A stretch of 64,000 nucleotides of DNA from NCBI GenBank assembly GCA_963728665.1, contig CAVSLG010000018.1:43762-107761 (forward strand), written 5' to 3'. Each line of letters starts with the position of its first letter. Positions within the stretch are counted from its first letter, which is position 1. The stretch comes from an uncultured Actinomycetes bacterium (GTDB taxonomy: Bacteria; Actinomycetota; UBA4738; HRBIN12). This document shows, piece after piece, positions 1 through 64,000 of this stretch. The notes beneath the pieces were generated by a model. The model searched no databases, was not told the origin of the DNA, and saw only the letters and a list, made by a program, of their open reading frames with translations. The translations under genes and the position numbers were made by a program.

Positions 1-2100
1 GGGTCAGGTCGCCGCTCGGCGCCCCGCTCGCACTGATCGAGAAGGAATCCGCGAAGCTTCCGACGCTCGGCACGAACGTCGCGTCCAACCGGTCTCGGGT
101 CACCGTGTAGACCATGATGCCGTTGCCCGCGCCGGCCGTCCTCGCGAAGTACGGGAGCTCAGGATCATCGGGCTTGATCGAGGAGCCGGAGCGCCCGAAG
201 GTCCCCACGACCTGGACGACCGTCCCCGCGCCCTTGTCCATCACCCCCGCGCCGCTGTTGGCGACGCAGTCCTGATCGAAATCCCCGAGCACGAACGACG
301 GACACGTCCCCGGCACGAGGGCGAGCTGCTTGCTGCGTTGGTAGTTGTGGTGGTGCCCGGCCAGGACCAGGTCGACCTTCTTCTCGAGCAGGAGGTTGAA
401 CAGCGGCTGGCCGATCGGGCAGCCGGAGTTCGATGCGGAGATGCACGGGTAGTGCATGCCGACGACGATCCACCGGATGCCCTCCGCGCGAGCGTCGTCG
501 ATCGAATCGGAGAGCCACCGGTAGTGCACGTCGTTCAGCCGTACCCGTAGGTGACGTTCTCGATCTGAGGTCGGGCGAGATCATGAACACCCGCATGAGG
601 GGGCGTCCGCCGGATAGTCGAAGTAGTACTCGGCGCCGTAGTCCTGCTCCAGACCCAGGGTCGACCCCAGCCGGTCCGGCAGGCACGCGGCATGGTTCAT
701 GATGTAGCCGTCGGCACCGTTTTGGTCCTCGTGGTTCCCGGCGACGATCTCGAAGGGGTAGGCCGGCCCGAGGTTCGGCAGCCCTGCCTTCACCCAGTCG
801 CACCATGCGGCGTCGGTCGGCGTCTCGTCGTAGTCGAGGTCGCCCAGCATCAGGAAGAAGTCCGTCGCCGAGGCGTCCAGGGCGGCGAGACTCGCCACTG
901 CCCTCGACGTCGTCCCCGAGTCTCCGGCCGCTGCGAACGTGAACGAAGCCGACGACGGGGGAGCGGACGGGGTCGTCACCTCGGCCGGCTCCGAGGGATC
1001 GGAGCGGTTCCCGCTCGGATCGACCGCGACGACCGTGTATCGATAGGTGGTCTCCGCGACACGCCGTCGTCGACGTAGGTGATGCCCGCGGTGCTCTCGA
1101 TCTCGGCGTCGTCGCGGACGATCGACGTATCTGGCGACGCCGACGTCGTCCTGGCTCGCCGTCCAGCTGAGCTCCACGCGGGTCGGACCGGTCGCGGTGG
1201 CCACCAGGCCGGTGGGGGCCGTGGGGGGCGACGTCCACCACGTTGTCGACGAGGACCGCGACCGGCTGGGAGGCGCCGGCGTTCCCGACGGCATCGCGCG
1301 CGATCGCGGTGAGCTCGTGGGCGCCGTTGGCGACGGACACGGAATCCCACGGGATCACGTAGGGCGCGGACGAGTCGGTCGCGACGGTCTGACCGTCGAC
1401 CTGGAGGTCCACGGAGACGACCCCGACGTCGTCGTGCGCGTCCACGCCGACGTCGACCGATCCCTGGACCGTCGCACCCGAGGAGGGGACGTGATCGAGG
1501 CGGTCGGCGTCGCCACGTCCGTCGGCGGCGCGACCGTGACCACGAGCTCCGGCCGGAAGCCCGCCTTGCCTTCCTTCGATCTGAACGAGATCTTGTTGCT
1601 CGTCGGGGTGGCGATCCGCATGCTGAACTGGCCGTCTCCGGTCACGAGCGTCGACAGGTCGACCTCGTACCAGGTCGCGGCCGAGATCGCGCCGAGGGTG
1701 GCCAGGGGCGTCGGGTCGGCCGGCGGTGCGGTGTTCCAGTTCATGGTGCTCTCGCTCCACGTCGTGTTGGCCACACGAGAGAACACGCCACCGAATGACG
1801 CGCCGTCGGTCACGTAGAGGCGAAGCTTCGCGCTCTCGACGATGTCGGATCCCACCCCCGAGACCGTGAACCGCAGGAAGGAGTGCCGCACGGGTGAGTT
1901 GTCGGCCGCGAGAGAGGTCTCCGAGCCGCCGGTCGCCGTGGGCTGATCGGCCCGCACGGTGGTATCGGCGGTCGGAGGGAACGTGAGGGTCCGGGTCGCT
2001 GCCGGAGCCGGCGGAGCGGTCAGCGATGCTCGCGGCCGTAGCGGCGAGCGTGAGCGCGACGAAGAGCGCCGATCGGGCACTCCCTCGTCCGTCGCCGCTC
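1..2100 (-). CDS. Secreted purple-acid-phosphatase-like metallophosphoesterase with an N-terminal DNRLRE-like beta-sandwich domain and an FN3 domain. The 3' end runs off the window start. The reading frame is broken at least 3 times.
   Basis: Minus-strand translation gives the metallophosphatase motifs LGDLDYD, GNHE, VVGMHYP and AGHHHNYQR (the GHxH-Y-R of purple acid phosphatases). An FN3-like segment (LVATATGPTRVELSWTAS) is present. The N-terminal domain carries LRLYVTDGAS...TWSESTMNWNTAP. A signal-peptide-like stretch (SALFVALTLAATAAS) sits in a different frame near 2030-2090. The frame switches near 580, 1300 and 2030. Confidence 0.6.
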
Positions 2101-2451
2101 GCACGTCGCCCCCATCCGCTCGTCTCGTGGCGACCCTACCGAGGCGCCGGCGGCCCCACCCCATGCAAGCCGCGTATCCCCGCTACGTCCGCGTCGGTCG
2201 GCCGGTGCGCTCCCGATCGGGTCCCGCGTAGGGCATCTACGACGATCCACGCATGTCCGTGGACGACGGAGAGCGAGACTCCGTACTACGTCGTGGCCGG
2301 GGCACCCGATGCTCCGGATCGGCGAGAGACGGAGATCGGGGCGCACGTGGGGATCTCGCAGCGGACAGCGGGTATGGCATGAGGGGTCGGTAGCGCGTGG
2401 CGGTGCTCCACTCCCCGCGGTCATCGACGTTGCGGGGCCGGACCCTCGATC

Positions 2452-3756
2452 GTGGACGCGGCTCGTGCGGGCCGGCGTCCCGGCGGCCGATGTGATCGCG
2501 CTCGCGGTCGCGGTCGCGATCGCGGGTCTCACCCCGTGGAGCGTCGCTCTACGCCGGCTTCGTCCTCCTGGGGCTGCATCTCGATCCGGCGCGAGCGGGC
2601 AGGATCTGCCCGCAGGTTGACGACCGATGCCGGATGGCTGCTCGCGAAGGGCGCGGCGCCTCTCGTCGTGCTCCTGCCGGCGGCCGCAGCGCTCGGCGCC
2701 GACCCGAACTGGGCCGTCGTTGGTGTCCGCTGGCCGTCAGCCTGCTTGCTCCTCGGGCGTGGTGCTGCGTAGCGGTCTCGCGCAGGGCCCGCGTCGCGGG
2801 TATGGTCGCCGAGCCCACGCTCATCGTCGGCGCCGGCGAGGTCGCGGAGCATCTGGCCGAGATCCTCGCCCAACATCCCGAGTACGGCTTGCGCCTCGTC
2901 GGGTCCGTCGACGCCGCGGGACGCCGGGTGGGGAACGTGCCCATGCTGGGGGATCCTCGCGACCTCGGGGTGCTCATCGAGACCCACGGCGTCCGTCGCG
3001 TCGTGATCGCCTTCGGCGTCTCGGAGCGGGAGCTGGTCGCGACCCTGCGGTCGGCCGAACGATCGTCCGCGGAGTTCCACGTCGTTCCTCGACTCTGGGA
3101 AGCGAGCGCCATCGCCCGGCGGCGGGCAACGTGGACGACGTCTGGGGCGTCCCGCTCGTCCAGCTGCGCCGACCGACGACGCGTTCGCGCAACCAGCTCG
3201 TGAAGCGGTGCTTCGATGTCGTGGTGGCATCGGTGCTGCTGGTGCTGACGCTGCCGCTGCTGCTGGTGCTCGCGGTCGCGGTCCGGCTCTCCGGCCCGGT
3301 CCGATCCTGTTCCGTCAGAAGCGCGTCGGCCTCGACGGCACGCTGTTCGAGATCCTGAAGTTCCGGTCCATGCACGAGATCGAGGACTCCGACACGAGAT
3401 GGTCGGTCGGTGACGACGGGGTCACCCGCGTCGGCAGGGTGCTGCGCGCCACGAGCCTGGACGAGTTGCCCCAACTGGTCAACGTGCTGAGGGGCGAGAT
3501 GTCGCTCGTCGGCCCCCGCCCGGAGCGGCCGCACTTCGCGGATTCGTTCGCCGCGACGGTCCCCCGGTACGAGGACCGGCATCGCGTGCGGGCCGGCATG
3601 ACCGGACTCCCGCAGGTCTGCGGTCTGCGCGGCGACACATCGATCGAGGATCGCGTCCGCTTCGACAACGCCTACATCGAAGGATGGAGCCTCTGGGCGG
3701 ACTGCTCGATCATGCTCCGCACCGCCAGGTGCGTGCTGACGGGACAGGGTGCGTGA
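2452..3756 (+). CDS. Polyprenyl-phosphate sugar phosphotransferase (WbaP-type bacterial sugar transferase), the initiating enzyme of glycan assembly. At least 3 frameshifts.
   Basis: TM-rich N-terminus around 2450-2800. CoA-binding-like segment (LIVGAGEVAEHLAEIL...). Catalytic C-terminal domain with PILFRQKRVGLDGTLFEILKFRSM, DELPQL and SLVGPRPERP. The pieces lie in three different frames; 2634..3203, 2627..3358 and 3208..3756 overlap. Confidence 0.65.
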
Positions 3757-4810
3757 GCACGCGGTCATCTCGACCCGCCGTCCTCGAGCGAACGAAGTGG
3801 AGCGCTCCCCGACTTCCTCATCATCGGGGCGATGAAGTGCGGGACGACGAGCCTGTACCACTACCTGCGTGATCACCCCCAGGTCTTCATGCCGTCGATC
3901 AAGGCCCCCGAGTTCTTCGCGGAGGAGGGGAACTGGGGCCGAGGGATCGAGTGGTACCGGCGACAGTTCGAGGGAGCGGGTCCCGATGTCGTCGCGATCG
4001 GTGAGGCGTCGAACGTGTACACGAAGTACCCGCGATACCAGGGCGTGCCGGCTCGGATCGCCGAGCACATCCCCGACGCCCGCCTCGTGTACGTGGTCCG
4101 CGATCCGATCGACCGGATCCGCTCCCACTATCAGACGCGGCTCACCGAGGGAACCGAGCGGGCGCCGATCGGCCGTGCGGTTCGAGAGAACCCCATCTAT
4201 CTCGACTACAGCCGGTACGCGATGCAGCTGGATCGGTACCTCGACCACTTCCCTCGGGAGCAGCTGCTGGTCATCACGGCCGAGGACCTGCGTGGCGACC
4301 GGCGGGCGACGCGTCCGGCAGGTCTACGAGTTCCTCGGGGTACGTCCCGATCACGTGCCGAGGACATGGACCGGACCTTCTACGAGACGAGGCATCGCGC
4401 GCCGAGGTCTCCGGTGCCGCTGTGGGTCCGCAAAGGCCTCAAGCGGCACCTGCCGGCCGCGAAGCGCGCGAAGGAGCTCGAGAACAACGTGGTCCGCGCC
4501 CTCCGGGGCCTCCGTCGCACGCCCGAGGCGCCATCCGCAGCTGCCGGAGCGCCTCGTGATCCCCGACGAGGTGCGCGCCGAGCTCGCCGACGCCCTGCGC
4601 GACGACGTGCGGAGGCTCCGTCCCTTCCTCGGGCCGGGCTTCGACGGGTGGGGGATCGCGCTGAACCGAGGGATCGCCGAGACCGGCCGTGGGCTGATCG
4701 CGGCACGGAGAAGATGCGTGAGGATCGAGCCGACGAGCCCACGCGCCCGGACCTCCTACGTCATCGGCACGTCCCCCCCGACGTTCATCGCTGCTACAGA
4801 TGCGGGGTGA
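3757..4810 (+). CDS. PAPS-dependent carbohydrate sulfotransferase (Sulfotransfer_1/3 type). Reading frame broken about 4 times.
   Basis: 5'-PSB motif LPDFLIIGAMKCGTTSL at 3805-3860. 3'-PB-like RLVYVVRDPIDRIRSHY. Homologous C-terminal pieces alternate between frames 3832..4845 and 3869..4810. Confidence 0.6.
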
Positions 4811-4937
4811 CTGCCGAGCTGAGGGATCCAGAGGGGAGCGGGTGAGAGGTCTCGCGCCAAGCGCAGTCGCGTTCGGCGTGAGCGTGCCTCGAGGAGGCAT
4901 CCTCGCCGGGGCGGCGCCGCCGCGTGAGGAACCGGTC

Positions 4938-6801
4938 ATGGGAGGGTCAGGTATGCGGCGTCGAACTCGACAACTGATCGCACGCTCACTGAGCGTGGTT
5001 CTTAGCATTGGCGTGGTCGGGACGGGCACCGCGCATGCGCTGAACAGCACGACGCAGCCTCAGCTCACGCCTCAACCACCTGATCCGGACCTCGCCGTTC
5101 CAGGGATCGTCGACCGCGGTGCGCGACAACGAGGGCAGCGCGTACGTCGCGGGTGACGACGCGCTGTGGATGGCGTCGGACAACGACGACGCGCTGTTCG
5201 AGGTCGACCGCACGACCGGCGCGCTGCGCCGGAAGGTCGCGCAGGCGGACTTCATCGATGCGCCGCGCTTCGGCGTCGGCGGCAGCGCCGGTCAGGCGCG
5301 CACCGAAGACCTCGAGGCGCTCGCCTACGACGCGAACGCCGACGTCCTGTACGCCTTCTCCGGGAGCACGAGCGCGACCCCGACCTTCTTCCGCCTGACA
5401 CGTGATGCGAACAACCGGTTCCAGGTGCAGTCGTGGCAGCCCATGCCGTCGGAGTGGACCGGTGCGGGGTGGCGCTCGGCAGACGGTCTCACGTACGTCG
5501 CGAACGGCTCGACCATCCGCACGTACGACTTCGCCACGAACAGCCTGGGGCCGTCGTTCTCGATCTCGGGGCTCTCCAAGATATTCGGCCTCGACTTCGA
5601 CGATACGACCGGCGATCTGCTGGCCGTCAACGGCAGCGAACGGCTCTACCGGGCGTCGATGACCACCAGGACCCTCCTGCCCGGATGGACCGGCATCAGC
5701 CTCACCGGTCTCGGGTTCCTCGACACCCGCGCGGTCGAGGTCATCGGTGAACAGTTGCTCGTCACCGACGGCGCCGACTCCAGCGCGCGGCCGACATCGG
5801 ATCCCATGTCCCACGCCGTCTTCGTGCTCGACGTGACGCGGACCCAGGCGGGCCAGCTCCGACCGCGAGCTTCACCGCGACGCCGACCAACGGCAAGGCA
5901 CCCCTCGTCGTGAACTTCACCGACACGAGCAGCGGCTCGCCGACGAGCTGGGCCTGGACCTTCGGAGACGGCGGCACGTCGACCTCGGCGCTCGCCCTCG
6001 CACACCTACGACCACACCGGGACCTTCACGGCGACGTTGACCGTCACGAACAGCCAAGGGTCGAGCTCGGCGTCCCGCACCATCACCGTCAGCCAGCCGT
6101 CGGCACCGACCGCGAGCTTCACCGCGACGCCGACCACCGGCACGGCGCCCCTCGTGGTGAACTTCACCGACACGAGCAGCGGCTCGCCGACGAGCTGGGC
6201 CTGGACCTTCGGGGACGGCGGCACGTCGACCTCGCGCTCGCCCTCGCACACGTACGACGGCTCCGGGACCTTCACCGCGACGTTGACCGCCACCAACACG
6301 CTGGGGTCCAGCTCGACCTCGCAGACGATCATCGTCAGTACCCGGCCGTCATCGCTCCCTCCGACGATGCCCAGGTCAACCTGTCGGGCACGTCCTCCCG
6401 GGGTCCGCTCCGAGCTTCAGCGCGGACGGTTCGCCGGTGAGCGATGGCCTGCTCAAGTTCACCGTCAACGTCTCGGGCCAGATCACGGGCGCCAAGCTTC
6501 GCCTGTTCTGCGTGGACTCCTCGTCCGTCGGGCGGCACCGTCTTCGCCGCCGCCGAGACCAACCCCCCGTGGAGCGAGGGCACCGTGACGTGGGCGACCG
6601 CCCCGGTTGCCGGCGCGAGCTATGGCTCCCTGGGGGCGGTCAAGGTCGGGGACCTGGTACGAGGTCGACCTCGCGGCCCTCGTGACGGCGAACGGCACGT
6701 ACAGCCTGCGGATCAAGAACACCTCGTCCAACGGCGCGGATTACGCCACGAAGGAGGGGGCGGCCGGATCCGCTCCCCAGCTCGTGGTGACGACGGCCTG
6801 A
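4938..6801 (+). CDS. Secreted multidomain protein: signal peptide, uncharacterized beta-propeller-like N-domain, 2 PKD domains, C-terminal DNRLRE-like domain. At least 4 frameshifts.
   Basis: Signal peptide MRRRTRQLIARSLSVVLSIGVVGTGTAHA. Two PKD repeats (FTATPT.G.APLVVNFTDTSSGSPTSWAWTFGDGGTS...SHTYD..GTFTATLT.TN). C-terminal KLRLFCVDSSS...PWSEGTVTWATAP...TWYEVDL. Segments are spread over frames 4800..5156, 5119..5913, 5910..6440, 6037..6588, 6444.. and 6607..6801. Confidence 0.5.
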
Positions 6802-6897
6802 CCGCTCGGCTCGGTGCCGCGGGTCCTCGTTCGCAGCGCTCGTCCAGCTCGTCGAGCCGGCCGACGTTGACCACTTGGCACTCTCATGGCTATCCTG

Positions 6898-6924
6898 TTA
6901 GCACTCACCCAGCGTGAGTGCTAA
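6898..6924 (+). promoter_or_regulatory. CIRCE operator (HrcA binding site) upstream of groES
   Basis: Perfect inverted repeat TTAGCACTC-N9-GAGTGCTAA, 47 bp upstream of the groES ATG. Confidence 0.85.
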
Positions 6925-6970
6925 CGAGACTTGGGAACGGACCGCTGACCGCAAGGAGGAGACGAGCACC

Positions 6971-8989
<2,019 letters not shown>

Positions 8990-9000
8990 CGAACGATCGT

Positions 9001-9061
9001 GGCGGGTCTCGGACCCGCCCGCTGAGAACCCACGGTGGGGCGGGCTCGTGCCCGCCCCACC
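9001..9061 (+). terminator. Two GC-rich stem-loops immediately after the groEL stop; candidate intrinsic terminator
   Basis: ggcgggtc-tc-ggacccgcc (9001-9019) and ggtggggcggg-ctcgtg-cccgccccacc (9034-9061). There is no U-tract, as is common in high-GC actinobacteria. Confidence 0.45.
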
Positions 9062-9091
9062 GTGCGTTCCCGCGGGAATACACTCGACGAG

Positions 9092-10150
9092 ATGTTCGAG
9101 GAGCTGATCCGCGGATGGGACGGCGAGCACGTGGTCGTGCGGTTCGACGAGCCGTCGGGAACCTGGATGCTGGTCGGGGTGCATTCCACCGTGCTCGGTC
9201 CGGCGATGGGCGGCACCCGCATGAAGGCGTACCGCTCGCCCGATGAAGGCCTCCACGACGTGCTCCGCCTCTCGCAGGCGATGACGATGAAGCAGGCGGC
9301 CGCCGGTCTCGACTTCGGCGGCGGCAAGGCGGTGCTCGCGGTACCGGCCGTGCCCCCACCCGGCTCGTCGCAACGTCGTGAGCTGCTGCTCCGCTACGGC
9401 GACCTCGTCGAATCGCTGGGTGGCGCGTACGTGACGGCCGCCGACATGAACACCGGTGAGGCCGACCTCGACGTCATCGGCGAGCGCACGATGCACGTGC
9501 TGGGCCGTTCTGTCGTGTGCGGAGGGTCGGGAAGCTCGGCCGGCGCGACGGCCCTGGGAGTGTTCCACGGCATCCGGGCGAGCGTGCGCCAGGCGTTCGG
9601 TGACGAGGGCCTCTCGGGTCGGCATGTGCTCGTGCAGGGGGTAGGAGCCGTCGGGTCGCGCCTCGCAGAGCTCCTGCACGATGCCGGAGCACAGCTGACG
9701 ATCGCCGACCTCGACAACGATCGCGCGACGGCGCTTGCGGCATCGCTCGAGGTCGAGTCGGCGCCAGCGCACCACGTGTTCGACACGGAATGCGACGTGT
9801 TCTCGCCCTGTGCCACCGGTGGTCTGCTCTCGGCCGAGTCGATCCCCTTGCTTCGGTGCCGGGTGGTGGCGGGTGCCGCGAACAACCAGCTCGCCACGTC
9901 GTGGGACGCCGATCGTCTGCACACCCGCGGCATCCTGTACGCGCCCGACTTCGTGATCAACGCTGGCGGCGTGATCCACCTCGTGGGCTACGAACGGCTC
10001 AGTTGGGATGAGGCGCGCATGACGGCCCGGGTCGCCGGCATCGGTCAGACGCTGACCGACCTGTTCCGGCGGGCCGAGGCCGAGGGCATCACGACCGCAG
10101 CAGCCGCGGACCGGCTCGCGACCGAACGCATCGAGGCCGCTCGCGGCTGA
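9092..10150 (+). CDS. Glu/Leu/Phe/Val dehydrogenase family enzyme (leucine/valine dehydrogenase-like)
   Basis: MFEELIRGWDGEHVVVRFDEPSGTWMLVGVHSTVLGPAMGGTRMKAY...AAGLDFGGGKAVL... Rossmann motif VQGVGAVGSRLAELL. The length of about 350 aa fits Leu/Val dehydrogenases. Confidence 0.8.
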   Translation: MFEELIRGWDGEHVVVRFDEPSGTWMLVGVHSTVLGPAMGGTRMKAYRSPDEGLHDVLRLSQAMTMKQAAAGLDFGGGKAVLAVPAVPPPGSSQRRELLLRYGDLVESLGGAYVTAADMNTGEADLDVIGERTMHVLGRSVVCGGSGSSAGATALGVFHGIRASVRQAFGDEGLSGRHVLVQGVGAVGSRLAELLHDAGAQLTIADLDNDRATALAASLEVESAPAHHVFDTECDVFSPCATGGLLSAESIPLLRCRVVAGAANNQLATSWDADRLHTRGILYAPDFVINAGGVIHLVGYERLSWDEARMTARVAGIGQTLTDLFRRAEAEGITTAAAADRLATERIEAARG

Positions 10151-10718
10151 TCGCGCGGTGGGAGAAGGGGTTTCTCCGGGCGTCCGATGCCGAATGGATC
10201 CGGCCGCGCCGACACGTTGCAGACGAGGGGCCTCTCGACCAGGGGTCGCCGCCTCCGGTCGCGGGGCCTCCGCGCGCGCCCGCACCGGAAACGCGATCGA
10301 CATCCGTTCGGCAAACCCCGCGCGGTGTGCAGCGCGGTCAGCGACGCCGGAGGTGCGGGACGGCCGCACGGCCGCACGCCGTCATATCGACGAACAGGAA
10401 CTGGGTCGAGACCCTGGCATCGTCGCTCGATCGCGTCGGGCGAAGGAGGCCGGTCGACTTCACCGCGGTGAGCGCGAGCTCCTCGACCGGTCAACGGCCC
10501 GCATCGGTCCCTGAGGGTTGCATCGGCAGACATGAGGGCCGTAGGGTGATTGATCACGGCTGAGGTGGTGACGGAGGCGGATCCGCGCTCGGGGCAGCAG
10601 TTCGGTGGTAGGCATCGAGCAGGTGACGAAAGAGCACGCCTAGTGGCAACCTGGGGTAGGTGATCCGGAGCTCCGCGTTCGGGATCCTGCGCGAGCCGAG
10701 GTGAAGAAGGGGTAACTC

Positions 10719-13688
10719 GTGGTCGATGTCGGTGACATCGCTACAGGAGGTGCGGGTCGGCAGGCGGCTCGATCCGGATCCGTGTGGCGAGGATGCGCTG
10801 TAGTGCTGCTGCTGACGTGCGTGGCTTCGTGGCTGACGCCGATCTCCGACGCGGACGCGACCCCGCAGCCGGTCGGTGACGCACAAGCCACGGTGGAGAC
10901 GGCTCCTGTCGCGAACGCCGGCGACGCCGCCGACGATCCTGCGATCTGGCGTGATCCGGTCGACCCATCTCGGTCGATCGTGATCGGCAACGACAAGATG
11001 GGTGCGCTCGAGGTCTACGACATGTCCGGCGCGTTGATCCAGCGGTTCACGGGCGGGTTCTTCGGGAACGTCGACACGCGGACGGCGATGAGCACCGGAG
11101 TCGGGCTCGTCGACATCGCCGTCACCTACCGTCAGGGGATCCGGATCTTCGGGATCGATCCTGTCTCCCGGCAGCTGACGAACATCACTGACAACGCGGC
11201 GGGCAGCATCCCGTCACCGATCGGGGGAGAGGGGATCTGCCTGTACCGGGCCGCGGGCAGCGGGCAGATGTTCGTGTTCGTCAACGCTCGGGACGGCAGG
11301 GTTGCACAGTTCGGTCTCGACGATAGTGATGCCGACGGTCTCGTCGAGGGCACGGTGATCCGACAGTGGGATGTGGGGGCCGAGGTCGAGGGATGTGTCG
11401 CCGACGACCTGCTGGGGCGGCTCTACATCAGCGAGGAGACCCAGGCGATCTGGAGGTACGGCGCGGGGCCGTCGGACCCGACCGATGCCGGCTCACGCGT
11501 GGCCGTCGATCGCCCGATCGCCGCCGGGGGGCACTTCCGACCGGATGCGGAGGGGCTGACCATCGTGTATACGGCGGACGGCGGTGGCTACCTGATCGCA
11601 TCGTCGCAGGCGGCGTCTGACACCCTCAATTCCTACCTCGTGTTCGACCGTCTCGGTGGGAACGCGTTCATCCGCGAGTTCAGGGTCGTCGACGGGCCGA
11701 CCGTCGACGGCTGTGGCCGCACGGACGGTATCGATGCGCTCTCTGCGGACCTCGGGCCCGGCTTCCGCGAAGGTGTCTTCATATGCCAGGACAACAACAA
11801 CACGCTGCCCGGGAGCGTTGGGAACCAGAACTTCAAGTTCGTCCCGCTCGAGCGCGTTGTCGGCCTCCCGGACGGCGGGCCACCGCCCACTCCCGATACG
11901 GTCGTGATGGTGGTCAGCTCGCCCGCCGCCCTCATCAGCGGTGAGACCGCCGTCCGGGACCGACTCACCAACGCCGGGTACACGGTGTCGATCGTCGACG
12001 ACAACGCCGTGACGGCCGCCGACGCGAGCGGCGCCGCCTTCGTGTTCGTCTCTTCATCGGTCAACGATGCAACCGTAGGCACCAAGCTACGGCCCGTGCC
12101 TCAGCCGGTGTGGATGGCCAAGCCCTACTCCTTCGACAACATGCTGATGACCGGAACGTTGGCCAACGTGGACTACGGCACCATCAGCACGCAGACGATC
12201 GAGATCACCGACCCCAGCCATCCGCTGGCCGCGGGCAACAGTGGCTCGGTCAGCGTGACCCCGACGAACAAGACCAAGTCCTGGGGTGTGCCGGGTTCCG
12301 GGGCCGAGGTCGTGGCCACCGCGGGTGGAAGGGTCACGACCTTCGTATACCAAGCCGGTGATCAGCTCGTGGGCGGCGTGACCGCTCCTGGCTGTCGCCT
12401 GAGCTTCCCGGCCTTCCAGAATGGCCCGACGAGCTTTACCTCGGCCGCCTGGGCGATGTTCGATGCCACGGCCGCGTACGCGGCGTCGAACTGCGAGGAA
12501 ACACCGTCGGACCCCCTGCCCACCGTCTCTCTCACCGCCCCGGCGGATGGCGCGACTGTCAACGGAGCGGTCGCCTTGTCTGCGGATGCTTCCGATAACG
12601 AGGGCGTTGCTCGGGTCGAGTTCTTCGTCAGCGGGAACTCGGTCGGCGTCGACACCGACAGCATCGACGGATGGGGGGTCACCTGGGACTCCACGACTAG
12701 CGCAGATGGCGCCGCGACGGTGCGCGCGACCGTGACCGACACGGCCGATCAGACTTCAGATGATCAGATCGGCGTCACGATCGACAACCTCGGCCCCACC
12801 ATCGATCTGACCGCACCGACCAACGGAGCCACGGTCTCGGGTCCGGTCGTGAACGTGAACGCTACCGCCACCGACGCGGTTGGCCTGACTCAGGTCGAGT
12901 TCTCGGTCGACGGCACGTCGATCGGGGTCGATCAGAACGGTGGGAACGGGTGGTCGGCAACCTGGGATTCCACCGCTCACGCCGGGGGTCCGGCCACCGT
13001 CACGGCAACCGCAACCGACACGGCCGGCAGGACCGCGTCGGACTCCCACACGGTCACTGTCGACGATTCTTCCCCGGGAGCGGTGCTGATGGTCGTGGCA
13101 GATCCCAACATCATGGTCGCCGGTGAGGGGGCCGTGCTGAATCGTCTCGCGAACAACCTCGGCTTCTCAGTCGCGGTGATCGACGACAACCTGGTCGCAG
13201 CCGCCGACGCCAACGGCGCCGCCTTCGTCTTCGTCTCCTCGACCGTGAACGGTGGCGCGGTCGGGACGAAAATCCGCACCGTGACCCAGGCCGTCTGGGT
13301 GGCCAAACCCTACCTGCTCGACGACATGCTGATGACCGGGACCGTGGCCGACGTCGACTACGGCAGCGTCTCGTCGGCGTCGGTCGTCATCACGAACAAC
13401 GCCCATCCGCTGTCTGCGGGGTTGAGCGGGGCTGTCACCGTGACGATGTCGAATCACACGAAGTCTGTCGGCGTGCCGGGAGCAACGGCTGACGTTGTGG
13501 CGACCGCTGGCGGGAAGACCACGACGTTCGCCTACCAGGCAGGTGACCCACTCGTGGGAGGGAGCACGGCCCCCGGGTGCCGCCTGACCTCGTCGGCCTT
13601 CCAGAACGGACCGGCGAATTTCACCGCATCGGGGTGGGCGATGTTCGAGGCCGCTGCGCTCTATGCGGCGTCAGGGTGTGGCGGTTGA
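10719..13688 (+). CDS. Secreted beta-propeller phytase (3-phytase domain) fused to CTM - Ig-like pair - CTM. Intact 989-aa ORF.
   Basis: GTG start and signal peptide. BPP phytase hallmarks: DDPAIWRDPVDPSRSIVIGNDK...ALEVYDMSG...DGLVEG...DAEGLTIVY...FREGVFICQDN. Then a CTM (VVMVVSSPAALISGETAVRDRLTNAGYTVSIVDDNAVTAADASGAAFVFVSS...PGCRLSFPAFQNGPTSFTSAAWAMFDATAAYAASNC). Then two Ig-like domains (TVSLTAPADGATVNGAVALSADASDNEGVARVEFFV... and TIDLTAPTNGATVSGPVVNVNATATDAVGLTQVEF...). Then a second CTM ending ...AALYAASGCGG. Confidence 0.8.
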   Translation: MVDVGDIATGGAGRQAARSGSVWRGCAVVLLLTCVASWLTPISDADATPQPVGDAQATVETAPVANAGDAADDPAIWRDPVDPSRSIVIGNDKMGALEVYDMSGALIQRFTGGFFGNVDTRTAMSTGVGLVDIAVTYRQGIRIFGIDPVSRQLTNITDNAAGSIPSPIGGEGICLYRAAGSGQMFVFVNARDGRVAQFGLDDSDADGLVEGTVIRQWDVGAEVEGCVADDLLGRLYISEETQAIWRYGAGPSDPTDAGSRVAVDRPIAAGGHFRPDAEGLTIVYTADGGGYLIASSQAASDTLNSYLVFDRLGGNAFIREFRVVDGPTVDGCGRTDGIDALSADLGPGFREGVFICQDNNNTLPGSVGNQNFKFVPLERVVGLPDGGPPPTPDTVVMVVSSPAALISGETAVRDRLTNAGYTVSIVDDNAVTAADASGAAFVFVSSSVNDATVGTKLRPVPQPVWMAKPYSFDNMLMTGTLANVDYGTISTQTIEITDPSHPLAAGNSGSVSVTPTNKTKSWGVPGSGAEVVATAGGRVTTFVYQAGDQLVGGVTAPGCRLSFPAFQNGPTSFTSAAWAMFDATAAYAASNCEETPSDPLPTVSLTAPADGATVNGAVALSADASDNEGVARVEFFVSGNSVGVDTDSIDGWGVTWDSTTSADGAATVRATVTDTADQTSDDQIGVTIDNLGPTIDLTAPTNGATVSGPVVNVNATATDAVGLTQVEFSVDGTSIGVDQNGGNGWSATWDSTAHAGGPATVTATATDTAGRTASDSHTVTVDDSSPGAVLMVVADPNIMVAGEGAVLNRLANNLGFSVAVIDDNLVAAADANGAAFVFVSSTVNGGAVGTKIRTVTQAVWVAKPYLLDDMLMTGTVADVDYGSVSSASVVITNNAHPLSAGLSGAVTVTMSNHTKSVGVPGATADVVATAGGKTTTFAYQAGDPLVGGSTAPGCRLTSSAFQNGPANFTASGWAMFEAAALYAASGCGG

Positions 13689-13755
13689 CCGAGTCTCCGG
13701 GACACGGACGCGACGGGAGCGGGCGACAGTTCTTTCGGGCCGTTCTGAGTCCGTG

Positions 13756-14805
13756 ATGGCGCAGACCCGTTCGCGGCAACCGCTCGATGATGCTGGTCGA
13801 GTCGGCGTTGGAGCCGCTCCTCCTTCACGACCCTCAACGAGTCGGTGGACGCAGCCCGCTGCCTACGCCGCGGCGGTCCTTGTCGTGCTCGCGTTCGTCG
13901 CCGTCTTCTTCCGTGAAGGCGGTCCGCCCGCCGTCCTCATCCCCTCGTCCGGCGCCTACTTCGGAAGCTGGGTCGCTCCCCGTGCCGGTGAGTCTCGCGC
14001 CGATGCGATCGTGCGGGTGGAGTCCCAGATCGGGCGTCGATTCGCGATCGACCATCAGTACTACAAGTGGGACTCGAACTTCCCCGGTGCCCACGAGACC
14101 TGGACGGTCTCCGAGGGGCGGATCCCGTTCATGAACTGGAAGGCGGAGCGGACCAACGGCCAGGTGATCACCTGGAGCAGGATCGCCTCCGGCGCCGAGG
14201 ACGCCGCGATCATCGCGAGGGCCGACGCGATCGAGGCGTTCGGGGTGCCCGTCTACCTCACGTTCCATCACGAGCCCGAGGACGACCTCGCGACCTGGGG
14301 CACCCCCGCCGAGTACGCCGCCGCGTTCCGGCACGTGGTCGACGTCTTCCGCGCACAGGGCGTGGATAACGTCGCGTTCGTCTGGACGATGATGGCCTGG
14401 ACGTTCGATCCTCGCTCGGGCAAGCCGATCGACGACTACTACCCGGGCAACGCCCACGTCGATCTGATCGGCAGCGACGGGTACAACTTCTACCCCGGCA
14501 AGGCCGGCGCCAACTGGGATTCCTTCAAGACCGTGTACCAGCCCACCCAGGACTACGCGGTGCGCCACGGCAAGCCGTGGATGGCCGTGGAGTGGGGAAC
14601 GCAGGAAGACCCGGCGGTCCCGGGTCGCAAGGGCCAGTGGATCGTCGACTCCCTTGCGGTGGCCAAGACCTGGCCCGATCTCAAGGGGCTGATCTACTTC
14701 GACGAGATCAAGGATGGCTATACGTGGATCACCGATAGCTCGGCCTCGTCGACGGCCGGCTTCGCCGAGATCGGGGCCGATGCGTACTTGGATCCTGAGG
14801 GGTAG
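13756..14805 (+). CDS. Secreted or membrane-anchored GH26-like TIM-barrel glycoside hydrolase (beta-mannanase family-like). Standalone copy A of the repeated catalytic cassette.
   Basis: N-terminal hydrophobic anchor AAYAAAVLVVLAFVAVFF. Candidate catalytic glutamates in VYLTFHHEPEDD and PWMAVEWG. About 90% identical at the protein level to the catalytic domains at 33.2, 44.0 and 46.7 kb. Confidence 0.6.
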   Translation: MAQTRSRQPLDDAGRVGVGAAPPSRPSTSRWTQPAAYAAAVLVVLAFVAVFFREGGPPAVLIPSSGAYFGSWVAPRAGESRADAIVRVESQIGRRFAIDHQYYKWDSNFPGAHETWTVSEGRIPFMNWKAERTNGQVITWSRIASGAEDAAIIARADAIEAFGVPVYLTFHHEPEDDLATWGTPAEYAAAFRHVVDVFRAQGVDNVAFVWTMMAWTFDPRSGKPIDDYYPGNAHVDLIGSDGYNFYPGKAGANWDSFKTVYQPTQDYAVRHGKPWMAVEWGTQEDPAVPGRKGQWIVDSLAVAKTWPDLKGLIYFDEIKDGYTWITDSSASSTAGFAEIGADAYLDPEG

Positions 14806-14872
14806 CTTTCCATGGCCTTCGAGCGGTCGATCCATAGCATCGACGGCCCAGGGAGGCATCGGCGCTCGTCGG

Positions 14873-15796
14873 TCAACGAGGATCGTCCGCACGACGGATG
14901 CGTTCGGAGAGCCAGTATTCGACGACGCCGGTCAAGTACCCGGCCGCGGCGAGGAGGATGCCTGCGCCGAGACAGGCGATCCGCAGGAGGCCCCCGAGAT
15001 CGCCGCGCCGAACCTGCCGAGACTCGCGGCGCAGTCCTTGGCTGAGCGCGACGGCGACGAACCTTCGATCTGCGTCGAGACCGGTCCTCGGAAGGTTCCG
15101 GTGAGCCGCGACCTTGCCTCGGTTGACGAAGAAACACCGGCGCCAGAAGTATCTCCACGTCAGCCGATCGGGGGACACGTAATGCCGCGCGACGGCCCTC
15201 GGCTCGAACAGGATCTGCCTGTCCGGCCAACGATGTGCGAGCCGGTGACACATGTCCATGTCGTCGTGGTTGTCGGAATGGAAGTAACCGATCTGCCGAA
15301 GAGCGTCGCTCTTGACCGACATCACTGCCCCGATCAGCCGAGGCGTGCGCGCCAGCTTCGTCGGCAGCCCCGCGTACACGCATCCGAAGACCCAATCGAA
15401 CTCGTGCGGGAACCACACGGGACGAGGTCGTGAGTAGACGGGCATCGGTGCACCCCCAACCGCCACGACGGATGGGTCCAGGTATGGCGCCTGCAAACGT
15501 TCGAGTAGATCCGGTTCGGCGCGAGCGTCATCATCGAGGAAGACGAGGATGTCACCCCGCGCCACCTCAGCCGCAGTTCTTCGTGCCGACCCCAGGCGAC
15601 CACCGTGGCGGTTCGGGATGACGCTGATCGGGACAGTTGCCTCTCCTCGGATGAGGTCGGTGTCGAGCGCACGCTGCAGCATCTCGTCGTTGTGGTCGAT
15701 GCACACGATGATCTCGAGCGGCGGTGCGGTCTGCGTCGTCAACGACTCAACGGATTCGAGGAAGAGTGACCACCGATCGAGCGTGTAGGCGCACAC
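14873..15796 (-). CDS. Family 2 glycosyltransferase (GT2)
   Basis: CAYTLDRW...EIIVCIDHNDEM...DILVFLDDDARAEPD...(DxD) and a C-terminal TM segment. GT-A fold signatures. Confidence 0.7.
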   Translation of the reverse strand: MCAYTLDRWSLFLESVESLTTQTAPPLEIIVCIDHNDEMLQRALDTDLIRGEATVPISVIPNRHGGRLGSARRTAAEVARGDILVFLDDDARAEPDLLERLQAPYLDPSVVAVGGAPMPVYSRPRPVWFPHEFDWVFGCVYAGLPTKLARTPRLIGAVMSVKSDALRQIGYFHSDNHDDMDMCHRLAHRWPDRQILFEPRAVARHYVSPDRLTWRYFWRRCFFVNRGKVAAHRNLPRTGLDADRRFVAVALSQGLRRESRQVRRGDLGGLLRIACLGAGILLAAAGYLTGVVEYWLSERIRRADDPR

Positions 15797-16727
15797 GATC
15801 GCGAGACATGCTCACAGCACCCGCTTCGACCAACAGAATCCCTTCCTGCCTATCTTTCGCACGGGGCACAACCTCGAACGCTCGCAGAGGGACGCCGAGG
15901 GCCTCCAGTTCGGCTCGGCCCGGGACGCCGGGAGCGGGACGGATCAGCCCGAGCAGCGAGTCGGCTCTGAACGGCAGAGTGAAGGGGAGAAGCTCCGCGA
16001 GGCGCATCGTCGCGTATAACGGCTGCCAGGGTACGGGGACGAAGCGACACGTGCGACCATCCCAAGACGCCAACGTCGAGAGCAGGTCGCGGAAATCGAC
16101 GGGATCGGGATTGGCAACGCCGACCGGCCGGGTCGGAGCCTCCGTCGCTTCGGCCGCCGCGGTGACCACCGCGACGAAGTCCTCCTGGTGCACGGTGTAC
16201 TGGCGCATCTCGCCGATGGGAACGGGAACCAGCGGGAGTCGCACCAACCTCCTCAACAAGGCGATCATGCCGCCCGCTCTCTCTCCGAACACGAGGCCAG
16301 GCCGGAGCACCCAACCACCGATCTGCAACGTCGCTGCCTCGATCGCGAGCTTGGCTCGCCCGTACAGCTGAGTCGTGCCTTCGTATGCCGACATACTCGA
16401 GAGCACGATGACGCGAGGGACCTCGGCCGCCGAGGCGGCGCGAAGCAGCCTCCGGGTCCCTCCGATGTTCACTCTCTTGATGTCCGAGGGGCGAGTCAGC
16501 GTGAGGTCGTAGGCGCAGTGGATGAGCACATCCACGCCAGCGAGCAAGCCCTCGTCGCACGGGGCCGCCAAGTCGAACTGCCGAGCCTCGCCGTCACCCT
16601 GAACCGTCGAGCGAACGAGCGATATCGAACGCCACCCCGAGGTGCTCAGTGATCGGCGGATCAGGCCTCCGAGGTAGCCGTGCGCTCCGGTGATCGCCAC
16701 GGTCCTCTGTGCTCCCTCTGTCGTCAT
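15747..16727 (-). CDS. NAD-dependent epimerase/dehydratase (extended SDR)
   Basis: N-terminal VAITGAHGYLGGLIRRSL (GxxGxxG Rossmann). YGRAK resembles the YxxxK catalytic dyad. Overlaps the downstream GT2 start by 50 bp. Confidence 0.7.
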   Translation of the reverse strand: MTTEGAQRTVAITGAHGYLGGLIRRSLSTSGWRSISLVRSTVQGDGEARQFDLAAPCDEGLLAGVDVLIHCAYDLTLTRPSDIKRVNIGGTRRLLRAASAAEVPRVIVLSSMSAYEGTTQLYGRAKLAIEAATLQIGGWVLRPGLVFGERAGGMIALLRRLVRLPLVPVPIGEMRQYTVHQEDFVAVVTAAAEATEAPTRPVGVANPDPVDFRDLLSTLASWDGRTCRFVPVPWQPLYATMRLAELLPFTLPFRADSLLGLIRPAPGVPGRAELEALGVPLRAFEVVPRAKDRQEGILLVEAGAVSMSRDRVRLHARSVVTLPRIR

Positions 16728-18322
16728 CGGTAGAGGTCCAGCGATCGACTCGCGATGCGATGGGCATTGGCCATGATCGTCAGCGTGAAGGTCGTTGCCG
16801 GGATGTTAGGAAAGGTGGCGGCGTCGACCAAGTGGATCCGCTCCCGGGGAGCGGTCTGCCGAGCAGATCGCTTCCGAGCCTCGTCACCGGCTTCTCCTGA
16901 TGAGGGAAGCTGCCTCCGAAGTGGTAGCTCTTCGCACCGCCCGAGAACACGACGTATGGCATCACAGGCCACAGATCGAGGTGGCGAGCCGAGCGGATGA
17001 CACGCGCGAACACGGCCCGCAGCATCTGGTTCTCACGCCAACGGACCTCCTCCCTTCGGATCTGGAAGGGGGGAGGGCGCCTTCTGTCACGGGTGCGCGG
17101 ATCTGCAGTCGAAGGCTCGGTGAGGCCCACGACGGCAGGTACCCGAGCGCCACTGAGAATCGCCGGAGGAGCTGGTCCCTCGCGGGGCGAGAGGCACGGT
17201 GACGAAGGAATGCCGGGAGCCCGTCCTCGAACGCTGGGTCATAGGTATAGAAGTGAAGCAGCGATAGGTCGACTCCGCCACCGCCTGGGCTCACCAACAT
17301 GTTGAACTGGTTGAGCGTGAACTGGGGTTCGACCCTGGGGTCGGTGGCGGTCGGGGTCAGGCTGAAGAACGGCAGAGCGAACTGAGCGGCTTCGTAGAGT
17401 CGGATCGTCGAATCGAACAGCCCCAGCGAGTGTGCGGCGATCCGCGTGGAACCGATCGCGCCGCATGCGATGTAGACACGGTCTGCCTCGAAACGTCGAA
17501 TGCGGTCCGACCCACGCTCCTGCGCCCAGACGAACGCACGCCCATCATCTTCCCCGACTCGCGCCGCCAGAAGGTCACCGAGGTAGGTGATCCGTCCGGC
17601 GAGTCGCAGCCGGTCGATGGTCGAGGAAGCAGAATAGATGAGCGAGTATGGACACCCGGTCATACACAAGCCGCATCGGACGCAGGCGGAGGCCTCGAAG
17701 GCGAGTCTCGCTCGTCCGACGGTGACGCCGTGTCGTGCGAGTTTCGTGCGGTTGGCTGCGTAGTTGCGCAGGACTTGAGCGGTCCTGTCGGATGGGCTCG
17801 GCAGGGGGGTCGGCACGCCGATCAACGGGAAGAGCTCCGCGAGATCGTCCTCTTCCCCCGCCAGCGGCACCTCATCCAGGATCGCCCGATAGTGCGGTTC
17901 CATCTCCGCTGCTGAGATCGGCCACGTATCGAACGTTGCCTCGGTGAACGGCATGACCTGAGATCCCCATACGTTGCTGAAGCCCCCATATGCCCCTGAC
18001 ACCAAGGCCCGATTCACGTCGGGGCTCGGGCTGATGTCTCGGAGCTGTCCCGTGTCCCGGAAGGGGAAGTCGGAGCCGTAGGCTGCTTCTCGGGGATGCC
18101 CTTCACGCCCGAATCGACCGGTCGGGCCGAGACTTGTGAGAGCTTCAACGGATCCCACCCATCCTGCGTTTGGGTAGAGAGCTCGTCGACGATCGCGCGA
18201 CGATCTTGCTCCAGCCGCAGGCCGAGATCGATCACTGTGATCTGGAGGTCGCTCCGCTGGGAGAGCGCCATGGCTGCGCCAGCAGCCGCCGGTCCCGAAC
18301 CGATCACCAAGGCACTGGTCAT
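16724..18322 (-). CDS. GMC-type FAD-dependent oxidoreductase. At least 2 frameshifts.
   Basis: N-terminal MTSALVIGSGPAAAGAAMAL (FAD binding; frame 18014..18700). Central body in frame 16962..18158. GMC C-terminal signature IHLVDAATFPNIPATTFTLTIMANAHRIA in frame 16724..16972. Confidence 0.55.
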
Positions 18323-18405
18323 CGCAACCCCAGGTGTCCAGCGACCCCCGGGCGATCGCGGTCCCGAGGTCTGCTGAGGACGCTGAGGAACCTGCCGGCG
18401 TCGGG

Positions 18406-19413
18406 TCACGTCAGCGAGCAACCGATGCCGAGCCGCCGGCTTTCGTCTCGAACCAACTGAAAGGTCTCCGAGGAGGTCGGCGAGTGCACGGTTCGGTTCA
18501 TCGAACGACCCTGCAAGAAAGCGCGCGCTGCGGCCGACATGGGGTCGTAGCTGTGGGCGTTCTTCGTCGGGTAGCTCTTGAGTGCGTGGTCCGGCAACCC
18601 GAGGAAGGTGAGCACGTCGCGGTAGGCACGCTGGGGTTGAGCGAAGAAGTCGCCACTGTCCACGATGAGCATCTGGCTCCGCGAGAGATGGCTCAGCCAT
18701 CGTCGCAGTTGGTCGACGTATATCCCGCGGGCGACGTACGAGTGGTGTTGATGCTCTTCACTATGGTAATTGGGATCCGCGGACAATCGCTCGGCCTCCC
18801 CTGCGAGGCGTTCACCCTCCATCCTCAATGCGTCCTCGAACGGCAACGTCTCGTAGCCTCGTTCCACTTCGTGCCGATACTGGGAGTAGGCCTGCGCAAC
18901 CGGGTCTCGGAGCATCACGATGATCCGCACGTTCGGGAGTGTACTCGCGACCCTGGGGGGAACGTTCGGGTGGAGGAGGTAGTAGGGGCTGCTCTCTCCC
19001 GTGAGCGTTCGATGGTCGGCTCGTCTCGACACGAGCGACCTGTATCGACGGGTTGGGAAGTGGGACGCGTACCAGCTGTCGCCTCGTTCGTAGTTGACGT
19101 CGAAGTAGTGAACGCCCTTGCAAAGGACAGCCGGAACGACGGCGGGGTGCTGCGACAGGTAGGTGTACATCGACGTGGTCCCGCAGCGCTGTGCGCCGAT
19201 GATGAGGAAGTCCGGCAGGTCTCGGTATCGATGCGTCGCGGCTGTGATGCCGCGAGAAGCCCTCCAGAGGGTTCTATGCGCTCCTTTCAGGATGCCGGTC
19301 GGCAGGCTCATGTTCCGAGGGACTCGTACCGGCCTTCGTCGGCGAGCGGTACCGTTACGCTGGGAGTCGAACCCCTCAGACGTTCCCTCACGATCGTGCG
19401 CAACACCCGCCAT
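18406..19413 (-). CDS. PAPS-dependent carbohydrate sulfotransferase (second copy; intact ORF)
   Basis: LPDFLIIGAQRCGTTSMYTYL (5'-PSB) and RIIVMLRDPVAQAYSQY (3'-PB). A likely start is M at about 19311 (MSLPTGILKG). Confidence 0.7.
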   Translation of the reverse strand: MAGVAHDREGTSEGFDSQRNGTARRRRPVRVPRNMSLPTGILKGAHRTLWRASRGITAATHRYRDLPDFLIIGAQRCGTTSMYTYLSQHPAVVPAVLCKGVHYFDVNYERGDSWYASHFPTRRYRSLVSRRADHRTLTGESSPYYLLHPNVPPRVASTLPNVRIIVMLRDPVAQAYSQYRHEVERGYETLPFEDALRMEGERLAGEAERLSADPNYHSEEHQHHSYVARGIYVDQLRRWLSHLSRSQMLIVDSGDFFAQPQRAYRDVLTFLGLPDHALKSYPTKNAHSYDPMSAAARAFLQGRSMNRTVHSPTSSETFQLVRDESRRLGIGCSLT

Positions 19414-19428
19414 CCATCGGGGATTGCT

Positions 19429-20229
19429 TCAGGTTCTCACTCCAGAGATCCTCGCGTGTTCATAACTCGGGACCTCTGCGACGCGGATGCGAGCCTTCGC
19501 GAGTCGAACGTTCATCAATGTCTCCACCTCGAACCCGTCGCAGTCGACATTGAGATGCGGCAAGCATTCAACGAGGAAGGCATTGTAGCCGTAGCAGAGG
19601 TCTGAGTAGCTGCTCCGGAAGAGGAGGTTGACCAGGCGGGTCAAGACAGCGTTGCAAGCCCTGCGCACACCCGTTATGTCTTGGCTCCCACCTCCCTTGG
19701 CAAAACGCGTCCCCCTTCGCGAATTGCGCACCTTGCGACAACGCATCGAGGAACTTCGGGATCTCGCCGATCGGCGGACCCGTCCGCATCAGCATCACGA
19801 TGATGTCTCGGTCGTGGCCCTGAAGCCAGCGGCCAGGGCGTTGCCCTTCCCTTTGCCGACCTGCTGCACCACCCGCACGCGGGGACAGAGCCTCCTGGCC
19901 ACCTCGATGGTCTCGTCGCTCGATCTGCCGTCAACGAGCACGACTTCATCGACGACCGCCGGTAGGAGCGGGAGGATGAATCGGAGGTTGTCAGCTTCGT
20001 TCATGGCTGGGATGACGACGCTTACGGTCGGTTTGATACTCCTCACCGGGGGTGGCTCAGCGTGCGCAGTCGCCACTGGGTGAGGGGATCCCTCAATCGA
20101 ATACAGAGGACGTGGTACGTGGCCTTGCGATCTTGCCGGAACCTGCATCTGCGCCGACCTCCGTCGTGCCCAATGACCATGCTCGTATGGTTCGGATGCC
20201 CTCCCCCGTTTGGGGGATGCCTTATCCAC
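19429..20229 (-). CDS. GT2 polyprenyl-phosphate sugar synthase-like glycosyltransferase (DPM1/GtrB-like). One frameshift near 19780.
   Basis: N-terminal half TVSVVIPAMNEADNLRFILPLL...EVVLVDGRSSDETIEVARR...QVGKGKGNALAAGF (frame 19795..20229). C-terminal half YGYNAFLVECLPHLNVDCDGFEVETLMNVRLAKARIRVAEVP (frame 19429..19746). Confidence 0.55.
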
Positions 20230-20268
20230 ACTAGCTGGTAGCTGCTCGCGAGGTCAACACGCCACAGG

Positions 20269-21230
20269 CTATGGAGCGGGGCCCGGAGCGTGATCCGTCG
20301 AGGATGAGGCTTCGTATCCGAAGCGGCGCAAGAGCGGCCAGGTCAGCAGGCTCACGTATCGCTGCTCCCGACGAGTCAAATCCGTCTTCCATCCCTCGTC
20401 CGCTTTGAGCTCGACCGATCCGCGGGCGAACCTCACCGGATTGCCAGAGATGTTGTGCACGACCGACAGCTGGACCCGTCGATCACCGTGGAAGGGAGGC
20501 ACCGCGTCGGCGATGCCGGTCCATCGCAGGATCTGGGCAACACGCAGGGCCGGATCGGCCACGAAGTCTTCGTGCCGCATCGTCATGCAATGTGACGACC
20601 TTCCCCACTCCGCCTCGATCAACGAACCTCGGTACAGCCAGGTGAGGGATGACCTGGTGAGCCCGTGTGAGTCCATCGTGCCGGCTACCCCAGCCTCGTA
20701 TCGAACACGCTTCTTCAAGCTCGAAGCGACCCCCCGGGGGTCCCGGACGAGGTGAAGGAAGTAAGGCCTCAGGCCGGGGATTCCCTCCGCGATCGCGGCA
20801 TGCCATGGCGTCTTCGAAGCGTCGACCAGAACCGTGCTCGGGGTGGCCGGCCGCTCGGTAGAGCGGTCCAGCAGTTGACGGTAAGCATCGGCTGCCGGTG
20901 CATCGAGTCGATCCACGCGGTATCCGCCTCTTCCGATCATCGTGTCCCCAAGCGGGCCATCGCGCGACGACCTCACGGTGAACCAAGCTCGATCCGCGCC
21001 GAAAGCACTGGTGGCGATCGGGGTCCAGAACTAACACCGGCTGAATTGCGCCTCACACCCGCAGGTCATATCGAGCCCGAATCCCGGCTCCCAGATGTTG
21101 TTGACCTCACCGAGCGTGACCACTCCGGGCGTGCTTCCGAGCACGTTCGCTAGGATCGTGGAACCGCTCCGGTCCCAGCCGAGGATCAGAGGACCTCGCG
21201 TGCTCACCACGGAGGGACCGCCGAAGGTCG
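20269..21230 (-). CDS. Stf0-like sulfotransferase (third sulfotransferase; trehalose/sugar sulfotransferase family-like). Frameshifted near 21030.
   Basis: N-terminal PLILGWDRSGSTILANVLG (RSGST P-loop-like 5'-PSB of Stf0/PF09037; frame 21031..21486). C-terminal LHLVRDPRGVASSLKKR...HCMTMRHEDFVADPALRVAQILRW (frame 20269..20976). Confidence 0.5.
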
Positions 21231-21499
21231 CATTGACGAACAGATCCGGCCCCGGGCACGATGCGGCGATGCATGGACCACGATCAGGCGCTGGAGCTAT
21301 TACGTGGCCATGTTCTGGGAGCGGTCCTCGTGCACCAGGAGCTCTTTCGTCCGTCGTGGGTTCGGGGCGGCAGGCCTGCTGCGCCGCAACAGCGAAGCCT
21401 ACGTGTTGATGTCGTTCCTGCCACTCGGATCTGTTGGGGGCGACGCAGAACCCAGCGGTCGCGCCGGCGAGTCGAGATCGGCCCATCGTCGGGGGGTCA

Positions 21500-23200
21500 G
21501 GGTGCGTGGTTCCAGTGATGGCGCTCCTCTGTCGCCTTGCCGTGGGTGATGCTGTCGCACGTGACCTCGATCTCCCCAGGCCGTGGTCGGCCTCTGAGAG
21601 GGGTCCTGGGCCTCCTGGTGATCTAGGCTACCTGGGGGTGCACAAGGTGGATCCTGCCACCCACACAAGCCAGGATCGACGGTCGGGCCGTGATCCGACC
21701 CGGCCCGCGAGTGTCTCTACATCGCGGTTGGGCGATTGTGGCAGCGGTACATCTCGATTCGGTGCCTGTGTCGCTCCTTCGGCTTTCGCGGAGTGGCCAG
21801 GTCAACATCGAACCGTGTCCGGCAATCTCGTCGTCCCCGTGTACTTCGGCGTCGTCGCCATGAGTCGAACGGGGTCATCCGGCTCACTCTGGTACTCGCT
21901 GCTGTGCTCATCTCTCTCTCTCGTCGAGGGCGAACTCCTGATGGGATCCTCCCCTCCAGCCTGCTGGACTCGGATCGCACGCGCGACTTGGCGTTCATCG
22001 CCCCAGCAGCCATGTCCTCTACTTCGACCTGTGGCGCAGCCCCGCAACGTCATTAGGCACCTGTTGAGGATGGCCTCGACCAAGCCGTCAGCCATCGCGG
22101 CGCAGTGATCCCAACGTCCCTAGGTGAACCGGAGTTGCATCTCCAGGGCGTAGAGGCACGCAAGCCCCCCGTGTTGCTGATCGTCGACCCCGAGCCGGCT
22201 GAGCGTCGGCGAGGTTGCCTCGAGAGCGTCCACGAGTGCCCGCCCCGGGCTCCCCTTCCTGCTCGAAGACCTTGGGAAGTAGTAATCGAGGGCGTCGAAC
22301 CCGATGGGAACGTCGGGCGCGGTTCGTCCCGAGTCCCACACGATCAGAGTTCCGGCGCGCCAAGCTAGGTTCCAGGGAGCTCGATCCCCGTCAACCGGCC
22401 GAACCTGAACTCTCATCGGCCCACCGTGCTCGATCGTGGCTGGCGAGCACGGCCGTGACCTCGCTGGACACGGACATGGAGTCCGGCCGACGCGAACCAA
22501 CGCGAGGTATGCCTCCTTGAGCCTTCGTATTCCGGTGCCATCGAGTGACGCGATCTCCTCCAGCACATCTGCCCCCGGGGGGTGCTTCGAGCTTTGGTAA
22601 ACCGAGCACCGATGAAGTCACGCAGACCGTGCGATGATTCCACGTTCCACGATGGAGAACCCGGGGACGACCAATGTGCCGGGCTGTAGGCGCTGGCGAG
22701 CCTGAGGAAGTTTCCTGTTCGACATCAGCGTGCTGGTGAGCGGAATCCACCCGATCTTCGCGAAGCCAAGGGTCTCCCCGCCATCCCGTGAATGCAACCT
22801 AAGATGGCTTCTCGTTCGACGACGAGACCCAAACAAGCATGAGAGTTCCACTGCGGATTACCCAACGGCGTCGGCGAGGAACTCGTGCAGTGTTCGATCG
22901 CCGTGTCCCTAAAAGTGGAGGCGGATCGCAACCTGATCCTTCACCGAGCAGTCTGGTCGTGGCCGCAGGCTCAGCGAGCCAACCCAGACCGCGGGTGAAC
23001 GCGTCGCCCATAGAATCTGCCTCGGTCCAGCGAGTCATCGCCGCCGCAGTGGTCCGGGGATCATGGAGAGGCAATAGCCCGAGCACACCGTGCCGCAGGA
23101 CGAGCGCGAACTCACGCCACCCGGGATCGAGTGGCCGATCGAACTGACCCGGATGTCTTCGGGGCGAAACAGCTCAGTCGTGAGCCGCTCCCGCTCCCGA
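21500..23200. other. Patch with lower GC (about 55-62%) and no convincing ORF; probable decayed gene remnants
   Basis: Only short, stop-ridden ORFs on both strands. The composition departs visibly from its flanks. Confidence 0.3.
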
Positions 23201-23389
23201 CTCACGGAACCTGTCACTTGGATCCCGTGCCGAGCTGGCGCCTTCCTCGCAGCCTGCCTGCGATCAAGTCGGTCAGCTCGCCTAGGTCGAGCGGGATCCG
23301 CCAACGCCAGACGATGGTCGCGTATGCCGCAGTTGCCACGACTAAGAAGACGAGCAACTCGGTAGATCGTTGCCAAACGCCCTGGTGAC

Positions 23390-24790
23390 GAGCAGCCCTC
23401 CGAAGCCGAACACGAGCAGCGACGCCCCAGCGGCCACCTCCAGCCTGACCGAACGGGTGGAACCGTGGACGAACGCAGCTCGAGGAGTGGGAGCGTGTTC
23501 GCGAGCAGCCGGCTGACGGCCCAGGCGATGGCGGCGCCGTCGAGTCCGATCTTCGGGATGAGCCAGAGGTCAGAGCGACATTGGCGAAGAACGGACCATC
23601 GAGTTCACGAGGCTCCACATCGTCTTGCCTGACATCACGAGGAGCACGTCCACGGTCCCGAGCCCGCTGCCGACCAGGGCAGAGCCCGCGAGGATCGCGA
23701 CGACGACGTCGCGTCGTCGAAGCCGCTGCCGAAGATGCGGAGGAGCGCCGGCGCAAAGATCCAGACCGTGAGGAAGATCGGCCACGTGAGCCCGACCAAC
23801 CATCCGGTCGAGACCTGATACACGGACTGAGCCCGGACCGTTTCCTCCCCGCGCGAGCAGCTTTCAATAGATGGGCTCGACGACCTGCCCGATCGCCTCT
23901 ACGGCGATGAACCCGACCTGCAACAGTCGGGTGGCAACGGTGTAGACGGCAGCCGCCGTCGGTGAGATCAGCGCCCCGACCAACACGACGTCGAGCCAGA
24001 GCACGCCGACCCGGAACGCCGACGCGAACGCTCGCGGCAGCGAGAAGATCCAGAACCCGGATTGTGTTGCCCCAGGCGATCCGATGGTGAGCCGCCACCT
24101 GCGAACCGTCGTTCCCACAAAGCCCGAAGCCATGCCACGCCGATCACGAGCGACAGCGCCACGCCGGCTCCCCAGCCCCCGACCAGCCAGGCCGTACCGG
24201 CCGAGATGATGACGCACACCAGTCCGAAGATCAGCTGGGTACCTGTGCGCACAAGGCGCTCGGCCGTGACCGTCGGCACCATGGTGCCGTAGCCCCTAGT
24301 GGCGGCGAGACGAGAGGTTCAGGGCGCCGATCGGGACGAAGAAGGCGAGGACCGTGACCATCTGGGTCACCGTCTCCACCTCGCGCCGCCCGCCGAGCGC
24401 GCTGCCGAGCTCGGCGGCGTGGCCATGCCGACGATCGAGGCGATGACGGCGACGCCCATCACGGGCACGAGTTGACGGTCAACAGCCGCCATAACCCGTT
24501 CGGCCGTCGAGCGCGAGGGCTCGCGCCGTGAACCGCACCATACCGTGTCGGCGCCGAGGGTCGCGCAGATCACGACGATCGTGAACAACGCGATCGACTC
24601 GAAGAACGCGCCCGCCACCCGGCACCGAAGCCCCGGGTCACGACGAGGATCAGCAGCATCGACATCGCGCCGCCGACCGCGCTCCCTGCGATGTTGAGCG
24701 ACCCACCCTTGGCCACCGCTGCGATGTCTCGCGTCCTGGGTCGTGTGCTCATCACGGTCTCGAGTGCTCGACTGGGGACGATCGCCGTCA
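23390..24790 (-). pseudogene. Remnants of a Wzx-type polysaccharide flippase (polysaccharide biosynthesis protein family), fragmented into at least 5 frames
   Basis: The pieces IAAVAKGGSLNIAGSAVGGAMSMLLILVVTRGFGA (N-terminus), FFESIALFTIVVICATLGAD, AAVYTVATRLLQVGFIAVEAIGQVVEPIY and WPIFLTVWIFAPALLRIFGSGFDDA lie in different minus-strand frames (ORFs 24570..25109, 24367..24810, 23864..24217, 23635..23823). Confidence 0.45.
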
Positions 24791-25704
24791 GAAGCCACGT
24801 CCGGCGGCATTCAGCCATCTCATCAGACGTCCAGAGTCCAGGAGCCGGACCGCGACGACAGGCGCCGCGTAGGCCCGGATCTGACGCCAATCGAGCCGAG
24901 CCGCTTCTCGGGACGTTGCGAGGGCCCGCTTGCGGTGACCCGACGCCGCCTGCGCGAAGGCGCGCTGTCCAAGGATCCGCGCCAGTCCGCGCGGGTCCGA
25001 ATCGAACTCGGGCGTCTTGGCCACGAGGTAGGCGAGCGCCTCGTCGATCATCTCCCATCGATCGACGAAATACGATTGCTTGTGCCACTGCACGAGGGTC
25101 GTACATCACGGACCGCGACGATCGGCCGTTCCCGTGCCGCCCGGATGAGCCAGTCGTAGTCCTCGGCGTAGCTCCCCGGCAATCGTTCGTCGACCAGGCC
25201 GAGGTAGGAGTCGATGGCTGATCGCTTCACCAGGAAGGTCGACGGATGGGCGGCGGGGAGCCGATTCCTGATCAGATCGCCTATCGAGATGGACTCGCGA
25301 CCCGTGCGGCGTGGGATCCTACGGTCTCCGTGCGCGATGATGATGCTCCCGACGAGGAAGTCGACGCTGTCGTCGGACTGGGCGGCCGCCCATTGACGGC
25401 CGAGCTTCTGCGGAGCCCAGACGTCGTCGTCGTCGCAGAACGCTATCCACTCCGACCGAGACGCGAGGATCCCGGTGTTCCGTGCACCGGCGAGGCCCGG
25501 CGTCCTGTCGTTCGTGACCGTCGCGATCGAGATCTCTCGAGTCAGGGACGACAGCGTTGAGTCGACCTTCGTCTGATCGAACACGACGACGATCTCCCGT
25601 ATCAGACGCGTGTCCTGTTGGAGCATCCCTCGTATCGCGCGGCGAAGGAGTTCGGGGCGGTCCCGGGTCGGAACGATGACGGAAACCGGGGCGTCGGAAG
25701 TCAT
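24788..25704 (-). CDS. GT2 glycosyltransferase. One frameshift near 25090.
   Basis: PVSVIVPTRDRPELLRRAIRGMLQQ...EIVVVFD...AGARNTGILASRSEWIAFCDDDDVW (DxD). The C-terminus continues in frame 24788..25093. Confidence 0.6.
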
Positions 25705-26107
25705 GTCGGGTTCACCTCCGGCTGTCGGTCGTCTTCAACCCGCTCAGCACGTCGTCTGCGCGAACGGCTCCTGAGCACCGTGGACACGAGTCCGGCCAGG
25801 AAGACCCCAGCAACGGGAAGCAGCCAGGTGGGCGAGCCCAGCAGGGCGATGCTTACGACCACCAGATGAACGAGACGGATCCCGCGATCCCGATGATGAC
25901 TTTCGCGATGAGGTCTCGTGGAGTGGTGAGATCGATGACCAAAGATCCGGGAACCGTGAGGATGAAGAGCATGACGAACGGGAGCCTCACCTCGCTGCGG
26001 GCCCCGGAGATGGTCACGATGAGCACGCTCGTGGTCAAAGCGATCACCCATGCCAGGCCGGGCCGTCGACCCATCTGTCGCCAGAGCGCCGAGAGCGCGC
26101 GTGTCAT
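25704..26107 (-). CDS. Small polytopic membrane protein (GtrA-like?). One frameshift.
   Basis: Two ORF pieces (25853..26107 and the tail of 25701..26684) give about 130 aa with 3-4 hydrophobic helices. It lies between a GT2 and a large membrane protein. Confidence 0.3.
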
Positions 26108-27918
26108 GGTTCCTCCTTGAGCGTGAACACGACGGCGTCGCCCGATCGGAACGCGACCTCGAACTCGTCCGACGCCTCGAGAGCCGCCTGGATGTCGTCG
26201 AGCGTGCTCGGCAGTGCGGTACCGAGAGCTGTGACGGAGCGCCGCTGCGACTCCGTGAGGATGACGTAGCCGCCGTTGTACGTCTCGGAGTCACGGAGCC
26301 AGCTGGCGAGCGTCCCGGCGGGGTCGTCTCGCAGCTTCTCGAGGGTCTGGGCGTCGAGCGATCCACGTCGAAGTAGACGAACTGCTCGTACCGCCGATAC
26401 TGCCGTGGGTAATCCCTCGTGCCCTCGACGATCAGCGCGCCCGGCCTGGCGTGCTCCGTCACGTAGTCTGCCGCCGCCACCTCGTCGTCATTGAAAACCA
26501 GCCGATTGTCGATGCCGAACGCCGCAACCAACAGGCCAGACGTCGAACACGAGGAGCACGCCGGCGAGCGTGGCCACGGCGGGGATGCCCGGCCTGGCGC
26601 GGTCGACGGGGAACCAGAGGGAAGCGGCCAGGAAGGCGCCGAACGGGAGTGCGAACAGGTACGCGCGGAAGATGATCTCGCCACCGTAGGAACTGGCCAA
26701 GATCAGAACCGCGGGCACCACCGCGAGGAGCAGCACCCACCGGCTCGAGAGCTTGTGGTTGAGCCTTCGGATCAGTCCAAGCCCTGCGACCCCGACGATG
26801 CACGCGGTCAGCAGCCGGGCGACCGATGAGACGATGAACTGGTCACGGTTGACGAGCGCCGGAGTCACGAGGTTGTTGTCGAGGTTGGCCTGGAATCCTC
26901 CCAACTCCGCCGAGATCTTCCCGACGTTGTCGATCACGAAATCCCGAGCCGGGCCGAACGCCCACGCAGCCCCGAATACCATCATCGCCCCGACCGGCCA
27001 GGTCACGCGGATCACCCTGAAGAGCCGTAGGGTGGCGAGCGCAAGGATCGTGACGACCGGCGTGAGCTGGTGCGAGATCGTGATCGCCAGGAGCGAAAGC
27101 AAGACGACGGTCGAGAGGGCGGCCGCCTCAAACGTTCCTGGCGCCACGGCCTCATCTGCTCCCGGATCCGACCGGTGCGCGGACGTCGAGAACCATCGCA
27201 ACAGGATCATCATCACCACGAGGTAGAGGAAGAACGCGAGCGCCTGTGGAGCGAAGTAGTCCTGACCCACCCAGTTCCCGAGCTCGAAGATGAGCACTGC
27301 CGTCCAGACGAGCCGCCGGTCGGCCGAGAACCCCTTGAACAGCGCGTAGAGGGTGAGCGCATACAAGAGGTTGAAGAGGATGGGGGCCCACGTCGCGTAC
27401 GACATCGGTGAGTCGAGCCCCGCCTCGCGAACGATCCACGCGTTCAGGCCGAAGAACCCGGGCCAGTTGTGGTACGCGGGGAGCGAGTCGATCTGGGGGT
27501 CCACCCCTCCGGTTCGGAGGATGAACTCGACGATCCCGACGTGCTTCCATGCCCACGAGAACCGCAGGTGCTCGTAGATGAGCGCCGGCAGACCGTGGAT
27601 CATGACCGTGAGAGCCAGCACGTATACGCCGAGCAAGCGACTCGACACGTTCATGTAGAGGGCGCGCGTGTAGCCGATGATCATCGCCCCCAGGCAGAGG
27701 AGGGCGATGGGGGGCAAGATCGTGATGACGCCGAGTCCGGCAAGGTTCGCCTCGTCGGCCTGCGCGATCGCGGAGATCCACACGGTGATGACCGCGACGA
27801 TGAAGACGCCGTGGAAGGTCAGCTGATGGACAGGATCGCCTCGCGCCTCGGCCGTCGAGGTCTCTCCGCGGTCGAGGCCGACCGGTTCGGGACCCACACG
27901 AGGGTCACCGAGACGCAC
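26105..27918 (-). CDS. Large polytopic membrane protein with a C-terminal soluble domain (candidate GT-C-fold glycosyltransferase or polymerase). One frameshift near 26490.
   Basis: 476-aa ORF with at least 10 predicted TM helices (e.g. VFIVAVITVWISAIA, LLYALTLYALF, FFLYLVVMMILL). It continues after a frame change into a hydrophilic C-terminal domain of about 110 aa (...YVILTESQRRSVTALGTALPSTLDDIQAALEASDEFEVAFRSGDAVVFTLKEEP). Confidence 0.5.
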
Positions 27919-28249
27919 GGGATGCTCCGGTTTCGAGTGTGGCCATCATCGTGATCCGCTTCCGCCCCGCACAGGAGAGCCAGGTAGCCGTGATCGGCAG
28001 TGAAAGCCAATCTACCCTCGGGTATGGCCCGTGTTCATCCGCCCATCGGTCCCGAAAACGGCTTCGCGCGAAGACTCTTGGGGCGCGGGGGCCTTGACGC
28101 TCGAGGAAACCTTACCTTATCTTCGTTGAGTACCCCGAACGGGGGAGGGCGGACGGCCCACCTGCTGTAGGTTGGCGTGCACCGGATGGCCGGTGCACGT
28201 CTACGCTGTCTGTGGCGCGCGGGTAGATTGAAAGGGCAAAGGGCGGGGC

Positions 28250-31200
28250 GTGGTGGGATCGAAGCAAGGACGGCGGGTGGTATCGAAGGTTCTCGCGATC
28301 GCGCTCTGCGCCTCGACGGTCGGGATCGCCGGGTTCGGCGAAGCATCGGCGAACTCGTTTCCCCAGGGACTCGTCGTCTCGTCGAATCCCGTGGACAACA
28401 CCCCGTACGTCATGAACGGGTACGTCACGGCGATCACCACCATCGGCCAAAAGGTCTTCGTAGGAGGAACGTTCACGACGGTGCGGAACGCTGCGAACCC
28501 GACCAACCTCACGCGCAACTACATCTTCGCCTACGACAGGAACACCGGCGTGATCGACACGTCGTTCGCACCCGCCCTCAACGGAGTCGTCGAGGCCCTC
28601 GAGCCGGCAACCGATGGGTCAGGGATCTTCGTCGGTGGATCGTTCTCCACGGTCAATGGAGTCTCGAACTACGGGATCGCGAAACTCGATCCGAATGGCG
28701 GCGCGATGGTTCCTGGCTTCTCCGCCCGTACGGCAGGCAAGGTTCGCGACCTCGCGGTGCACGGGAACTCGGTGTATCTCGGCGGCGATATCTGGGCCGT
28801 GAACGGTTTTCAGCGACGCCGACTCGCCGCCATCAATGCCACGACCGGTGCGGTACTACAGAACTTCACGGTGGGCACGACGGCGCCCCGTATCTCGACC
28901 GACTGGGTGGCCGAGCTCGACGTGAGCCCTGACGGCTCCGAGATGGTCATCATCGGCAACTTCTTGGAGGTGAACGGGCTTCCACGGAAACAGATCGCCC
29001 GAATCGACCTCACCGGTCAGCAGGCAACCGTGATGGATTGGTCGACGGAGCAGTACGGTTCGACATGCAATACCGTCTTCTGGACGTACACCCGCGACGT
29101 CGAGTACTCGTTGGACGGCGATTTCTTTGTCGTCGCCACGACGGGTGGGCCTTACACAGGCACGCTGTGCGACACGGCGGCTCGGTGGTCAACGGCTGCA
29201 ACGGGCAGCAACGTCAAGGAGGAGTGGGCGGACTGGTCGGGAGGCGACACCCTGACCGCGGTCGCGATCTCCGATGTGGCGGTGTACATCGGTGGACACC
29301 AGCGCTGGATGAACAATCATCTCGGCCGTGACCAGGCGCAGCCAGGCGCCGTCTCCCGCCCTGGGATCGCTGCCCTCGACATCGAGAACGGTGTGCCGTT
29401 GACATGGAACCCTGGGAGGGACCCAGGGACTGCGGTGTGGGACTTGCATCTGTCCGATCGAGGTCTCTACGTTGGTTCGGATACGGACCTCATCGGCGGC
29501 GAGTACCACCCGAAACTCGCTCAGTTCCCCTTGGGGGGAGGATCAGCCGTTCCTGAGATCGAGCCGGCGACCCTGCCCGCGACGACCTACACCGGCGAGA
29601 CAGGGACCACGCTGACCAAGCGCTCATTCGACGGCTCTAGTTTCGGCACCAGCTCAGTGGTGGGCGGCGCCCCGATCAATTGGGCCGGCGTGAGCGACGC
29701 CTTCTTCGAGTCCGGAAAGCTCTACTACATCGAGGGCGGAGCGTTGAAGTCCAGGACCTTCGATGGCCTGACCTTCGGCCCGGCGTTGGCAGAGCCCTCC
29801 TGGACGACCTGGCCAAGTGTCACGGCGTCGACCTGGAACGGTGGCAAGCTCTACTACGTGGAAAGCACGAATTCATCGTTGAAGTTCCGCTACTTCTCGC
29901 TCGAGAGCGGCATCGTCGGGAGCCAAACGTTCACCATGACCACCGGCATCACGTGGAGCAACATTGCCGCCATGGACTTCTTGGATGGCGATCTCTACTA
30001 CGCCAAGACCGACGGGAACCTGTGGGCGGTCGAGGTCAATCAGGCGGGCGTACCGGTCAACGGGACGCAGCGCGTCGTGAGCGGGCCAGCTGTCGGTGAC
30101 GGCCAGAACTGGAACGACGCTTCGCTGTACTTCGTCAACCACCCCGACACGGTGCCCACCGTGTCCCTCATCGCCCCCGCGAATGGGAGCACGGTCGCCG
30201 GCACGGTGGCGGTCTCGGCCAACGCCTTCGACAGCGAGGGGATCTCCCAGGTCGAGTTCTTCGCGGACGGTACCTCGGTCGGTGTCGACAGCAACGGGGG
30301 CGACGGCTGGGGGATCGGCTGGGATTCGACGACGGCTCCCGACGGCGCGACCGATCTGTCGGCCACCGTCACCGACACCGCGGGGCAGACCGCGTCGGCC
30401 TCGGTGACGATCACGGTCGACAACCTCGGTCCCTCCGTGAGCCTGACCGCTCCCGCCGCCGGCGCCACGGTCTCGGGGCCTTTCGTCAACGTCAGCGCGA
30501 CCGCCGCCGACGCGGTCGGCCTCACCCAGGTCGAGTTCCTCGTCGACGGCATCTCGATCGGCGTGGACACGAACGGTGGCAATGGGTGGTCGGCCACATG
30601 GGACACGACGTCCCATGCAGGGGGTCCCGCCACGGTGACGGCCACCGCGACCGACACCGCGAACAAGACCGCGACCGATTCGGTCTCGGTCACGGTGGAC
30701 AACTCGTCTCCGGGCACAGTGGCGATGGTTGTGGCCAATCCCAGCTCCTTGATCGCCGGTGAGACCGCGGTGCGCAACCGGCTCACGAACGCTGGATTCT
30801 CGGTCACGCTGATCGACGACAACGTCGTGACGGCCGCCGATGCCAACGGCACAGCGTTCGTGTTCGTCTCCTCGACAGTCGGCAACGTCGTGGGGGCGAA
30901 GCTGCGGAACGTGCCCCAGCCAGTCTGGATGGCCAAGCCGTATCTGCTCGACGACATGCTGATGACCGGTCCCGTGGCCGACGTCGACTACGGCAGTGTC
31001 TCGTCGGCCTCGATCGTGATCACCAACGCTGCCCACCCGCTGGCGGCAGGGCAGAGCGGCACCGTCGCGATCACGACCTCGAGTCATGGGAAGTCCTTCG
31101 GGCTCCCGGGTGCTGCGGCCGATGTGGTGGCGACCGCGAGCGGCAAGCCCACGACCTTCGTCTACCAGGCCGGTGACCAGCTCGTCGGCGGGAGCACTGC

Positions 31201-31318
31201 CGACGGCTGTCGCCTGACGTCGTCGGTCTTCCAGAACGGACCTGCGAGCTTCACCGCCGCCGGCTGGACGATGTTCGATGCCGCTGCTGACTACGCCGCG
31301 GCGAACTGCCAGGCCTAG
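28250..31318 (+). CDS. Secreted delta-60-repeat beta-propeller protein with a second repeat domain, an Ig-like pair and a C-terminal CTM. Intact 1022 aa.
   Basis: Signal peptide VLAIALCASTVGIAGFGEASA. About 60-aa repeats carrying G(G)xF(S/T)xVNG (VFVGGTFTTV, IFVGGSFSTVNG, VYLGGDIWAVNG, VIIGNFLEVNG). A GKLYY-repeat region. Ig-like domains (PTVSLIAPANGSTVAGTVAVSANAFDSEGISQVEFF... and SVSLTAPAAGATVSGPFVNVSATAADAVGLTQVEF...). Then CTM (TVAMVVANPSSLIAGETAVRNRLTNAGFSVTLIDDN...GCRLTSSVFQNGPASFTAAGWTMFDAAADYAAANCQA). Confidence 0.8.
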   Translation: MVGSKQGRRVVSKVLAIALCASTVGIAGFGEASANSFPQGLVVSSNPVDNTPYVMNGYVTAITTIGQKVFVGGTFTTVRNAANPTNLTRNYIFAYDRNTGVIDTSFAPALNGVVEALEPATDGSGIFVGGSFSTVNGVSNYGIAKLDPNGGAMVPGFSARTAGKVRDLAVHGNSVYLGGDIWAVNGFQRRRLAAINATTGAVLQNFTVGTTAPRISTDWVAELDVSPDGSEMVIIGNFLEVNGLPRKQIARIDLTGQQATVMDWSTEQYGSTCNTVFWTYTRDVEYSLDGDFFVVATTGGPYTGTLCDTAARWSTAATGSNVKEEWADWSGGDTLTAVAISDVAVYIGGHQRWMNNHLGRDQAQPGAVSRPGIAALDIENGVPLTWNPGRDPGTAVWDLHLSDRGLYVGSDTDLIGGEYHPKLAQFPLGGGSAVPEIEPATLPATTYTGETGTTLTKRSFDGSSFGTSSVVGGAPINWAGVSDAFFESGKLYYIEGGALKSRTFDGLTFGPALAEPSWTTWPSVTASTWNGGKLYYVESTNSSLKFRYFSLESGIVGSQTFTMTTGITWSNIAAMDFLDGDLYYAKTDGNLWAVEVNQAGVPVNGTQRVVSGPAVGDGQNWNDASLYFVNHPDTVPTVSLIAPANGSTVAGTVAVSANAFDSEGISQVEFFADGTSVGVDSNGGDGWGIGWDSTTAPDGATDLSATVTDTAGQTASASVTITVDNLGPSVSLTAPAAGATVSGPFVNVSATAADAVGLTQVEFLVDGISIGVDTNGGNGWSATWDTTSHAGGPATVTATATDTANKTATDSVSVTVDNSSPGTVAMVVANPSSLIAGETAVRNRLTNAGFSVTLIDDNVVTAADANGTAFVFVSSTVGNVVGAKLRNVPQPVWMAKPYLLDDMLMTGPVADVDYGSVSSASIVITNAAHPLAAGQSGTVAITTSSHGKSFGLPGAAADVVATASGKPTTFVYQAGDQLVGGSTADGCRLTSSVFQNGPASFTAAGWTMFDAAADYAAANCQA

Positions 31319-31325
31319 GGGCAGG

Positions 31326-32015
31326 ATGTCGCGAGGAGCTCACCCAGGGCGATCTGCGCGGTGGATCGCTCGAGCGCCTTGGTCGACCCCCTGGTTCCTC
31401 TTTGTGCTTGCCGTGATGATGGCGTGCTCGGCCGACAGCGGCGAGCCGTTGGCGTCTGGGCAGGGTGCGGACACAACGCCCGCCGGTGGTGTGGGTGCAA
31501 CCGGCCCACCGTCACAGCCGACAGGGTCGCCCGGCCCGGATCGTGCACTGGGAGATCTGGAGGGCGAATCGACCGAAGCTGCCGCCACACGGAAAGATCC
31601 CGTTCCGAGTGGGGAGATCGCGCGGTTCCCTGGACTCTGGGACATTCGGGTCGATGAGGTCGATGTCGACGCGACCGACGAGGTCCTGGCGTTCGCCGAT
31701 ATCAATCCGAAACCTGAGCTTGGGTACCAGTACGTCCTGGTCACGATCGAGGGGGTCTATCGCGGCGACTCGATCGCTCAGCCCGTGTTCGAGTGGGGCC
31801 TCATCGACAGGCGGAACCGGGAGTACCAGCCATGGGTCCCGGGATGTGGAGTGATACCGAACTCCATCTACGACATCGTCGAGATCGAAGCAGGGGAGCG
31901 CTTTTCGGCGAACGTGTGCATGCCCGTCAAGGCCAGGAGCGTTCGTCGGGGCCTTGACCTCCATCTCAAGGTCGTAGGGGGCGACAAGTTGTTCTTCGAC
32001 CTAGACAGGTCCTAG
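31326..32015 (+). CDS. Hypothetical lipoprotein (DUF4352-like)
   Basis: Signal peptide with lipobox-like ...FLFVLAVMMAC|SADSG. A low-complexity linker and a small beta-rich domain (YQYVLVTIEGVY..). Overlaps the stop of the upstream gene. Confidence 0.45.
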   Translation: MSRGAHPGRSARWIARAPWSTPWFLFVLAVMMACSADSGEPLASGQGADTTPAGGVGATGPPSQPTGSPGPDRALGDLEGESTEAAATRKDPVPSGEIARFPGLWDIRVDEVDVDATDEVLAFADINPKPELGYQYVLVTIEGVYRGDSIAQPVFEWGLIDRRNREYQPWVPGCGVIPNSIYDIVEIEAGERFSANVCMPVKARSVRRGLDLHLKVVGGDKLFFDLDRS

Positions 32016-34210
32016 GCTCCACAGCCCGAGGCGGCGTATCTCGTGGCAGCATCGAACATGGCCCAGGCGTCGGGCGTAAAGCTGACGGGGGCGTTCCGGA
32101 ATACGGACATCGCGAGCCGGCATCCAGCCGCGCCCTCACCCCCCACCATCTCAGCACCGGGTTGGTAGACGAAGGTTGTTGGCGCTCCCACGGACGTTGC
32201 GATCACGATTGCGGACGGGCGAGGCGCGCCGAACGACTTCACCTTGTTGGACGGTGTCACGAGCACAGAGCCACTGAGCCCCGCGGCCAGCGGATGTGAA
32301 TCTCGGGCGATGACGACGGACTCTGATGAGTTCGTCCCGTAGTCGACGTTGGCCGTGCGGCCAGTCATCTTCATGTCATCGAGTAGCCATGGTTTGCTGA
32401 CCCAGACGGGCTGCTGCACATAGCGGAGGGTCGATCCAAGGACGTTCGAATCCACCGTCGACGTGACGAGGACGAAAGCGGCGCCGTTCGTATCGGATGC
32501 CTCCACCGTATCGTCGTCGAAGAAGTTCACAGCGAACCCATCGCTCGTGAGCCGGTCTCGGATCGAGATCTCCCCCATGAGCAGAGAGCCCGGGCTTCCG
32601 ACCACCATCATCACGGCAGGAGGGGTCATCGGATCTGCCACCATTAGGCCGACCGAAGCCTGCGATTCCCTGCCCGCAGTGTCGGTTACCGTCGCCTCAA
32701 CGAGGACTGTGCCGGCAGCGTGGGTCGTCGTATCCCATGGGATCGACCACCCGTCATGGGGATCGCTGTCGATGCCGATCGATGTTCCGTCGACGGTGAA
32801 CTCGACTCCTTCAAGACCTACGTCGTCGATAGCCGTCGCCGTCAGGTTCACGATGCCGGAGACAACGGCGCCTTCTGTCGGGGCGGTGAGGGAGATGGAT
32901 GGGCCAAGATTGTCAACCAGCACCCCGACGCCGGTGGAACTGGTCTGACCTACCGAATCGGTCACTTCGGCCCACACGTTCGCGACGCCATCAGGCACGG
33001 TCGACGAGTCCCAGTCCAGGCGCCAGCCGTCTCGTCCATCCGGGTCGACACCGACCGACGCGCCACCCGCGAAGAACTCGACCTGAGCCACGCCCTCTGA
33101 GTCCAGAGCGTCCGCCTCGAGAGCCACAACGCCCATCACTGTGCTGTCGGCTTGAGGTGACGTGAGTGCGATGGTGGGTCCCGCGTCTTGCGGGCTCGTC
33201 GCCCCCTCAGGATGCAGGTACGCATCGGCCCCCATCTGCGCGTAGCCGGCCATCGATGAGGATGAGCTGTCGGTGATCCAGGGCCTGCCGTCCTTGATCT
33301 CGTCGAAGTAGATCAGTCCCTTGAGCTCGGGCCAGGTCTTGGCGGTCGCGAGCGCGTCGATGATCCACTGGCCCTTGCGACCGGGGACCGCCGGATCTTC
33401 CTGCGCTCCCCACTCCACCGCCATCCAGGGCTTGGCGTGTCGAACGGCGAAGTCCTGGGTCGGTTGGAAGACGGTCTGGAAGGAGTTCCACGTGGATCCG
33501 GGCTTCGTGGGGTAGAAGTTGTAGCCGTCGCTGCCGATCAGGTCGACGTGGGCGTCGCCCGGGTAGTAGTCCTCGATCGGCTTGCCTGAGCGAGGATCGA
33601 ACGTCCAGGCCATCATCGTCCAGACGAACGCGACGTTATCCACGCCCTGTGCGCGGAAGACGTCGACCACGTGCCGGAACGCGGCGGCGTACTCGGCGGG
33701 GGTGCCCCAGGTCGCGAGGTCGTCCTCGGGCTCGTGATGCAGAGAGAGGTAGACGGGCACCCCGAACGCCTCGATCGCATCCGCCCTCGCGATGATCGCC
33801 GCGTCTTCGGCCCCAGAGGCGATCCTGGACCACGTGATCGCCTGACCGTTCTGGCGCTGCGCCTTCCAGTTCAAGAACGGGATCCGCCCCTGGCCCACCG
33901 TCCAGGCCTCGTGGGCCCCGGGGAAGTTCGAGTCCCACTTGTAGTACTGATGGTCGATCGCGAACCGACGCCCGATCTGGGACTCCACCCGCACGATCGC
34001 ATCGGCGCGAGACTCACCGGCACGGGGAGCGACCCAGCTCCCGAAGTAGGCGCCGGAGGAGGGGATGAGCACGGCGGGCGGACCCGAGACGGCGGCATCG
34101 GCCAACGGCAGGGTGGCGAGGATCGACGAAACCATCGTGGCAGCCGCCACAGCTATCGAGACCGCACGACTGCGCTTGCCCTCCGCGACGGATCCGCCCT
34201 TCGATCTCAC
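32012..34210 (-). CDS. Secreted GH26-like glycoside hydrolase (cassette copy B) fused to an Ig-like pair and CTM
   Basis: Catalytic domain AVLIPSSGAYFGSWVAPRAGESRADAIVRVESQIGRRFAIDHQYYKW...VYLSLHHEPEDD...PWMAVEWG...ADAYLHPEG. Then two Ig-like domains (PTIALTSPQADSTVMGVVALEADALDSEGVAQVEFF... and SISLTAPTEGAVVSGIVNLTATAIDDVGLEGVEF...). Then CTM (VMMVVGSPGSLLMGEISIRDRLTSDGFAVNFFDDD...GCRLAMSVFRNAPVSFTPDAWAMFDAATRYAASGCGA). The start is uncertain (34135-34420). Confidence 0.75.
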   Translation of the reverse strand: MRSKGGSVAEGKRSRAVSIAVAAATMVSSILATLPLADAAVSGPPAVLIPSSGAYFGSWVAPRAGESRADAIVRVESQIGRRFAIDHQYYKWDSNFPGAHEAWTVGQGRIPFLNWKAQRQNGQAITWSRIASGAEDAAIIARADAIEAFGVPVYLSLHHEPEDDLATWGTPAEYAAAFRHVVDVFRAQGVDNVAFVWTMMAWTFDPRSGKPIEDYYPGDAHVDLIGSDGYNFYPTKPGSTWNSFQTVFQPTQDFAVRHAKPWMAVEWGAQEDPAVPGRKGQWIIDALATAKTWPELKGLIYFDEIKDGRPWITDSSSSSMAGYAQMGADAYLHPEGATSPQDAGPTIALTSPQADSTVMGVVALEADALDSEGVAQVEFFAGGASVGVDPDGRDGWRLDWDSSTVPDGVANVWAEVTDSVGQTSSTGVGVLVDNLGPSISLTAPTEGAVVSGIVNLTATAIDDVGLEGVEFTVDGTSIGIDSDPHDGWSIPWDTTTHAAGTVLVEATVTDTAGRESQASVGLMVADPMTPPAVMMVVGSPGSLLMGEISIRDRLTSDGFAVNFFDDDTVEASDTNGAAFVLVTSTVDSNVLGSTLRYVQQPVWVSKPWLLDDMKMTGRTANVDYGTNSSESVVIARDSHPLAAGLSGSVLVTPSNKVKSFGAPRPSAIVIATSVGAPTTFVYQPGAEMVGGEGAAGCRLAMSVFRNAPVSFTPDAWAMFDAATRYAASGCGA
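33230..34060. repeat. About 0.83 kb dispersed DNA repeat (copy B) encoding the GH26-like catalytic cassette
   Basis: The spurious overlapping ORFs 33636..33938, 44381..44683 and 47062..47364 are identical to each other. So are 33321..33515, 44066..44260 and 46747..46941. This shows nucleotide-level identity with offsets of +10745 and +13426. Confidence 0.8.
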
Positions 34211-34581
34211 GCCACATCCCCCCACCAGCGCCTCGACGCTCCTGATCCTGTGTTCCTCGCCGATGAGCGAGGTGTCAGGTATCCATCGGTAGGTCGCACC
34301 GTCGGACTTGAGGGCAATCGTCGGCGTCCACATCGGCAATTTCGCCGACCCGACGGGGCGCGGGCGAGCTGTTGAGCCAGCTGTGCCAGGGGAACCGGAT
34401 CGACAAGGCGTGTGACCCAACGAGAAACCTCGCGAAATACCTAGTCCATCGGCCGTAGCTAGGTGAGGGGGGTCTGTGATACGTTCTGCCTACACCCGTT
34501 GTATCCATTGGCATCGTGTTGGTCGAGGAGGGGCGATGAGATCGTCGCAGCATCTCGACCCCACAGAGGAAGGTTGATCGC

Positions 34582-37500
34582 ATGCATCGTTCCCCCGCCG
34601 CTACCCGTCGATCGGTGAGCCTCGCGTTGACGGTCGCCGTGGTCGCGGCCCTGGTCGCGAGCGTTCCCCCGGCAGCCGCCAACGTGGCGCAGGATGCCAT
34701 CGTGAGTGCGAACCCGGCGAACTGGACCCCGAACGTGCTCGACGGCGAAATCTATTCATTCGTCGAGATCGGGAACAAGATTTACGCGGCCGGGCAGTTT
34801 ACGCAGGTGCAAGCCGCCACCGGCGGAACGATCTACTCCCGTAAGAACCTTTTCGCCTTCAATGCGACGACGGGAGCTATCGACACGAACTTCGCCCCGA
34901 CGTTCGACAACGTCGTCAAGTCTCTCGCGGTCGCTCCCGACGGCAACCTGTTCGCCGGCGGGTACTTCAACTCCGTCAACGGTGATACGACCGTCAGGAA
35001 GCTCGTCAAGCTCAACCCCGCCACCGGCCAGCGGATCACCGCCTTCAGTGCGAACGCGAACGGCCAGGTCTGGGAAATCAGGGTCTGGGGTACGCGTCTC
35101 CTCGTGGGGGGTCGCTTCACGTCCATCAAGAACGTAGCCCGCGATCGGCTCGCCGCACTCGACACCACCACGGGTGCCGTCGATCCCAACCTGAACTTCA
35201 CGATCACCGACCCCCACACCTCGGACTCGGTTCCGTGGGTCTATGCCATGGACGTGAGTCCTGACGGTTCCAAGCTCGTCGTGATCGGTAACTTCATGAA
35301 GATCAACGGGGAGTCGCGTCCTCAGGTCGGCGTGATCGACCTCTCCACCACGCCCGCGACTCTCGCCGACTGGCAGACCGACCGCTATGAACCGCTGTGC
35401 TTCGACTGGGCATTCGACACCTACATGCGCGACGTCGAGTTCTCACCGGACGGCTCGTACTTCGTGATCGCATCGACCGGCGGCGGGGTGACCGGGACCC
35501 TGTGCGATACGGTCGCACGCTGGAACAGCGATGCGACGGGATCCGGATTGGAGCCGGCGTGGGTCGACGTGGCTGGCGGAGACACCCTCTGGGGCCTTGC
35601 GATCACCGGAACCGCCGTCTACGTCGGCGGTCACCAGCGCTGGCTGAACAACTACTACGGTGTCGACTTCGCAGGTCCGGGCGCGGTCGTGCGATCGGGG
35701 ATAGCTGCCCTCGACCCGACGAATGGGGTGCCCTTCTCCTGGAACCCGGGAAGAAGTCGTGGAACAGCGGTCTTCGACATGTTCGCTACGGACGAAGGGC
35801 TGTGGGTGGGGAGCGACACAGACCAGATCGGTGGTGAGACCCATCGGAAGATCGCATTCTTCCCGCTCGCGGGTGGCACGACGCCGCCTTCCAACGACCC
35901 CTACACGCTGCCGGGCGACCTCTATAACGTTTCCGTATCAACATGCCAGGGGGGGACCCCTCGGTCCTTTTCCGGGTGAACACCGGAGGCCCAGGGGTCG
36001 GATCGTCGGACTGCGGGCCCGACTGGGCGGCCGATGACTCCGACGGTGCGCCTGGCGCGGCCTTCCGCAATACCGGGAGCAGCTTCGTGAGCTCATGGGG
36101 TCAGCAGTTCAGCGTGGACAGCACCGTGCCTGCCAGCACGCCGAGTACGATCTTCGACAGCGAGCGGTGGGATCCGGGCGACGCGGCCGAGATGCAGTGG
36201 AGCTTCCCCGTGGACTCCGGCACGAACCTGAGGGTCCGCCTGTACTTCATCAACCAGTACGGGGGCACCTCGGGCGTCGGCCAACGGGTCTTCGACGTCG
36301 CGATCGATGGCACGACCGTGCTCGATGACTACGACATCGTCGCCGACGTCGGAGATCGGGTCGGCACGATGAAAGCCTACGACATCACGAGCGACGGCAC
36401 CGTCAACGTCGACTTCGGGCACGTGACCGAGAACCCGCTGATCAATGGCATCGAGATCATCGACAGGGACGCCACCCCTGTCCTGCCTGGGGAGATCGAC
36501 TTCCTCGGGCGTCGGCAGTTCGACGGCTCGACCCTCGGGGCCACTACGAACCTCAGCACTCCGGGCACCGACTGGAGTTCTACGCGAGGCGCCTTCGCGT
36601 TGCAGGGCAAGCTCTATACCGGTTCCACCGACGGCAACTTCTACGTGCGGTCGTTCGACGGTTCCTCAGTCGGACAGCCCCAGCAGATCAATCTCAACGG
36701 GTTGACGGACTTCCCGATGCAGTCGCTCACGGGCATGTTCTTCGCGAACGGCGGCATCTACTACACGGTCCAGGGCGACCCGCAGATGCACTACCGGTAT
36801 TTCACGCCCGAGAGTGGGATCGTGGGTTCGTACCGCTTCTCGCCCTCCGGCAGTTTCGACTTTAGTGACGTTCGCGGAATGACCCTAGCGAACGAGGAGA
36901 TCTTCTTCTCGCGGACGGACGGGAACCTCTACTCGATGGAGTTCTCGAACGGTTCGCCGGTCCCGGGGACGGAGCAGCTCGTGAGCCCGGCGACCGATGG
37001 TTACGACTGGGCATCGCGCGGGCTGTTCGTTTTTGAATCCGTCGTCGACGGGGACCCGACCGTCGACCTGACGTCGCCGAACGATGGCGCCACCGTCAGT
37101 GGCATCGTGAACATGACCGCGACTGCCTCCGACGCCGAGGGCCTCACCCAGGTCGAGTTCATGGTCGACGGCACCTCGATCGGTGTCGACACGAACGGTG
37201 GGAACGGGTGGTCGGTCCAGTGGAATACGACGACGCACCCGGATGGTGCCGCGACGGTGGTCGCCACCGCGACCGACACCGCCAACAAGACGGCGACCGA
37301 TCAGGTGTCGGTGACGGTCGACAACTCGTCCCCGGGCACCGTGCTGATGGTCGTGGCCGACCCGAACTCCCTGCTCGCCGGTGAGACCGCGGTGCGCAAC
37401 CGACTCACGAACGACGGCTACACGGTCTCCTTGATCGACGACAACGTCGTCGCGGCCGCCGATGCCAACGGCGCCGCGTTCGTCTTCATCTCCTCGACCG

Positions 37501-37949
37501 TGAACGCCAACGTCGTGGGGACGAAGCTGCGTGACGTGCCCCAACCCGTCTGGACGGCCAAGCCCTATCTGCTCGACGACATGCGGATGACCGGCACGGT
37601 GGCCGACGTCGACTACGGCTCGGTCACATCGGCCTCGATCGTGATCACCAATGCCGCACACCCGCTGGCGGGTGGACAGAACGGGACCGTGGCGATCACG
37701 ACCTCGAACCACGGGAAGTCCTTCGGGATCCCCGGCGCGGGCGCAGAGACGGTCGCCACGGCCGCCGGCAAGGTGACGACCTTCGTCTACCAGGCCGGTG
37801 ACCAGCTCGTCGGTGGCACCACCGCACCGGGCTGTCGGCTGACCTCGTCGGCGTTCCAGAACGGGCCGGCGAACTTCACCGCCGCCGGATGGACGATGTT
37901 CGAGGCTGCCGCCGACTACTTGGCGGCGAACTGTGAAGCTGGCCCGTAA
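34582..37949 (+). CDS. Secreted delta-60-repeat beta-propeller protein with a malectin-like (CBM57) domain, repeat domain, Ig-like domain and CTM. One frameshift near 35950.
   Basis: SD gaggaagg plus ATG. Signal VSLALTVAVVAALVASVPPAAA. The propeller is paralogous to 28250..31318 (IYAAGQFTQV, LFAGGYFNSVNG, LLVGGRFTSIKN, VVIGNFMKINGE). Malectin-like block VLFRVNTGGP...AAEMQWSFPVDSGTNLRVRLYFINQY...GQRVFDVAIDGTTVLDDYDIVADVG...NPLINGIEII. Ig-like domain (PTVDLTSPNDGATVSGIVNMTATASDAEGLTQVEF...). CTM (TVLMVVADPNSLLAGETAVRNRLTNDGYTVSLIDDN...ANCEAGP). Confidence 0.75.
37050..37945. repeat. About 0.9 kb DNA repeat encoding Ig-like + CTM. It is nearly identical to 41075..41950, and its CTM part is nearly identical to 40440..41040.
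   Basis: Long identical antisense ORF segments (36885..38018 vs 40225..41733; 37001..37288 vs 41046..41309). Confidence 0.75.
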
Positions 37950-38170
37950 ATTCAAGGGGATCGGACGACGATGGTGGGGCCTGAAGCGTAGCTTCCCCCC
38001 ATCGTCGTCTGCCCTCATCAGCTGCAGTGGTGTTGATCAGGACTGGAAGACGCCGCTCGCCTCTAGAAGAGGTTGCAGTGAAGTCACACTCTCGAGCGTG
38101 CATTCACTCAGCACGTAGGCGTCTTGTTCGACTTACGTCGGTCGTGCTAGGGTCCTTGCGGGAGGGAAGG

Positions 38171-41100
38171 ATGCGATTTCGCACAATAGCTCAATACCGG
38201 CCACGAGGTCAGGCGTTTCGCAACCGCACCGCCCCCTTCCTTTTCGTTGCGCTTCTCTCTCTGGCTTTGGTAGCAGTCGGGTTGATCCCTGTCGCCGAGG
38301 CACAAGTCATCCTCCCCGATGAATACTCTGCGGCCACCATCGTGGTGGGTCTCAGCGACGGTAGGGATATCGTGGCGGCACCCGATGGGCGAATGTTTGT
38401 CGCTCTGGGTACCGGCCAGATTCGTGTGATTCAGAACGACGCGCTCTTGTCTCAGCCGTTGCTGGCCATCCCGGTCGGCAGCGGTGGGAACAAGGGGCTT
38501 CACACGCTCGCCCTTGACTCGGCGTTCTCGCAGAACGGGTACCTGTACGCCGTCTACACACCCATGGGGACTGACTTCAATCGGCTGTCACGGTTCACGG
38601 TCGTGGGCAACACGGCCAACCTGAATTCGGAGTTCAGGATCATGGACCTTCCGCCCCTGGAGGGTGCGCCTTCTCACTACGGCGGTGCTGTCGTCGACCT
38701 GGGGGACGGCACGCTCCTCGTGACAGTGGGGGATCACGAGAGAGCATCGAACGGACAGAACCTCAACGTATTAACCGGCAAGGCGCTACGCATCAACAAG
38801 GACGGGACGATTCCTCCCGACAACCCCTATGTGGGCAGTTCAACCATCGACCATAGGATCTACGCGCACGGTTTCCGAAACCCATGGCAAGCGGCGCTCC
38901 AGCGGAGCACCGGCCGAGTCGTCATCAGTGATGTTGGCTCGTCCCTGTGGGAGGAAGTCAACGTCCTCGCTTCCGGCGCGGACTACGGGTGGGCGGACGT
39001 TGAAGGCCCGGGAGGCCCCGGGACAGAGCCGTTGTTCGCCTACCCGCATTTCGGGCTGATCCCGGGCGCTCCATTCGAGGGATGTGCGGTGACCGGAGGG
39101 ACGTTTTACGAGCCTGATGTGGTGCAGCTACCGAGCCGATTCGTTGGGCGCCTCTTTGTGGGCGACCTCTGCAGTGGGTGGATCGCGTCTGTTGATCCAG
39201 AGACCGGCGAGGCGGAGGCTTTCGCCTCCGGATTCGATTCCCTCGCTGATCTCGCGACGAACCCAACCAATGGGGCCTTGTATGCCCTCGATCGCAACCT
39301 TGTGGACAACCGGAGCGGCATCATCAAGATCGAGTACATCGGTGGAAACGCCACGCTGCGCATCACCTCTCAACCGACCTCCCAACGGCTCGCCATCGGC
39401 CAGCGGGCATCCTTCTTCGTGGGTGCTGTTGGACAGGGCGATCTCCATTATCAGTGGCAGCGCGATGGAGTCGACATCCCAGGTGCCAACTCACCAACAT
39501 ATGTCGTTGATCCGGTGGCCCAGCCGATGACGGTGCCCAGTTCCGGGCGGTCGTGTCAGACGACGTCGGCCAAGTGACGAGTTCTGTGGCGGAGATCATC
39601 GTCACGGACAACCATGCTCCCCAGCCTTTCATCACTAAACCACCGGTAGGCAAGACCTACGGGGGAGGGGAGCAGATCACGCTCGTCGGCGGAGCGAACG
39701 ACGAAGAGGACGGTGTACTCAGCGAGACGGCCCTGACTTGGGAGGTTCGCCTAAGTCACGACGGGCATGACCATGGATTCACAGGAGAGATCGTTGGCAC
39801 TGGACAGTTCACCATCACGATTCCCCGCAGCGGAGAGACATCAGACGATGTCTGGTACACGGTCTACCTGACCGCCGAAGACGCCGATGGGGCGTCTACC
39901 ACGGTGGTGAGGACCATACAGCCGCGAAAGGTATCCATCCAGTTCAACACCTCACCATCTGGGGGTGTCCTCAATATCGATGGCCCGTCTCAAGCCACCC
40001 CGCATCAGGTGGTCGGTGTAGAAGGTGTCTTCCGGGAGCTGCGGGCGCCGAGGGTGCAGGAGTTCGGCGGGGAGCCTCACGGGTTCGTGCGATGGAGTGA
40101 CAATGGCTCAAGGGAGCACACGTTCGTTACCCCGGCCATCAATGCGTCACTGACGGCCCAGTATTCACCTTTGCCATTCGGTCAAGGCGCGACTCCCACG
40201 TGCTTCGTGGCACCTATGGACGATTCAGCCGTTGTCACCTTCTCCGGCAGCCTTGGCAGCTCCGTCAATCTTCGCCGCGATGGTCGTTGGATACAGACCG
40301 TGACGGGTTTCGAATACTACGTTGATGGCGATTCTCCTCTGCCGAACGCCGCATACTCGATCCGTGTTCGGGCGAATGGAGTGACGACCGACTATCCATG
40401 CTCCGGAGTTCAGTGGCCACCCGAAGGCGAACCACCTCCACCGTCCGGTACCGTGCTGATGGTCGTGGCCGACCCGAACTCCCTGCTCGCCGGTGAGACC
40501 GCGGTGCGCAACCGACTCACGAACGACGGCTACACGGTCTCCTTGATCGACGACAACGTCGTCGCGGCCGCCGATGCCAACGGCGCCGCGTTCGTCTTCA
40601 TCTCCTCGACCGTGAACGCCAACGTCGTGGGGACGAAGCTGCGCGACGTGCCCCAACCCGTCTGGACGGCCAAGCCCTATCTGCTCGACGACATGCGGAT
40701 GACCGGCACGGTGGCCGACGTCGACTACGGCTCGGTCACATCGGCCTCGATCGTGATCACCAATGCCGCACACCCGCTGGCGGGTGGACAGAACGGGACC
40801 GTGGCGATCACGACCTCGAACCACGTGAAGTCCTTCGGGATCCCCGGCGCGGGCGCAGAGACGGTCGCCACGGCCGCCGGCAAGGTGACGACCTTCGTCT
40901 ACCAGGCCGGTGACCAGCTCGTCGGTGGCACCACCGCACCGGGCTGTCGGCTGACCTCGTCGGCCAACCAGAACGGGCCGGCGAACTTCACCGCCGCCGG
41001 CTGGACGATGTTCGAGGCTGCCGCCGACTACGCGGCGGCGAACTGTCAGACCGGGCCACCTCCACCGGACGAAAACCCGACCGTCGACCTGACGTCGCCG

Positions 41101-41958
41101 AACGATGGCGCCACCGTCAGTGGCATCGTGAACATGACCGCGACTGCCTCCGACGCCGAGGGCCTCACCCAGGTCGAGTTCATGGTCGACGGCACCTCGA
41201 TCGGTGTCGACACGAACGGTGGGAACGGGTGGTCGGTCCAGTGGAATACGACGACGCACCCGGATGGTGCCGCGACGGTGGTCGCCACCGCGACCGACAC
41301 CGCCAACAAGACGGCGACCGATCAGGTGTCGGTGACGGTCGACAACTCGTCCCCGGGCACCGTGCTGATGGTCGTGGCCGACCCGAACTCCCTGCTCGCC
41401 GGTGAGACCGCGGTGCGCAACCGACTCACGAACGACGGCTACACGGTCTCCTTGATCGACGACAACGTCGTCGCGGCCGCCGATGCCAACGGCGCCGCGT
41501 TCGTCTTCATCTCCTCGACCGTGAACGCCAACGTCGTGGGGACGAAGCTGCGTGACGTGCCCCAACCCGTCTGGACGGCCAAGCCCTATCTGCTCGACGA
41601 CATGCGGATGACCGGCACGGTGGCCGACGTCGACTACGGCTCGGTCACATCGGCCTCGATCGTGATCACCAATGCCGCACACCCGCTGGCGGGTGGACAG
41701 AACGGGACCGTGGCGATCACGACCTCGAACCACGGGAAGTCCTTCGGGATCCCCGGCGCGGGCGCAGAGACGGTCGCCACGGCCGCCGGCAAGGTGACGA
41801 CCTTCGTCTACCAGGCCGGTGACCAGCTCGTCGGTGGCACCACCGCACCGGGCTGTCGGCTGACCTCGTCGGCGTTCCAGAACGGGCCGGCGAACTTCAC
41901 CGCCGCCGGATGGACGATGTTCGAGGCTGCCGCCGACTACTTGGCGGCAAGCTGCTAG
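38171..41958 (+). CDS. Secreted PQQ-dependent sugar dehydrogenase-like (soluble glucose/sorbosone dehydrogenase fold) beta-propeller protein with Ig-like domains and two CTM copies. One frameshift near 39560.
   Basis: SD ggagggaagg plus ATG. Signal/TM FLFVALLSLALVAVGLIPVAEA. GSDH-family motifs (LSDGRDIVAAPDGRMFVA, SHYGGAVVDLGDGTLLVTVGDHE, ALRINKDGTIPPDNPY, IYAHGFRNPW, YGWADVEGPGGPG). Ig-like domains. First CTM (40440-41040). Ig-like domain. Second CTM (41340-41955). Confidence 0.75.
41075..41950. repeat. Second copy of the about 0.9 kb Ig-like + CTM DNA repeat (see 37050..37945)
   Basis: Same evidence as copy 1. The offset is 4045 bp. Confidence 0.75.
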
Positions 41959-42026
41959 CGTCGCCAGGTTGGGAAGGCGAGCGCCCGCTCCAAAGTGCTC
42001 GAGTCTATGTTGGTGTCGGAGCCCAT

Positions 42027-43034
42027 CTATCCTCTTAGGTCAAAGAATGGGTCGGACGCCATCGCAGCGAAGGCGTTCGTGGCGGTGTCGGATGAATCTA
42101 CCGGCCAGCTGCAGCCTGGTTTCGCGGGGTTGATGGTCTGGAAGTAGAGCACCATCTTGACGCGGCGAAACGCCCTCTTCTTCAGTTGCCGGCGAGCGTC
42201 CCGGATCCACTCTGCCTTCCGCCCCGGATCGGTGGGGTCCTCTGTGCTGCCCCACTCAGGCAGGACGATCGGCTTCCCTGGGTGGTCCTTCGCCCAGGAA
42301 CGGATCGGGACGATCTTTTCGCGGAAGGTCTGCCAGGGTCGGCCGGACACCGAACAGTCAGCAGAGTTGTAGAGATCGGCACCGATGACATCGACGAAGT
42401 CGTCGCCGGGGTACCAGTAGTTGGCTGCACGCTCGTCTGTCGTCTCGAAGGCCCAGTCGGTCATCGTCCAAGTCCAACTGACGTTCCGGACTTCCTGCTG
42501 ACGGAACACCTGCACGAAGTTGCGCCATGCCGCGACGAAATCGGACGATGAACCCAAGGCGTCGTTGGCTTGTGACTCCGGCTCATGGTTGAAGATGAGG
42601 TAGATGTGCTTATCGAACGCCCGAACGCGCCGGGCCCAATCCATCATCGTCGCGTGAATATCCGAACCTGGTGCGGCATCGGCCACCGAGCGCCACGGCA
42701 CGATGGACCCATCCTGGCGCACTGATTTCACACTCAGAACTATGGTTCGATTCTTGCGCTTGAGCCACTTGACGTGGTCGTTCGGGAACTGACTGTCCCA
42801 CTTCAAGTAGACCCGAGTGGCCCGAAGCCTCTGGCCGATCATGCGCTCGAAGCGACGTTGGGCATCAACGAGGGATCCACCCGCGTTGTCCTGGACGAAG
42901 GCGCCCAGGACTGCTCCTCTCCCCGAGAGCCGATCGTCGGCGCGGGCGGTCGGTCCGAAGGCGGTCACCACGACCGCGATGATTGAAATGAGGGCCAGGG
43001 CGCCTCGGGGCGGGGTCCGGATCTCGTTCTCCAT
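42027..43034 (-). CDS. Secreted GH26-like glycoside hydrolase; divergent standalone paralog
   Basis: Signal peptide GALALISIIAVVVTAFGPTARA. It has the same catalytic signature as the cassette family (IYLIFNHEPESQ ... PIVLPEWGSTEDP) at about 35-40% identity. Confidence 0.65.
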   Translation of the reverse strand: MENEIRTPPRGALALISIIAVVVTAFGPTARADDRLSGRGAVLGAFVQDNAGGSLVDAQRRFERMIGQRLRATRVYLKWDSQFPNDHVKWLKRKNRTIVLSVKSVRQDGSIVPWRSVADAAPGSDIHATMMDWARRVRAFDKHIYLIFNHEPESQANDALGSSSDFVAAWRNFVQVFRQQEVRNVSWTWTMTDWAFETTDERAANYWYPGDDFVDVIGADLYNSADCSVSGRPWQTFREKIVPIRSWAKDHPGKPIVLPEWGSTEDPTDPGRKAEWIRDARRQLKKRAFRRVKMVLYFQTINPAKPGCSWPVDSSDTATNAFAAMASDPFFDLRG

Positions 43035-43182
43035 GAGCCTGCCTCCTCATGGTGGTTGATGGGCTGAAGGGTTGAGGAAACGAAAGAGACCGCCCGAATC
43101 GTCCCCGGACGGCCTCTGGCGTGAGTATGGTCGAAGGTATCAGATGAGGTAGGGGTGTCAACCTTGTCGCTTCCAACCCTCT

Positions 43183-44958
43183 TCAGGGCCCGAGGTAGGA
43201 GTCTCGTGAGACGCCTGGCTCGTCTGTCCAGAAGGTGAAGGAGGACGTGGCCCTGCCGGAGCGGCCGATCTGCACCACATCGACTGCCTGCCCGATCCGC
43301 TGTCCAGAACGAGACCGCACGATCTCGGATGGGACCTGAATGTCCCCGTCAAACACCATCATTTCGATCGTCCCTGAGACGTGATCCGATGACCATTCGA
43401 TACGCAGCCAGCCGCGAGTCCAGATCGGCTCCGAGGTTCTGAGAACCACCTCTCCCTTTCGATCGCGGGCGCGGAGGTCGCCTCCAGGGGTGATCTCGAT
43501 AGAGACGCTTGTCGCGCCCTTGTGTTTGGCCCGAACGAGTTGGAGCGGTTCCTTTGGCGCTCGAGGAAGCCAGACGTAGAAGCGTCCGAACCAACGATCG
43601 CTGACTCCGAAGGAGTGTCCGTATTCGTAGAAGGCATTCTCGCCAGGGCCGGCCTCGTGCTTGGCGGCAAGCCCGGAGTGCGCACGTCTCGAGTCGTAGA
43701 TCAAGCTCGCCCCGCGCTCGGCCTTGACCGAATCAAAGGCTGACCCGCTGGCGCCACCGCTGTTCGCGCGCGTGATGCCTTCCCCTGGCGACCCTCCGTC
43801 GAGTGAGTTGGTGAGGGGGCTAGGGCTAGGGCTAGGGCTAGGGCTAGGGCTAGGGCTAGGGCTAGGGCTAGGGCTAGGGCTAGGGCTAGGGCTAGGGCTA
43901 GGGCTAGGGCTAGGGCTAGGGCTAGGGCTAGGGCTAGGGCTAGGGAATGGCCTTCCACTCAGATGACCATCGGCCCCCATCTGCGCGTAGCCGGCCATCG
44001 ATGAGGATGAGCTGTCGGTGATCCAGGGCCTGCCGTCCTTGATCTCGTCGAAGTAGATCAGTCCCTTGAGCTCGGGCCAGGTCTTGGCGGTCGCGAGCGC
44101 GTCGATGATCCACTGGCCCTTGCGACCGGGGACCGCCGGATCTTCCTGCGCTCCCCACTCCACCGCCATCCAGGGCTTGGCGTGTCGAACGGCGAAGTCC
44201 TGGGTCGGTTGGAAGACGGTCTGGAAGGAGTTCCACGTGGATCCGGGCTTCGTGGGGTAGAAGTTGTAGCCGTCGCTGCCGATCAGGTCGACGTGGGCGT
44301 CGCCCGGGTAGTAGTCCTCGATCGGCTTGCCTGAGCGAGGATCGAACGTCCAGGCCATCATCGTCCAGACGAACGCGACGTTATCCACGCCCTGTGCGCG
44401 GAAGACGTCGACCACGTGCCGGAACGCGGCGGCGTACTCGGCGGGGGTGCCCCAGGTCGCGAGGTCGTCCTCGGGCTCGTGATGCAGAGAGAGGTAGACG
44501 GGCACCCCGAACGCCTCGATCGCATCCGCCCTCGCGATGATCGCCGCGTCTTCGGCCCCAGAGGCGATCCTGGACCACGTGATCGCCTGACCGTTCTGGC
44601 GCTGCGCCTTCCAGTTCAAGAACGGGATCCGCCCCTGGCCCACCGTCCAGGCCTCGTGGGCCCCGGGGAAGTTCGAGTCCCACTTGTAGTACTGATGGTC
44701 GATCGCGAACCGACGCCCGATCTGGGACTCCACCCGCACGATCGCGTCGGCGCGAGACTCACCGGCACGGGGAGCGACCCAGCTCCCGAAGTAGGCGCCG
44801 GACGAGGGGATGAGGACGGCGGGAGGACCGACGGGAGCGGCGCTCACCGCCGTCGGGGCGACCAGGCCCGAGGCGAGCGCCATGCACGAGAGTAGCGCGA
44901 CGACGGTCTTCCCCAGCGAACCTGCAGAGAGCCGTGGAATGGACGAGGGGGTTGCCAT
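43183..44958 (-). CDS. Secreted GH26-like glycoside hydrolase (cassette copy C), then a (Pro-Ser)21 linker and a C-terminal beta-sandwich (lectin/ConA-like?) domain
   Basis: Signal peptide TVVALLSCMALASGLVAPTAVSA. The catalytic domain is identical to copies B and D. A PSPSPS... run precedes a 190-aa C-terminal domain (WFGRFYVWLP...WLRIEWSSDHVSGTIEMMVFDGD...). Confidence 0.7.
   Translation of the reverse strand: MATPSSIPRLSAGSLGKTVVALLSCMALASGLVAPTAVSAAPVGPPAVLIPSSGAYFGSWVAPRAGESRADAIVRVESQIGRRFAIDHQYYKWDSNFPGAHEAWTVGQGRIPFLNWKAQRQNGQAITWSRIASGAEDAAIIARADAIEAFGVPVYLSLHHEPEDDLATWGTPAEYAAAFRHVVDVFRAQGVDNVAFVWTMMAWTFDPRSGKPIEDYYPGDAHVDLIGSDGYNFYPTKPGSTWNSFQTVFQPTQDFAVRHAKPWMAVEWGAQEDPAVPGRKGQWIIDALATAKTWPELKGLIYFDEIKDGRPWITDSSSSSMAGYAQMGADGHLSGRPFPSPSPSPSPSPSPSPSPSPSPSPSPSPSPSPSPSPSPSPSPSPLTNSLDGGSPGEGITRANSGGASGSAFDSVKAERGASLIYDSRRAHSGLAAKHEAGPGENAFYEYGHSFGVSDRWFGRFYVWLPRAPKEPLQLVRAKHKGATSVSIEITPGGDLRARDRKGEVVLRTSEPIWTRGWLRIEWSSDHVSGTIEMMVFDGDIQVPSEIVRSRSGQRIGQAVDVVQIGRSGRATSSFTFWTDEPGVSRDSYLGP
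43817..43942. repeat. Perfect hexanucleotide microsatellite (GGGCTA)21, which is (TAGCCC)21 on the coding strand. It encodes the (Pro-Ser)21 linker.
   Basis: Read directly from the sequence: 126 bp of uninterrupted GGGCTA units. Confidence 0.95.
43975..44805. repeat. About 0.83 kb GH26-like cassette DNA repeat, copy C
   Basis: See copy B. Confidence 0.8.
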
Positions 44959-45234
44959 GCGGAGTGCCTCCCTCGCCTGCCTGGCGGGGACGGGACAACC
45001 TCGCATCCCCCTGAGTCAGGCAGACGAACCAGTCGGGGTATGAATCGGCGTGCGGGCTGGGGATGCTTGAGTGGGGCGATAGGGCGCTCTTTGGACCCCC
45101 CATCCAGGGGACAGACATGAGCGAGATGAGGCTGGACGATGTCTGGCAGGGACGCACGGTAGGACGTTTCCACGTGTGAGACGGAGAGAAGACGACGTCG
45201 CCTACCGATTTCCGCGAAGGACGGCACTACTGTT

Positions 45235-45558
45235 TTGGAGATGACCGGACCTGTTTCGCCGCCCCATGACGACGGGCTGGCATCACGCGCGTACCTGGTG
45301 CGTGATGCAGTAGTGACGTCGAAGAGACTGTCGGAGCGTGATCGGAAGGCGGCAGTTGCGGCCTTGGCCGAGATCGTCTCTCAAGCGCGACGGGCCGAAG
45401 GATACGAGGAGGCCTTGCGGGCGATCGCGGGTCAGCAGCTTGACGCCGAACCTGGCTACGGGGCCACGATGTCCGGCGTCAAGGCGTTCGCGAGGGACGT
45501 GCTTGCATCGACGTCAAGGCGATGGGCGGCGCGGCCCAGGGTTGCCGCCAACGAGTAA
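45235..45558 (+). CDS. Hypothetical small protein (low confidence)
   Basis: 107-aa ORF with plausible helical composition, in the intergenic space between cassette copies C and D. No recognizable motif. Confidence 0.2.
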   Translation: MEMTGPVSPPHDDGLASRAYLVRDAVVTSKRLSERDRKAAVAALAEIVSQARRAEGYEEALRAIAGQQLDAEPGYGATMSGVKAFARDVLASTSRRWAARPRVAANE

Positions 45559-45710
45559 CGCGAGGCGGATCGGCTTCTCGGCGCTAGGGGCCGAACCGAC
45601 CGACGAATGGCAACTCCAGTGATCTTGCCGCGCCCTACATTCCTCCGCGCATCGATGAGCTGCGCGATCTGGGTCGAGCGCCGTCCTTCATCATGACGAG
45701 ATGGACGTCC

Positions 45711-47639
45711 TCAGTTCGTTGAGCAGCCCGATGATGCGAACGCCACTGCAGCGTCGAACATCTCCCAAGCAGCAGTCGTGAAACTCACCGGTCCGTCTCG
45801 GAACACTGAAGACGACAAGCGACAGCCCCTCGCGGGACCGCCCCCCACCAACAGATCGCCAGCTTGGTAGACGAATGTGGTGGGCTTGCCGGCCACGGTC
45901 GCGATAACGTCCGCCGAGGGGCGAGGAAGGCCGAACGACTTCGTCCTGTTCTCCGGGGTCGTGAGGACCGTTCCCCGTTTGCCAGCGGCGAGCACGTGAG
46001 TTTCGTTCTCGACGACGATCGAGGGCGACGACACCGTGCCGTACTCGACGCTCGGGCATCGCCCTCGTCATCAGCATGTCGTCCAGGGCGTAGGGTTTCG
46101 CGACCCACACCGGATGCGGCACATCGCGCAGCTTCGAACCCAGGACACGGCTGTCGATCGTCGACATCACCATCACGAAGGCCGCGCCATCCGCATCGGA
46201 TGCCTGCACCGCGTTGTCGTCGACGGCCGCCACTGTGTATCCGCTGACCGAGAGTCGATCGACGACGGCAACCTCACCCCGGATCAAGCGGCTCGGGACT
46301 CCGACCACCATGACGACGTTCCCCAGCTCGGTCTCCACGATGACTTCGGCGCTATCGGACGCGGATTGGCCGAGTCGTGTCAGTCGCCAACACCGATACA
46401 GTTCGCAGGTCCATCGGTGGCAGTGGCAGCGTTCCACTCGAGGGTCCACCCGTCGGTGCCGTCCGAGTCAACTCCGATCAGGACGCCGTCGACGTAGAAA
46501 TCGACTCGCTGCACGGCCACGTCGTCAGCCGCGTCGGCGCTGATCGTTACCGTACCGCTGAGGATGTCACCGTCAGCCGGCGAAATCAGCGAGACGGTCG
46601 GCCGCTGGTCAGGAACGGGCACCGGACTTGGGCTCACGCTCAGGTACGCATCGGCCCCCATCTGCGCGTAGCCGGCCATCGATGAGGATGAGCTGTCGGT
46701 GATCCAGGGCCTGCCGTCCTTGATCTCGTCGAAGTAGATCAGTCCCTTGAGCTCGGGCCAGGTCTTGGCGGTCGCGAGCGCGTCGATGATCCACTGGCCC
46801 TTGCGACCGGGGACCGCCGGATCTTCCTGCGCTCCCCACTCCACCGCCATCCAGGGCTTGGCGTGTCGAACGGCGAAGTCCTGGGTCGGTTGGAAGACGG
46901 TCTGGAAGGAGTTCCACGTGGATCCGGGCTTCGTGGGGTAGAAGTTGTAGCCGTCGCTGCCGATCAGGTCGACGTGGGCGTCGCCCGGGTAGTAGTCCTC
47001 GATCGGCTTGCCTGAGCGAGGATCGAACGTCCAGGCCATCATCGTCCAGACGAACGCGACGTTATCCACGCCCTGTGCGCGGAAGACGTCGACCACGTGC
47101 CGGAACGCGGCGGCGTACTCGGCGGGGGTGCCCCAGGTCGCGAGGTCGTCCTCGGGCTCGTGATGCAGAGAGAGGTAGACGGGCACCCCGAACGCCTCGA
47201 TCGCATCCGCCCTCGCGATGATCGCCGCGTCTTCGGCCCCAGAGGCGATCCTGGACCACGTGATCGCCTGACCGTTCTGGCGCTGCGCCTTCCAGTTCAA
47301 GAACGGGATCCGCCCCTGGCCCACCGTCCAGGCCTCGTGGGCCCCGGGGAAGTTCGAGTCCCACTTGTAGTACTGATGGTCGATCGCGAACCGACGCCCG
47401 ATCTGGGACTCCACCCGCACGATCGCGTCGGCGCGAGACTCACCGGCACGGGGAGCGACCCAGCTCCCGAAGTAGGCACCGGACGAGGGGATGAGGACGG
47501 CGGGCGGGGGAGCCGCCCGCGATGCCCCGGAGAACAGGCCTTGAGTGAGCGCGAGGGAGACGAGGGTCGCAGACAGGAAGAGTGCGAAAGACGCTCGCGG
47601 TCTCATCGACCGCGGCTCGCGACGTTGCGTGGAACTCAT
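45711..47639 (-). CDS. Secreted GH26-like glycoside hydrolase (cassette copy D) followed by an Ig-like domain and CTM. The C-terminal part has frameshifts (possible pseudogene).
   Basis: Signal peptide ASFALFLSATLVSLALTQG. The catalytic domain is identical to B and C. Then Ig-like (PTVSLISPADGDILSGTVTISADAADDVAVQRVDFYV...). The CTM is split between frames 45691..46449 (...LIRGEVAVVDRLSVSGYTVAAVDDNAVQASDADGAAFVMVMST...) and 45711..46034 (...GCRLSSSVFRDGPVSFTTAAWEMFDAAVAFASSGCSTN). Confidence 0.6.
46656..47486. repeat. About 0.83 kb GH26-like cassette DNA repeat, copy D
   Basis: See copy B. Confidence 0.8.
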
Positions 47640-48109
47640 GCGTGTCCCTCCCTTGCCGCCTCAACGCTGGAGGCGAGCTTTGAGGATGGCCCCGTGGGGC
47701 AGATCAGGGTGGCGATCGCCACCGCGTGATGTCCTGGGTTCGCGTGGGAAGCGCCCTCAAGCTCTCGAGATCGGGTGAGCTCGTGGGGCGACGATGCGGC
47801 GGCTACGGGAGTTTCGGCGCCACCATTCTCGTAGCCTTTGCCCGCGGTCGGTCCGCGAACATATGCTCGACCTCCGATAGAGAGGATGCTTCGGTCGTCG
47901 GGATGCGCATGGATCCGCCCCCTTCCCGCCGTCCTACTCTGACGGCTCTCTTGCCGAGCGCCTACCCGGCCGGCTTGGTCGCCGTGTCCCCGACAAAGGG
48001 AATCCCACCGACACCATCGTGCGTGCCCGGTGGGAACTCCCCAACCCTACACAAGAGGAAGGAATCGTCAAACCAGCGCTGAAGCTCTCGTGGCCGCGTG
48101 ACGACGCGG

Positions 48110-48565
48110 TCAGACGAACGGCTTCTCCTGGCCCCCGAGACCCATGCCCACGAGCAACCCGGCGCCCAGCCCGCCGTTCACGACCGCGAGCGTCCAGAAC
48201 GGCCACGCGTCGGCACCCTCGGGTACCCCGAAGACCGCGTTGATCGCGAAGACGGTTGCGGTGCCGACCTCGAGCACGGCGAACGCCCACGACCACCACC
48301 AGAGCTCGTCGATCTTCTGGGCGACGAGCACCATCAACAGCGCCAGCACGACTCCCATCACTGCGGCAGCCCGGACCCACACGTAGTCGGCGAGCACGGG
48401 CTGGCCGAAGAGGCCTTCCAGCACCCAGCGGGGGAACAGCCCGACCGCCACGCTCCACACGAGCCACAGCGCGGCCTGCACCTTCAGCAACCGTCGCAGA
48501 AGCTTCACGAGCGTCGTCCTTTCCCGGGTGGGCCGGGTTTCGAGCGGTTGGTAGGATACGCGCAC
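48110..48565 (-). CDS. Hypothetical small integral membrane protein
   Basis: 151-aa ORF with 3-4 hydrophobic helices (ALWLVWSVAVGLF, AAAVMGVVLALLMVLVA, WSWAFAVLEVGTATVFAINAVFG, WTLAVVNGGLGAGLLVGMGL). Confidence 0.45.
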   Translation of the reverse strand: MRVSYQPLETRPTRERTTLVKLLRRLLKVQAALWLVWSVAVGLFPRWVLEGLFGQPVLADYVWVRAAAVMGVVLALLMVLVAQKIDELWWWSWAFAVLEVGTATVFAINAVFGVPEGADAWPFWTLAVVNGGLGAGLLVGMGLGGQEKPFV

Positions 48566-48630
48566 CGCGGAGCACCCCTTCGCTCAGCGCGTCGGCGCGC
48601 GGCTTCCGCACCGTTTCCGTCTCTGAGAGG

Positions 48631-48821
48631 ACGCAGCATGCAACGAGCGCTCAAGTACCGAAGGGGTAGCGCATGATCGATGCGCTCAAGTACCGAAGGG
48701 GTAGCGCATGAACGACGCGCTCAAGTACCGAAGGGGTAGCGCATGATCGACGCGCTCAAGTACCGAAGGGGTAGCGCATGAACGACGCGCTCAAGTACCG
48801 AAGGGGTAGCGCATGATCGAT
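48631..48821 (+). repeat. Tandem 35-bp repeat (about 5.5 copies) reiterating the Shine-Dalgarno, ATG and first codons of the downstream gene
   Basis: Unit GCGCTCAAGTACCGAAGGGGTAGCGCATGA(T/A)CGA(T/C). Copies start at 48647, 48682, 48717, 48752 and 48787. The last copy supplies the real ATG at 48813. Each earlier ATG opens a 12-codon mini-ORF M(I/N)DALKYRRGSA whose TGA overlaps the next ATG (ATGA). Confidence 0.9.
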
Positions 48822-50210
48822 GGACCCAGGGTCGCGGTCATCGGCCTCGACTGCGGTGCGCCGAAGCTCCTGTTCGAGGACCTCGCCGACGAGGTGCCGA
48901 ACCTGCGGAAGATCTTCGCCAACGGCATGTACGGCGACCTCGCGAGCATCACGCCGCCGATCACCGTGCCGGCGTGGGCATGCGCGATGACCGGCAAGAC
49001 CCCCGGTCAGCTCGGCATCTACGGCTTCCGCAACCGCAAGGACACGAGCTACGACGGCCTGCAGGTCGCGACGTCGCTCTCGGTGAAGGAGCCGGCCGTC
49101 TGGGACGCGCTCGGGGGCGCCGGCAAGCGTTCCCTGTTGATCGGGGTGCCGCCCGGGTTCCCACCTCCGAAGGAGTTCCCCGGCTGGCGCGTGGCCTGTT
49201 TCCTCACGCCGCCGAGCGCCGATCGCTACGCGTTCCCCGCCGAGCTCGAGACCGAGATCTCAGAAGAGCTGGGCGAGAACGATTACATCTTCGACATCCC
49301 GAACTTCCGCCAGCAGGGCCCCGACTTCGTGATGGACCAGATCTTCAAGATGACGGAGCGGCGGTTCCAGGTGGCGAGGCGCCTGATCAAGAACAAGCCC
49401 TGGGACTTCTTCATGATGGTCGAGATGGGCCTGGACCGGCTGCATCACTGCTTCTGGCAGTTCTACGACCCGCAGCACCCGCTCTACGAGGCCGGCAACA
49501 AGTACGAGACGGCGTTCCACGACTACTACCGCTTCCTCGACCAGCAGGTGGGCACCCTGCTCGAGGTGCTGCCGGAGGACGTCGTCACGATCGCGATGAG
49601 CGACCACGGCGCGCGCCCCATGATGGGGGGCCTCTGCTTCAACGACTGGCTGATCCAAGAGGGGTACCTCGTCCTGAAGGAGCCGGTGCGCGAGATCACA
49701 CCGATCGCGAAGGCCGACATCGACTGGAACCGCACGGTGGCATGGGGCGACGGCGGCTACTACGGGCGCTGCTTCCTGAACATCAAGGGCCGCGAGCCCA
49801 ACGGCATCCTCGAGCCGGCGCAGTACGAGACGCTGCGCAACGAGATGATCGCGAAGCTCGAGGCCCTGCCCGGCCCCGACGGCCGCCCGATGGGCACCAC
49901 GGTGCACAAGCCGCAGGACGTCTACTCCGAGGTCCGCGGCGTGGCGCCCGACCTGATCGTGTACTTCGGCGACCTCGATTGGCGCTCGGTGGGTGCCGTC
50001 GGCAACCCCAGCATCTACACGTTCGAGAACGACACGGGTACCGACGGCGCCAACCACGACCGCACCGCGTTCTTCTCCATGGTCAACCTTCCCGGGCAGG
50101 CGATGGGCCGTGTGGAGGGCATGAACCTGGTCGACGTCGGCCCGTCGATCCTGTCCCTGTACGACATCGAGGCGCCGGCCGGCGCCGTCGGAAGGAGCTT
50201 CCTGCAGTGA
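48813..50210 (+). CDS. Type I phosphodiesterase / nucleotide pyrophosphatase (NPP) family enzyme of the alkaline-phosphatase superfamily. Cytoplasmic, with no signal peptide.
   Basis: VAVIGLDCGAPKLL (metal-site Asp) and PPITVPAWACAMTGKTPGQ, which matches the NPP PTxTxPNHxxxxTG nucleophile-Thr motif. MSDHGARP (HG metal ligands). Intact 465-aa ORF. Confidence 0.8.
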   Translation: MIDGPRVAVIGLDCGAPKLLFEDLADEVPNLRKIFANGMYGDLASITPPITVPAWACAMTGKTPGQLGIYGFRNRKDTSYDGLQVATSLSVKEPAVWDALGGAGKRSLLIGVPPGFPPPKEFPGWRVACFLTPPSADRYAFPAELETEISEELGENDYIFDIPNFRQQGPDFVMDQIFKMTERRFQVARRLIKNKPWDFFMMVEMGLDRLHHCFWQFYDPQHPLYEAGNKYETAFHDYYRFLDQQVGTLLEVLPEDVVTIAMSDHGARPMMGGLCFNDWLIQEGYLVLKEPVREITPIAKADIDWNRTVAWGDGGYYGRCFLNIKGREPNGILEPAQYETLRNEMIAKLEALPGPDGRPMGTTVHKPQDVYSEVRGVAPDLIVYFGDLDWRSVGAVGNPSIYTFENDTGTDGANHDRTAFFSMVNLPGQAMGRVEGMNLVDVGPSILSLYDIEAPAGAVGRSFLQ

Positions 50211-50833
50211 GCGAGCAGCAAGGGTTCACCGTCTGGTTCACGGGCCTCTCGGGATCGGGCAAGTCCACGATCGCCGAGATGCTCTTCCACGAGTTCCAGG
50301 CACGAGGATTCAAGACCGAGATCCTCGACGGCGACGAAGTGCGCAAGAACCTCTCGAAGGGCCTCGGGTTCTCGAAGGAGGATCGCGACACCAACATCCT
50401 GCGCATCGGGTTCGTCGCGAACCTGCTCACCCGCAACGGCGTGGTGACGATCTGCTGCCCCATCAGCCCCTACAAGGAGACGCGCGACGCGTGCCGCGAG
50501 CAGATCGGCGAGTTCGTCGAGGTCTACGTGCACGCGACGGTCGACGAGATCGCCGCGAACCGCGATCCCAAGGGCCTCTACAAGAAGGCGCTGGCGGGCG
50601 AGATCACCGGGTTCACCGGCGTCGACGACCCTTACGAGGTGCCCGTGGATCCGGAGATCACTGTCGACACGCTCTCGCAGACCCCCGAGGAGTCGCTGCA
50701 GCACGTGCTCACCCGGCTGAAGGAGCTCGGTCGTCTCGAGGACGACGACGTGCACGTCACGGGCGACCGGGTGCACTCGGGCCTCACCGACCTGCGTGTC
50801 AGCGAGGCCGGCACGGTCGTCAAGGAGCACTGA
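50207..50833 (+). CDS. cysC: Adenylylsulfate (APS) kinase
   Basis: GTG start overlapping the upstream stop (GTGA). SD gaaggag 10 nt upstream. P-loop VWFTGLSGSGKSTIA. The full length is APS-kinase-like (...DGDEVRKNLSKGLGFSKEDRDTNILRIGFVA...). Confidence 0.9.
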   Translation: MSEQQGFTVWFTGLSGSGKSTIAEMLFHEFQARGFKTEILDGDEVRKNLSKGLGFSKEDRDTNILRIGFVANLLTRNGVVTICCPISPYKETRDACREQIGEFVEVYVHATVDEIAANRDPKGLYKKALAGEITGFTGVDDPYEVPVDPEITVDTLSQTPEESLQHVLTRLKELGRLEDDDVHVTGDRVHSGLTDLRVSEAGTVVKEH

Positions 50834-50834
50834 C

Positions 50835-52253
50835 TCAGGGGTCGGGGACCGCGGCGACCCGCAGCGCGAGCTCGAGGTGCGCCGACAGGAAGTGCGGGGC
50901 GAGGAATCTGCTGCGTACCCGCTGGCGGGCGCCGTGACCGATCTCGACGGCGAGCTGTTCGTCGCGCAGCAGCGTCGAGAGCGCCTCGCCGAACGCGGGC
51001 AGGTCGGTGGGGTCGACGAGCAGGCCGCTCTTGCCGTGCACGATCTGCTCGGCGATGCCGCCGAGCCGTGACCCGACGACCGGGCGCTCCTTCCACATCG
51101 CCTCGGTCACGGTCAGGCCGAACCCCTCGGCAAGGCTCTTCTGCACCACGACGTCGGCGCGTCGCTGCAGCGCGTTCACGACCACCGCGTTCTCGGTGAG
51201 GTCGTGCACGGGAAGGCTCGCGAGATGGGTGCGAGCTCGGTCGTGGGGGAGCAATCCCTGCCACGCCGTGCTCACCTGGGCCAGCACCTCCGCCCCTTCA
51301 GGGTCGTCCGACACCGCGTCGACCTGGGGTCCGGCGAGCACGAGGTGTGCCCCCGTGTCGAGCGGCACCTCGGTCGCGAAGCCCGTCAGCACGCCGATCG
51401 GATCCTTCAGCCGGTCCCACCGCGAGACCTGGACCACGAGTGGGGCCGTGGCGGGCACGGGCGCCTCCTCGAGCATCGTGGCGGCTCGAGCGACACGGAT
51501 CGTGCTCCCGTCGGCGAGCGGCACGGTCGGATCGCCCACGGGCGCCTCGATCACGCCGGCGGCAGCCAGCACGGCCTCGACCGTACGGTTGTCGATCGGC
51601 ACGTTCTTCGGCGCGCTGGCATCGATGCAGGGCGGGATGACCGAGACGCGGGAAGGATCGAGCCCGTCCCATGCGTACACCGGCCGCGTGAACACCGTGG
51701 CGGCGGCGGCTCGCGCGTCGTCGAGCAGGAACGCCCAGGCGTCACGAGCGAGATCGTTCGCGACGTCGATGCCGACGTGGCAGACCCAGATCACGTGCGC
51801 CCCGCGCGACACGAGCTGCGACGTGAGTCCGACGGTCTGGGGGTCGTGCAGCACGACCACGTCGCCCGGTCGCACCAGGGCCTCGATCGGGCCGCGCTCA
51901 CGCTCCAGCGCTGCGTCGTAGACGGCGCGCTGCTCGGGCCCGAGCGGTCCGCCGTCGCCCGCGGCGCCGTGCAGCCGGTTGTGGATGCGCTTGGTGACCT
52001 CGAAGAACGAAGGATCGCCCTCGATCACCATCCACCTCGTATCGACGTCGGCGGACACCACGTACCCGAGCAGGGCGTGCAGCAGCTCGGCGACGCCGCC
52101 GCCCTCGGAGGTGGAGTTCACGTGCCACCACGTTCGTCCGCGGAAGCCCTCTGCGGCATCGGCGAGCGCTCGCTGATAGCGGAGCAGGTCGCCGGGCTCG
52201 ATCAGGTCGGCGAACCCGTCGGGGCGCTGCGGTGCGATCGGAACCTCGTGCAT
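50835..52253 (-). CDS. GT4 family glycosyltransferase (trehalose synthase TreT-like)
   Basis: N-terminal WHVNSTSEGGGVAELL (the NST.FGGGVAE motif of TreT-like enzymes). C-terminal GT-B signature EGFGLTVTEAMWKERPVVGSRLGGIAEQIVHGKSGLLVDP. Intact 473 aa. Confidence 0.75.
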   Translation of the reverse strand: MHEVPIAPQRPDGFADLIEPGDLLRYQRALADAAEGFRGRTWWHVNSTSEGGGVAELLHALLGYVVSADVDTRWMVIEGDPSFFEVTKRIHNRLHGAAGDGGPLGPEQRAVYDAALERERGPIEALVRPGDVVVLHDPQTVGLTSQLVSRGAHVIWVCHVGIDVANDLARDAWAFLLDDARAAAATVFTRPVYAWDGLDPSRVSVIPPCIDASAPKNVPIDNRTVEAVLAAAGVIEAPVGDPTVPLADGSTIRVARAATMLEEAPVPATAPLVVQVSRWDRLKDPIGVLTGFATEVPLDTGAHLVLAGPQVDAVSDDPEGAEVLAQVSTAWQGLLPHDRARTHLASLPVHDLTENAVVVNALQRRADVVVQKSLAEGFGLTVTEAMWKERPVVGSRLGGIAEQIVHGKSGLLVDPTDLPAFGEALSTLLRDEQLAVEIGHGARQRVRSRFLAPHFLSAHLELALRVAAVPDP

Positions 52254-52298
52254 CGGAGCATCATGCCAACCCGGGGCGACGAACGGTGGACCTGCGGG

Positions 52299-53807
52299 AT
52301 GCTCGGAGGGGCTACGCTCGGTGTCGTGGAGGGATTCGACGCGATCGTGTGCGGCGGCGGCACGGCAGGGTCGGTCGTCGCGGCGCACCTCGTCGAGTCG
52401 GGTCGCCGAGTGCTGGTGCTCGAGGCCGGACCCGATCACGGTCCGTTCGCCGACGGCCAGTGGCCACCCGAGCTGCTCGATGCCCGCACGATCCCCCGCT
52501 CGCACGACTGGGGCTACACGTCGGTCGATGAGCTGCCCGGTCGCTCGCTCGACTTCGAGCGAGCGCGGGTGATCGGGGGATGCTCCGCCCACAACGGGTG
52601 CACGGCCTCGTGGGGACACCGCGCGGACTACGACGCCTGGGCATCGCTCGGGCTCGAAGGTTGGGGCGCCGACGACCTGCTGCCGCTGTTCGAGCAGGCT
52701 TCGTCGCAACTGCGAGTGCGGCGGTTCGCCGACGATGAGATCGCGCCGTTCCACCGGGGGTTCATCGAGGCCGGCACGGCGCTGGGATTCCCCGAGGTCG
52801 ACGACCTGGAGTCGCTCGACGGGGGCGTCGGGGTCTGCGCCGAGCCGTCGAATAGCCCCGACGGGGTGCGCTGGAACACCGCGTTCGCCTACCTCGACCC
52901 CGTTCGGGAGCGGCCGGAGCTCACGGTGCGGGGAGACACGGTGGTCGACCGCGTGATCGTCGAGTCGGGACGCGTGGTCGGGGTGGCGGCGCTCGGGCCC
53001 GAGGGGGTCGTCGCGTTCCGCGGTGGCCTCGTCGTGGTGAGCGCCGGCACGTACGGCACACCGGCCGTGCTGCTTCGCAGCGGCATCGGGCCTGCCGAGG
53101 GGCTCAGGGAACGCGGCGTGGCCGTCATCGCGGACCTCCCCGTGGGCCGGAACCTGCACGATCACCCGAGCTTCGAGCTGTCGTTCGCGCCGAGCGACGA
53201 GCTGCGACGCCGGACCGCCGCGTTCGAGGCGACCGGGCGGGTGGTGCCCGACGAGCAGGGCTTCGCGAAGGGCGAGAGCGGCCGTGCCCAGGCGCAGGGT
53301 GAGCCGTTCGACCTGCACGTGTTCCCCGAGATCGCGATGGACGGACGTCTCGGCGTGTTCGTGGCCCTTCTCACCCCGCGCTCGCGCGGAGCGCTGACGC
53401 TCCGCGGTCTCGACCCGGAGGCCGCGCCCAGGCTCGATCACGCCTACCTCGCCGACGCTGAGGGACACGATCTCGAGGCGCTCGTCGACGGCGCGGAGCT
53501 GGCACGGGCGTTCGCCGCCACCGAGCCGTTCGCCTCGCTGCTCGACCGCGAGCTGGAACCCGGGCCGACCGCGCCGGCGCGACACGACCTGCGCGACGCG
53601 GTCCGGGCAGGAGTGATCCACTACTGGCACCCGGTGGGCACGTGCGCGATGGGGACGGTCACCGACGCCGACGGGCACGTGATAGGGGTCGACGGACTCG
53701 TCGTCGCCGATGCCTCGCTCATGCCGATCACCCCCCGGGCGACGACGAACATCCCCACGGTGGTCGTGGCCGAACGGATCGGGCGTGCGCTCGCTCGGGT
53801 GCCCTGA
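52299..53807 (+). CDS. GMC family oxidoreductase (choline dehydrogenase/cholesterol oxidase ChoD-like)
   Basis: FDAIVCGGGTAGSVVAAHL...LVLEAGPD (FAD-binding). GMC signature GGCSAHNGC. C-terminal HPVGTCAMG...VVADASLMP. It sits upstream of guaB3-guaA as in mycobacterial choD-guaB3-guaB2 regions. Confidence 0.8.
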   Translation: MLGGATLGVVEGFDAIVCGGGTAGSVVAAHLVESGRRVLVLEAGPDHGPFADGQWPPELLDARTIPRSHDWGYTSVDELPGRSLDFERARVIGGCSAHNGCTASWGHRADYDAWASLGLEGWGADDLLPLFEQASSQLRVRRFADDEIAPFHRGFIEAGTALGFPEVDDLESLDGGVGVCAEPSNSPDGVRWNTAFAYLDPVRERPELTVRGDTVVDRVIVESGRVVGVAALGPEGVVAFRGGLVVVSAGTYGTPAVLLRSGIGPAEGLRERGVAVIADLPVGRNLHDHPSFELSFAPSDELRRRTAAFEATGRVVPDEQGFAKGESGRAQAQGEPFDLHVFPEIAMDGRLGVFVALLTPRSRGALTLRGLDPEAAPRLDHAYLADAEGHDLEALVDGAELARAFAATEPFASLLDRELEPGPTAPARHDLRDAVRAGVIHYWHPVGTCAMGTVTDADGHVIGVDGLVVADASLMPITPRATTNIPTVVVAERIGRALARVP

Positions 53808-53922
53808 GGGCGTCTGCTACCCTTCCGGCATGTAGGGAGTGACGCCCATCGGGGAACCGGTGGGCGTCCTGCGTTCGTGGGCGGTTCGACAGCTGGCGGC
53901 GAGACCGAGGGTGGGGGAAGAC

Positions 53923-55083
53923 ATGGAATTCGAGATCGGCATCGGCAAGACGGCCCGGCGGGCTTACGGGTTCGACGAGGTCGCGATCGTCCCGTCGCGG
54001 CGCACGAGGGACCCCGAGGACGTGAGCATCGAGTGGGAGATCGACGCGTACACGTTCGGGTTGCCGATGATGGCGAGCGCGATGGACGCCGCCGTGTCCC
54101 CTTCGACCGCGATCGAGATCGGGAAGATCGGCGGCCTCGCGTGCCTGAACCTCGAGGGCCTCTGGACCCGGTTCGAGGACCCCGAGCCTGTCTACGAGGA
54201 GATCGCGTCGCTGCCCGACGAGAAGGCCACGCGGCGTATGCAGGAGCTCTACGCCGAGCCCGTCAAGGAAGAGCTGATCGGCCGTCGCATCGAGGAGATC
54301 AAGGTCGGCGGGGTCACGAGCTGCGCCTCGCTCACCCCCCAGCGGGTCGAGCGCTACGCGAAGCTCGTGCTCGACGCCGGGCTCGACATCCTGGTGATCC
54401 AGGGCACCGTGGTCTCGGGCGAGCACGTCTCGAGCCAGCACGAGCCGCTGAACCTGAAGGAATTCATCCCGGCTTTCGACATCCCGGTGATCGTCGGCGG
54501 CTGCGCGTCGTACTCGACCGCGCTACACCTGATGCGCACCGGCGCCGTGGGCGTGCTCGTAGGCGTCGGTCCCGGCAACGCATGTACTACCCGAGGGGTG
54601 CTGGGTGTCGGAGTGCCGCAAGCGACCGCGATCGCCGACGCCGCCGCGGCGCGTCGCGAGCACCAGCACGAGACCGGGCGGTACTGCCACGTGATCGCCG
54701 ACGGCGGCATGCGCACCGGCGGTGACATCGCGAAGGCGATCGCCTGCGGCGCCGACGCGGTGATGATCGGCTCGCCGATGACGCGCGCGTACGAGGCGCC
54801 GGGACGCGGATTCCATTGGGGCATGGCAACGTTCCACCCGACCCTGCCGCGCGGCGCGCGCGTGAAGACGCAGCAGGTGGCCTCGATCGAGGAGATCCTC
54901 ACCGGGCCCGCGCACGAGAACGACGGCACGTTCAACCTGTTCGGCGCGTTGGCCACGTCGATGGCGACCACCGGCTACCAGACGATCAAGGAGTTCCAGA
55001 AGGCGGAGCTCGTGATCGCCCCCTCGATCAAGACCGAGGGCAAGAGCTACCAGACGCAGCAGGGCGTCGGCATGGGTCACTAG
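53923..55083 (+). CDS. guaB3: IMP dehydrogenase-related protein (GuaB3-type; IMPDH/GMP reductase fold without CBS domains)
   Basis: [34 protein letters not shown]... [27 protein letters not shown]... [30 protein letters not shown]. Confidence 0.8.
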
Positions 55084-55087
55084 CGGC

Positions 55088-56632
55088 GTGCCGGAGCCGC
55101 GGCCGGTCCTCGTCGTCGATCTCGGAGCGCAGTACGCGCAGCTGATCGCTCGCCGCGTGCGCGAGGCGCACGTCTACTCCGAGATCGTGCCACACGACGC
55201 GACGCCCGACGAGATCCGGGCGCTGCGGCCCGCCGGGCTGATCCTCAGCGGGGGACCGGCGTCGGTCTACGCCGAGGGCGCGCCCCAGGTCGACCCGGGG
55301 TTGTTCGAGCTCGGGGTGCCGGTGCTCGGCATCTGCTACGGCCATCAGCTGATGGCCCGGGCGCTCGGCGGCGAGGTGGGCGCGACCGGTCAGCGCGAGT
55401 ACGGGGCTACGTCGCTCGCGCTCGACGAGGGGGGCTCCGGCGTGCTGCTGCAGGACCTGCCGCCCACCGACACCGTGTGGATGTCGCACGGCGACGCCGT
55501 GACGCGGGCGCCCGAGGGATTCCGGGTCACCGCGACCACCGATCAGATCCCGATCGCCGCGATGGAGGACCCGTCGCGCGGCATGTACTCGGTGCAGTTC
55601 CATCCGGAGGTGTCGCACACGACGCACGGACCGGACGTGATGAAGCGCTTCCTGTACGACGGGTGCGACCTGCTTCCCGACTGGACGCCGACGAACATCA
55701 TCGACGATCAGGTCGCGCGCATCCGGGCCCAGGTGGGTGACGCGCAGGTGTTGTGCGCGCTGAGTGGAGGCGTCGACTCCGCGGTCGCGGCGTTGCTCGT
55801 GCATCGAGCGATCGGGGATCAGCTCACCTGCGTCTTCGTCGACCACGGCTTGAACCGCGAGGGGGAGCCCGACCAGGTCGAGGAGACGTTCGCCAGGCAC
55901 TTCCGGGTGCCACTCGTGCACGTGAAGGCGGCGGACCGGTTCCTCGGGCGGCTGGCCGGCGTCGTCGACCCCGAAGTGAAGCGCAAGACGATCGGCGAGG
56001 AGTTCATCCGGGTCTTCGAGGAGGTCGCGCGGGACCAAGCCGATGCCGGGTTCCTCGTGCAGGGGACGCTGTACCCCGACGTGATCGAGTCGGGGTCGAA
56101 GACCGCCGCGAACATCAAGAGCCACCACAACGTGGGTGGGCTGCCCGAGGACATGACGTTCGAGCTCGTCGAGCCGCTTCGCGACCTGTTCAAGGACGAG
56201 GTGCGCACGGTCGGTGCCGAGCTCGGACTGCCCGAGGAGATCGTGCAGCGCCAGCCGTTCCCGGGTCCCGGGCTCGCGGTGCGCATCGTGGGCGAGGTCA
56301 ACGCCGAGAACCTCGCGAAGGTGCGCGGGGCCGACGCCGTCGTGCGCGAGGAGATCAAGCGGGCTGGACTCGACCGGGAGACGTGGCAGGCGTTCTGCGT
56401 GCTGCTCGCCGATGTGCAGAGCGTGGGCGTGATGGGCGACGGCCGCACGTACGAGAACCCGGTGATCGTGCGAGCCGTGACGAGCGAGGATGCCATGACG
56501 GCCGATTGGGCGCGCCTGCCCGACGACGTGCTCGACCGCATCGCGTCGCGCATCGTGCGAGAGGTGCCCGGTGTGAACCGGGTGGCGTACGACATCACCT
56601 CGAAGCCGCCCGGCACGATCGAGTGGGAGTAA
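55088..56632 (+). CDS. guaA: GMP synthase (glutamine-hydrolyzing)
   Basis: GATase1 domain ([14 protein letters not shown]). PP-loop SGGVDSAV. C-terminal dimerization domain ...[19 protein letters not shown]. Intact 514 aa. Confidence 0.95.
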
Positions 56633-56703
56633 CGGACCCGCTGGCGGTCCAAGGACGATCCGTAGCCGCCCCGCCGAACGCGCACGCTCTCTCATCACTC
56701 GGA

Positions 56704-57033
56704 GTGGGGGCGCTGGTCCTCTCGGCGCGGGAGTTGGCCGGCTTGTCGCAGCGAACGCTCGCAGCGCGCGCCGGAACGTCGCAGAATGTCGTCAGCGGGA
56801 TCGAGACGGGGGATCGCCTCCCGACGATCCGATCGCTCATGCGCCTCGTCGAGGCGGCCGAGCTCGAGTTGGTCGTGGGGCTGCGCCGTCCGGGGGTCCA
56901 GCACCCGGTCGCGCTCGGCGCCCTCATCTCGAACGCCGCCGACGGGCTCGCTGACTCCCTGCCGATGAGGGCGTCTTCGCCCCGTTCGATTGGCCGCTCG
57001 GCAGCTAACTCGCCGACACGCGACGCGCCGTGA
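56704..57033 (+). CDS. XRE-family helix-turn-helix transcriptional regulator
   Basis: LSARELAGLSQRTLAARAGTSQNVVSGIETGDRLPTIRSLMRLVEAAELEL (HTH_3/XRE signature). The start is uncertain (GTG 56704). Confidence 0.6.
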   Translation: MGALVLSARELAGLSQRTLAARAGTSQNVVSGIETGDRLPTIRSLMRLVEAAELELVVGLRRPGVQHPVALGALISNAADGLADSLPMRASSPRSIGRSAANSPTRDAP

Positions 57034-57676
57034 CGATCAGGCGCTCGGCGCTCGAGTACTTCGGGTTGCAGGTCGTGAGCACCAGGGTCGGCTTGGGCGT
57101 CTGCACCAGCACTCGCCCCGAGCCGGCCGAGGGCACGACGAACACCCGGTCGACCTCATACCCGAACGTGCCGTACTGCGTCCGCAGCGTGATATCGTCG
57201 CCGGCTCGCAGCTGCTCGAGGTCGAAGAACGGTGCCTGGTACGTCGTGCGGTGGCCCGCGATGCCGACCCGGCCGGTGTCGTCCCACGGGTCGGCGGTGT
57301 CGGGGTAGTGACCGGGACCGTCCTTCAGGTCCTCGTAGCCCGTGCCTTGCACGACCATGAAGTTCACGTCGATCGCGGGGATCGAGAGCTGCGCGTACGC
57401 GTCGCCGAGCGGCACGAGCTCGGTCGCGGTCGACGGGTCGGCCGGTTCGCCCTCGAGCTCCTGCCGGAACTCGGTCCGCAACCGGTCCTGGGCCTCGGCG
57501 GTGTGCAGGCCGGTTCCCCAGAGCGACCAGGCGATGTAGCCGGCGAACCCCGCCGCGACCATGAGGCAGGCCATGCCGAACCAGTGCACGAGCGTGCGCC
57601 AGCCACCTCGCGGCCGCCGTCCATCGGCCGGCCTCTCGGCCCCGGCGTTCTCGGCCTTGCTTCGCAGCTGGGTCAT
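57005..57676 (-). CDS. Class E sortase (transpeptidase)
   Basis: N-terminal TM anchor HWFGMACLMVAAGFAGYIAWSLW. Catalytic His (IAGHRTTY). TLXTC motif LVLTTCNP. Conserved Arg. Confidence 0.8.
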   Translation of the reverse strand: MTQLRSKAENAGAERPADGRRPRGGWRTLVHWFGMACLMVAAGFAGYIAWSLWGTGLHTAEAQDRLRTEFRQELEGEPADPSTATELVPLGDAYAQLSIPAIDVNFMVVQGTGYEDLKDGPGHYPDTADPWDDTGRVGIAGHRTTYQAPFFDLEQLRAGDDITLRTQYGTFGYEVDRVFVVPSAGSGRVLVQTPKPTLVLTTCNPKYSSAERLIVTARRVSAS

Positions 57677-57735
57677 GCCTTGAACGGTACCGCCGCTCGG
57701 GGCTCACGTCGCCCATCCCTCCTACACTGGCTCCC

Positions 57736-60042
57736 GTGAACGCCGTCTCCCCCCTGCTCGAGGGCCTGAACGACATCCAGACCGAGGCGGTCCTGCACAC
57801 CGAGGGACCGGTCCTGATCGTGGCCGGCGCCGGCAGCGGTAAGACCCGGGCGCTCACCCACCGCATCGCCTACCTGATCCGGGAGCGGGGTGTCTCACCG
57901 TTCGAGATCCTCGCGATCACGTTCACGAACAAGGCGGCCCGCGAGATGGCCGAGCGGGTCGAGGGCATGCTCGGGGAGCGGGTCACCCGTGGCATGTGGA
58001 TCCTCACGTTCCACTCGACGTGCGCTCGCCTGCTCCGGCGCGAGCACACTCACCTCGGCGTGCCGAGCGGATTCACGATCTACGACGACGGCGACACCGA
58101 GCGCCTGATCGCCGGCATCCTGAAGGATCTCGACCTCGATCCGAAGCGCTTCCCGCCGAAGGCGATGGCGAGCGCGATCTCGAGCGCGAAGGACCGGGTG
58201 ATCGGTCCCGACGACTTCGCGAGCATGGCGAGCAACTTCTACGAGGAGACGATCGCGAAGGTCTATCACGCGTACGAGCGGCGCAAGCGTGATGCCGGCG
58301 CTCTCGACTTCGACGACCTGATCACCGAGACCGTACGGCTGTTCCGCGAGCATCCCGAGGTGCTCGAGCACTACCAGGAGCGGTTCCCGTACCTCATGGT
58401 CGACGAGTACCAGGACACGAACCGCGCGCAGTACGAGCTCGTGAACCTGCTCGCCGCGAAGCACCGCAACGTGTGCGTCGTCGGCGACGCCGACCAGGGT
58501 GTGTACAGCTGGCGCGGCGCCACGATCCAGAACATGCTCGACTTCGAGCGCGACTACCCCGATGCGACCGTCTTCCTCATGGAGCAGAACTACCGCTCGA
58601 CCCAGAACATCCTGGAAGCGGCGAACGCGCTGATCGAGCACAACCAGCAGCGCAAGCCGAAGGCGTTGTGGACCGAGGCGGGCTCGGGCGAGTTGATCGT
58701 TCGGTTACGCGCCGACGACGAGCACGAGGAAGCGTTCTTCGTGGTCGACGAGATCGAGCGGTTACGCGAGACCGAGGGCTTCCGGCTCTCCGACGTGGCG
58801 ATCTTCTACCGCACCAACGCGCAGAGCCGAGTGCTCGAGGACGTGCTGATGCGTGTGGGCACGAACTACCGGGTCTTCGGCGGGGTGCGGTTCTACCAGC
58901 GCCGGGAGATCAAGGACGTGCTCGCGTACCTGCGCCTGCTGATCAACCCGCAGGACGTGATCTCGTTCCGGCGCGTCGTGAACACCCCGAAGCGTGGCAT
59001 CGGCGACGCCACGGTCGCGGCGCTCGAGTCCTTCGCCGACACCGAGGTCATCGACGTGGTCGAGGCGTGCCGGCGCATCGACGAGATCGCGGTGCTGCAG
59101 ACGCGGGCGAAGGGGGCCGTCGCGGGCTTCAACACGGTGATGGAGGCGATCCGGCGTCATCACGACGACGGCGCCGGGCCGGCACGCATGGTCGAGTTCG
59201 CCGCGATCGAGTCGGGCTACCTCGCCGAGCTCGAGGAGGAGCGCACGGTCGACGCGCAGGGGCGCATCGAGAACATCCAGGAGCTGGGAGGGGTGGCCGC
59301 CGAGCTGCTCACCCGTGAGCCCGACGCCGGTCTCGAGCAGTTCCTCGAGCAGGTGTCGCTGATCGGGGAGCAGGACGAGTACGACGAGGACGCCTCGAGC
59401 GTGACCCTGATGACCCTGCACATCGCGAAGGGGCTCGAGTTCCCGGTCGTGTTCATCGTAGGCATGGAGGACGGCATCTTCCCCCACTTCCGCTCGATGA
59501 CCGACGCCGCAGCCCTCGAGGAAGAGCGTCGCCTGGCGTACGTGGGCATCACGCGCGCGCAACAGCGCCTGTACCTCACGCACGCGTGGAGCCGCACGAT
59601 CTACGGGCAGACGCAGTACAACCCGCCCTCACGCTTCCTCGGGGAGGTGCCGGAGCATCTGTTCGACGTGCGCGAGAGCGAGGGAGCCGCGACCGGGTAC
59701 GGAGGGCGGTACACGGGTGGCCGCCAGGCTGGACGAGGCTCCGGAGCCGCCGGGTATCCGGGAGCGGGCCGCGGCGGCGGCCGTGTGATCGGCGGACGCC
59801 GCGAGCACGACGACGACGACCGCCCGCCGCAGGACTGGACGCCGCCGCAGCCCAAGAGCGTCCCGATGCGCGAGGCGCCGGTGATCGCGGCCGGCGACAC
59901 GGTCGTGCACGAGCGCTGGGGCGAGGGGGTCGTGCTCGCGGTGAGCGGCGCGGGCGACGGCACCGAGGCCACGATCTCCTTCCCCGAGGTCGGGGAGAAG
60001 CGGGTGCTGCTCGCCTACGCCCCCCTCAGGAAGGCGGGGTAG
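57736..60042 (+). CDS. pcrA: ATP-dependent DNA helicase PcrA/UvrD family
   Basis: GTG start. Walker A AGAGSGKTRALTHRIAYL. Helicase motifs TFTNKAAREM, VDEYQDTNRAQY, TLMTLHIAKGLEFPVVFIVGMEDG, YVGITRA. Intact 768 aa. Confidence 0.9.
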   Translation: MNAVSPLLEGLNDIQTEAVLHTEGPVLIVAGAGSGKTRALTHRIAYLIRERGVSPFEILAITFTNKAAREMAERVEGMLGERVTRGMWILTFHSTCARLLRREHTHLGVPSGFTIYDDGDTERLIAGILKDLDLDPKRFPPKAMASAISSAKDRVIGPDDFASMASNFYEETIAKVYHAYERRKRDAGALDFDDLITETVRLFREHPEVLEHYQERFPYLMVDEYQDTNRAQYELVNLLAAKHRNVCVVGDADQGVYSWRGATIQNMLDFERDYPDATVFLMEQNYRSTQNILEAANALIEHNQQRKPKALWTEAGSGELIVRLRADDEHEEAFFVVDEIERLRETEGFRLSDVAIFYRTNAQSRVLEDVLMRVGTNYRVFGGVRFYQRREIKDVLAYLRLLINPQDVISFRRVVNTPKRGIGDATVAALESFADTEVIDVVEACRRIDEIAVLQTRAKGAVAGFNTVMEAIRRHHDDGAGPARMVEFAAIESGYLAELEEERTVDAQGRIENIQELGGVAAELLTREPDAGLEQFLEQVSLIGEQDEYDEDASSVTLMTLHIAKGLEFPVVFIVGMEDGIFPHFRSMTDAAALEEERRLAYVGITRAQQRLYLTHAWSRTIYGQTQYNPPSRFLGEVPEHLFDVRESEGAATGYGGRYTGGRQAGRGSGAAGYPGAGRGGGRVIGGRREHDDDDRPPQDWTPPQPKSVPMREAPVIAAGDTVVHERWGEGVVLAVSGAGDGTEATISFPEVGEKRVLLAYAPLRKAG

Positions 60043-60045
60043 CGC

Positions 60046-63000
60046 TCAAGGGCAGGGTTCGACGTGGAGATACTGGCGGCACTCCTCGTCGGAGAGTTGC
60101 CTCGTCACCTTCGTGCCGGCGATCGCGATCAGCTCGTCGAGATCGAGCTCCCAGACGCGGACGAGGCCGTCCGGCGCGGCCGATGCGAGCCGCCGTCCGT
60201 CGGGGCTGAACGCGATGCCCGAGACGAGGTACGTGTGGCCCCGCAGGACCAGTTGCTGGATCCCCTGCTCCGGGTTGAACAGTCGGACGGTGGCGTCCAT
60301 GCCGGAGGTCGCGATCCGCCCGCCGTCCGGGCTGTAGGTGATGTTCTCGATGCTTCCGGAGTGCGCGGGGAACCGGAGCACGCGCTCGAGGCCGGGCACG
60401 GAGAAGATCTCGACGATGCCATCGAAGCGCGCCACGGCGAGCTCCGACCCCGTGGGATCGAACGCCACGCCCGTCGCCCCGATCGGCTCGATCGAGCCCT
60501 CGATCGCCTCGCCTTCCCAGTCCCAGATCGACACGTGGTTCTGTTGCGGCTTGGCGATGACCGACACGGCGGTCGCGATCCTGCTCCCGTCAGGGCTGAA
60601 CGTGACATCGTCGATCTGCCTCCAGCTGCCCTCCTCGACCAACCTTGCCACCTGCTCTCCCGTCGCATCGAGCACGGTCGTGCTCCCATCCCATGTCCCG
60701 ACGACCAGGTGCTCGCCGTCGGGGCTCCAGTCGGCGGCCGAGATCTCCTCCCCGATGGGTACCTCGAACACGGCGTCCCCCGTTCCGACATCCCACGCGG
60801 TGATCGTGTCGCTGAAGAGGCGAACGGTCGCGATGCGCGATCCGTCGGGACTCACCTCGATCAGCCAGACGGCCCGAGGGGATCCTGCGCCGGGACCGAT
60901 CGTCGCAGCCTCACCCTCGCGCACGTCCCATAAGGTGACGGATCCCTCGTCGCTCGGTGCGACGATCCGTCCGTCCGGCAGGTACGCGACATCGACGGGA
61001 GCCAGCTCGTCGGTGGGCAGGTTCGCCACCTCGGCATCGCCGTCGATGGTCACGTCCCAGATCTTGACCGCAGTGATCGCCGTATCGCCGGTCAGGACCC
61101 CGTTGCCGTTGGGAGAAAACGCGGCGAACGTGCCCGACCTCGTCTGCTGCGCCGAGAGCGTCAGCACCTCGCGGCCCACCGCGTCGTCGATCTCCCACAC
61201 CCTGGCGGTCCCGTCGCTGCCTCCGGTCACGAGCCGTTTCGAGTCGCGTGCCCAGTCCACCGTCACCACGACACCGGTGTGACCGACGAGCTCCGTCTCC
61301 AACCGCTCGGTCGCTGCCTCCCACACGCGTATCGACGAGTCGTTGGCCCCGGTCGCGATCCACCGACCGTCCGGGCTCCACGAGACGGAGTTGATCGTAT
61401 AACTGTGCCCCCGGAGGTCGAACGCGCGCTCGCCGGTGGCGACGTCGAAGACGGCTCCGACAGGGGTGTTGCCCATCCCGACCGCGACGTGCTCGCCATC
61501 TGGGCTCAGGGCGGTGTCGAAGGGATTGTCGGGCAAGGAGATCGTGCGAACGATCTCGCCGGTCGACGGATCGACGATGCGGGTCTTCCTCTCGGATATC
61601 CATGCCGCCGCGAGGAGCGATCCGTCGGCGTCGAAGGACTGCCCGAGCACCGGTCCCTCCCCCTGGATCACTGACACCTGGTCGCCGGTTGCCGGATCCC
61701 AGATGCGGAGAGCGCCGTCGTCACCTCCCGTCGCGAGGAGTGATCCGTCGGGCGAGAAGCGGACGTCGTTGACGTCGGGGTCGTGGCCCTCCCACGACCG
61801 GACGATCTCGCCGGTCGATGCGTCCCTGAGCTCGATCATGCGGCTGTCCTCGGGGCCTTCGGTGACGAACACGCCCTCAGGGCTCCAATCGAGGTTGCCG
61901 CCGGCGCCCGACGCCGTGAGCACGATGCGGGAAGCGGTCACGGCACTGTGCAGAGCTTCTTCCGCCTCGGGGAGGACCGTGCCGTCGACCGACCGCGTTC
62001 GATCGATGGATTCGAGCGCGAGGAGGATGCTGCGCTCGGGATCGACCTCGAGACTGGCGACGGACGCCGCCGCGAGCTCGCGAGCCTGCGCGGTCAGCTC
62101 CTGGTCCTGGGCCTTCCGCTGCTGGCTCATCGCGAAGAGCGTCAGGGCGCCGGCCACGACCGCTGCGACCGTCAGCACGGCGACGATCGTGCGCAGCCGG
62201 CGCACCGACCGTCGTTCGAGCTCCCGTTCGTGGTCCTGGCGCGTTCGCTCCTCGACCTGCACCCGGTCCCGCTCGGCGGCGGCCGCGTCGAGGAACGCGC
62301 TCTCCTCGGGGGTGAGCGCCAGCGGCGACCCGCCACGCCACGCCTCGATCTGCTCGAGGCGCGATCCCGAGATCAGGAACGACGGATCGCGGTCGGCGTC
62401 GGCCCAATCGCGCGCCGCCGCAGCGAGCCGTCGCTCGGTGCGTATGTCCTCCCGCGCGGCGTCGATCCATCGTCCGAGCCGTCGCCACGCGGAGAGCATC
62501 GCCTCGTGCGCCAGCTCGATCGTCGGTTCGCCCGTGCGGACATCGCGGTCGAACGTGAGCTGGCGCGAGGTTCCATAGGTCTCGATCACCCACGACATCG
62601 CCTGCTGGTCGAGGTCGAGCGAGGTGATCTCGGCTCGCGACACCCGTCGACGCGTGTCCTCCGTGCCTTCGCCGAGCGCCACCAGGTGCAGGAACAGCTG
62701 TCGCGCCGCGTCCTTCCCGGCCGCGTCGAGCCCGTCGTAGATCTCCTCCGCCCGGCGACCGAGCGCGCCCGAGACCCTGCCGATCTCCCGATAGGAGCCG
62801 AGCGTGATCATGCGACCATCCCGCCGCTCGAACAGCTCGGTCAGCGCGTACTCGAGCAGGGGGAGCGCGCCCGGTTCCTCGGCGACGTCGGCAAGCATCG
62901 CGGCCACGAGCCCGGTCTCCAGGGAGACGTCGGCCCGTTCGGCCGGCTTCGTGATCACCTGCTCGAGCTGCTCGGCCGAGAGCGGGACCAGCGACTCGAC

Positions 63001-64000
63001 GCGCGCCGCGAAGAGGTCCGCGAATCCGCGGTAACGAAGGGGCCGATCGTAGAAGTCCGCTCGCAGCGTGACGATCACCCGTAGGCGGCTGTGGGGATCG
63101 CTCACCGCGGCCTCGAGGCTACCGAGGAAGTGCCGGCGGGCATCCTCGTCGTCAACGAGGGTGAAGACCTCCTCGAACTGGTCGATCACGAGCACGAGCT
63201 CGGAGCGGTCGGACGGCAGGACCCGGAGCACGGCTCGGTGGAGCCCGCGCTCATCGGATCGGAGCTGCTCGATCAGGCTCGGTGGTGGGTCCATGGCGAC
63301 CTTCAGCAACGCCGCCTCGAGCCCGTCGAGCGGGTACGGGCCCGGGAACATGTCGGCGATCGGCCAGGTATCAGATCCGGCGATCGCGCCACGACGCAGG
63401 GCCGGGATCAACCCTGCGCGGACGACCGACGACTTCCCGCTGCCGCTCGGTCCGACGAGCGCGAGGAACCGCGTCTGCGACAGGCGATCGACGAGCTGCT
63501 CGATCAGGTCGTTGCGTCCGTGGAAGTCGGGGGCGTCGCCCTCCTCGAACGCGCGCAAGCCCTTGTAGGGGTTCGCCACGATCGCGCCCGGGCCGGCTGG
63601 TTGGAGCCGGGTCCCCGACGCGCCCAGCGCCCGCCGGAAGGCGACGTCCTCGGCCGCGTCGTCGGCTTCCGCCTTCAGTCGCATCACGTGGACCGGGTGA
63701 GCGATCCCCTTGAGCTGCACCGTACCCCGATCGACGGACGCGACGCCGTCCACCTTGCGGGCCAGATGCACGACCTCGCGGCTGGCGAGGATCTCCCCGG
63801 GTCCCGCGATCGCGCACAGGCGCGCGCCGAGGTTGAGGGCGCCCCCCCGATAGCCCCCCTCGACGGAGACCGCTTCGCCGGCGTCGAGACCGATGCCCAC
63901 CGGAAAGGGAAGCGATGGATCGGCGACGGTCTCCTCCACGAACCGGCGCTGCAGGTCGATCGCCGAACGGATCGCCTGCCGGGTCGACGTGAAGACGCAG
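60046..64000 (-). CDS. Adenylyl/guanylyl cyclase domain - STAND (NACHT/NB-ARC-like) NTPase - single TM helix - WD40 beta-propeller protein. The 5' end extends beyond the window.
   Basis: C-terminal half of a class III cyclase domain (FPVGIGLDAGEAVSVEGGYRGGALNLGARLCAIAGPGEILAS). Walker A LALVGPSGSGKSSVVRAGL and Walker B LVLVIDQFEEVF. TM RLRTIVAVLTVAAVVAGALTLFAM flanked by R-rich N-side. At least 10 WD40 repeats (ALRIWD, SIRVWEA, ARVWE, VRVWE...). 1297-aa intact ORF to 63939; the upstream part probably lies beyond 64000. Confidence 0.8.
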   Translation of the reverse strand, partial: CVFTSTRQAIRSAIDLQRRFVEETVADPSLPFPVGIGLDAGEAVSVEGGYRGGALNLGARLCAIAGPGEILASREVVHLARKVDGVASVDRGTVQLKGIAHPVHVMRLKAEADDAAEDVAFRRALGASGTRLQPAGPGAIVANPYKGLRAFEEGDAPDFHGRNDLIEQLVDRLSQTRFLALVGPSGSGKSSVVRAGLIPALRRGAIAGSDTWPIADMFPGPYPLDGLEAALLKVAMDPPPSLIEQLRSDERGLHRAVLRVLPSDRSELVLVIDQFEEVFTLVDDEDARRHFLGSLEAAVSDPHSRLRVIVTLRADFYDRPLRYRGFADLFAARVESLVPLSAEQLEQVITKPAERADVSLETGLVAAMLADVAEEPGALPLLEYALTELFERRDGRMITLGSYREIGRVSGALGRRAEEIYDGLDAAGKDAARQLFLHLVALGEGTEDTRRRVSRAEITSLDLDQQAMSWVIETYGTSRQLTFDRDVRTGEPTIELAHEAMLSAWRRLGRWIDAAREDIRTERRLAAAARDWADADRDPSFLISGSRLEQIEAWRGGSPLALTPEESAFLDAAAAERDRVQVEERTRQDHERELERRSVRRLRTIVAVLTVAAVVAGALTLFAMSQQRKAQDQELTAQARELAAASVASLEVDPERSILLALESIDRTRSVDGTVLPEAEEALHSAVTASRIVLTASGAGGNLDWSPEGVFVTEGPEDSRMIELRDASTGEIVRSWEGHDPDVNDVRFSPDGSLLATGGDDGALRIWDPATGDQVSVIQGEGPVLGQSFDADGSLLAAAWISERKTRIVDPSTGEIVRTISLPDNPFDTALSPDGEHVAVGMGNTPVGAVFDVATGERAFDLRGHSYTINSVSWSPDGRWIATGANDSSIRVWEAATERLETELVGHTGVVVTVDWARDSKRLVTGGSDGTARVWEIDDAVGREVLTLSAQQTRSGTFAAFSPNGNGVLTGDTAITAVKIWDVTIDGDAEVANLPTDELAPVDVAYLPDGRIVAPSDEGSVTLWDVREGEAATIGPGAGSPRAVWLIEVSPDGSRIATVRLFSDTITAWDVGTGDAVFEVPIGEEISAADWSPDGEHLVVGTWDGSTTVLDATGEQVARLVEEGSWRQIDDVTFSPDGSRIATAVSVIAKPQQNHVSIWDWEGEAIEGSIEPIGATGVAFDPTGSELAVARFDGIVEIFSVPGLERVLRFPAHSGSIENITYSPDGGRIATSGMDATVRLFNPEQGIQQLVLRGHTYLVSGIAFSPDGRRLASAAPDGLVRVWELDLDELIAIAGTKVTRQLSDEECRQYLHVEPCP

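Follow-up and report, generated by a model that had tools for sequence, protein, structure and literature searches.

Do the many frameshifts in one stretch of an uncultured actinobacterial genome record the loss of a surface-glycan and sulfation pathway, or do they reflect the way in which the sequence was assembled? The window analyzed here comprises 64,000 nucleotides (assembly GCA_963728665.1, contig CAVSLG010000018.1, positions 43,762 to 107,761), and an earlier note, based on its letters, had described frame breaks in the glycan and sulfation genes of positions 1–27,918, next to intact surface-protein and housekeeping genes, and had proposed either decay under relaxed selection or locally poor consensus. 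The frame breaks are present in the deposited sequence and are strongly clustered. Taken literally, they would lead to an annotation of the locus as a decayed exopolysaccharide/sulfation pathway and to the conclusion that the organism cannot produce sulfated glycans. The evidence presented below makes it likely that the frameshifts arose as local errors in the consensus of a metagenome assembled from long reads and are not mutations in the organism, whose genes are almost certainly intact.

Frame breaks in the left-hand part of the window were called by aligning it with MAFFT to three relatives with intact open reading frames (ORFs), L001, L007 and L008. This analysis identified about 30 window-private indels of 1–2 bp, mostly of a single base, in the coding DNA between positions 539 and 6644 (error-rich patch 1), comprising 18 insertions and 12 deletions when counted as private events. 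A gene for a secreted CBM96-Big_7-fn3-Metallophos phosphoesterase (gene A; 2–2236, minus strand, running past the left end of the window; domains assigned by Pfam on the L008 orthologue) is interrupted at 539, 565, 602, 1059, 1126, 1228, 1487, 2025 and 2119; eight of these indels lie in confidently aligned coding DNA, and the ninth, at 2119, falls within an N-terminal part that aligns poorly. Its orthologue is unbroken, at more than 726 aa, in the three relatives. The other genes, all on the plus strand and characterized by alignment to the relatives and by Pfam, encode a Bac_transf priming sugar transferase (2394–3756; 11 private indels from 2406 to 3297, for a protein of 452–453 aa in the relatives), a sulfotransferase of the Sulfotransfer_1 family (about 3800–4664; four indels, at 4312, 4356, 4535 and 4660), and a PKD-PKD-CBM96 secreted protein (about 4846–6801; eight indels, at 5069, 5838, 5846, 5987, 6337, 6395, 6529 and 6644). 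The counts given previously were too low: at least 3 for the sugar transferase, at least 4 for the PKD protein, and at least 3 for the phosphoesterase (then termed the phosphatase), where 11, 8 and 8–9 are found here.

The clustering itself is borne out, as this block has 30 events in 6102 coding bp, whereas the aligned coding DNA outside it has one in 7523 bp (P = 6e-10). That sole indel in the other 7.5 kb of alignable coding DNA is an inserted C (+1) at position 8757 of groEL (7372–8989, plus strand, preceded by groES, which is intact and ends at 7270), which places the final ~77 codons out of frame in a gene that is otherwise strongly constrained (dN/dS 0.07–0.15); the housekeeping genes are thus not all intact, contrary to what had been stated. 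The left-hand conserved core ends with an intact gene for a Leu/Val-type amino-acid dehydrogenase (9035–10150, plus strand). At least about 20 further lesions occur within ~16.7–27.9 kb (patch 2), so that the breaks do not extend across positions 1–27,918 but form two physical patches, at ~0.54–6.64 kb and ~16.7–27.9 kb, separated by a clean 10 kb. Nor do they mark glycan and sulfation genes as such, given that a GT2 glycosyltransferase gene (14876–15796, minus strand), an NAD-dependent epimerase gene (15750–16727, minus strand), and the gene for APS kinase, the enzyme that produces PAPS, the donor of sulfate (50213–50833, plus strand, within the conserved core), are all free of breaks. The 989-, 1022-, 1297-, 768- and 514-aa ORFs are uninterrupted, as the earlier note had reported; its argument that a uniform error rate could not explain them holds, but errors are unevenly distributed in assemblies. 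The indel spacing is near exponential, and window-unique mismatches are only mildly enriched within 4 bp of indels (0.079 vs. 0.046); neither property is informative on error bursts.

Patch 2 is carried, together with intact genes for Big_7-domain secreted enzymes (Pfam), by a 38-kb segment (10150–48100) that is missing from nine of nine relatives examined by blastn synteny, in which DNA matching positions 1–10144 abuts DNA matching 48107 onwards. At the borders of this island, neither a tRNA gene nor a flanking repeat of ≥12 bp was found as a sign of a mobile element. Its broken genes, all on the minus strand, begin with one for a GMC-like flavoprotein/oxidoreductase with an Fe-S motif (16733–18322; 531 aa in homologues), in which 1-bp deletions near 18085, 17074 and 16847 produce four frame pieces, one deletion more than the minimum of two noted earlier. 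These three deletions are the sole difference of frame from homologues of 65–71% identity, and the deposited record, whose gene calls are truncated, gives a 330-aa fragment (P0001) for this gene. The stretch 18409–21225 contains a sulfotransferase gene (aligned over 18511–19305) with a frame change at the C-terminus, a GT2 gene (19441–20253) with at least three frame changes, and a Stf0-like sulfotransferase gene (about 20280–21225) with an in-frame TAG at 21031–21033 where a conserved Glu is expected. A scan of metagenomes with the 18.4–19.4 kb sulfotransferase returned a single distant match of 1.5 kb and no near-identical copy of the island. In the stretch 21300–24810, a kinase-like gene (aligned over about 22069–22779) and a gene for a Wzx/Polysacc_synt-like flippase (23470–24633) are each broken up among several frames, and their alignments contain internal stops. 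The stretch 25051–27945 holds a further GT2 gene (25051–25734) with a single frame change close to its C-terminal end, as well as a gene for a polytopic membrane protein, whose 476-aa ORF runs on via two more frame changes to ~25860 when the three minus-strand frames are read by eye. The island's disrupted set thus consists of the GMC-like, Wzx-like, kinase-like and membrane-protein genes, two GT2 genes, and two sulfotransferase genes. The patches coincide twice with glycan and sulfation genes, a pattern that selection could also give and that speaks against an artefact.

A comparison with orthologous genes in related genomes, which the earlier note had proposed, bears directly on the question of decay. 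Orthologues of the four left-hand genes are unbroken in nine related genomes, among them the three relatives used for alignment (two bins from short reads and one from Nanopore reads), and all 30 coding frameshift indels of patch 1 are private to the window, with none in the relatives; the ORFs of the window are therefore disrupted relative to intact orthologues. After removal of the indels, dN/dS for pairs that include the window is 0.15–0.35, and pairs of intact relatives give the same values. The four broken genes have 74, 38, 16 and 55 substitutions private to the window (vs. 102, 64, 37 and 76 private to L001), fewer than those private to each relative, and the ratio of the window-private branch to the L001 branch is 0.43–0.73 in broken genes and 0.25–0.77 in intact genes. 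The share of private substitutions at codon positions 1 and 2 also equals that in intact relatives, so that none of these three measures (dN/dS, branch length and codon-position profile) gives a signal of relaxed selection in the four genes. Once the indels are corrected, no in-frame stop is found in the second to fourth genes (B, C and D), and gene A retains one near its N-terminus, in a region of poor alignment in which the unbroken L001 and L007 genes show two and one, respectively. Patch 1 contains no nonsense codons in well-aligned parts, no deletions of more than 2 bp, no insertion elements, and no deletion bias. With the indels removed, the copies in the window look fully constrained at the sequence level.

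These observations make it quite unlikely that the locus represents real and recent pseudogenisation, in which production of an exopolysaccharide or sulfated glycan was lost and frameshifts built up under relaxed selection, the first of the two explanations offered previously. Such a history would agree with the presence of the lesions in the deposited record, with their occurrence in two distinct groups of genes related in function (those for the priming transferase, sulfotransferases, GT2 enzymes, Wzx and secreted CBM96 proteins), and with the one nonsense substitution among them. However, 30 indels in 6.1 kb normally imply several hundred neutral substitutions, whereas the window branch is shorter than that of L001 in every broken gene, and dN/dS and the codon-position profile are those of intact relatives. 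The lesion spectrum of the first block, restricted to 1–2 bp, with insertions outnumbering deletions (18 to 12) and without an association with homopolymers, also argues against it, as does the fact that groEL is affected while the GT2, epimerase and APS kinase genes described above are unbroken.

The sequence context of the indels is more distinctive. The run length at the indel sites is mostly 1, is 1–2 in 29 of 32 events, and reaches a maximum of 4; neither a long homopolymer nor a useful short tandem repeat was found at the patch 1 indels. Homopolymer error was rejected as an explanation on the basis of these run lengths. The location of the indels outside homopolymers is not that of the textbook Nanopore error, which counts against an artefact. 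Phase-variable (contingency) switching of surface-glycan genes through slipped-strand mispairing, of which glycan genes are classic targets, is scarcely conceivable here, since the indels lie outside homopolymers and tandem repeats of useful size and many lesions per gene would make no sense for a reversible switch. Among the inserted bases, 15 of 20 are unlike either neighbor, and a third codon position lies next to 19 of 21 insertions; the enrichment of deletions at third positions is weak (7 of 13), a point against an artefact. For 11 of 18 insertions, the inserted base equals an allele that the relatives carry at the adjacent site (expected 3.4, P = 0.0002), and 11 of 18 compares with an expectation of 4.3 when the test, which is built on three relatives, is restricted to third-position junctions (P = 0.001). 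The inserted bases therefore look like second alleles at polymorphic third-position sites, and this mimicry of alternative alleles is a further argument against pseudogenisation. Uniformly random indels, including randomly introduced ones, were rejected on the second-allele and third-position signals. A link of the insertions to CpG or methylation motifs is accounted for by third positions rich in G/C, and inspection of the contexts revealed no shared motif.

Consensus error would account for these features as follows. The window is most likely part of a long contig in a metagenome-assembled genome built from long reads, probably from Nanopore reads alone; its NCBI/ENA record is a contig of 341,587 bp, which fits a long-read bin. 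At ~0.54–6.64 and ~16.7–27.9 kb, reads from at least two co-occurring strains, differing by many, mostly synonymous, SNPs, were probably merged, and the haplotype that was assembled may also have had low coverage there. Consensus building or polishing would then have written the two alleles one after the other, which yields a 1-bp insertion, or omitted the base at a polymorphic site, which yields a 1-bp deletion, so that all genes inside a patch would be broken, whatever their function. The patches would fall on glycan loci because such loci are typical hot spots of strain-level diversity.

Related genome bins contain lesions of the same kind. In Microflora Danica bins that belong to the clade of the window and were built from Nanopore reads only, frame switches were found in 11 of 103 conserved-gene comparisons, versus 0 of 49 in short-read bins (P = 0.017). 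The genes broken in the Nanopore-only relatives are guaA, pcrA, groEL, LeuDH and a phosphodiesterase gene, with lesions clustered as in the window; the pcrA gene of L002 contains 12 private insertions of 1–2 bp within 1.3 kb, in the same style. That essential genes of related Nanopore bins carry an equal type of lesion argues once more against pseudogenisation. The Microflora Danica bins were assembled with Flye --meta and one round of Medaka, without short reads (PMC12313526), and frameshift errors are known to persist in Nanopore-only bins below about 40-fold coverage (PMC9262707). Of the two explanations proposed in the earlier note, locally poor consensus is thus the one upheld, by the second-allele insertions, the groEL lesion, and the similar lesions in Nanopore-only but not short-read bins.

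It is unlikely, on the present data, that the locus is a mixture in which most indels are consensus errors and a few genuine inactivating mutations lie in an otherwise functional cluster. The candidates for such mutations are the TAG at 21031–21033, a clean GAG-to-TAG substitution in a conserved Cys-Glu-Phe-Trp motif of the Stf0-like gene, and perhaps parts of the fragmented Wzx-like and kinase-like genes; the region 21.3–24.8 kb is the most fragmented and has the weakest codon-position GC signal, and Pfam gave no matches for the stop-free fragments of 21.4–24.8 kb. On the other hand, poor consensus also yields substitution errors, and the 21.3–24.8 kb region was compared with distant homologues only, at whose 28–36% identity real and artefactual damage are indistinguishable. 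The TAG is a substitution and not an indel, an observation that goes against an artefact. If the indels were real, which we regard as very unlikely, a soil actinobacterium would very recently have inactivated two sets of glycan and sulfation genes and the C-terminus of one GroEL copy by an unusual mutational process, which would have to be insertion-biased and homopolymer-independent and to proceed without a matching rise in substitutions, for example templated or error-prone repair on recombination tracts from a diverged strain.

The main worth of local consensus error as the preferred explanation lies in the caution that it implies for annotation. Its signature, namely non-homopolymer 1-bp insertions beside third codon positions that copy a neighboring allele, arranged in multi-kilobase patches with unchanged dN/dS, could be used to detect patches of this kind in further long-read bins with no recourse to reads, and the patches may also mark high strain-level diversity, itself of some biological interest.

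Phase-variable glycosyltransferase and capsule genes are simple-sequence contingency loci; the window resembles them in having frameshifts in glycan genes but differs in that its indel sites lack repeat tracts and its genes carry many lesions each. Pseudogene-rich surface-polysaccharide loci occur under relaxed selection, for example in host-restricted pathogens, and share with the window the disruption of several genes of one pathway beside intact neighbors, whereas the window lacks a rise in dN/dS or branch length, large deletions, and insertion elements, its nonsense codons are almost absent, and its indels are not of the slippage type. The errors of Nanopore-only assemblies (PMC9262707; PMC12313526) are alike in that small indels fragment gene calls while short-read orthologues are intact, and the housekeeping genes of sister Nanopore bins bear comparable lesions. 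The textbook form of these errors, however, occurs at homopolymers all along the contig, whereas the indels of the window avoid homopolymers and form two patches; the emission of both alleles in the window, likewise unlike the textbook error, points to collapsed strain variation.

The window has a GC content of 63–72%, and a query with its intact Leu/Val-type dehydrogenase (9035–10150) identified 40 related loci. The nearest, in metagenome bins labelled "uncultured Actinomycetes", share 75–87% amino-acid identity with the window dehydrogenase; several of these bins belong to the Microflora Danica long-read project, and others were assembled from short-read soil data. DNA comparison showed that in nine of the nine closest relatives the match to positions 1–10144 runs straight into the match from 48107 onwards; the window therefore consists of three parts, a conserved left core (1–10.1 kb), a 38-kb segment without counterpart in the relatives (10.15–48.1 kb) and a conserved right core (48.1–64 kb).

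The frame breaks in the window are best explained by locally poor consensus, a reading that we consider probable. Alignment of positions 1–10200 with L001 (a Nanopore bin) and L007 and L008 (short-read bins) identified about 37 gaps of 1–2 bp private to the window, i.e., absent from these relatives; in confidently aligned coding DNA there are 30 at 539–6644, more than the earlier note had counted in reporting what are indeed real clusters, and one more at 8757. The three relatives contain no private frameshifting gap in coding DNA of this alignment, and all four left-hand genes assigned by Pfam are intact ORFs in them: a CBM96-Big_7-fn3-Metallophos phosphoesterase (2–2236, minus strand), a Bac_transf sugar transferase (2394–3756), a sulfotransferase (about 3800–4664) and a PKD-CBM96 protein (about 4846–6801). 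Indel density in coding DNA differs sharply between this left-hand stretch and the other aligned parts (30 in 6102 bp vs. 1 in 7523 bp, P = 6e-10); in the right core, an alignment of about 9 kb to three relatives revealed no coding frameshift private to the window. The long ORFs listed earlier as uninterrupted are intact, with contiguous Pfam domains; housekeeping genes were not all spared, since the C inserted at 8757 puts the last ~77 codons of groEL out of frame.

True pseudogenisation of these genes, one of the two origins proposed in the earlier note, is unlikely. Substitutions in bacteria are typically about tenfold commoner than indels; hence, under drift, several hundred unconstrained substitutions would be expected alongside 30 indels in 6.1 kb. 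These are absent: the four broken genes, in order, carry 74, 38, 16 and 55 window-private substitutions, compared with 102, 64, 37 and 76 in L001, and L007 and L008 likewise exceed the window. The share of private substitutions at codon positions 1 and 2 equals that in the relatives, and with indels removed, dN/dS for window–relative pairs (0.15–0.35) is indistinguishable from that for pairs of intact relatives. The comparison with orthologues thus bore out the breaks and gave no signal of decay. After removal of indels, the sugar transferase, sulfotransferase and PKD-CBM96 genes contain no in-frame stop; the phosphoesterase gene contains one, in a poorly aligned N-terminal region, which was not counted as a lesion because the intact L001 and L007 genes show two stops and one stop there, respectively. 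Every deletion in the left-hand patch (~0.54–6.64 kb) spans at most 2 bp, and deletions do not outnumber insertions (18 insertions, 12 deletions); no insertion element was noticed in the patch. The coding information of the broken genes is intact, and the damage is confined to the reading frame.

Slippage was ruled out as the source of the indels, as 15 of 20 inserted bases match neither neighbour and runs of three or more are involved in just 3 of 32 events. Insertions adjoin a third codon position in 19 of 21 cases, and 11 of 18 single-base insertions reproduce the relatives' allele at an adjacent site where the window base differs; at 8757, for example, the window reads GT-C-G, L001 GTG, and L007 and L008 GTC. 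Random placement gives 3.4 such matches of 18 (P = 0.0002), and 4.3 are expected when placement is limited to junctions that touch a third position (P = 0.001). Neither natural mutation nor uniformly random error predicts allele-copying insertions. This pattern is expected if two haplotypes occur together and the consensus drawn from them places both alleles of a SNP in tandem, and the poor consensus probably arose at sites where strain variants were collapsed; we infer the window's platform, its coverage and the second strain.

Within the 38-kb segment (10150–48100), a GMC-like flavoprotein gene (16733–18322, minus strand) is split by three 1-bp deletions into four frame pieces. A 330-aa protein on record in NCBI and ENA is identical to one fragment; the deposited sequence therefore has the lesions. 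It is encoded on a contig of 341,587 bp, a length that suggests long reads. Also broken are a sulfotransferase, two GT2 genes, a Stf0-like sulfotransferase, a kinase-like gene, a Wzx-like flippase and a membrane protein whose "476-aa ORF" goes on through two more frame changes. The Stf0-like gene has an in-frame TAG at 21031–21033 (minus strand), which displaces the conserved Glu of a Cys-Glu-Phe-Trp motif and is the sole clear substitution-type lesion seen. This clean GAG-to-TAG change, together with the region 21.3–24.8 kb, compared with distant homologues only, would fit a mixture of consensus errors and genuine lesions, which we regard as unlikely. Assignment of the breaks to glycan and sulfation genes as a class did not hold: a GT2 gene (14876–15796), an epimerase (15750–16727) and an APS kinase (50213–50833) are intact, and the breaks form two physical patches (~0.54–6.64 and ~16.7–27.9 kb) that follow no functional class and have just one lesion in the 10 kb between them. 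Glycan loci are plausible hot spots of strain diversity, and the apparent tie to function would follow from this.

Besides the glycan cluster, the 38-kb segment holds intact genes for secreted enzymes, many of which contain Big_7 Ig-like domains: a phytase (10719–13688), five GH26-like proteins (13663–14805, 32012–34420, 42027–43034, 43183–45006, 46380–47639), DUF5122 beta-propeller proteins (28250–31318, 34582–35979), a malectin-domain protein (35943–37949) and a glucose/sorbosone dehydrogenase (38027–39577). No tRNA or flanking repeat of at least 12 bp was found for the segment; two ENA metagenome contigs (L042, L043) have neighbourhoods similar to its GMC-epimerase-GT2 and GH26/PAP2/malectin arrangements. 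In the right core, a 140-bp stretch present in the window only (48645–48785; absent from L001, L036 and L005) lies between a small minus-strand ORF (48110–48583) and a type I phosphodiesterase gene (48813–50210). The APS kinase gene, whose product makes the sulfate donor, follows directly; as it is intact in the conserved core, PAPS supply for the sulfotransferases appears intact. At 50835–53816 the two strands carry very long ORFs that overlap (947 and 867 aa); the genes encoded there are a TreT-like GT4 glycosyltransferase (about 50838–52124 and a little beyond, minus) and a GMC oxidoreductase (about 52335–53807, plus), and the ORFs exceed them in length as an artefact of high GC. Gene content here differs among relatives, 50835–52337 being missing in L003, L004 and L005 and 52280–53814 in L002. 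The gene at 60046–63939 (minus), which adjoins pcrA, is intact and encodes a 1297-aa fusion of an nSTAND1 NTPase with a long WD40 beta-propeller array; a sortase gene lies nearby (57005–57676).

Eleven conserved proteins were compared across all 40 loci. Frame switches occur in 11 of 103 gene comparisons for Nanopore-only Microflora Danica bins vs. 0 of 49 for short-read bins (Fisher P = 0.017), and affect guaA (L001, L002, L037), pcrA (L002, L003, L013, L039), groEL (L002), LeuDH (L036, L040) and a phosphodiesterase (L003). The PcrA/UvrD helicase gene of L002, homologous to window 58071–59360, carries 12 private 1–2 bp insertions in 1.3 kb, all outside homopolymers, several of which copy a neighbour's allele. 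Lesion patches at the kilobase scale therefore characterise these assemblies and extend to essential genes, and such lesions, with the allele-copying insertions, favour the poor consensus raised in the earlier note as its second alternative. The Microflora Danica catalogue was assembled with Flye (--meta --nano-hq), polished by a single Medaka round and made no use of short reads (PMC12313526), and Nanopore-only bins below about 40-fold coverage are reported to retain frameshift errors (PMC9262707).

Follow-up and report, generated by a model that had tools for sequence, protein, structure and literature searches.

A very large family of secreted-protein modules with a predicted class-I glutamine-amidotransferase-like fold, present in eight copies at an Acidimicrobiia locus

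Organization of the locus

The window, by which we mean the whole 64000-nucleotide stretch that was analysed, comes from a soil-type Acidimicrobiia genome. Using one copy of a module of approximately 200 amino acids (CTM) as a tblastn query, we found eight copies in the window and no more, and the same eight were returned when the window's six-frame translation was searched with a family HMM. With E-values of 1e-60 to 1e-134, these copies cannot be due to chance. An earlier note on this DNA had described a shared module on seven secreted proteins; the shared module is clearly there, with a signal peptide on every carrier, but the carriers number six (A, B, C, D, E and G).

Protein A (10719..13688, forward strand) consists of a signal peptide, a BPP phytase domain, a CTM (11895-12503), two Big_7 domains and a second CTM (13077-13685), with Pfam E-values of 3e-70 for Phytase PF02333 and 2.8e-30 for Big_7. 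Protein B (28250..31318, forward strand) has a signal peptide followed by a DUF5122/delta-60 propeller region, two Big_7 domains and a C-terminal CTM (30713-31315), and protein C (32012..34420, reverse strand) has a signal peptide, a GH26-like domain, two Big_7 domains and a C-terminal CTM (32015-32623). In protein D (34582..37949, forward strand) the signal peptide is followed by a propeller, a malectin domain, a Big_7 domain and a C-terminal CTM (37335-37946), and protein E (38171..41958, forward strand) runs from its signal peptide through a GSDH propeller and an Ig-like region to a CTM (40447-41055), a Big_7 domain and a further CTM (41356-41955). Protein G (45711..47639, reverse strand) has a signal peptide, a GH26-like domain, a Big_7 domain and a CTM (45723-46323), the last of these being broken by a frameshift near 46065. 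Each CTM lies on the strand of its gene. The CTM-bearing heads are of unrelated kinds (a BPP phytase, two delta-60 propellers, one of them with malectin, a GSDH propeller and two GH26-like domains), and the head types named beforehand were borne out by Pfam as Phytase PF02333, DUF5122 (delta-60), Malectin, GSDH PF07995 and Glyco_hydro_26, as were the Ig-like domains ahead of the CTM, which are Big_7. Since A and E have two copies each, the CTM is also found internally and is not solely C-terminal.

One GH26 head is found in three contexts, namely with an Ig-Ig-CTM tail, with an unrelated tail, and with a membrane anchor and no tail. The second of these is protein F (43183..45006, reverse strand), correctly singled out before as having a different tail, in which the same GH26-like head is joined through a (Pro-Ser)n linker, coded by a perfect (GGGCTA)x21.5 repeat, to an unrelated tail of approximately 210 amino acids with no CTM. 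This tail gave no match in Pfam or PDB; its homologues come after GH26 in the loci L004 and L005. The third context is a GH26-like paralogue (13663..14805, forward strand) with an N-terminal transmembrane anchor and without an Ig or CTM tail. A diverged GH26-like secreted protein (42027..43034, reverse strand), which has an orthologue in L004, is likewise without a CTM. At the DNA level the GH26 cassette of C is 99.5% identical with those of F and G, and that of the anchored paralogue 90% identical with the other GH26 cassettes. The Ig+CTM cassettes of D and E are 98.5-100% identical, with 100% identity between 41075-41948 in E and 37054-37927 in D, indicating shuffling inside the window. A 35-nt repeat array gave no match when searched against Rfam.

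The reverse strand also carries a glycan biosynthesis locus (14873..27918), in which two GT2 genes and two or three sulfotransferase genes are accompanied by those for an NAD epimerase, a Fer4 protein and products without a Pfam match; the sulfated-glycan locus that had been suspected nearby is thus present, its sulfotransferase, GT2 and epimerase genes lying at 14.9-27.9 kb. Homologues of these genes (GT2a, GT2b, the unassigned genes 26488 and 25701, and the sulfotransferases) also adjoin CTM genes in L001, L004, L005 and L010, which are related Acidimicrobiia-type loci, but for family members in L002, L006, L007 and L009 no such homologue turned up within a distance of 10 kb. Linkage of the CTM to a sulfotransferase/glycan cluster thus holds in the first four loci and was not seen in the other four.

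Size and distribution of the CTM family

An exhaustive profile search yielded at least 3303 clusters at 50% identity for the CTM family, and the description of the CTM as a rare domain was dropped on this result. A word-index homologue search gave 11 matches and missed the window's own proteins, and the 27 obtained with a profile were a gross undercount; a genome scan with the window CTM alignment gave three loci only. Far from being a C-terminal module peculiar to this locus, as was thought at first, the domain may be N-terminal, internal or C-terminal, and 428 family domains were counted in 158 proteins, a single protein having as many as nine, with linkers between tandem domains of about 0, 100 or 190 amino acids. 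Its partners include PKD, Big_7, Phosphodiest, Sulfatase, GDSL, GH26, Phytase, Alginate_lyase2, CBM5_12, PA14 and the T9SS tail, and in dozens of members the domain begins directly after the signal peptide. In the Bacteroidota, copies are found in proteins that already have a T9SS anchor signal. The association with sugar-dehydrogenase propellers noted earlier recurs as GSDH fusions in protein E of the window, in L004 and in L006. The family has no match in Pfam, NCBIfam or PDB sequences, in keeping with the first impression of a module without a recognized name, and at E<=10 the Pfam search with 50 family domains showed no consistent weak family, a DUF4350 match (0.069) being confined to a single member. 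These data clearly show that the CTM family is a very large domain family without a Pfam or NCBIfam model, shared by secreted proteins of several phyla.

Predicted fold and conserved residues

Modelling with AF2 from the seven window copies alone gave a pLDDT of 38.6, and a deeper alignment of family domains was used instead. In the resulting model the CTM fold is the class-I glutamine-amidotransferase/ThuA-like alpha/beta/alpha fold with a central, mostly parallel sheet, so that structure prediction, which the earlier note had proposed as a test for an alpha/beta fold, did yield one. The best structural match is with ThuA-like proteins, at 7-10% sequence identity. The suggested ThuA/GATase1-like nature thus holds for the fold, which is that of 1T0B and 4JQS, but not for sequence relatedness: PF06283 (ThuA) was found in none of 50 domain copies (E<=10), 60 full-length proteins (at a stricter threshold) or the window proteins (E<=0.01), a family profile searched against PDB at E<=10 returned no ThuA-like chain, and neither Pfam GATase nor Peptidase_C26 matched the window proteins or 50 family domains (E<=10), in a search in which the window's own GuaA, as a control, was matched at 1.9e-47. 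A relation to the GATase domain of this GuaA was also considered and rejected, as hhalign gave it a probability of only 0.4%.

Position 76, which follows the strand at 72-74, corresponds to the nucleophile elbow in a register set by predicted secondary structure and the GATase motif rather than by superposition; among 300 domains it is E in 184 and K in 49, and Cys is never found there. Beyond the last strand (168-170) the 300 domains have no conserved His or Glu, and in an alignment with TrpG the HPE motif lands on unconserved CTM columns. By this register the catalytic Cys-His-Glu triad appears to have been lost. The only near-invariant residue is R168 (295/300, 98%), with D81 and H109 each at 82%, and such strong conservation of charged residues would be compatible with an enzyme too.

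The window CTMs belong to a subtype, KC, which has K76 and C167 in exchange for E76 and R167, together with a terminal Cys. Identity among the seven intact copies is 54-100%, both Cys being among their 83 invariant columns, and the module is acidic, with a net charge of -5 to -7 and a pI of about 4.5. The pairing of the two conserved Cys that had been noticed in the window extends to the family, as C167 and the C-terminal Cys occur together in all 45 domains having C167, and C167 probably forms a disulfide with the Cys at the end of the domain (C200). The change from E76/R167 to K76/C167 was possibly a single evolutionary event and is thus weak evidence for a contact. In 19 of 28 KC proteins the last CTM is at the very C-terminus.

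Proposed function and relation to known systems

For the CTM, our data directly support the fold, the presence of secretion signals, the modular use of the domain, the large size of the family and the conservation pattern. As to its function, we put at about evens the proposal that the CTM is a CBM-type module that binds a ligand and does not catalyse a reaction, and that it would target an enzyme to a matrix or retain it at the cell surface. We infer binding, and likewise the type of ligand, by analogy, the closest functional precedent being CBM87, the N-terminal domain of Aspergillus fumigatus Agd3 (PDB 6NWZ), a glycan binder with a triad-less GATase1 fold. The CTM resembles CBM87 in having a GATase1/ThuA-like alpha/beta/alpha fold apparently without the triad, with 3RHT and 4JQS as its nearest structures, but shows no sequence similarity to Agd3 residues 141-364 (no match at E<=10), and whereas CBM87 is one N-terminal domain on a CE18 deacetylase, proteins with widely differing heads carry from one to nine CTMs. 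Our search of the literature on ThuA-like or GATase1-like secreted or CBM domains returned the Agd3/CBM87 paper only.

On this proposal the CTM would be an autonomous extracellular domain, shuffled as an accessory module on hydrolases or in Ig/PKD-spaced tandem arrays, and a polysaccharide, or some other polymer outside the cell, would be the likeliest ligand. The putative binding residues are the conserved polar and aromatic residues E/K76, D81-D82, H109, W130, Y152 and R168, which predicted secondary structure and the canonical fold would place on, or close to, the loops that border the central sheet at its C-terminal edge. Once bound, the CTM would bring the attached enzyme to a substrate-bearing matrix or keep it at the cell surface, and several copies could provide added avidity. 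As the phosphatase and dehydrogenase heads have non-polymer substrates, surface retention fits better than classical substrate targeting, and a targeting or anchoring role for the CTM is plausible.

ThuA-like proteins (PF06283; PDB 1T0B, 4JQS and 4E5V) share their fold with the CTM, as judged from 1T0B and 4JQS, but ThuA stands alone, its gene lying in a sugar-utilization (thu) operon with that of a ThuB-type Gfo/Idh/MocA oxidoreductase, whereas the CTM is a secreted fusion module: in the window it is always a fused domain of signal-peptide proteins, and no Gfo/Idh/MocA gene was seen among the window neighbours scanned. In contrast with the class I GATase domains (GuaA, TrpG, PabA and HisH), the CTM is extracellular, has E or K at the position that by register is that of the nucleophile Cys, and is without the His-x-Glu. 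The GATase1-like middle or accessory domains of glycoside hydrolases (GH42 domain B, GH35 CsxA, GH164, GH29 and LNBP) are each fixed in one enzyme architecture, and the GIFT domains (IFT52 and OST48/WBP1) are similarly fixed parts of one architecture, whereas the CTM is mobile, Ig-linked to unrelated heads and repeated in arrays. With the SLH anchor (PF00395), whose repeats bind a secondary cell-wall polymer and which Pfam did not find in the window proteins, there would be only a functional analogy, the CTM fold being unrelated.

Alternative functions

A narrower account, which we regard as unlikely, is that the Acidimicrobiia CTM binds the sulfated polysaccharide of the adjacent locus and so tethers exoenzymes to the cell's own envelope or EPS in the manner of SLH domains. 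CTM genes do lie beside the same glycan genes in the window and in L001, L004, L005 and L010, the last CTM is mostly at the extreme C-terminus of KC proteins, the GH26 paralogue without a CTM has a membrane anchor instead, and the small-molecule substrates of several heads (phytase, GSDH) speak for retention rather than substrate targeting. However, the genomes with the syntenic loci are related to one another, and the linkage may thus be no more than inherited; it is not seen in L002, L006, L007 and L009. In addition, the acidity of the CTM disfavours general polyanion binding, internal and N-terminal copies exist, and the Bacteroidota carriers already have an anchor signal of their own.

Less probable again is a structural role, in which the CTM would self-associate, as the GATase1-like domain B does in GH42 trimers, or act as a rigid spacer, with no external ligand. 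A spacer would not explain why R168, D81/D82, H109, W130 and Y152 are kept across sequences only 25-40% identical, and up to nine copies per chain are difficult to reconcile with a defined oligomer interface, on heads that are unrelated and have no known need to oligomerize.

We give marginally less credit still to a cryptic enzyme or redox/accessory subunit, in which a site formed by E/K76, H109, Y152 and R168 would be catalytic, or the CTM would aid sugar dehydrogenases as ThuA is required beside ThuB. The conserved charged residues lie, by register, at or near the canonical active-site edge, GSDH fusions recur (E, L004 and L006) and ThuA-like proteins are the best structural match, but no triad is evident, none of 50 members gave a ThuA/GATase1-like Pfam match at E<=10, the partners are mostly not dehydrogenases, the putative elbow residue changes from E to K between subtypes, and arrays of five to nine copies are typical of binding modules and not of enzymes.

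Significance of a putative binding module

Returning to the CTM as a ligand-binding module, there is a wider reading that is possible but that we hold only tentatively: that the family is an undescribed, widespread binding class on the GATase fold, of which the disulfide-bearing Acidimicrobiia KC members and the linked locus would together keep exoenzymes that scavenge phosphorus and glycans on a sulfated matrix of the cell's own making. The class would then comprise thousands of members in several phyla, among them the Actinomycetota and Bacteroidota. CAZy defines its families by sequence, and a glycan-binding CTM would be the second CBM family on a non-beta-sandwich, GATase1-type fold, beside CBM87. 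As both the fold and the logic of accessory domains are already known, the CTM extends an existing category and does not found a new one. At least 3300 clusters (50% identity) of secreted or surface proteins carry a CTM-family domain for which Pfam and NCBIfam have no model, and these carriers are currently labelled 'hypothetical', so that a definition of the family would make for better annotation of many large exoproteins from the environment. In soil Acidimicrobiia it would indicate how phytase, phosphodiesterase-type, GH26 and sugar-dehydrogenase exoenzymes stay near the cell, which bears on phosphorus and carbon turnover.

Frameshifts and integrity of the assembly

Frameshifts split D, E and G into several ORFs each. 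The break in D is at a G7 run (35949-35955), because of which this one gene is read as two ORFs, that in E is near 39530-39577, and G, where the affected stretch is 46065-46450, has at least three, which marks it as a pseudogene or a poorly assembled stretch. These frameshifts, one of them at a homopolymer, together with the 99.5-100% identity of the cassettes and a second assembly of a near-identical strain (L010) that shows 176 gap openings over 12 kb and a different junction, could suggest that the repeated cassettes and mosaic genes are merely a misassembly of noisy long-read metagenome data, but we consider this very improbable, as the CTM copies of A, B and C are only 54-83% identical with each other, and so are not collapsed repeats, and independent assemblies, as well as thousands of unrelated proteins, show the same architectures. 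Contig_114078 has a 48113|9996 junction. The product of the first ORF of D, frameshift included, is identical with the deposited protein P0194.

Eight CTM copies in six secreted proteins

The common tail of the secreted proteins is directly visible in the translated large ORFs. Searches by tblastn with one copy of this C-terminal module (CTM) and with the family HMM on the six-frame translation agreed on exactly eight copies in the window. On the forward strand these lie in the phytase A (11895-12503 and 13077-13685), the delta-60 propeller protein B (30713-31315), the propeller-malectin protein D (37335-37946) and the GSDH protein E (40447-41055 and 41356-41955), and on the reverse strand in the GH26-like proteins C (32015-32623) and G (45723-46323, with a frameshift near 46065). 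The earlier note had counted seven CTM proteins; there are six, with two modules each in A and E. The seven intact copies display 54-100% identity and 83 invariant columns, and all CTM proteins have signal-peptide-like N-termini. The heads proposed from the sequence were all matched in Pfam, i.e. beta-propeller phytase (E = 3e-70), DUF5122/delta-60, Malectin (3e-16), GSDH (1e-44) and, partially, GH26-like (about 1e-7), and the Ig-like domains preceding the C-terminal CTMs correspond to Big_7.

Genes D, E and G are each split into several ORFs, with breaks at a G7 run (35949-35955), near 39530-39577 and at at least three sites respectively. As the close relatives all come from ENA metagenome assemblies that are rich in frameshifts, those in the window are probably sequencing errors. 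The product of ORF-1 of gene D has a 100% identical counterpart among deposited proteins, encoded on a 341,587-bp NCBI/ENA contig.

Module shuffling within the window

Modules are being shuffled in the window: D and E share an 874-bp Ig+CTM cassette with 100% identity, and the GH26 cassette is found in C, F and G at 99.5% identity and in a fourth copy at 90%. One GH26 head occurs in three forms: followed by Ig-Ig-CTM, followed by an unrelated tail, or tail-less with a membrane anchor. Such variation behind GH26 would be expected if the tails served as alternative means of localization. The protein noted earlier as having a different tail, F, indeed consists of a GH26 head, a (Pro-Ser)n linker encoded by a perfect (GGGCTA)x21.5 repeat (43817-43945), and an unrelated tail of ~210 aa (43183-43815, reverse strand), which had no match in Pfam or PDB searches and has homologues downstream of GH26 in two other loci (L004 and L005). 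Two further GH26-like genes are tail-less; in place of a tail, the product of one of them (13663-14805) carries a membrane anchor at its N-terminus.

The propeller heads of D (34582-35979) and B (28250-29800) belong to a family with 2,912 matches at E≤1e-10. As most of these are ~630-aa Actinomycetes proteins that lack Big_7/CTM annotation, the CTM appears to have been added onto pre-existing secreted proteins in this clade.

The CTM belongs to a large extracellular family

A word-index search, which found 11 fragments, had suggested a rare domain. This was overturned when an HMMER profile of the window copies was run exhaustively against 1.84 billion cluster representatives and gave 3,303 clusters at E≤1e-3 (2,216 at E≤1e-10 and 430 at E≤1e-30). 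In 158 proteins, comprising 147 new representatives from this search and the 11 close fragments, we located 428 domain copies, with a maximum of nine per protein. The domains stand directly behind the signal peptide, internally or C-terminally, and the linkers between them cluster at about 0-10, 100 and 190 residues. As the earlier note had surmised, the CTM is not a named domain: neither single-sequence nor profile searches gave a Pfam, NCBIfam or PDB sequence match, no Pfam model covered the region in 60 full-length members or, even at E≤10, in 50 isolated domains, and source databases label the proteins "hypothetical". Partner domains in 50 representatives comprise PKD, Big_7, CBM5_12, PA14, VWA, TSP3, fn3, a T9SS sorting tail, Phosphodiest/Metalloenzyme/Sulfatase, GDSL, GH26, Phytase, Alginate_lyase2 and BNR_4, and in one Bacteroidota member the module is accompanied by SdrD_B, PKD and dockerin domains.

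Predicted fold and conserved residues

AlphaFold2 gave a pLDDT of 38.6 with the seven window copies alone and of 97.4 (pTM 0.93) after addition of 49 diverse family domains; the resulting model is an alpha/beta/alpha domain, in line with the alpha/beta fold anticipated earlier. Among 300 full-length domains, Arg168 is the sole near-invariant residue (295), followed by Tyr152 (270), Asp81 and His109 (246 each), Trp130 (232) and Asp82 (206); Gly131, Pro133, Glu/Asp153, Gly155 and Trp195 are also conserved. Position 76, which is Glu in 184 and Lys in 49 of these domains, would occupy the nucleophile-Cys site, judging by register (from the predicted secondary structure) with the P-x-x-G-x-C motif that follows strand 4 in class I glutamine amidotransferases (GATases). 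A marginal TrpG profile alignment (E = 0.13) puts the catalytic His-Pro-Glu on unconserved CTM columns, and no catalytic triad is evident.

Positions 76 and 167 co-vary, as Glu/Arg (ER) in 163 domains and Lys/Cys (KC) in 45, and the window CTMs are of the KC subtype. The disulfide suggested in the earlier note is supported by strict pairing of the two cysteines, since all 45 domains with Cys167 also have Lys76 and another Cys among their final eight residues, although the KC subtype may be a single clade. The last copy lies at the extreme C-terminus in 19 of 28 KC-type proteins compared with 38 of 113 of the ER type. This Acidimicrobiia subtype with its probable disulfide appears to be undescribed.

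A non-catalytic binding module is favoured

We favour the view that the CTM would act as a non-catalytic binding module, because its extracellular location, promiscuous fusion and many repeats with Ig/PKD spacers follow the grammar of CBMs and adhesins and not that of enzymes, and because a triad is not evident, yet polar and aromatic residues are conserved; from the predicted secondary structure, we would place these on or near loops along the edge where this fold canonically holds its ligands. In addition, folds of this type recur as accessory domains in glycan-processing enzymes, and Agd3, whose N-terminal domain founded CBM87, provides an experimental precedent for such a fold without a triad. 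CBM87 and the CTM have a GATase-like fold in common, with no triad evident in the CTM, and share 3RHT and 4JQS as nearest structures, but a sequence relation is undetectable, so that the CTM does not belong to CBM87. The fold is already known, as is its recruitment as an accessory domain associated with glycans; apparently new are the sequence family, how large it is, and its deployment as a mobile extracellular module in repeated copies, as we found no description of it in the literature on ThuA-like/GATase1-like secreted and CBM domains.

A version of the binding hypothesis, still live but a minority view, is that the CTM binds the product of its own glycan locus (14873-27918, reverse strand), which was linked to it in the earlier note. 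The presence of this locus was confirmed, with two GT2 genes, an epimerase, a Fer4 protein and sulfotransferases, and homologues of its genes adjoin genes for phytase, propeller, GSDH or GH26 proteins with a CTM in four other Acidimicrobiia-type loci (L001, L004, L005 and L010), an adjacency equally compatible with a functional link or shared ancestry. However, no homologues were detected within 10 kb of family members in L002, L006, L007 and L009, and the CTM is acidic (net charge -5 to -7, pI about 4.5), which is why we hold this version as the minority one within the favoured binding-module reading. Two sizeable proteins of the locus (26488-27918 and 25701-26684, both reverse strand), without a match in a Pfam search, are conserved (55-70% identity) beside CTM genes in both L001 and L004; in L005 the larger of them is kept more weakly (34%).

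Genomic setting of the window

The window (61-72% G+C) also carries GroEL, a Glu/Leu-type dehydrogenase, IMPDH, GuaA and PcrA, and its nearest locus in the genome collection is from an uncultured Acidimicrobiia MAG (L001). The exoenzyme and glycan region (14000-50000) has a G+C content of 0.61-0.67 compared with 0.68-0.72 in the housekeeping flanks, which would fit an island that was acquired or is evolving fast. Two adjacent direct copies of a ~237-bp stretch (5856-6092/6103-6338, 89% identity) lie among weak phytase-like ORFs. Five near-perfect 35-nt tandem units (GCGCTCAAGTACCGAAGGGGTAGCGCATGATCGAC; 48647-48820), extended by diverged copies to about 48612-48855 and each holding a GCGCT...AGCGC hairpin, lie directly upstream of a Phosphodiest gene (48813-50210) and overlap its start; Rfam gave no match to the array.

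A noisier second assembly from a ~95%-identical strain (L010; ENA contig_114078, 38,143 bp) has, at 1-13984, window positions 46392-48113 fused directly to 9996-22233. The window segment between these breakpoints (about 9996 and 48113) is 38,118 bp, nearly equal to the length of that contig, and the 10-bp sequence ACGAACGGCT flanks both on the outer side (9990-9999 and 48114-48123). Contig_114078 may represent the whole exoenzyme/glycan island as a circular or tandemly duplicated unit, or it may be chimeric.

Follow-up and report, generated by a model that had tools for sequence, protein, structure and literature searches.

Near-identical modules carried by different genes are already known from other bacterial carbohydrate-enzyme clusters. 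Kellett and co-workers are said to have found, in 1990, identical cellulose-binding domains encoded by a xylanase gene and the arabinofuranosidase gene next to it in Pseudomonas fluorescens subsp. cellulosa. As in the locus described here, neighbouring glycanase genes share a module while the remainder of each gene differs; the module of P. fluorescens is non-catalytic, however, whereas our locus shares a catalytic domain and, separately, a C-terminal tail. In the CAZyme cluster of Caldicellulosiruptor bescii, three GH48 modules are 100% identical (Dam et al. 2011, PMC3082886), and there too one cluster holds several secreted multi-domain glycoside hydrolases with near-identical modules in differing contexts. 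C. bescii is a Firmicute degrader of plant biomass in whose bifunctional enzymes PT linkers connect the modules (GH48, GH5, CBM3), whereas the modules considered here belong to GH26, a family with a (beta/alpha)8 barrel and a double-displacement mechanism (PMC10470212), and have ConA-like and Big_7+ThuA-like partners in an island of exopolysaccharide (EPS) biosynthesis. A GH26 enzyme of such a setting is WpsE, from the wps-1 Wzx/Wzy exopolysaccharide cluster of Actinoplanes missouriensis (PMC13390465).

We analysed a stretch of 64,000 nt (the window) from an uncultured Actinomycetes bacterium, positions 43,762 to 107,761 of the forward strand of contig CAVSLG010000018.1 in assembly GCA_963728665.1. 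It contains five copies of a GH26 domain, A to E, in the following genes (positions are those of the window; CTM is a C-terminal module).

33215..34084, minus strand: cassette B, catalytic domain (GH26) of gene B; ungapped identity of 99.5% with C and D; Pfam GH26 30.9 bits
43968..44829, minus strand: cassette C, catalytic domain (GH26) of gene C; identity of 99.5-99.8% with B and D; Pfam GH26 31.4 bits
46641..47507, minus strand: cassette D, catalytic domain (GH26) of gene D; identity of 99.5-99.8% with B and C; PDB 2bv9 E 1.9e-25, residues 52-326
32012..34420, minus strand: gene B, longest ORF, likely start near 34208; signal peptide, GH26, Big_7 (from about 33178), Big_7 (32705-32902), CTM (32015-32632)
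43183..45006, minus strand: gene C; signal peptide, GH26, (PS)21 linker (43817-43945), ConA-like beta-sandwich (43186-43815)
45723..47639, minus strand: gene D; signal peptide, GH26, Big_7 (46410-46601), CTM (45723-46317)
13921..14802, plus strand: copy A, GH26 domain inverted relative to B, C and D; 90.1% identical, ungapped
42027..43034, minus strand: copy E, stand-alone and distantly paralogous GH26 gene; 36% amino-acid identity (tblastn); Pfam GH26 28.9 bits

A first-pass annotation, made from the letters of the sequence, had described cassettes B, C and D as nucleotide-identical and had proposed a self-BLASTN as a check. This search, together with a repeat finder, recovered the three repeats, ungapped, at exactly the offsets claimed (+10745 and +13426). 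Near-identity therefore stands (99.5-99.8%), whereas strict identity was a slight overstatement: B 33215-34081 differs from D 46641-47507 at 4 of 867 nt (99.54%), C 43968-44826 from D 46649-47507 at 2 of 859 nt (99.77%), and B 33223-34084 from C 43968-44829 at 4 of 862 nt (99.54%). An ungapped match of 860 nt at >99.5% cannot have arisen by chance. In a three-way alignment, the cassettes share a perfect core of 778 nt (34000 down to 33223 in B), and the substitutions are confined to the first ~80 coding nt, or to the last few nt, where C deviates. The identity breaks off abruptly where the signal peptide joins the cassette and where the catalytic domain ends, and the flanks are unalignable on both sides, upstream (the signal peptides) as well as downstream.

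The three differing downstream contexts were found as annotated: two Big_7 domains and a CTM in B, (PS)21 and a 210-aa domain in C, and Big_7 with a frame-broken CTM in D. The open reading frame of gene D ends, as read, at 46380, and its CTM can be read only by shifting the frame by +1 three times, twice at about 46370-46400 and once at 46065; these shifts may be sequencing errors, because other genes of the island are also split, one of them at a G7 homopolymer. The linker of gene C is coded by a perfect (GGGCTA)21.5 repeat, and its architecture, GH26 followed by a ConA-like domain, is the dominant one among relatives. An AF2 model of the 210-aa domain (pLDDT 95.3) is a beta-sandwich jelly-roll, which Foldseek matched to a trans-sialidase lectin domain, TtX122, BoNT Hc, legume lectins, Cip1 and PL7 (E about 2e-6 to 2.6e-5, TM up to 0.68). 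The term lectin-like thus holds for this domain at the level of a ConA-like fold and not beyond; because it has no Pfam or PDB sequence match, it lies outside any named sequence family. For the CTM (~200 aa), the model suggests a ThuA/GATase1-like fold, and the annotation's name of binding modules is putative for these C-terminal domains.

Enzymes of family GH26 are retaining enzymes of clan GH-A with two catalytic glutamates; one of them, CtLic26A, is a beta-1,3-1,4-glucanase, the GH26 domain of CelH of C. thermocellum. The assignment of the cassettes as GH26-like, originally drawn from motifs, was upheld by the HMM search that the annotation had suggested. All five copies, A to E, exceed the gathering score of PF02156 (28.7-32.4 bits, against 20.2), in alignments that span only profile positions 139-233 of 311, and phmmer matched the catalytic domain end to end with the lichenase CtLic26A (2bv9; E 1.9e-25). 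In the alignment with 2bv9, the acid/base Glu109 corresponds to the first Glu of HHEPE and the nucleophile Glu222 to the Glu of AVEWG; these residues are conserved in 122/122 and 121/122 homologs, respectively. Judged by sequence, the segment shared by B, C and D is a genuine GH26 domain, and the end-to-end alignment points to a (beta/alpha)8 barrel. CtLic26A is the nearest solved relative, although the homology is distant: it has HEANGD where the window copies have HEPE(D/N)D, and its lichenan activity cannot be assumed for them. For annotation, the signature HHEPE / (A/V)(V/A)E(Y/T/F/W)G is conserved in this poorly modelled GH26 clade, in which an unannotated ConA-like C-terminal domain is usual and which is linked to actinobacterial EPS loci.

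Copy A, described previously as about 90% identical and on the opposite strand, proved to be exactly so by self-BLASTN. Its gene (about 13756-14805) stands alone and supplies a hydrophobic anchor at the N-terminus; the product is the database protein P0001. The proposed comparison of substitution rates gave a dS of 0.27 and a dN/dS of 0.24 between A and B/C/D. Copy A is a mosaic relative to B/C/D; in its alignment with D, the longest identical run is 152 nt (p<1e-5 for all sites, p=0.0015 for third codon positions only). Copy E was rightly called a distant paralog and clusters with the relatives L001x/L002x/L006x.

Copies A to D form one cluster beside L001a and L013. The identities are 89% between A and C/D, 76% between A and L013, 74% between D and L001a, and 69% between L013 and L001a. 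Copy A, which is syntenic with the stand-alone GH26 genes of L013/L016, and C, which is built as L001a, reach 73-77% with these architecture-matched relatives; the window paralogs are closer to one another than to architecture-matched or syntenic homologs elsewhere. In the relatives, by comparison, tandem GH26 paralogs are old (44-70% identity), and the a and b copies of L003/L004/L005/L012 group by paralog type across genomes. The stand-alone and ConA-type architectures are likewise old, and GH26+Big_7 occurs elsewhere too, with a catalytic domain that has diverged (42% in P0104). The signal peptide of gene D has a weak, marginal likeness to that of L001b (score 46 vs 25 +/- 5 for shuffles), unlike its catalytic domain, which is nearer L001a (74%) than L001b (65%). 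The D-C tandem does not match the a-b tandems of relatives in synteny, in that the ConA-like domain of C is of the a-type, yet C lies downstream. As to the age of the recipient genes, the relatives compared reach at most 77% identity.

The GH26 genes lie in an island that contains a second repeat and a set of polysaccharide-biosynthesis genes.

37054..37933, plus strand: Big_7+CTM at the 3' end of a propeller/malectin gene; 99.8% identical to 41075-41954
41075..41954, plus strand: partner copy of Big_7+CTM at the 3' end of a GSDH-type gene; 99.8% identical to 37054-37933
14873..27918, minus strand: polysaccharide-biosynthesis genes adjoining copy A, several fragmented, including an epimerase and an Fe-S protein
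14873-15796 and 25048-25704, minus strand: GT2 genes
18406-19413 and 20269-20976, minus strand: sulfotransferases
26488-27918, minus strand: membrane protein with about 10 TM-like segments, without Pfam match

The Big_7+CTM pair (99.8% over 880 nt) is unrelated to the GH26 segment, and its edge again falls at a domain border; a further CTM copy (40447-41046) is 98.2-98.5% identical. This Big_7 + ThuA-like C-terminal module, for which there is no Pfam model, occurs eight times in 36 kb and is found in thousands of giant multi-repeat proteins. In the island it is carried by secreted heads that are unrelated to one another (phytase, GH26, beta-propeller/malectin lectins and a PQQ-type sugar dehydrogenase). 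The island partly resembles wps-1, likewise an actinomycete EPS locus, in that a GH26 gene accompanies GT2 genes, two sulfotransferases and a polytopic membrane protein, the likeness to WpsE being one of family level; copy A and its L013/L016 homologs directly adjoin genes of these kinds. Neither Wzx nor Wzz was recognised in the window, and wps-1 has one GH26 gene, compared with five in the window island.

We considered that these repeats reflect recent gene conversion among pre-existing GH26 paralogs of the EPS-locus island, a reading to which we assign a probability of roughly 0.6. The annotation had offered recent cassette duplication or gene conversion; recent recombination is borne out, and of the two routes gene conversion fits better than de novo shuffling. 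Whole-gene duplication is rejected, because genes B and D combine cassettes of 99.5% identity with adjacent CTMs of about 67% and unalignable signal peptides. B, C and D would be paralogous genes for secreted GH26 glycanases, and ectopic homologous recombination, in the form of gene conversion or concerted evolution, would recently have written their catalytic domains over one another. The tract so converted would run from the first family-conserved residues past the signal peptide (GPPAVLIPSSGAYFGSW) to the last such residues, GADAYL, before the linker. The ends of the tract match the ends of family-wide conservation, and its limits would be the limits of homology between the paralogs, so that promoter, signal peptide and C-terminal modules would have remained particular to each gene. 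The bunching of substitutions in the first ~80 nt is as expected close to tract ends. Copy A, inverted and 18-32 kb away, may have joined in older, shorter conversions, and the same process may have homogenised the Big_7+CTM module of two neighbouring genes. Because the closest outgroups reach only 74-77%, the conversion events are neither datable nor polarisable. Had the ancestral paralogs been as far apart as the paralogs within the relatives are (about 65-70% amino-acid identity), they would have undergone homologous recombination inefficiently, which counts against conversion.

A different route, which we regard as doubtful though worth weighing, is recent duplication and fusion at the domain level, in which illegitimate or micro-homology-mediated recombination copied the catalytic segment into other secreted-protein genes and thereby made GH26 fusions with Big_7+CTM tails. 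The single lineage formed by A to D beside L001a and L013 agrees with this route, as does an island gene that reads CTM-Big_7-CTM, an internal duplication. Moreover, the Big_7+CTM tail sits on many unrelated heads in the island (phytase, beta-propeller, malectin, GSDH) and is absent from 16/16 related loci, which indicates that reassortment of modules in this lineage is real. Fusion would nevertheless require two in-frame, non-homologous junctions precisely at domain borders, at least twice; it leaves the mosaic of A and D unexplained, and GH26+Big_7 and stand-alone GH26 were already present in distant relatives. Insertion of a mobile cassette (integron-type cassette, MITE or IS) at three sites is suggested superficially by a repeated unit with sharp ends, and is effectively refuted: the unit codes, in frame, for a domain inside a protein, no terminal inverted repeats above chance 12-13-mers were found at the cassettes, no integrase, transposase or tRNA was present among the genes scanned in the window, and an Rfam search gave no matches.

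An artefact of assembly or polishing, in which the repeat consensus was pasted three times over moderately diverged real paralogs or some copies do not exist, appears improbable. The island does contain apparent indel errors, such as a G7 run (35946-35952) that splits one gene and others near 39540 and in the EPS genes, and related MAGs have split genes of the same kind. Yet with about one frameshift per 2-3 kb elsewhere in the island, only about one would be predicted in the cassettes (2.6 kb), and it is no anomaly that they are intact. In addition, each copy lies in frame within a complete domain architecture and between unique, unalignable flanks, copy-specific substitutions survive inside the repeat, copy A stayed distinct at 90%, and long reads easily span a 0.86-kb repeat. 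The source has the look of a long-read MAG that contains errors, and B, C and D could therefore be less exactly identical than they read; near-identical repeats of this kind are a hazard when MAGs are assembled and reads are mapped to them.

Since the phenomenon is documented elsewhere, as in C. bescii, the proposed gene conversion among the GH26 paralogs opens no new mechanistic question. By functional inference, their substrate is probably the polysaccharide of the adjacent GT2/sulfotransferase locus. More speculatively, and in our view rather unlikely, the island (10.7-48 kb) might be a lineage-specific system of enzyme-to-matrix tethering, in which the Big_7 + ThuA-like module docks enzymes on the cell's own, possibly sulfated, exopolysaccharide and gene conversion keeps catalytic domains and docking modules interchangeable. 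On the favoured reading, by gene conversion, the locus would be a clean case, resolved to single domains, of concerted evolution within one family of bacterial CAZymes: recombination would homogenise exactly one protein domain, while the signal peptides and targeting modules could go on diverging. One catalytic activity would be deployed with differing putative targeting modules, either ConA-like or Big_7 with the ThuA-like CTM, and for that activity the gene dosage would in effect be three, from B, C and D.

Genes B, C and D, all on the minus strand, carry GH26 cassettes that self-BLASTN and a repeat finder identified as direct copies, reproducing the offsets of +10745 and +13426 reported in the first-pass annotation. 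The extents of the cassettes, and of two further GH26 copies, are as follows.

33215-34084, minus strand: cassette B
43968-44829, minus strand: cassette C
46641-47507, minus strand: cassette D
13921-14802, plus strand: copy A, a stand-alone GH26 copy, 90.1% identical to the cassettes and gap-free
42027-43034: gene of paralog E, whose encoded protein is 36% identical

The three tracts align pairwise without gaps over 859-867 nt at 99.5-99.8% identity. They had been described as nucleotide-identical, which is true of a perfect three-way core of 778 nt (B 34000-33223, base-by-base alignment) but not of the whole tract: 4-6 substitutions, all synonymous, are confined to the first ~80 coding nt, and the last codons specify GADGHL in C alone, versus GADAYL. 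Directly beyond the tract, on both sides, B, C and D no longer align. Copies A and E agree with the earlier description of an opposite-strand copy of about 90% identity and a distant paralog at 42.0-43.0 kb.

The contexts of the cassettes differ, as had also been noted. The signal-peptide-like N-termini of B, C and D change from gene to gene and are mutually unrelated. After the GH26 domain, B continues with two Ig-like Big_7 domains and a C-terminal module of ~200 aa (CTM); C continues with (PS)21, encoded by a perfect (GGGCTA)21.5 repeat, and a 210-aa domain; and D has a single Big_7 domain followed by a CTM whose reading requires three +1 frame changes (at 46065 and twice near 46370-46400), the assembled D ORF ending at 46380. 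The linker DNA of C (43817-43945) is a hexanucleotide microsatellite with 100% matches, and this perfection suggests a recent expansion; its length is probably unstable.

Neither the CTM nor the 210-aa domain of C matched any sequence in Pfam, NCBIfam or PDB, and structure prediction with a fold search (AlphaFold models built on homolog alignments) was alone informative. The domain of C (43186-43815, minus strand) was modelled as a confident all-beta sandwich (pLDDT 95.3), with the trans-sialidase lectin domain, TtX122, botulinum Hc-N, legume lectins, Cip1 and PL7 as fold neighbours. Its earlier designation as lectin-like is thus upheld as a predicted ConA-like lectin/glucanase fold, but not by database sequence matches. 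Because two of these neighbours, PL7 and Cip1, are lyases, a catalytic role may also be considered. The domain belongs to a widespread family with near-invariant RIEW and FWTD.P motifs that is carried by most GH26 proteins of the clade, and its combination with GH26 is common in relatives (~60 among the 120 best homologs, along with the majority of related loci).

The CTM, for which a ThuA/GATase1-like fold is tentatively predicted, occurs eight times in the window and in none of the 16 related loci. Besides B and D, the proteins that carry it in the window are a phytase, beta-propeller proteins, a malectin protein and one of glucose/sorbosone-dehydrogenase type. There is no Pfam model for this domain family, and the impression of extreme rarity given by a word-indexed search (3 matches) was overturned by an exhaustive profile search, which yielded 4,578 cluster representatives, many of them in proteins of 1,000-3,400 aa that contain 2-9 repeats. 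In the phytase gene (10719-13688), Big_7 domains and two CTMs are joined to a beta-propeller phytase domain (PF02333, E 3e-70), an unusual combination for this enzyme. One gene of the window has the order CTM-Big_7-CTM. A matrix-docking function for the Big_7+CTM tail, shared across a secreted-enzyme toolkit, seems to us improbable.

The catalytic domain had been called GH26-like from its FHHEPE and AVEWG motifs. All five copies, A-E, match the central part of the Pfam GH26 profile (PF02156) at 28.7-32.4 bits, against a gathering score of 20.2 bits, and the top match among solved structures is 2bv9 (E 1.9e-25, residues 52-326 versus 6-278, nearly the whole domain). This structure is the lichenase CtLic26A, which forms the GH26 domain of CelH from C. 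thermocellum; the cassette domain is a sequence relative of it. In the alignment, Glu109 and Glu222 of 2bv9, which serve CtLic26A as acid/base and nucleophile, respectively, lie opposite the first Glu of HHEPE and the Glu of AVEWG, and these residues are conserved in 122/122 and 121/122 aligned family members, respectively. Because of the Pfam match, the 2bv9 alignment and the conservation of both Glu residues, we consider the assignment to GH26 sound at the level of sequence. Enzymes of this family are (beta/alpha)8 retaining glycanases with two Glu, and include beta-mannanases, beta-1,3-xylanases, mixed-linkage xylanases and one lichenase (PMC10470212).

How might the near-identity of these cassettes have arisen? 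Whole-gene duplication is excluded by the B/D pair, in which the cassettes are 99.5% identical, the adjoining CTMs only ~67% identical, and the 5′ ends unalignable. We favour recent gene conversion among pre-existing GH26 paralogs (probability of about 0.6), because of the following observations. Recombination between paralogs would have to end at the limits of homology, GPPAVLIPSSGAYFGSW and GADAYL, and the tract ends, from GPPAVLIPSSGAYFGSW to GADAYL, are the limits of family-wide conservation, both motifs being found also in distant homologs. Copy A is a mosaic relative to B/C/D, with 2, 2, 2, 11, 9, 5, 0, 0, 4, 11, 11, 4, 9 and 12 differences per successive 60 nt and a longest identical run of 152 nt (p<1e-5 for all sites, p=0.0015 for third codon positions only); overall, dS amounts to 0.27 and dN/dS to 0.24. 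The main competing account, that the domain was recently copied into other genes by illegitimate recombination, has in its favour the module reassortment obvious in this lineage, but it leaves this mosaicism unexplained and requires repeated, precise, in-frame non-homologous junctions; we judge it rather unlikely. Assembly collapse or duplication is an improbable source of the identity, since the cassettes lie in frame within unique flanks, still show substitutions specific to each copy, and have a length that long reads can span.

Gene conversion is further favoured by comparison with related loci, all from MAGs labelled ‘uncultured Actinomycetes bacterium’. Copy A (stand-alone, syntenic with locus L013) and C (ConA-type, like the tandem copy L001a) are 89% identical, whereas they share 73-77% identity with the L013/L001a relatives, whose own mutual identity is 69%; by these values, the window paralogs are closer to one another than to their likely orthologs. 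In the relatives, the GH26 paralogs are old: tandem paralogs are 44-70% identical, and the a and b copies of L003, L004, L005 and L012 cluster by paralog type across genomes. The combination of GH26 with Big_7 is found elsewhere, in the database protein P0104, with a 42% identical catalytic domain. Moreover, the window contains a second near-identical module, Big_7+CTM, with which two neighbouring genes terminate at their 3′ ends (37054-37933 versus 41075-41954, 99.8% over 880 nt), together with a third CTM copy (40447-41046) that is 98.2-98.5% identical to these.

Two other correspondences with the relatives were rejected: the D-C tandem as an ortholog of their a-b tandems, for which the C-terminal domain types mismatch, and an A/B inversion as a route back to the gene order of L013 and L016, which it did not restore. 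An N-terminal comparison for orthologous signal peptides gave marginal scores, for D/L001b and B/L001a only. A search for signs of a mobile cassette found no terminal inverted repeats longer than the 12-13-mers expected by chance, no tRNAs or Rfam families, and no recombinases among the scanned genes.

The scanned housekeeping ORFs of the flanks are long and have clear Pfam matches; therefore, the frameshifts in D may be sequencing errors rather than pseudogenisation. Elsewhere, a G7 run (35946-35952) splits the propeller/malectin gene, a further split lies near 39540 (about 39535-39545), and exopolysaccharide (EPS) genes are fragmented across 19429-25100, including a GT2 gene at 19429-20229. 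The apparent frameshifts of this island (~10.7-48 kb) could reflect either genuine decay or errors made in sequencing a strain-variable region.

A comparable pattern is known from Caldicellulosiruptor bescii, whose CAZyme cluster contains three GH48 modules that are 100% identical (PMC3082886). A further case is reportedly that of neighbouring xylanase genes in Pseudomonas/Cellvibrio, which share an identical cellulose-binding domain. The phenomenon itself is the same; what differs is the host, an uncultured actinomycete, the family, a divergent GH26 clade, the ConA-like and Big_7+ThuA-like partner modules, and the setting in an EPS locus.

The G+C content of the island is slightly below that of its flanks (66.8% for the window), and the housekeeping genes bordering it are those for GroEL and glutamate dehydrogenase at one end, and IMPDH-like, GMP synthase and PcrA genes at the other. 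Several features outside it were also recorded. Five repeats of a 35-nt unit (48647-48820, 96% matches) lie directly upstream of, and extend into the start of, a phosphodiesterase/NPP-family gene (48813-50210); because every unit has a Shine-Dalgarno-like GAAGGGG and then ATG, the ribosome-binding site and start region are reiterated. A tandem duplication with a ~247-nt unit (5856-6350, 88% identity) overlaps very-high-GC3 ORFs (5119-5913, plus strand; 6006-6332, minus strand), and 1613-1770 and 6559-6714 show weak inverted similarity. The right flank encodes a 1,297-aa nSTAND1 NTPase with many WD40 repeats (60046-63939, minus strand), unconnected with the cassettes.

The interval from A to B is occupied by genes for polysaccharide biosynthesis, which encode two or more GT2 proteins, sulfotransferases, an epimerase, an Fe-S protein and a membrane protein of ~10 TM-like segments. 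Three or more sulfotransferase-family genes are present in the window (3832-4845, 18406-19413, 20269-20976 and also 21031-21486). In L013 and L016, a stand-alone GH26 gene adjoins homologous EPS genes and a propeller/malectin gene. In Actinoplanes missouriensis, the wps-1 locus described in a 2026 study is a Wzx/Wzy cluster with GT2, two sulfotransferases and the GH26 gene wpsE, whose deletion led to partly abnormal sporangia; according to its authors, no such GH26-containing cluster had been characterised (PMC13390465). Because sulfotransferases stand with the GT2 genes, the epimerase and the membrane protein, the gene content suggests a sulfated exopolysaccharide locus resembling wps-1, and, given the precedent of its GH26 gene, EPS processing is a plausible role for the GH26 proteins of the window.

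Follow-up and report, generated by a model that had tools for sequence, protein, structure and literature searches.

How did two adjacent, otherwise unrelated genes come to carry an Ig-like spacer and a following domain that are almost letter for letter the same, and does the exchange behind this likeness continue? The question arose in the window (the whole 64,000-nucleotide stretch of DNA analysed here), where an earlier note had described the near-identity of two gene ends. We consider it likely, with good confidence, that the copies are real and recent, and that non-allelic homologous recombination among the members of an accessory-module family produced them. The repeated domain is referred to as CTM, and the features concerned were as follows.

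34582-37949, + strand: gene 1, with a DUF5122-type beta-propeller, malectin, a second propeller-like region, Big_7 and CTM copy A (Pfam matches)
37054-37334, + strand: Ig-like Big_7 of copy A (PF17957, E 1.4e-16), the 5' part of a 874-nt tract, with 0 mismatches to 41075-41355
37335-37934, + strand: CTM copy A, equal to copy C up to 37927 (blastn and base-by-base comparison)
38027-41958, + strand: gene 2, with a PQQ-type sugar dehydrogenase (GSDH, Pfam E 1.2e-44), an Ig-like region, CTM copy B, a linker, Big_7 and CTM copy C
40447-41046, + strand: CTM copy B, internal (blastn and base-by-base comparison)
41075-41355, + strand: Big_7 between copies B and C, equal to the Big_7 of gene 1 (Pfam and base-by-base comparison)
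41356-41954, + strand: CTM copy C, terminal, forming with B a CTM-Big_7-CTM tandem of 909-nt period (blastn); the protein recurs as P0239 in a second assembly

The Big_7 domain (PF17957) scored 61 bits in both genes, above the gathering cut-off of 24.1. Each gene appeared as two open reading frames because of a 1-nt indel. Gene 1 was split into 34582-35979 and 35943-37949, with the frame switch at a G7 run at about 35948, where a second strain (L010) has G8 and an uninterrupted propeller and malectin gene call. Gene 2 was split into 38027-39577 and 39553-41958, with the switch near 39521, where L010 carries one additional A and its product, P0238, reads through. The gene ends claimed in the earlier note, 37949 and 41958, were both correct. 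CTM proteins ended 0-4 residues past the last CTM Cys (...AASC or ...NCEAGP before the stop), and neither an LPXTG motif nor a hydrophobic tail was found after the last CTM when protein ends were searched. Scanning 34.3-42.3 kb for promoters and terminators gave nothing better than shuffled sequence.

Comparison of the window against itself by blastn matched 37054-37933 with 41075-41954 over 880 gap-free nt at 99.77% identity. CTM copy A (37335-37934) was 98.5% identical to copy B (40447-41046) over 600 nt, and copy B (40447-41045) was 98.2% identical to copy C (41356-41954). In the base-by-base comparison, 37054-37927 and 41075-41948 agreed over 874 nt with 0 mismatches, confirming the near-identity of the two gene 3' ends; the first mismatches, at 37928 and 37930, lay two codons upstream of the terminal Cys. 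The internal second CTM that had been read as part of a CTM-Ig-CTM tandem was likewise found, as copy B together with C. The A-C tract began exactly where the Big_7 domain begins, at the residues PTVDL, outside it the flanks were unrelated at either end, and 0 of 2000 column shuffles attained a 874-nt run. Copy B differed from copy A at 9 of 600 sites, with four synonymous differences plus G591V, F638N and L660A.

The CTM-bearing genes sit in a low-GC locus of an uncultured member of the Acidimicrobiia, along with polysaccharide-synthesis genes, and the window holds further copies of the domain.

11895-12498, + strand: phytase-gene CTM 1, a diverged paralog (blastn)
13080-13683, + strand: phytase-gene CTM 2, ~70% identical to phytase CTM 1 (blastn)
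30713-31313, + strand: CTM of the propeller gene 28250-31318, the nearest paralog of A/B/C at ~83% (blastn, CTM tree)
32015-32623, - strand: CTM of the GH26-like gene 32012-34420, ~65% identical to A/B/C (blastn)
45723-46330, - strand: CTM of the frameshifted GH26-like/Big_7/CTM gene 45691-47639 (blastn, frame analysis)

The phytase gene thus has the double-CTM layout, with more diverged copies, that had been reported for it. Among the older, more diverged paralogs, sliding windows and longest-run permutation gave no significant mosaic conversion tracts (p 0.05-0.44).

Concerted evolution predicts that copies resemble their neighbours in the same genome, and gene conversion between dispersed paralogs is familiar in bacteria, for example in tufA/tufB and the rRNA operons, where same-genome paralogs exceed cross-genome orthologs in likeness and tracts reach only as far as homology does. 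The same behaviour was indicated when 31 CTM nucleotide sequences, drawn from the window and from eight related loci, were compared in a neighbour-joining tree and a table of identities: at orthologous loci the CTM copies grouped by genome and gene, not by position, and paralogous CTMs within a genome were closer to each other than positional orthologs were across genomes. Phytase CTM pairs were 98.8% identical in L007, 98.9% in L009, 96.6% in L006, 93.6% in L001, 85.3% in L008 and ~70% in the window and L005, with ~1-2% noise on identities in the 96-99% range as the related loci are rich in indel errors. The pair in L006 was of the 'phy1' type and the others were of the 'phy2' type; therefore, conversion of the phytase CTMs ran opposite ways in different lineages. 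Module number varied as well. GSDH orthologs in L001, L007 and L008 were arranged CTM-Big7-CTM-Big7-CTM, with three CTMs, compared with CTM-Big7-CTM and two CTMs in the window, and the phytase gene had one Big_7 in L006 and two elsewhere. The comparison of orthologous loci for CTM copy number that the earlier note had proposed thus revealed variation. Of the deletion and inversion hotspot suggested there, the deletion part was supported because module number varies between orthologs; inversion was not, because the near-identical copies A, B and C are all on the + strand as direct repeats, and the opposite-strand CTM copies are only ~65% identical to them.

The second strain, L010, came from an independent assembly of another sample (ERZ25039536) and was 99.30% identical to the window across 30010-46390. 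It contained copies A, B and C in the same order, together with the CTM-Big_7-CTM protein P0239; its copy C was identical to that of the window, and all nine B-specific variants were present bar one. At 37113 and 37889 in copy A, L010 carried the base of the outgroup paralogs, and the derived bases occurred in copy C of both strains and in copy A of the window. Read from these bases, the latest event in the window strain was probably a conversion of at least 777 nt after the two strains split, in which the terminal Big_7+CTM of the GSDH gene (C) would have been copied onto the module of the malectin gene (A). Only 37889 and 34079 were clean inter-strain exchanges of paralog-specific bases, with the remaining differences being private mutations, so the support for conversion from the strain comparison was modest. 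Position 37532, considered as a further swap of paralog variants, was rejected as a private mutation of window copy B, with T in all five other copies. Taken with the clustering by genome and the differing module numbers of orthologs, the L010 comparison upheld the proposal that the module is still undergoing concerted evolution or gene conversion.

A second module of the locus, overlooked in the earlier note, followed the same homogenisation pattern as Big_7+CTM. This is a GH26-like catalytic domain, present in four copies.

13921-14802, + strand: older copy, in the opposite orientation to X, Y and Z, 90% identical
33215-34081, - strand: copy X, 99.5% identical to Y and Z
43968-44826, - strand: copy Y, whose gene has a (Ser-Pro)n linker and another kind of C-terminal domain (blastn, Pfam)
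46641-47507, - strand: copy Z (blastn)

The 778 nt at 33223-34000 were identical in copies X, Y and Z, and the three genes that carry them differed in their N-terminal leaders and C-terminal modules. The older copy showed 87 mismatches, spread over 38 codons with a synonymous and 33 with a non-synonymous change. Site 34079, in copy X, differed between the window strain and L010, with both bases being present in paralogs.

The favoured explanation would operate as follows. Each unit consists of a ~200-residue CTM and an Ig-like spacer, Big_7, and units are arranged as (CTM-Ig)n-CTM at the C-termini of different secreted enzymes, namely phytase, propeller/malectin proteins, PQQ sugar dehydrogenase and GH26-like enzymes. 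Gene conversion would replace the sequence of one copy with that of another, and the tract would begin at the Big_7 boundary and end just short of the stop codon because conversion extends to the limits of homology. Unequal crossing-over between direct copies would gain or lose CTM-Ig units. With their modules homogenised, several enzymes would continue to share one target, possibly a polysaccharide made by the neighbouring genes. Unlike tufA/tufB and the rRNA operons, the converted unit in this locus would be a protein module of otherwise unrelated genes and not a whole gene.

The best-surviving rival, which we nevertheless consider unlikely, is a one-off recent duplication: Big_7+CTM was copied and pasted between genes, one tandem duplication took place in gene 2, and the identity reflects youth without continuing conversion. 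The ending of identity at module boundaries with unrelated flanks, the lack of significant mosaic tracts among the older paralogs, and the 1.5% divergence of B from A and C, which fits the simple ageing of a duplicate, are all consistent with such an event. However, the GSDH orthologs of three other genomes already had multiple CTMs, with each array homogenised within its own genome, and the phytase pairs were homogenised in directions that differ by lineage. The strain comparison requires at least one more event after the split, and the GH26-like domain repeats the pattern.

Far less probable is an artefact of assembly or polishing, by which the tandem or the perfect identity would have come from repeat collapse or mis-polishing of a metagenome assembly. 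The 1-nt homopolymer indels in the window indicate that its consensus is imperfect, and a systematic error common to both assemblies would be conceivable if one pipeline had made both. The tandem arrangement rests on these two assemblies, and the metaFlye-like contig naming of L010 and the homopolymer-type indels in both suggest that both were long-read-based. However, the assembly of a different sample gave the same order, the identical copy C and the B-specific variants described above, and only 5 indels separated the two across 30.0-45.0 kb. The repeats, at 0.6-0.9 kb, are below typical long-read length and set in unique sequence, and CTM pairs of comparable near-identity are found in unrelated proteins of other origin. 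That purifying selection or convergence on the protein held the identity without recombination is effectively refuted, even though the modules presumably have a function and different phyla share a conserved CTM core, because A and C had 0 synonymous differences in ~291 codons and selection on protein does not fix third codon positions, whereas functional paralogs of the module elsewhere in this genome differed at 17-35% of nucleotides.

The duplication process itself is ordinary; of greater interest is the domain family. An exhaustive HMM search returned at least 3,312 representatives of 50%-identity clusters for this ~200-residue domain, with up to nine copies per protein, and the domain is joined to many kinds of enzyme. 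Rarity of the domain had been considered after a word-indexed search with one CTM, which gave 10 frameshifted fragments; the exhaustive search overturned it. Two or more near-full CTMs were present in 135 of the 148 top representatives with a near-full CTM, usually spaced ~300 residues apart, and pairs that were 97-100% identical occurred in four unrelated proteins (P0024, P0055, P0026 and P0098) with Big_7 or fn3 spacers. The description of CTM as a C-terminal module did not hold, as it is internal in gene 2, lies at the N-terminus in Bacteroidota (L003, L004) and stands alone in Cupriavidus (L011). At the HMM level, neither the window CTM nor six diverse members matched Pfam, NCBIfam or PDB sequences, and a search of plasmids returned only distant, unannotated homologs.

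An AlphaFold2 (AF2) model built from 26 diverse sequences reached pLDDT 96 and pTM 0.92; the six window copies alone had given pLDDT 37. Its top PDB matches were class-I GATase-like folds (TM 0.55-0.66, Foldseek E 1e-5 to 4e-3, ~10% sequence identity), including the GATase of GMP synthetase, and on this model the predicted fold of CTM is class-I glutamine-amidotransferase-like. Matches in the same TM and E range were the GIFT domain of IFT52 (5fmr), OST48/Wbp1 (6c26_B), STM1381 (3soz) and STM3548 (2gk3), among them non-catalytic relatives. The conserved nucleophile Cys of a Cys-His-Glu triad was not found, as no Cys occupied a nearly invariant column of a 27-sequence alignment; in that alignment the only CTM Cys were those of PGCRL and the terminal C, both clade-specific. 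Unlike class I glutamine amidotransferase-like structures, CTM is extracellular, occurs in arrays and has no family-wide Cys. We infer that CTM is a putative non-catalytic binding or anchoring module because it is found on secreted enzymes, alternates with Ig-like spacers, has no conserved Cys and has polysaccharide-synthesis neighbours.

Similar arrangements have been described in other bacteria. Periscope-type surface proteins (SasG/Aap G5-E, Rib, SHIRT) contain tandems of folded domains that are near-identical at the DNA level, and intragenic recombination has been proposed to alter their repeat number between close strains (PMC8201768). The (CTM-Ig) units are alike in being 98-100% identical, with two versus three units in orthologs and family arrays of up to nine. 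Unlike periscope proteins, whose arrays are flanked by an N-terminal adhesin and a wall anchor, the CTM arrays are short and lie on enzyme C-termini, with no LPXTG or membrane anchor behind the last CTM; the exchanged unit is an alpha/beta plus Ig pair, and its exchange crosses gene boundaries (genes 1 and 2). The glucan degradation locus of Caldicellulosiruptor (CelA-CelF) encodes secreted multimodular enzymes with different catalytic domains and repeated accessory modules in common, and ~1 kb recurs in several of its genes, which was ascribed to recombination after duplication (PMC7142884). In the window, similarly, Big_7+CTM is common to unrelated catalytic domains, and the GH26-like domain is common to genes with different tails. 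In contrast, the phylum and the enzymes differ, and the accessory module in Caldicellulosiruptor is the characterised cellulose-binding CBM3, whereas CTM is unannotated.

A contig from another sample carried segment 9995-48113 of the window (38.1 kb) in circularly permuted form. The absence of a GSDH match from contig_114078 was due to 90% clustering, and the idea of a circular contig stands. No integrase or transposase domains were found among ten larger open reading frames at 14.8-27.9 kb, at 42.0-43.0 kb and, just beyond the segment, at 49.0-53.7 kb.

The duplication represents textbook concerted evolution at the level of a module and is useful mainly as a clean, dated example, in which strains 0.5% apart already appear to be separated by one conversion event. 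It is also a warning for assemblers and annotators, as near-identical 0.6-0.9 kb modules across genes risk collapse with short reads, and two genes were split by single-base indels. Tentatively, and as a possibility we hold with low confidence, CTM may be a large, undescribed extracellular accessory family with a GATase-like fold that targets or anchors secreted phytases, sulfatases, lipases, phosphodiesterases and GH26-like enzymes in several phyla. Its length-variable (CTM-Ig)n arrays, homogenised across genes, might allow an enzyme set to track one, possibly strain-specific, surface polysaccharide, and the 38-kb locus may be amplifiable or excisable. The CTM ligand, once defined, would annotate thousands of 'hypothetical' regions, and it might explain how uncultured soil Acidimicrobiia retain on their cell surface enzymes that release phosphate, sulfate and glycans.

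Self-comparison of the window recovered both the near-identical gene ends and the third, internal copy described in the earlier note. Positions 37054-37933 and 41075-41954 were 99.77% identical over 880 nt without gaps, and the internal CTM, a domain of about 200 residues (copy B, 40447-41046), was 98.5% identical to that of the first tract (copy A, 37335-37934) and 98.2% identical to that of the second (copy C, 41356-41954). All three copies were on the forward strand, and the 909 nt from the start of B to the start of C corresponded to one CTM, a linker and one Ig-like spacer, identified through Pfam as Big_7 (PF17957). Base by base, A and C agreed at 874 of 874 positions (37054-37927 and 41075-41948), a run reached in none of 2000 column shuffles. 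The identity began exactly at the first Big_7 residues (PTVDL), with unrelated linker further upstream; the earliest mismatches, at 37928 and 37930, lay two codons 5' of the terminal cysteine, and the sequences 3' of the stop codons were unrelated. Copy B differed from A at nine positions, four of them synonymous and the remainder giving G591V, F638N and L660A.

A cluster look-up found near-identical proteins on contig_114078 of sample ERZ25039536, of which 16.4 kb (L010) aligned with window positions 30010-46390 at 99.30% identity (83 mismatches, 31 gap positions). The ORF ending at 37949 started with a malectin domain and had no signal peptide, and the ORF immediately upstream (34582-35979) encoded a DUF5122-type beta-propeller; the ORF ending at 41958 opened partway through an Ig-like region, downstream of an ORF (38027-39577) whose product is a sugar dehydrogenase of the PQQ type (GSDH, E 1.2e-44). 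Both split genes switched frame at a short homopolymer, where the second assembly carried one more base (G8 vs. G7 near 35948; an extra A, CCCA vs. CCCAA, near 39521). As that assembly reads through both sites, the real genes were 34582-37949 and 38027-41958, and the splits were single-base indels, probably arising as long-read consensus errors. The GroEL-like ORF 7372-8817, whose C-terminal residues appeared out of frame, probably represents another single-base indel. Six genes of the window shared the same C-terminal design:

phytase, CTM, Big_7, Big_7, CTM
propeller, further sequence, Big_7, Big_7, CTM
minus strand: GH26-like domain, Big_7, Big_7, CTM
propeller, malectin, further sequence, Big_7, CTM
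GSDH, Ig, further sequence, CTM, Big_7, CTM
45691-47639, minus strand: GH26-like domain, Big_7, CTM, frameshifted

The reading frame of the last gene shifted at least twice, near the end of Big_7 and in the middle of the CTM, and the gene could be a pseudogene or hold further consensus errors; the second assembly was poor in quality there because its contig ends at that place.

Five lines of evidence favoured ongoing recombination as the source of the copy identity over one recent duplication event. Firstly, multi-CTM arrays occurred in orthologs, and CTM copy number differed between orthologous loci: GSDH orthologs in the related loci L001, L007 and L008 had the arrangement CTM-Big7-CTM-Big7-CTM, with three CTMs vs. 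two in the window, and the phytase had one Big_7 in L006 and two elsewhere, indicating that the array is old and its length variable. Secondly, the tree built from 31 CTM nucleotide sequences placed copies with others of their own genome and gene rather than with those at the corresponding position. The three GSDH CTMs were 96-98% alike inside each of L001, L007 and L008, and the two phytase CTMs were 98.9% identical in L009, 98.8% in L007, 96.6% in L006, 93.6% in L001 and 85.3% in L008, whereas in the window and in L005, a close relative, they were only about 70% alike, in keeping with the more diverged double CTM that had been noticed in the phytase gene. Indel errors in the related loci add identity noise of about 1-2%, and the pattern was far larger. 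The L006 pair was of the type of the window's 'phy1' copy and the pairs of L001, L007 and L009 were closer to 'phy2', so that homogenisation of this one architecture took opposite directions in separate lineages. Thirdly, near-identical CTM pairs (97-100%) with Big_7 or fn3 between them occurred in four unrelated family representatives. No significant mosaic tracts were found in the more diverged paralogs.

The fourth line was a second homogenised module. GH26-like domain copies at 33215-34081, 43968-44826 and 46641-47507, on the minus strand, were 99.5-99.8% identical, with zero differences among the three over the 778 nt of 33223-34000. Their signal-peptide regions differed, as did their C-terminal modules, which were as follows:

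Big_7, Big_7, CTM
(Ser-Pro)n linker and another domain
Big_7, CTM

The first of these copies differed between strains at 34079, and both alleles occurred among the paralogs; a fourth, inverted copy (13921-14802, plus strand) was 90% identical. The (Ser-Pro)n linker, which joins the GH26-like domain of gene 43183-45006 (minus strand) to an unannotated domain of roughly 200 residues at the C-terminus, was encoded by a perfect (GGGCTA)x21.5 repeat (43817-43945) with a 1-nt difference between assemblies.

The fifth line came from the comparison of the two strains. Copy C was the same in both and equal to window copy A, and the other strain's copy A differed from the window's at 37113 (G) and 37889 (C), where it carried the base of the outgroup paralog located at 30.4-31.3 kb. 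On the most parsimonious reading, copy C would have gained two changes and then, in the window strain, overwritten A over at least 37113-37889; this C-to-A conversion is younger than the 0.5% strain divergence. The difference at 37532 was uninformative, being a private mutation of window copy B.

An assembly artefact was unlikely to have made the tandem, as judged from the second assembly in place of read support: L010, from another sample, had the same gene order and CTM-Big7-CTM tandem, with an identical tandem protein sequence (P0239), and eight of the nine B-specific bases were unchanged. Both assemblies had homopolymer-type indels and the contig names of the second were metaFlye-like, which may point to a shared type of long-read pipeline. 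Protein-level selection cannot explain the identity, as A and C had 0 synonymous differences and other functional paralogs differed at 17-35% of bases. Concerted evolution or gene conversion, as the earlier note had proposed, agreed with the by-genome grouping, the variation in unit number, the two-strain comparison and the GH26-like pattern; the finding is real, and that reading was right except for inversion.

As direct repeats, A, B and C predict three recombination outcomes: gain or loss of one CTM-Big7 unit (909 bp) between B and C; a 4,021-bp deletion between A and C, removing the dehydrogenase gene and leaving the malectin gene intact; and a 3,112-bp deletion between A and B. The suggested deletion hotspot was supported by the variation in copy number. 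Inversion was not supported: A, B and C, being direct, are unable to produce it, and opposite-strand CTMs were only about 65% identical; the sole possible, inefficient mediator could be the 90% inverted GH26-like copy. For Periscope proteins the same process has been proposed, with high DNA identity of tandem domain repeats permitting recombination inside a gene and variation in length (PMC8201768); here the proteins are enzymes without a wall anchor, the arrays are short and modules are also swapped between genes. The nearest locus-level parallel was the Caldicellulosiruptor glucan degradation locus, where multimodular enzymes have repeated CBM3 and catalytic modules in common and a sequence of about 1 kb recurs in several genes, ascribed to recombination after duplication (PMC7142884).

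Segment 9995-48113 (38,119 bp) corresponded to the circularly permuted contig_114078 (38,143 bp; L005 and L010): L005 joined window position 48113 directly to 9995, and the contig ends abutted at 46390/46392. One breakpoint interrupted a Leu/Phe-dehydrogenase-like gene that the window carries intact (9035-10150), and the second coincided with the stop codon of a minus-strand gene for a small membrane protein. The 10-nt ACGAACGGCT occurred at 9982-9991 and 48114-48123. Segment GC was 0.61-0.67 vs. 0.68-0.72 in the flanks. Either tandem amplification or a circular element could account for this arrangement; a scan of ten larger ORFs (14.8-27.9 kb, 42.0-43.0 kb and two outside at 49.0-53.7 kb) revealed no integrase. 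L005 1736-15404 matched window 9995-23617 at only 94.7% with 220 gap openings, vs. 99.3% for the 30-46 kb part, reflecting either uneven consensus quality or a glycosyltransferase/sulfotransferase part truly more divergent between strains. Just outside the segment, upstream of an APS-kinase gene (48974-50833), a 35-nt unit with a short palindrome, GCGCTCAAGTACCGAAGGGGTAGCGCATGATCGAC, was repeated five times in tandem (48647-48820). Elsewhere, at 5856-6350, two adjoining copies formed a direct repeat of roughly 246 nt, 88-95% identical and unrelated to the present finding. The neighbouring GT2 glycosyltransferases and epimerase, the sulfotransferases and Wzx-type flippase of orthologous loci, and the APS kinase immediately past the segment suggested a surface polysaccharide, possibly sulfated.

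The CTM (a window copy and six diverse relatives) had no match in Pfam-A, NCBIfam or solved-structure sequences, and a word-indexed search returned ten frameshifted fragments only. When 1.84 billion cluster representatives were searched exhaustively with an HMM, 3,312 matched at E<=1e-3 and 432 at E<=1e-30. Among the top representatives, 135 of the 148 with a near-full CTM had at least two (one had nine), typically about 300 residues apart, equal to one CTM and one Ig-like spacer. Spacers were Big_7, He_PIG, PKD or fn3, and partners included GDSL lipases, sulfatases, phosphodiesterases, phytases, GH26-like domains and propellers. The top genome match was an Acidimicrobiia MAG (L002), and GSDH relatives also bore an Acidimicrobiales label. 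An AlphaFold model (26-sequence alignment; pLDDT 96, pTM 0.92) best matched class-I glutamine-amidotransferase-like folds in the PDB (TM 0.63-0.66 to the GMP synthetase GATase subunit, STM1381 and STM3548); also among the best matches were the non-catalytic GIFT domain of IFT52 and, from oligosaccharyltransferase, the OST48/Wbp1 subunit, and sequence identity to every best match was about 10%. The CTM shares the GATase1-like fold but not the conserved nucleophile cysteine of the class-I enzymes: the family alignment had no family-wide conserved cysteine, and the near-invariant positions were V6, V31, P71, H109, G117, G131, P133, A141, F150, G155, A164 and R168. We infer that the CTM is probably a non-catalytic accessory module for binding or anchoring. 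A role as C-terminal sorting signal was ruled out, since the CTM is N-terminal in Bacteroidota (L003, L004) and in Cupriavidus metallidurans CH34 stands alone as a 236-residue protein bearing a signal peptide. The CH34 gene (L011 3905-4615, megaplasmid NC_007974.2) adjoins TonB-dependent receptor and OpgG/MdoG-like genes, and, belonging to a cultured organism, this homolog could be a tractable model for CTM function. The process itself was already known; this locus added a domain family that had not been described, the array architecture in which it occurs and a conversion that could be dated between two environmental strains.

Follow-up and report, generated by a model that had tools for sequence, protein, structure and literature searches.

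An array of five head-to-tail 35-nt units (positions 48647-48821 of the window, by which we mean the whole 64,000-nt stretch of DNA analysed here) stands at the start of an operon encoding an AlkP-superfamily phosphodiesterase (NPP) and an APS kinase (cysC). The array is probably a MIRU-like minisatellite whose units are self-contained translational-coupling cassettes. Each unit carries four parts, namely a TGA for the incoming short ORF, a TAG, a Shine-Dalgarno (SD) sequence GAAGGGG, and a start codon overlapping the TGA as RTGA. Ribosome entry would be at the ancestral SD, at any of the unit SDs, or at both; after 12 codons the ribosome would stop at the UGA and start anew at the AUG that overlaps it, until the last AUG leads into NPP-cysC. 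From this arrangement of signals in the DNA, we infer that the mini-ORFs are translated and that re-initiation takes place. The array presumably expands and contracts through slippage or unequal recombination, and its copy number may tune the output of NPP-cysC.

The five units can be read from the sequence laid out in rows of 35 nt, and Tandem Repeats Finder reports them at 48647-48820 with a period of 35, 5.0 copies, 96 % matches and a score of 327, in agreement with the earlier note, which had described a 35-bp repeat reiterating a ribosome-binding site and start codon about five times. Each unit is built of a 26-nt core (GCGCTCAAGTACCGAAGGGGTAGCGC), followed by ATGA and a 5-nt tail. The 30-nt string formed by core and ATGA (GCGCTCAAGTACCGAAGGGGTAGCGCATGA) occurs in five exact copies in the window, all of them in the array, and nothing resembling it at up to 3 mismatches was found elsewhere in the 64 kb (shuffle expectation 0.00). 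The units vary solely at positions 31 (T/A) and 35 (T/C), which read T..T, A..C, T..C, A..C and T..T along the array. Six ATGs stand in 35-nt register (48638, 48673, 48708, 48743, 48778 and 48813), and the first five each open a 12-codon ORF whose TGA shares an ATGA with the next ATG (Table 1). Since the unit length is 3n-1, the RTGA overlap is renewed at every unit boundary. Within every unit, the GAAGGGG lies 6 nt upstream of the start codon and a TAG is placed in frame with the next ATG, two codons ahead of it; the TAG that is in frame with the NPP start would thus halt ribosomes arriving from upstream in that frame. These frames fit the chain of ATGA-coupled 12-codon mini-ORFs that had been proposed, mini-ORFs 1-4 encoding the peptide M(I/N)DALKYRRGSA*. 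There are indeed five mini-ORFs, although the first of them starts at ATG 48638, outside any unit, and its TGA overlaps the ATG at 48673. With an ATGA overlap and an SD for each unit, the geometry is that of a coupling chain, as expected for the translational coupling leader that the earlier note listed among its possibilities. A CRISPR array was considered and rejected, as the units abut directly, without spacers.

Table 1. Features at and around the start of the NPP-cysC operon (positions in the window)
Feature	Position	Strand	Basis or remark
132-aa membrane protein gene, divergent	48110..48508	-	translation and synteny
TTGGTAGGATACGCG block	48548..48562	+	leader alignment by eye
Ancestral SD GAGAGGA	48625-48631	+	same position in element-free relatives
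Mini-ORF 0, MQRALKYRRGSA*	48638..48676	+	starts at ancestral NPP ATG, reads into unit 1
Five 35-nt units	starts 48647, 48682, 48717, 48752, 48787	+	35-nt row layout
Mini-ORFs 1-4	48673-48711, 48708-48746, 48743-48781, 48778-48816	+	ATGA-linked, 12 codons
Last-unit SD GAAGGGG	48800-48806	+	read from sequence
TAG in NPP-start frame	48807-48809	+	read from sequence
NPP / AlkP-superfamily phosphodiesterase, 465 aa	48813..50210	+	Pfam PF01663, E = 3e-38
APS kinase (cysC)	50207..50833	+	GTG start overlaps NPP stop as GTGA

Homologues of the NPP number in the thousands, nearly all 464-466 aa long and from uncultured Actinomycetota. Around the closest of them, we fetched 11 element-free orthologous loci, which share the synteny of divergent 132-aa membrane protein, NPP and APS kinase, with an intergenic spacer of 124-150 bp; the membrane protein gene is the left neighbour of NPP in all relatives compared. 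In all 11 leaders, gagagga(t)cgcagcATGCAGCAA is followed directly by GGACCCAGG (GGACCCAGGGTC in its longer form), the protein begins MQQGPR, and the position of mini-ORF 0 reads ATGCAGCAA and then GGACCC. The window leader instead reads gagaggacgcagcATGCAACGA, 5 x 35 nt and GGACCCAGG, the longer form again ending in GGACCCAGGGTC. The array has been inserted into the ancestral NPP ORF behind codon 3 and, at 175 nt, breaks its frame; the earlier description of it as a leader repeat falls short in this respect. Because the element-free relatives start NPP there, ATG 48638 and its SD are ancestral, and the ancestral start codon today drives the first mini-ORF. NPP itself now starts at the ATG of the last unit, so that its N-terminus becomes MID-GPR, as opposed to MQQ-GPR in the element-free relatives. 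The ATG at 48813, which had been taken for the genuine start, is accordingly the functional start today but not the ancestral one, the relatives starting at the equivalent of 48638. The gene tolerates such an insertion because a stop, an SD and a start come with every unit. The junction between NPP and cysC is itself a native -4 coupling overlap (GTGA) within the same operon.

The same leader had been raised as something to look for in related genomes, and it is present at the orthologous NPP start with one unit in L013, L014 and L023 and two in L029, so that relatives and window together hold 0, 1, 2 or 5 units at this locus. In L013 and L014, the locus reads ATGCAGCAC, core, ATGATCGAT or ATGAACGAT, and then GGACCC, and a 12-codon uORF running from the ancestral ATG is ATGA-coupled to the new start. 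The NPP gene of the window is 93.8 % identical in nucleotide sequence to that of L013, 93.1 % to that of L014, 91.1 % to that of the zero-copy L001, and 82-84 % to those of the other relatives. A neighbour-joining tree on 357 nt, the stretch held in common with the short contigs, groups the window with L013, L014, L023 and L029 to the exclusion of L001, the placement of L029 resting on a short alignment. The distribution would be most parsimoniously explained by one gain at the NPP locus, followed by changes in copy number (1, 1, 1, 2, 5). In this scenario, the cassette would have entered NPP after codon 3 in the ancestor of the window, L013, L014, L023 and L029, so that a 12-codon mini-ORF took over the ancestral SD and ATG and NPP received a new start; the array would then have grown from one to five units in the window lineage, most likely by slippage or unequal recombination. 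The recent slippage expansion proposed in the earlier note is well matched by this lineage-specific pattern, in which relatives at 93-94 % identity have one unit and the outgroup has none.

Upstream of the array, a block (TTGGTAGGATACGCG) is present in every NPP leader of L001-L014, though the surrounding leader diverges. Judged by its sequence, it is probably an extended -10 promoter element (TGnTAGGAT), in which case the whole array would fall within the transcript. A sigma-70 scan of the leader with an E. coli-type consensus returned nothing, TTGGTAGGATACGCG included, and a terminator scan of the leader detected no terminator-like site.

The neighbourhood of the operon has features of its own. 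A stretch of ~38 kb (10141-48109) has a GC content of 65.0 %, compared with 69.4-69.5 % in both flanks, and is missing from the relatives L023, L014 and L029, where an ELFV dehydrogenase gene directly adjoins the gene for the 132-aa membrane protein. Big_7 domains occur in the proteins it encodes, namely a phytase, several GH26-like proteins and Malectin proteins. The stretch has the look of an acquired island of surface or secreted enzymes and ends ~530 nt from the array; no tRNA was found in the 64-kb window. At 43817-43945, a perfect (GGGCTA) x 21.5 hexamer repeat within a minus-strand ORF (43183-45006) encodes a (Ser-Pro)22 linker of a GH26-like protein and, given its 100 % nucleotide identity, is likely a second length-variable, in-frame repeat. 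Two 12-nt Tandem Repeats Finder consensus sequences, CACCGCGACCGA and CGGTTGGAAGA, recur in three places each (30643, 37265 and 41286; 33461, 44206 and 46887), and these recurring units mark paralogous Big_7 / GH26-like genes in the island. On the other side of the operon, GGGGTAGCGCTCAAG at 60036-60050 joins the 3' end of a unit to its own 5' end over 15 nt; this apparent circular junction spans the convergent stops of two ORFs (57736-60042, plus strand; 60046-63939, minus strand) and was set aside as probably a chance match.

The module is also found at other loci. An exact 23-mer from the core occurs in four places in three long-contig MAGs labelled 'uncultured Actinomycetes', two being the NPP loci of L013 and L014 and two being unrelated loci in the third MAG (L012 and L015); the same 23-mer had no match in the JGI metagenome and viral collections. 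A looser metagenome scan with the SD-to-start half-unit gave 11 matches, and with one further look-up it brought up L020, L022-L025, L027, L029 and L031, most of them with tandem arrays of the module. Four of the 11 (L021, L026, L030 and L028) share the 3' 20 nt only, lie in unrelated contexts and were discarded as chance. The hosts of the element belong to an uncultured Actinomycetes lineage from soil and sediment metagenomes.

The second locus is the junction of two phytoene-dehydrogenase-like (FAD-oxidoreductase) cistrons. Three identical sequences (L015, L016 and L017) have one core between these cistrons, the stop of gene 1 overlapping the ATG of an 11-codon mini-ORF (MTALKYRRGSA*) whose TGA in turn shares bases with the GTG of gene 2. 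Of two orthologues, L018 (94 % protein identity) has a core variant with one substitution and 35-nt spacing, and L019 (89 %) has an empty site with a simple TGATG overlap. Copy number at this junction is 0 in L019, 1 in L015-L018 and L020, 2 in L025, 3 in L024, L027 and L031, and 5 in L022. The first codons of the downstream oxidoreductase (VNQALE..., VSRALKQR...) hold the 5' part of another unit, with partial extra unit sites in L022 (1398-1412), L025 and L031 (6589-6603); the array thus reaches into the protein and has rewritten its N-terminus.

The third locus is the 5'UTR of an Lrp/AsnC-type gene in L012, with one unit that lacks the -4 coupling to the gene and whose ALKYRRGSA frame has no start codon. 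Five relatives of this gene (L032-L036) do not have the core even with 8 mismatches allowed, which makes L012 a third independent gain. The 5'UTRs of these relatives (for example, L033 1395-1430) have a 13-nt tandem repeat of their own, AACGACCTGAGCC, in 2-3 copies, and the AACGAC within it matches the tail of the window units. The AsnC-like ORF of L012 (4801-5187) is 128 aa long, compared with 77 aa in all homologues, which could reflect a lost stop codon or a long-read consensus indel.

Three loci were found altogether, with at most two per MAG. Searches for diverged copies with nhmmer, blastn-short and fuzzy regular expressions found none beyond the arrays listed above in the window and all fetched loci, and no further copies were present in 303 kb of related DNA. 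In all 21 element-bearing sequences from the three loci, the start codon of the unit faces the downstream gene. The period is exactly 35 nt in the window, L022, L024, L025, L027, L029 and L031, and RTGA is kept in every unit. Furthermore, an in-frame ATG or GTG with an SD stands 1-3 codons before the first core at all loci except L012.

Copy number differs between close relatives at the second locus as well, in line with the variability suspected before. The flanks of L022 and L025 are 100 % identical over 1298 + 467 nt, and the arrays have 5 and 2 units; those of L020 and of L024/L027 are 99.2-99.5 % identical, with 1 and 3 units, respectively, and L024 and L027, which come from independent samples, have the same 3-unit array. 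Some of these differences rest on short-read assemblies, in which the number of perfect repeats may be miscounted; L022, with 5 identical units over 175 nt, is the most exposed to this. The 1-versus-3 case is the most trustworthy because the array covers 105 nt, its units are non-identical and it is reproduced in two samples. The same concern applies to the window, whose five-copy array could be an assembly artefact with a true state of one or two units: assemblers are known to struggle with perfect tandem repeats, and look-ups of the exact NPP, cysC and membrane protein sequences of the window returned no identical records elsewhere. We consider this quite improbable, since the alternating unit variants create distinct junction contexts, unlike a collapsed or looped stutter, and independent assemblies likewise contain arrays of this period, with 2, 3 and 5 units, the 3-unit array being identical from two samples. 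The argument of the earlier note that the alternation of variants speaks against an assembly stutter is thus strengthened by the order of the units and by the presence of the same module in independent assemblies.

Over 15 distinct units, positions 1-5, 7, 11-19, 22-26 and 28-30 are invariant and include the SD, TAG, start and TGA; position 27 is A or G only, giving ATG or GTG as start, and positions 31-35 are nearly random (1.4-1.9 bits). With a canonical anti-SD assumed, the ancestral SD is predicted to pair at -9.4 kcal/mol and the unit SD at -8.9 kcal/mol, compared with a median of -5.1 kcal/mol for random 20-mers, and each SD is ~0.6 unpaired in the predicted structural ensemble. The two SDs are similar in predicted strength and accessibility. 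One could also read the core as a cis-regulatory site, a hairpin or a site bound by a protein or sRNA, through which NPP-cysC, the oxidoreductase pair and the AsnC-like gene are regulated together; several copies in tandem would then multiply binding sites and the mini-ORF geometry would be secondary. The core indeed hardly varies, not even where a change in the mini-ORF would be synonymous, in contrast to the almost random tail and to the mini-peptide, which is not conserved; the core variants T10 and C10 track genome lineage and not locus; and a unit can fold into a hairpin that shows GAAGG in its loop (-10.2 kcal/mol). However, neither this hairpin (z = -1.85) nor the fold of the whole leader significantly exceeds shuffles in stability, the inner stem is broken in two units with no change to compensate for it, there is no stem covariation, and an Rfam scan of the leader gave only a sub-threshold hit to M23 on the other strand (14.5 bits against a gathering threshold of 41.2, E = 7.3). 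An SD, a stop and a start require the very positions that are invariant, coupling accounts for the strict 3n-1 period and the RTGA where a binding-site model does not, and the three operons have no evident common functional theme. Together, these points make co-regulation through the core distinctly unlikely.

The possibility that the mini-ORFs encode a functional micropeptide made in several copies is scarcely credible, even though all five 12-codon ORFs come with an SD and a start codon: the changes in the peptide are mostly nonsynonymous (5 nonsynonymous and 3 synonymous distinct changes, with Y/H, K/M, K/T, G/V and G/E), residues 2-3 are hypervariable, and the ALKYRRGSA frame of L012 lacks a start codon. 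A repeat of variable copy number at the 5' end of a cysC-containing operon also brings to mind a contingency locus (phase switch) or a leader-peptide attenuator sensing amino acid or sulfur status. Both are highly improbable here. An attenuator would be at odds with the absence of terminator-like or alternative-hairpin structures and with a peptide, M(I/N)DALKYRRGSA, in which neither a run of Cys or Met nor other regulatory codons are seen, and the same module lies between two unrelated cistrons at the second locus. As for a phase switch, each copy number keeps an SD and ATG in the NPP frame, and the stops block all incoming frames, so there is no OFF state. No copy number removes the in-frame start, and an ON/OFF frame switch is therefore impossible; the copy-number-variable expression switch entertained in the earlier note is not supported, and a rheostat is the most that could be kept of it. 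For the coupling cassette, by contrast with such a switch, any copy number of at least one keeps NPP-cysC translatable, and copy number is therefore free to drift.

Certain tails recur at more than one locus. The first NPP unit of L029 is identical at 35/35 positions to oxidoreductase units of L024 and L027, including the tail AAGGTG, and the tail AACGAC is shared by the NPP locus (window, L013, L014 and L023), the oxidoreductase junction (L018) and the AsnC locus (L012). At the AsnC locus, AACGAC is native leader sequence in the element-free relatives. Judged from these sequences, recombinational copying or conversion among dispersed copies would fit the pattern of tails, and the lineage-bound core variants, better than cut-and-paste transposition. 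The core in L018 is flanked by GTGAAACAA and GTGAAACGA; other sites lack such flanks, and a target-site duplication, of which no consistent case was seen across the sites, was not adopted as a reading of L018. A bolder reading, which we regard as unlikely, would have the minimal 30-35-nt module act as a portable initiation cassette that is actively spreading to first codons, perhaps by a recombinational or enzyme-mediated route, with copy number as a heritable rheostat of translation, or would have the core bound by a trans-acting factor that links the three operons.

The earlier note was aware of no described regulatory element of this type, a view that does not hold, because the mycobacterial MIRUs share the architecture (PMC5056196; PMC2734929; PMC12548453, citing Supply et al., 1997). 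MIRUs are direct tandem units of 40-100 bp, found at 41 loci in M. tuberculosis H37Rv, of which 12 are polymorphic; small ORFs lie within them, and they run in the same orientation as the adjacent genes (PMC5056196). They are apparently mobile and insert at start codons, where their ORF is coupled to the gene at -4 nt, so that expression is affected as little as possible (PMC12548453, citing Supply et al., 1997). As a mechanism, termination-reinitiation at -4 overlaps is established (PMC12548453, citing Huber et al., 2019, 2023). In M. tuberculosis, a longer MIRU-VNTR upstream of fpg1 was correlated with higher expression (PMC2734929). Like MIRU-VNTRs, the units described here are direct, head-to-tail and of minisatellite size, not palindromic; they sit at gene starts or intercistronic junctions, co-oriented with the flanking genes; they are polymorphic in copy number, with element-free orthologous sites in relatives; and, with the exception of L012, they have in common a small ORF per unit, insertion at start codons and coupling by a -4 overlap. 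They differ in a unit of 35 nt in every array as opposed to 40-100 bp, in a host that is an uncultured Actinomycetes lineage and not Mycobacterium, in a unit that lies within the ancestral NPP ORF and replaces its first three residues, and in tails common to several loci, which suggest recombinational exchange. Furthermore, three loci were found here as against 41 in H37Rv, and with so few found, 'interspersed family' is a weak description. By analogy, the element would work like a MIRU-VNTR and can be regarded as a new family of that kind, likened by architecture and not as a member of the MIRU sequence family.

Other known systems resemble the element in part. In natural -4 (NTGA) gene pairs coupled by termination-reinitiation and in synthetic bicistronic-design leaders, the stop of a short upstream ORF overlaps a start, the SD for that start is embedded in the first ORF, and the idea is likewise that the short ORF brings ribosomes to the downstream start (PMC12548453). 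Such pairs and leaders are single junctions, whereas the cassettes here are reiterated, variable in copy number and dispersed. REP/BIME, ERIC, NEMIS/Correia, BOX and RUP elements are similarly short, with a weak hairpin, several loci and presence/absence polymorphism (PMC3110155). These elements, however, are typically extragenic, in both orientations and in many copies, without an SD-start-stop module, unlike the window element, which is strict in orientation and start-codon register. A REP or RAYT-mobilised element was rejected on account of the weak hairpin, the few copies and the gene-oriented placement only.

To our knowledge, MIRU-type repeats are known almost only as mycobacterial typing markers, how they spread and whether their copy number tunes translation being still unsettled. 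In the present case, an unrelated-looking 35-nt unit from uncultured soil Actinomycetes has this architecture, and over three loci its sites are empty, hold a single copy or have expanded. This suggests that 'stop + SD + start in a 3n-1 unit' may be a general way to live at gene starts, by which such a repeat would occupy them without killing the gene. Outside mycobacteria, the element is a clean and minimal example; at the NPP locus one can see with unusual clarity how an insertion into the first codons of an ORF comes to its own rescue, and the unit offers a very small, well-defined cassette for measuring coupling efficiency per unit. It also carries a warning for annotation, as the true start of such genes is in the last unit and the N-terminus is rewritten, here from MQQ to MID. 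If the cassette were indeed actively spreading, or its core bound by a trans-acting factor, this would go beyond what is established for MIRUs, and start-codon-seeking minisatellites would be a general actinobacterial phenomenon.
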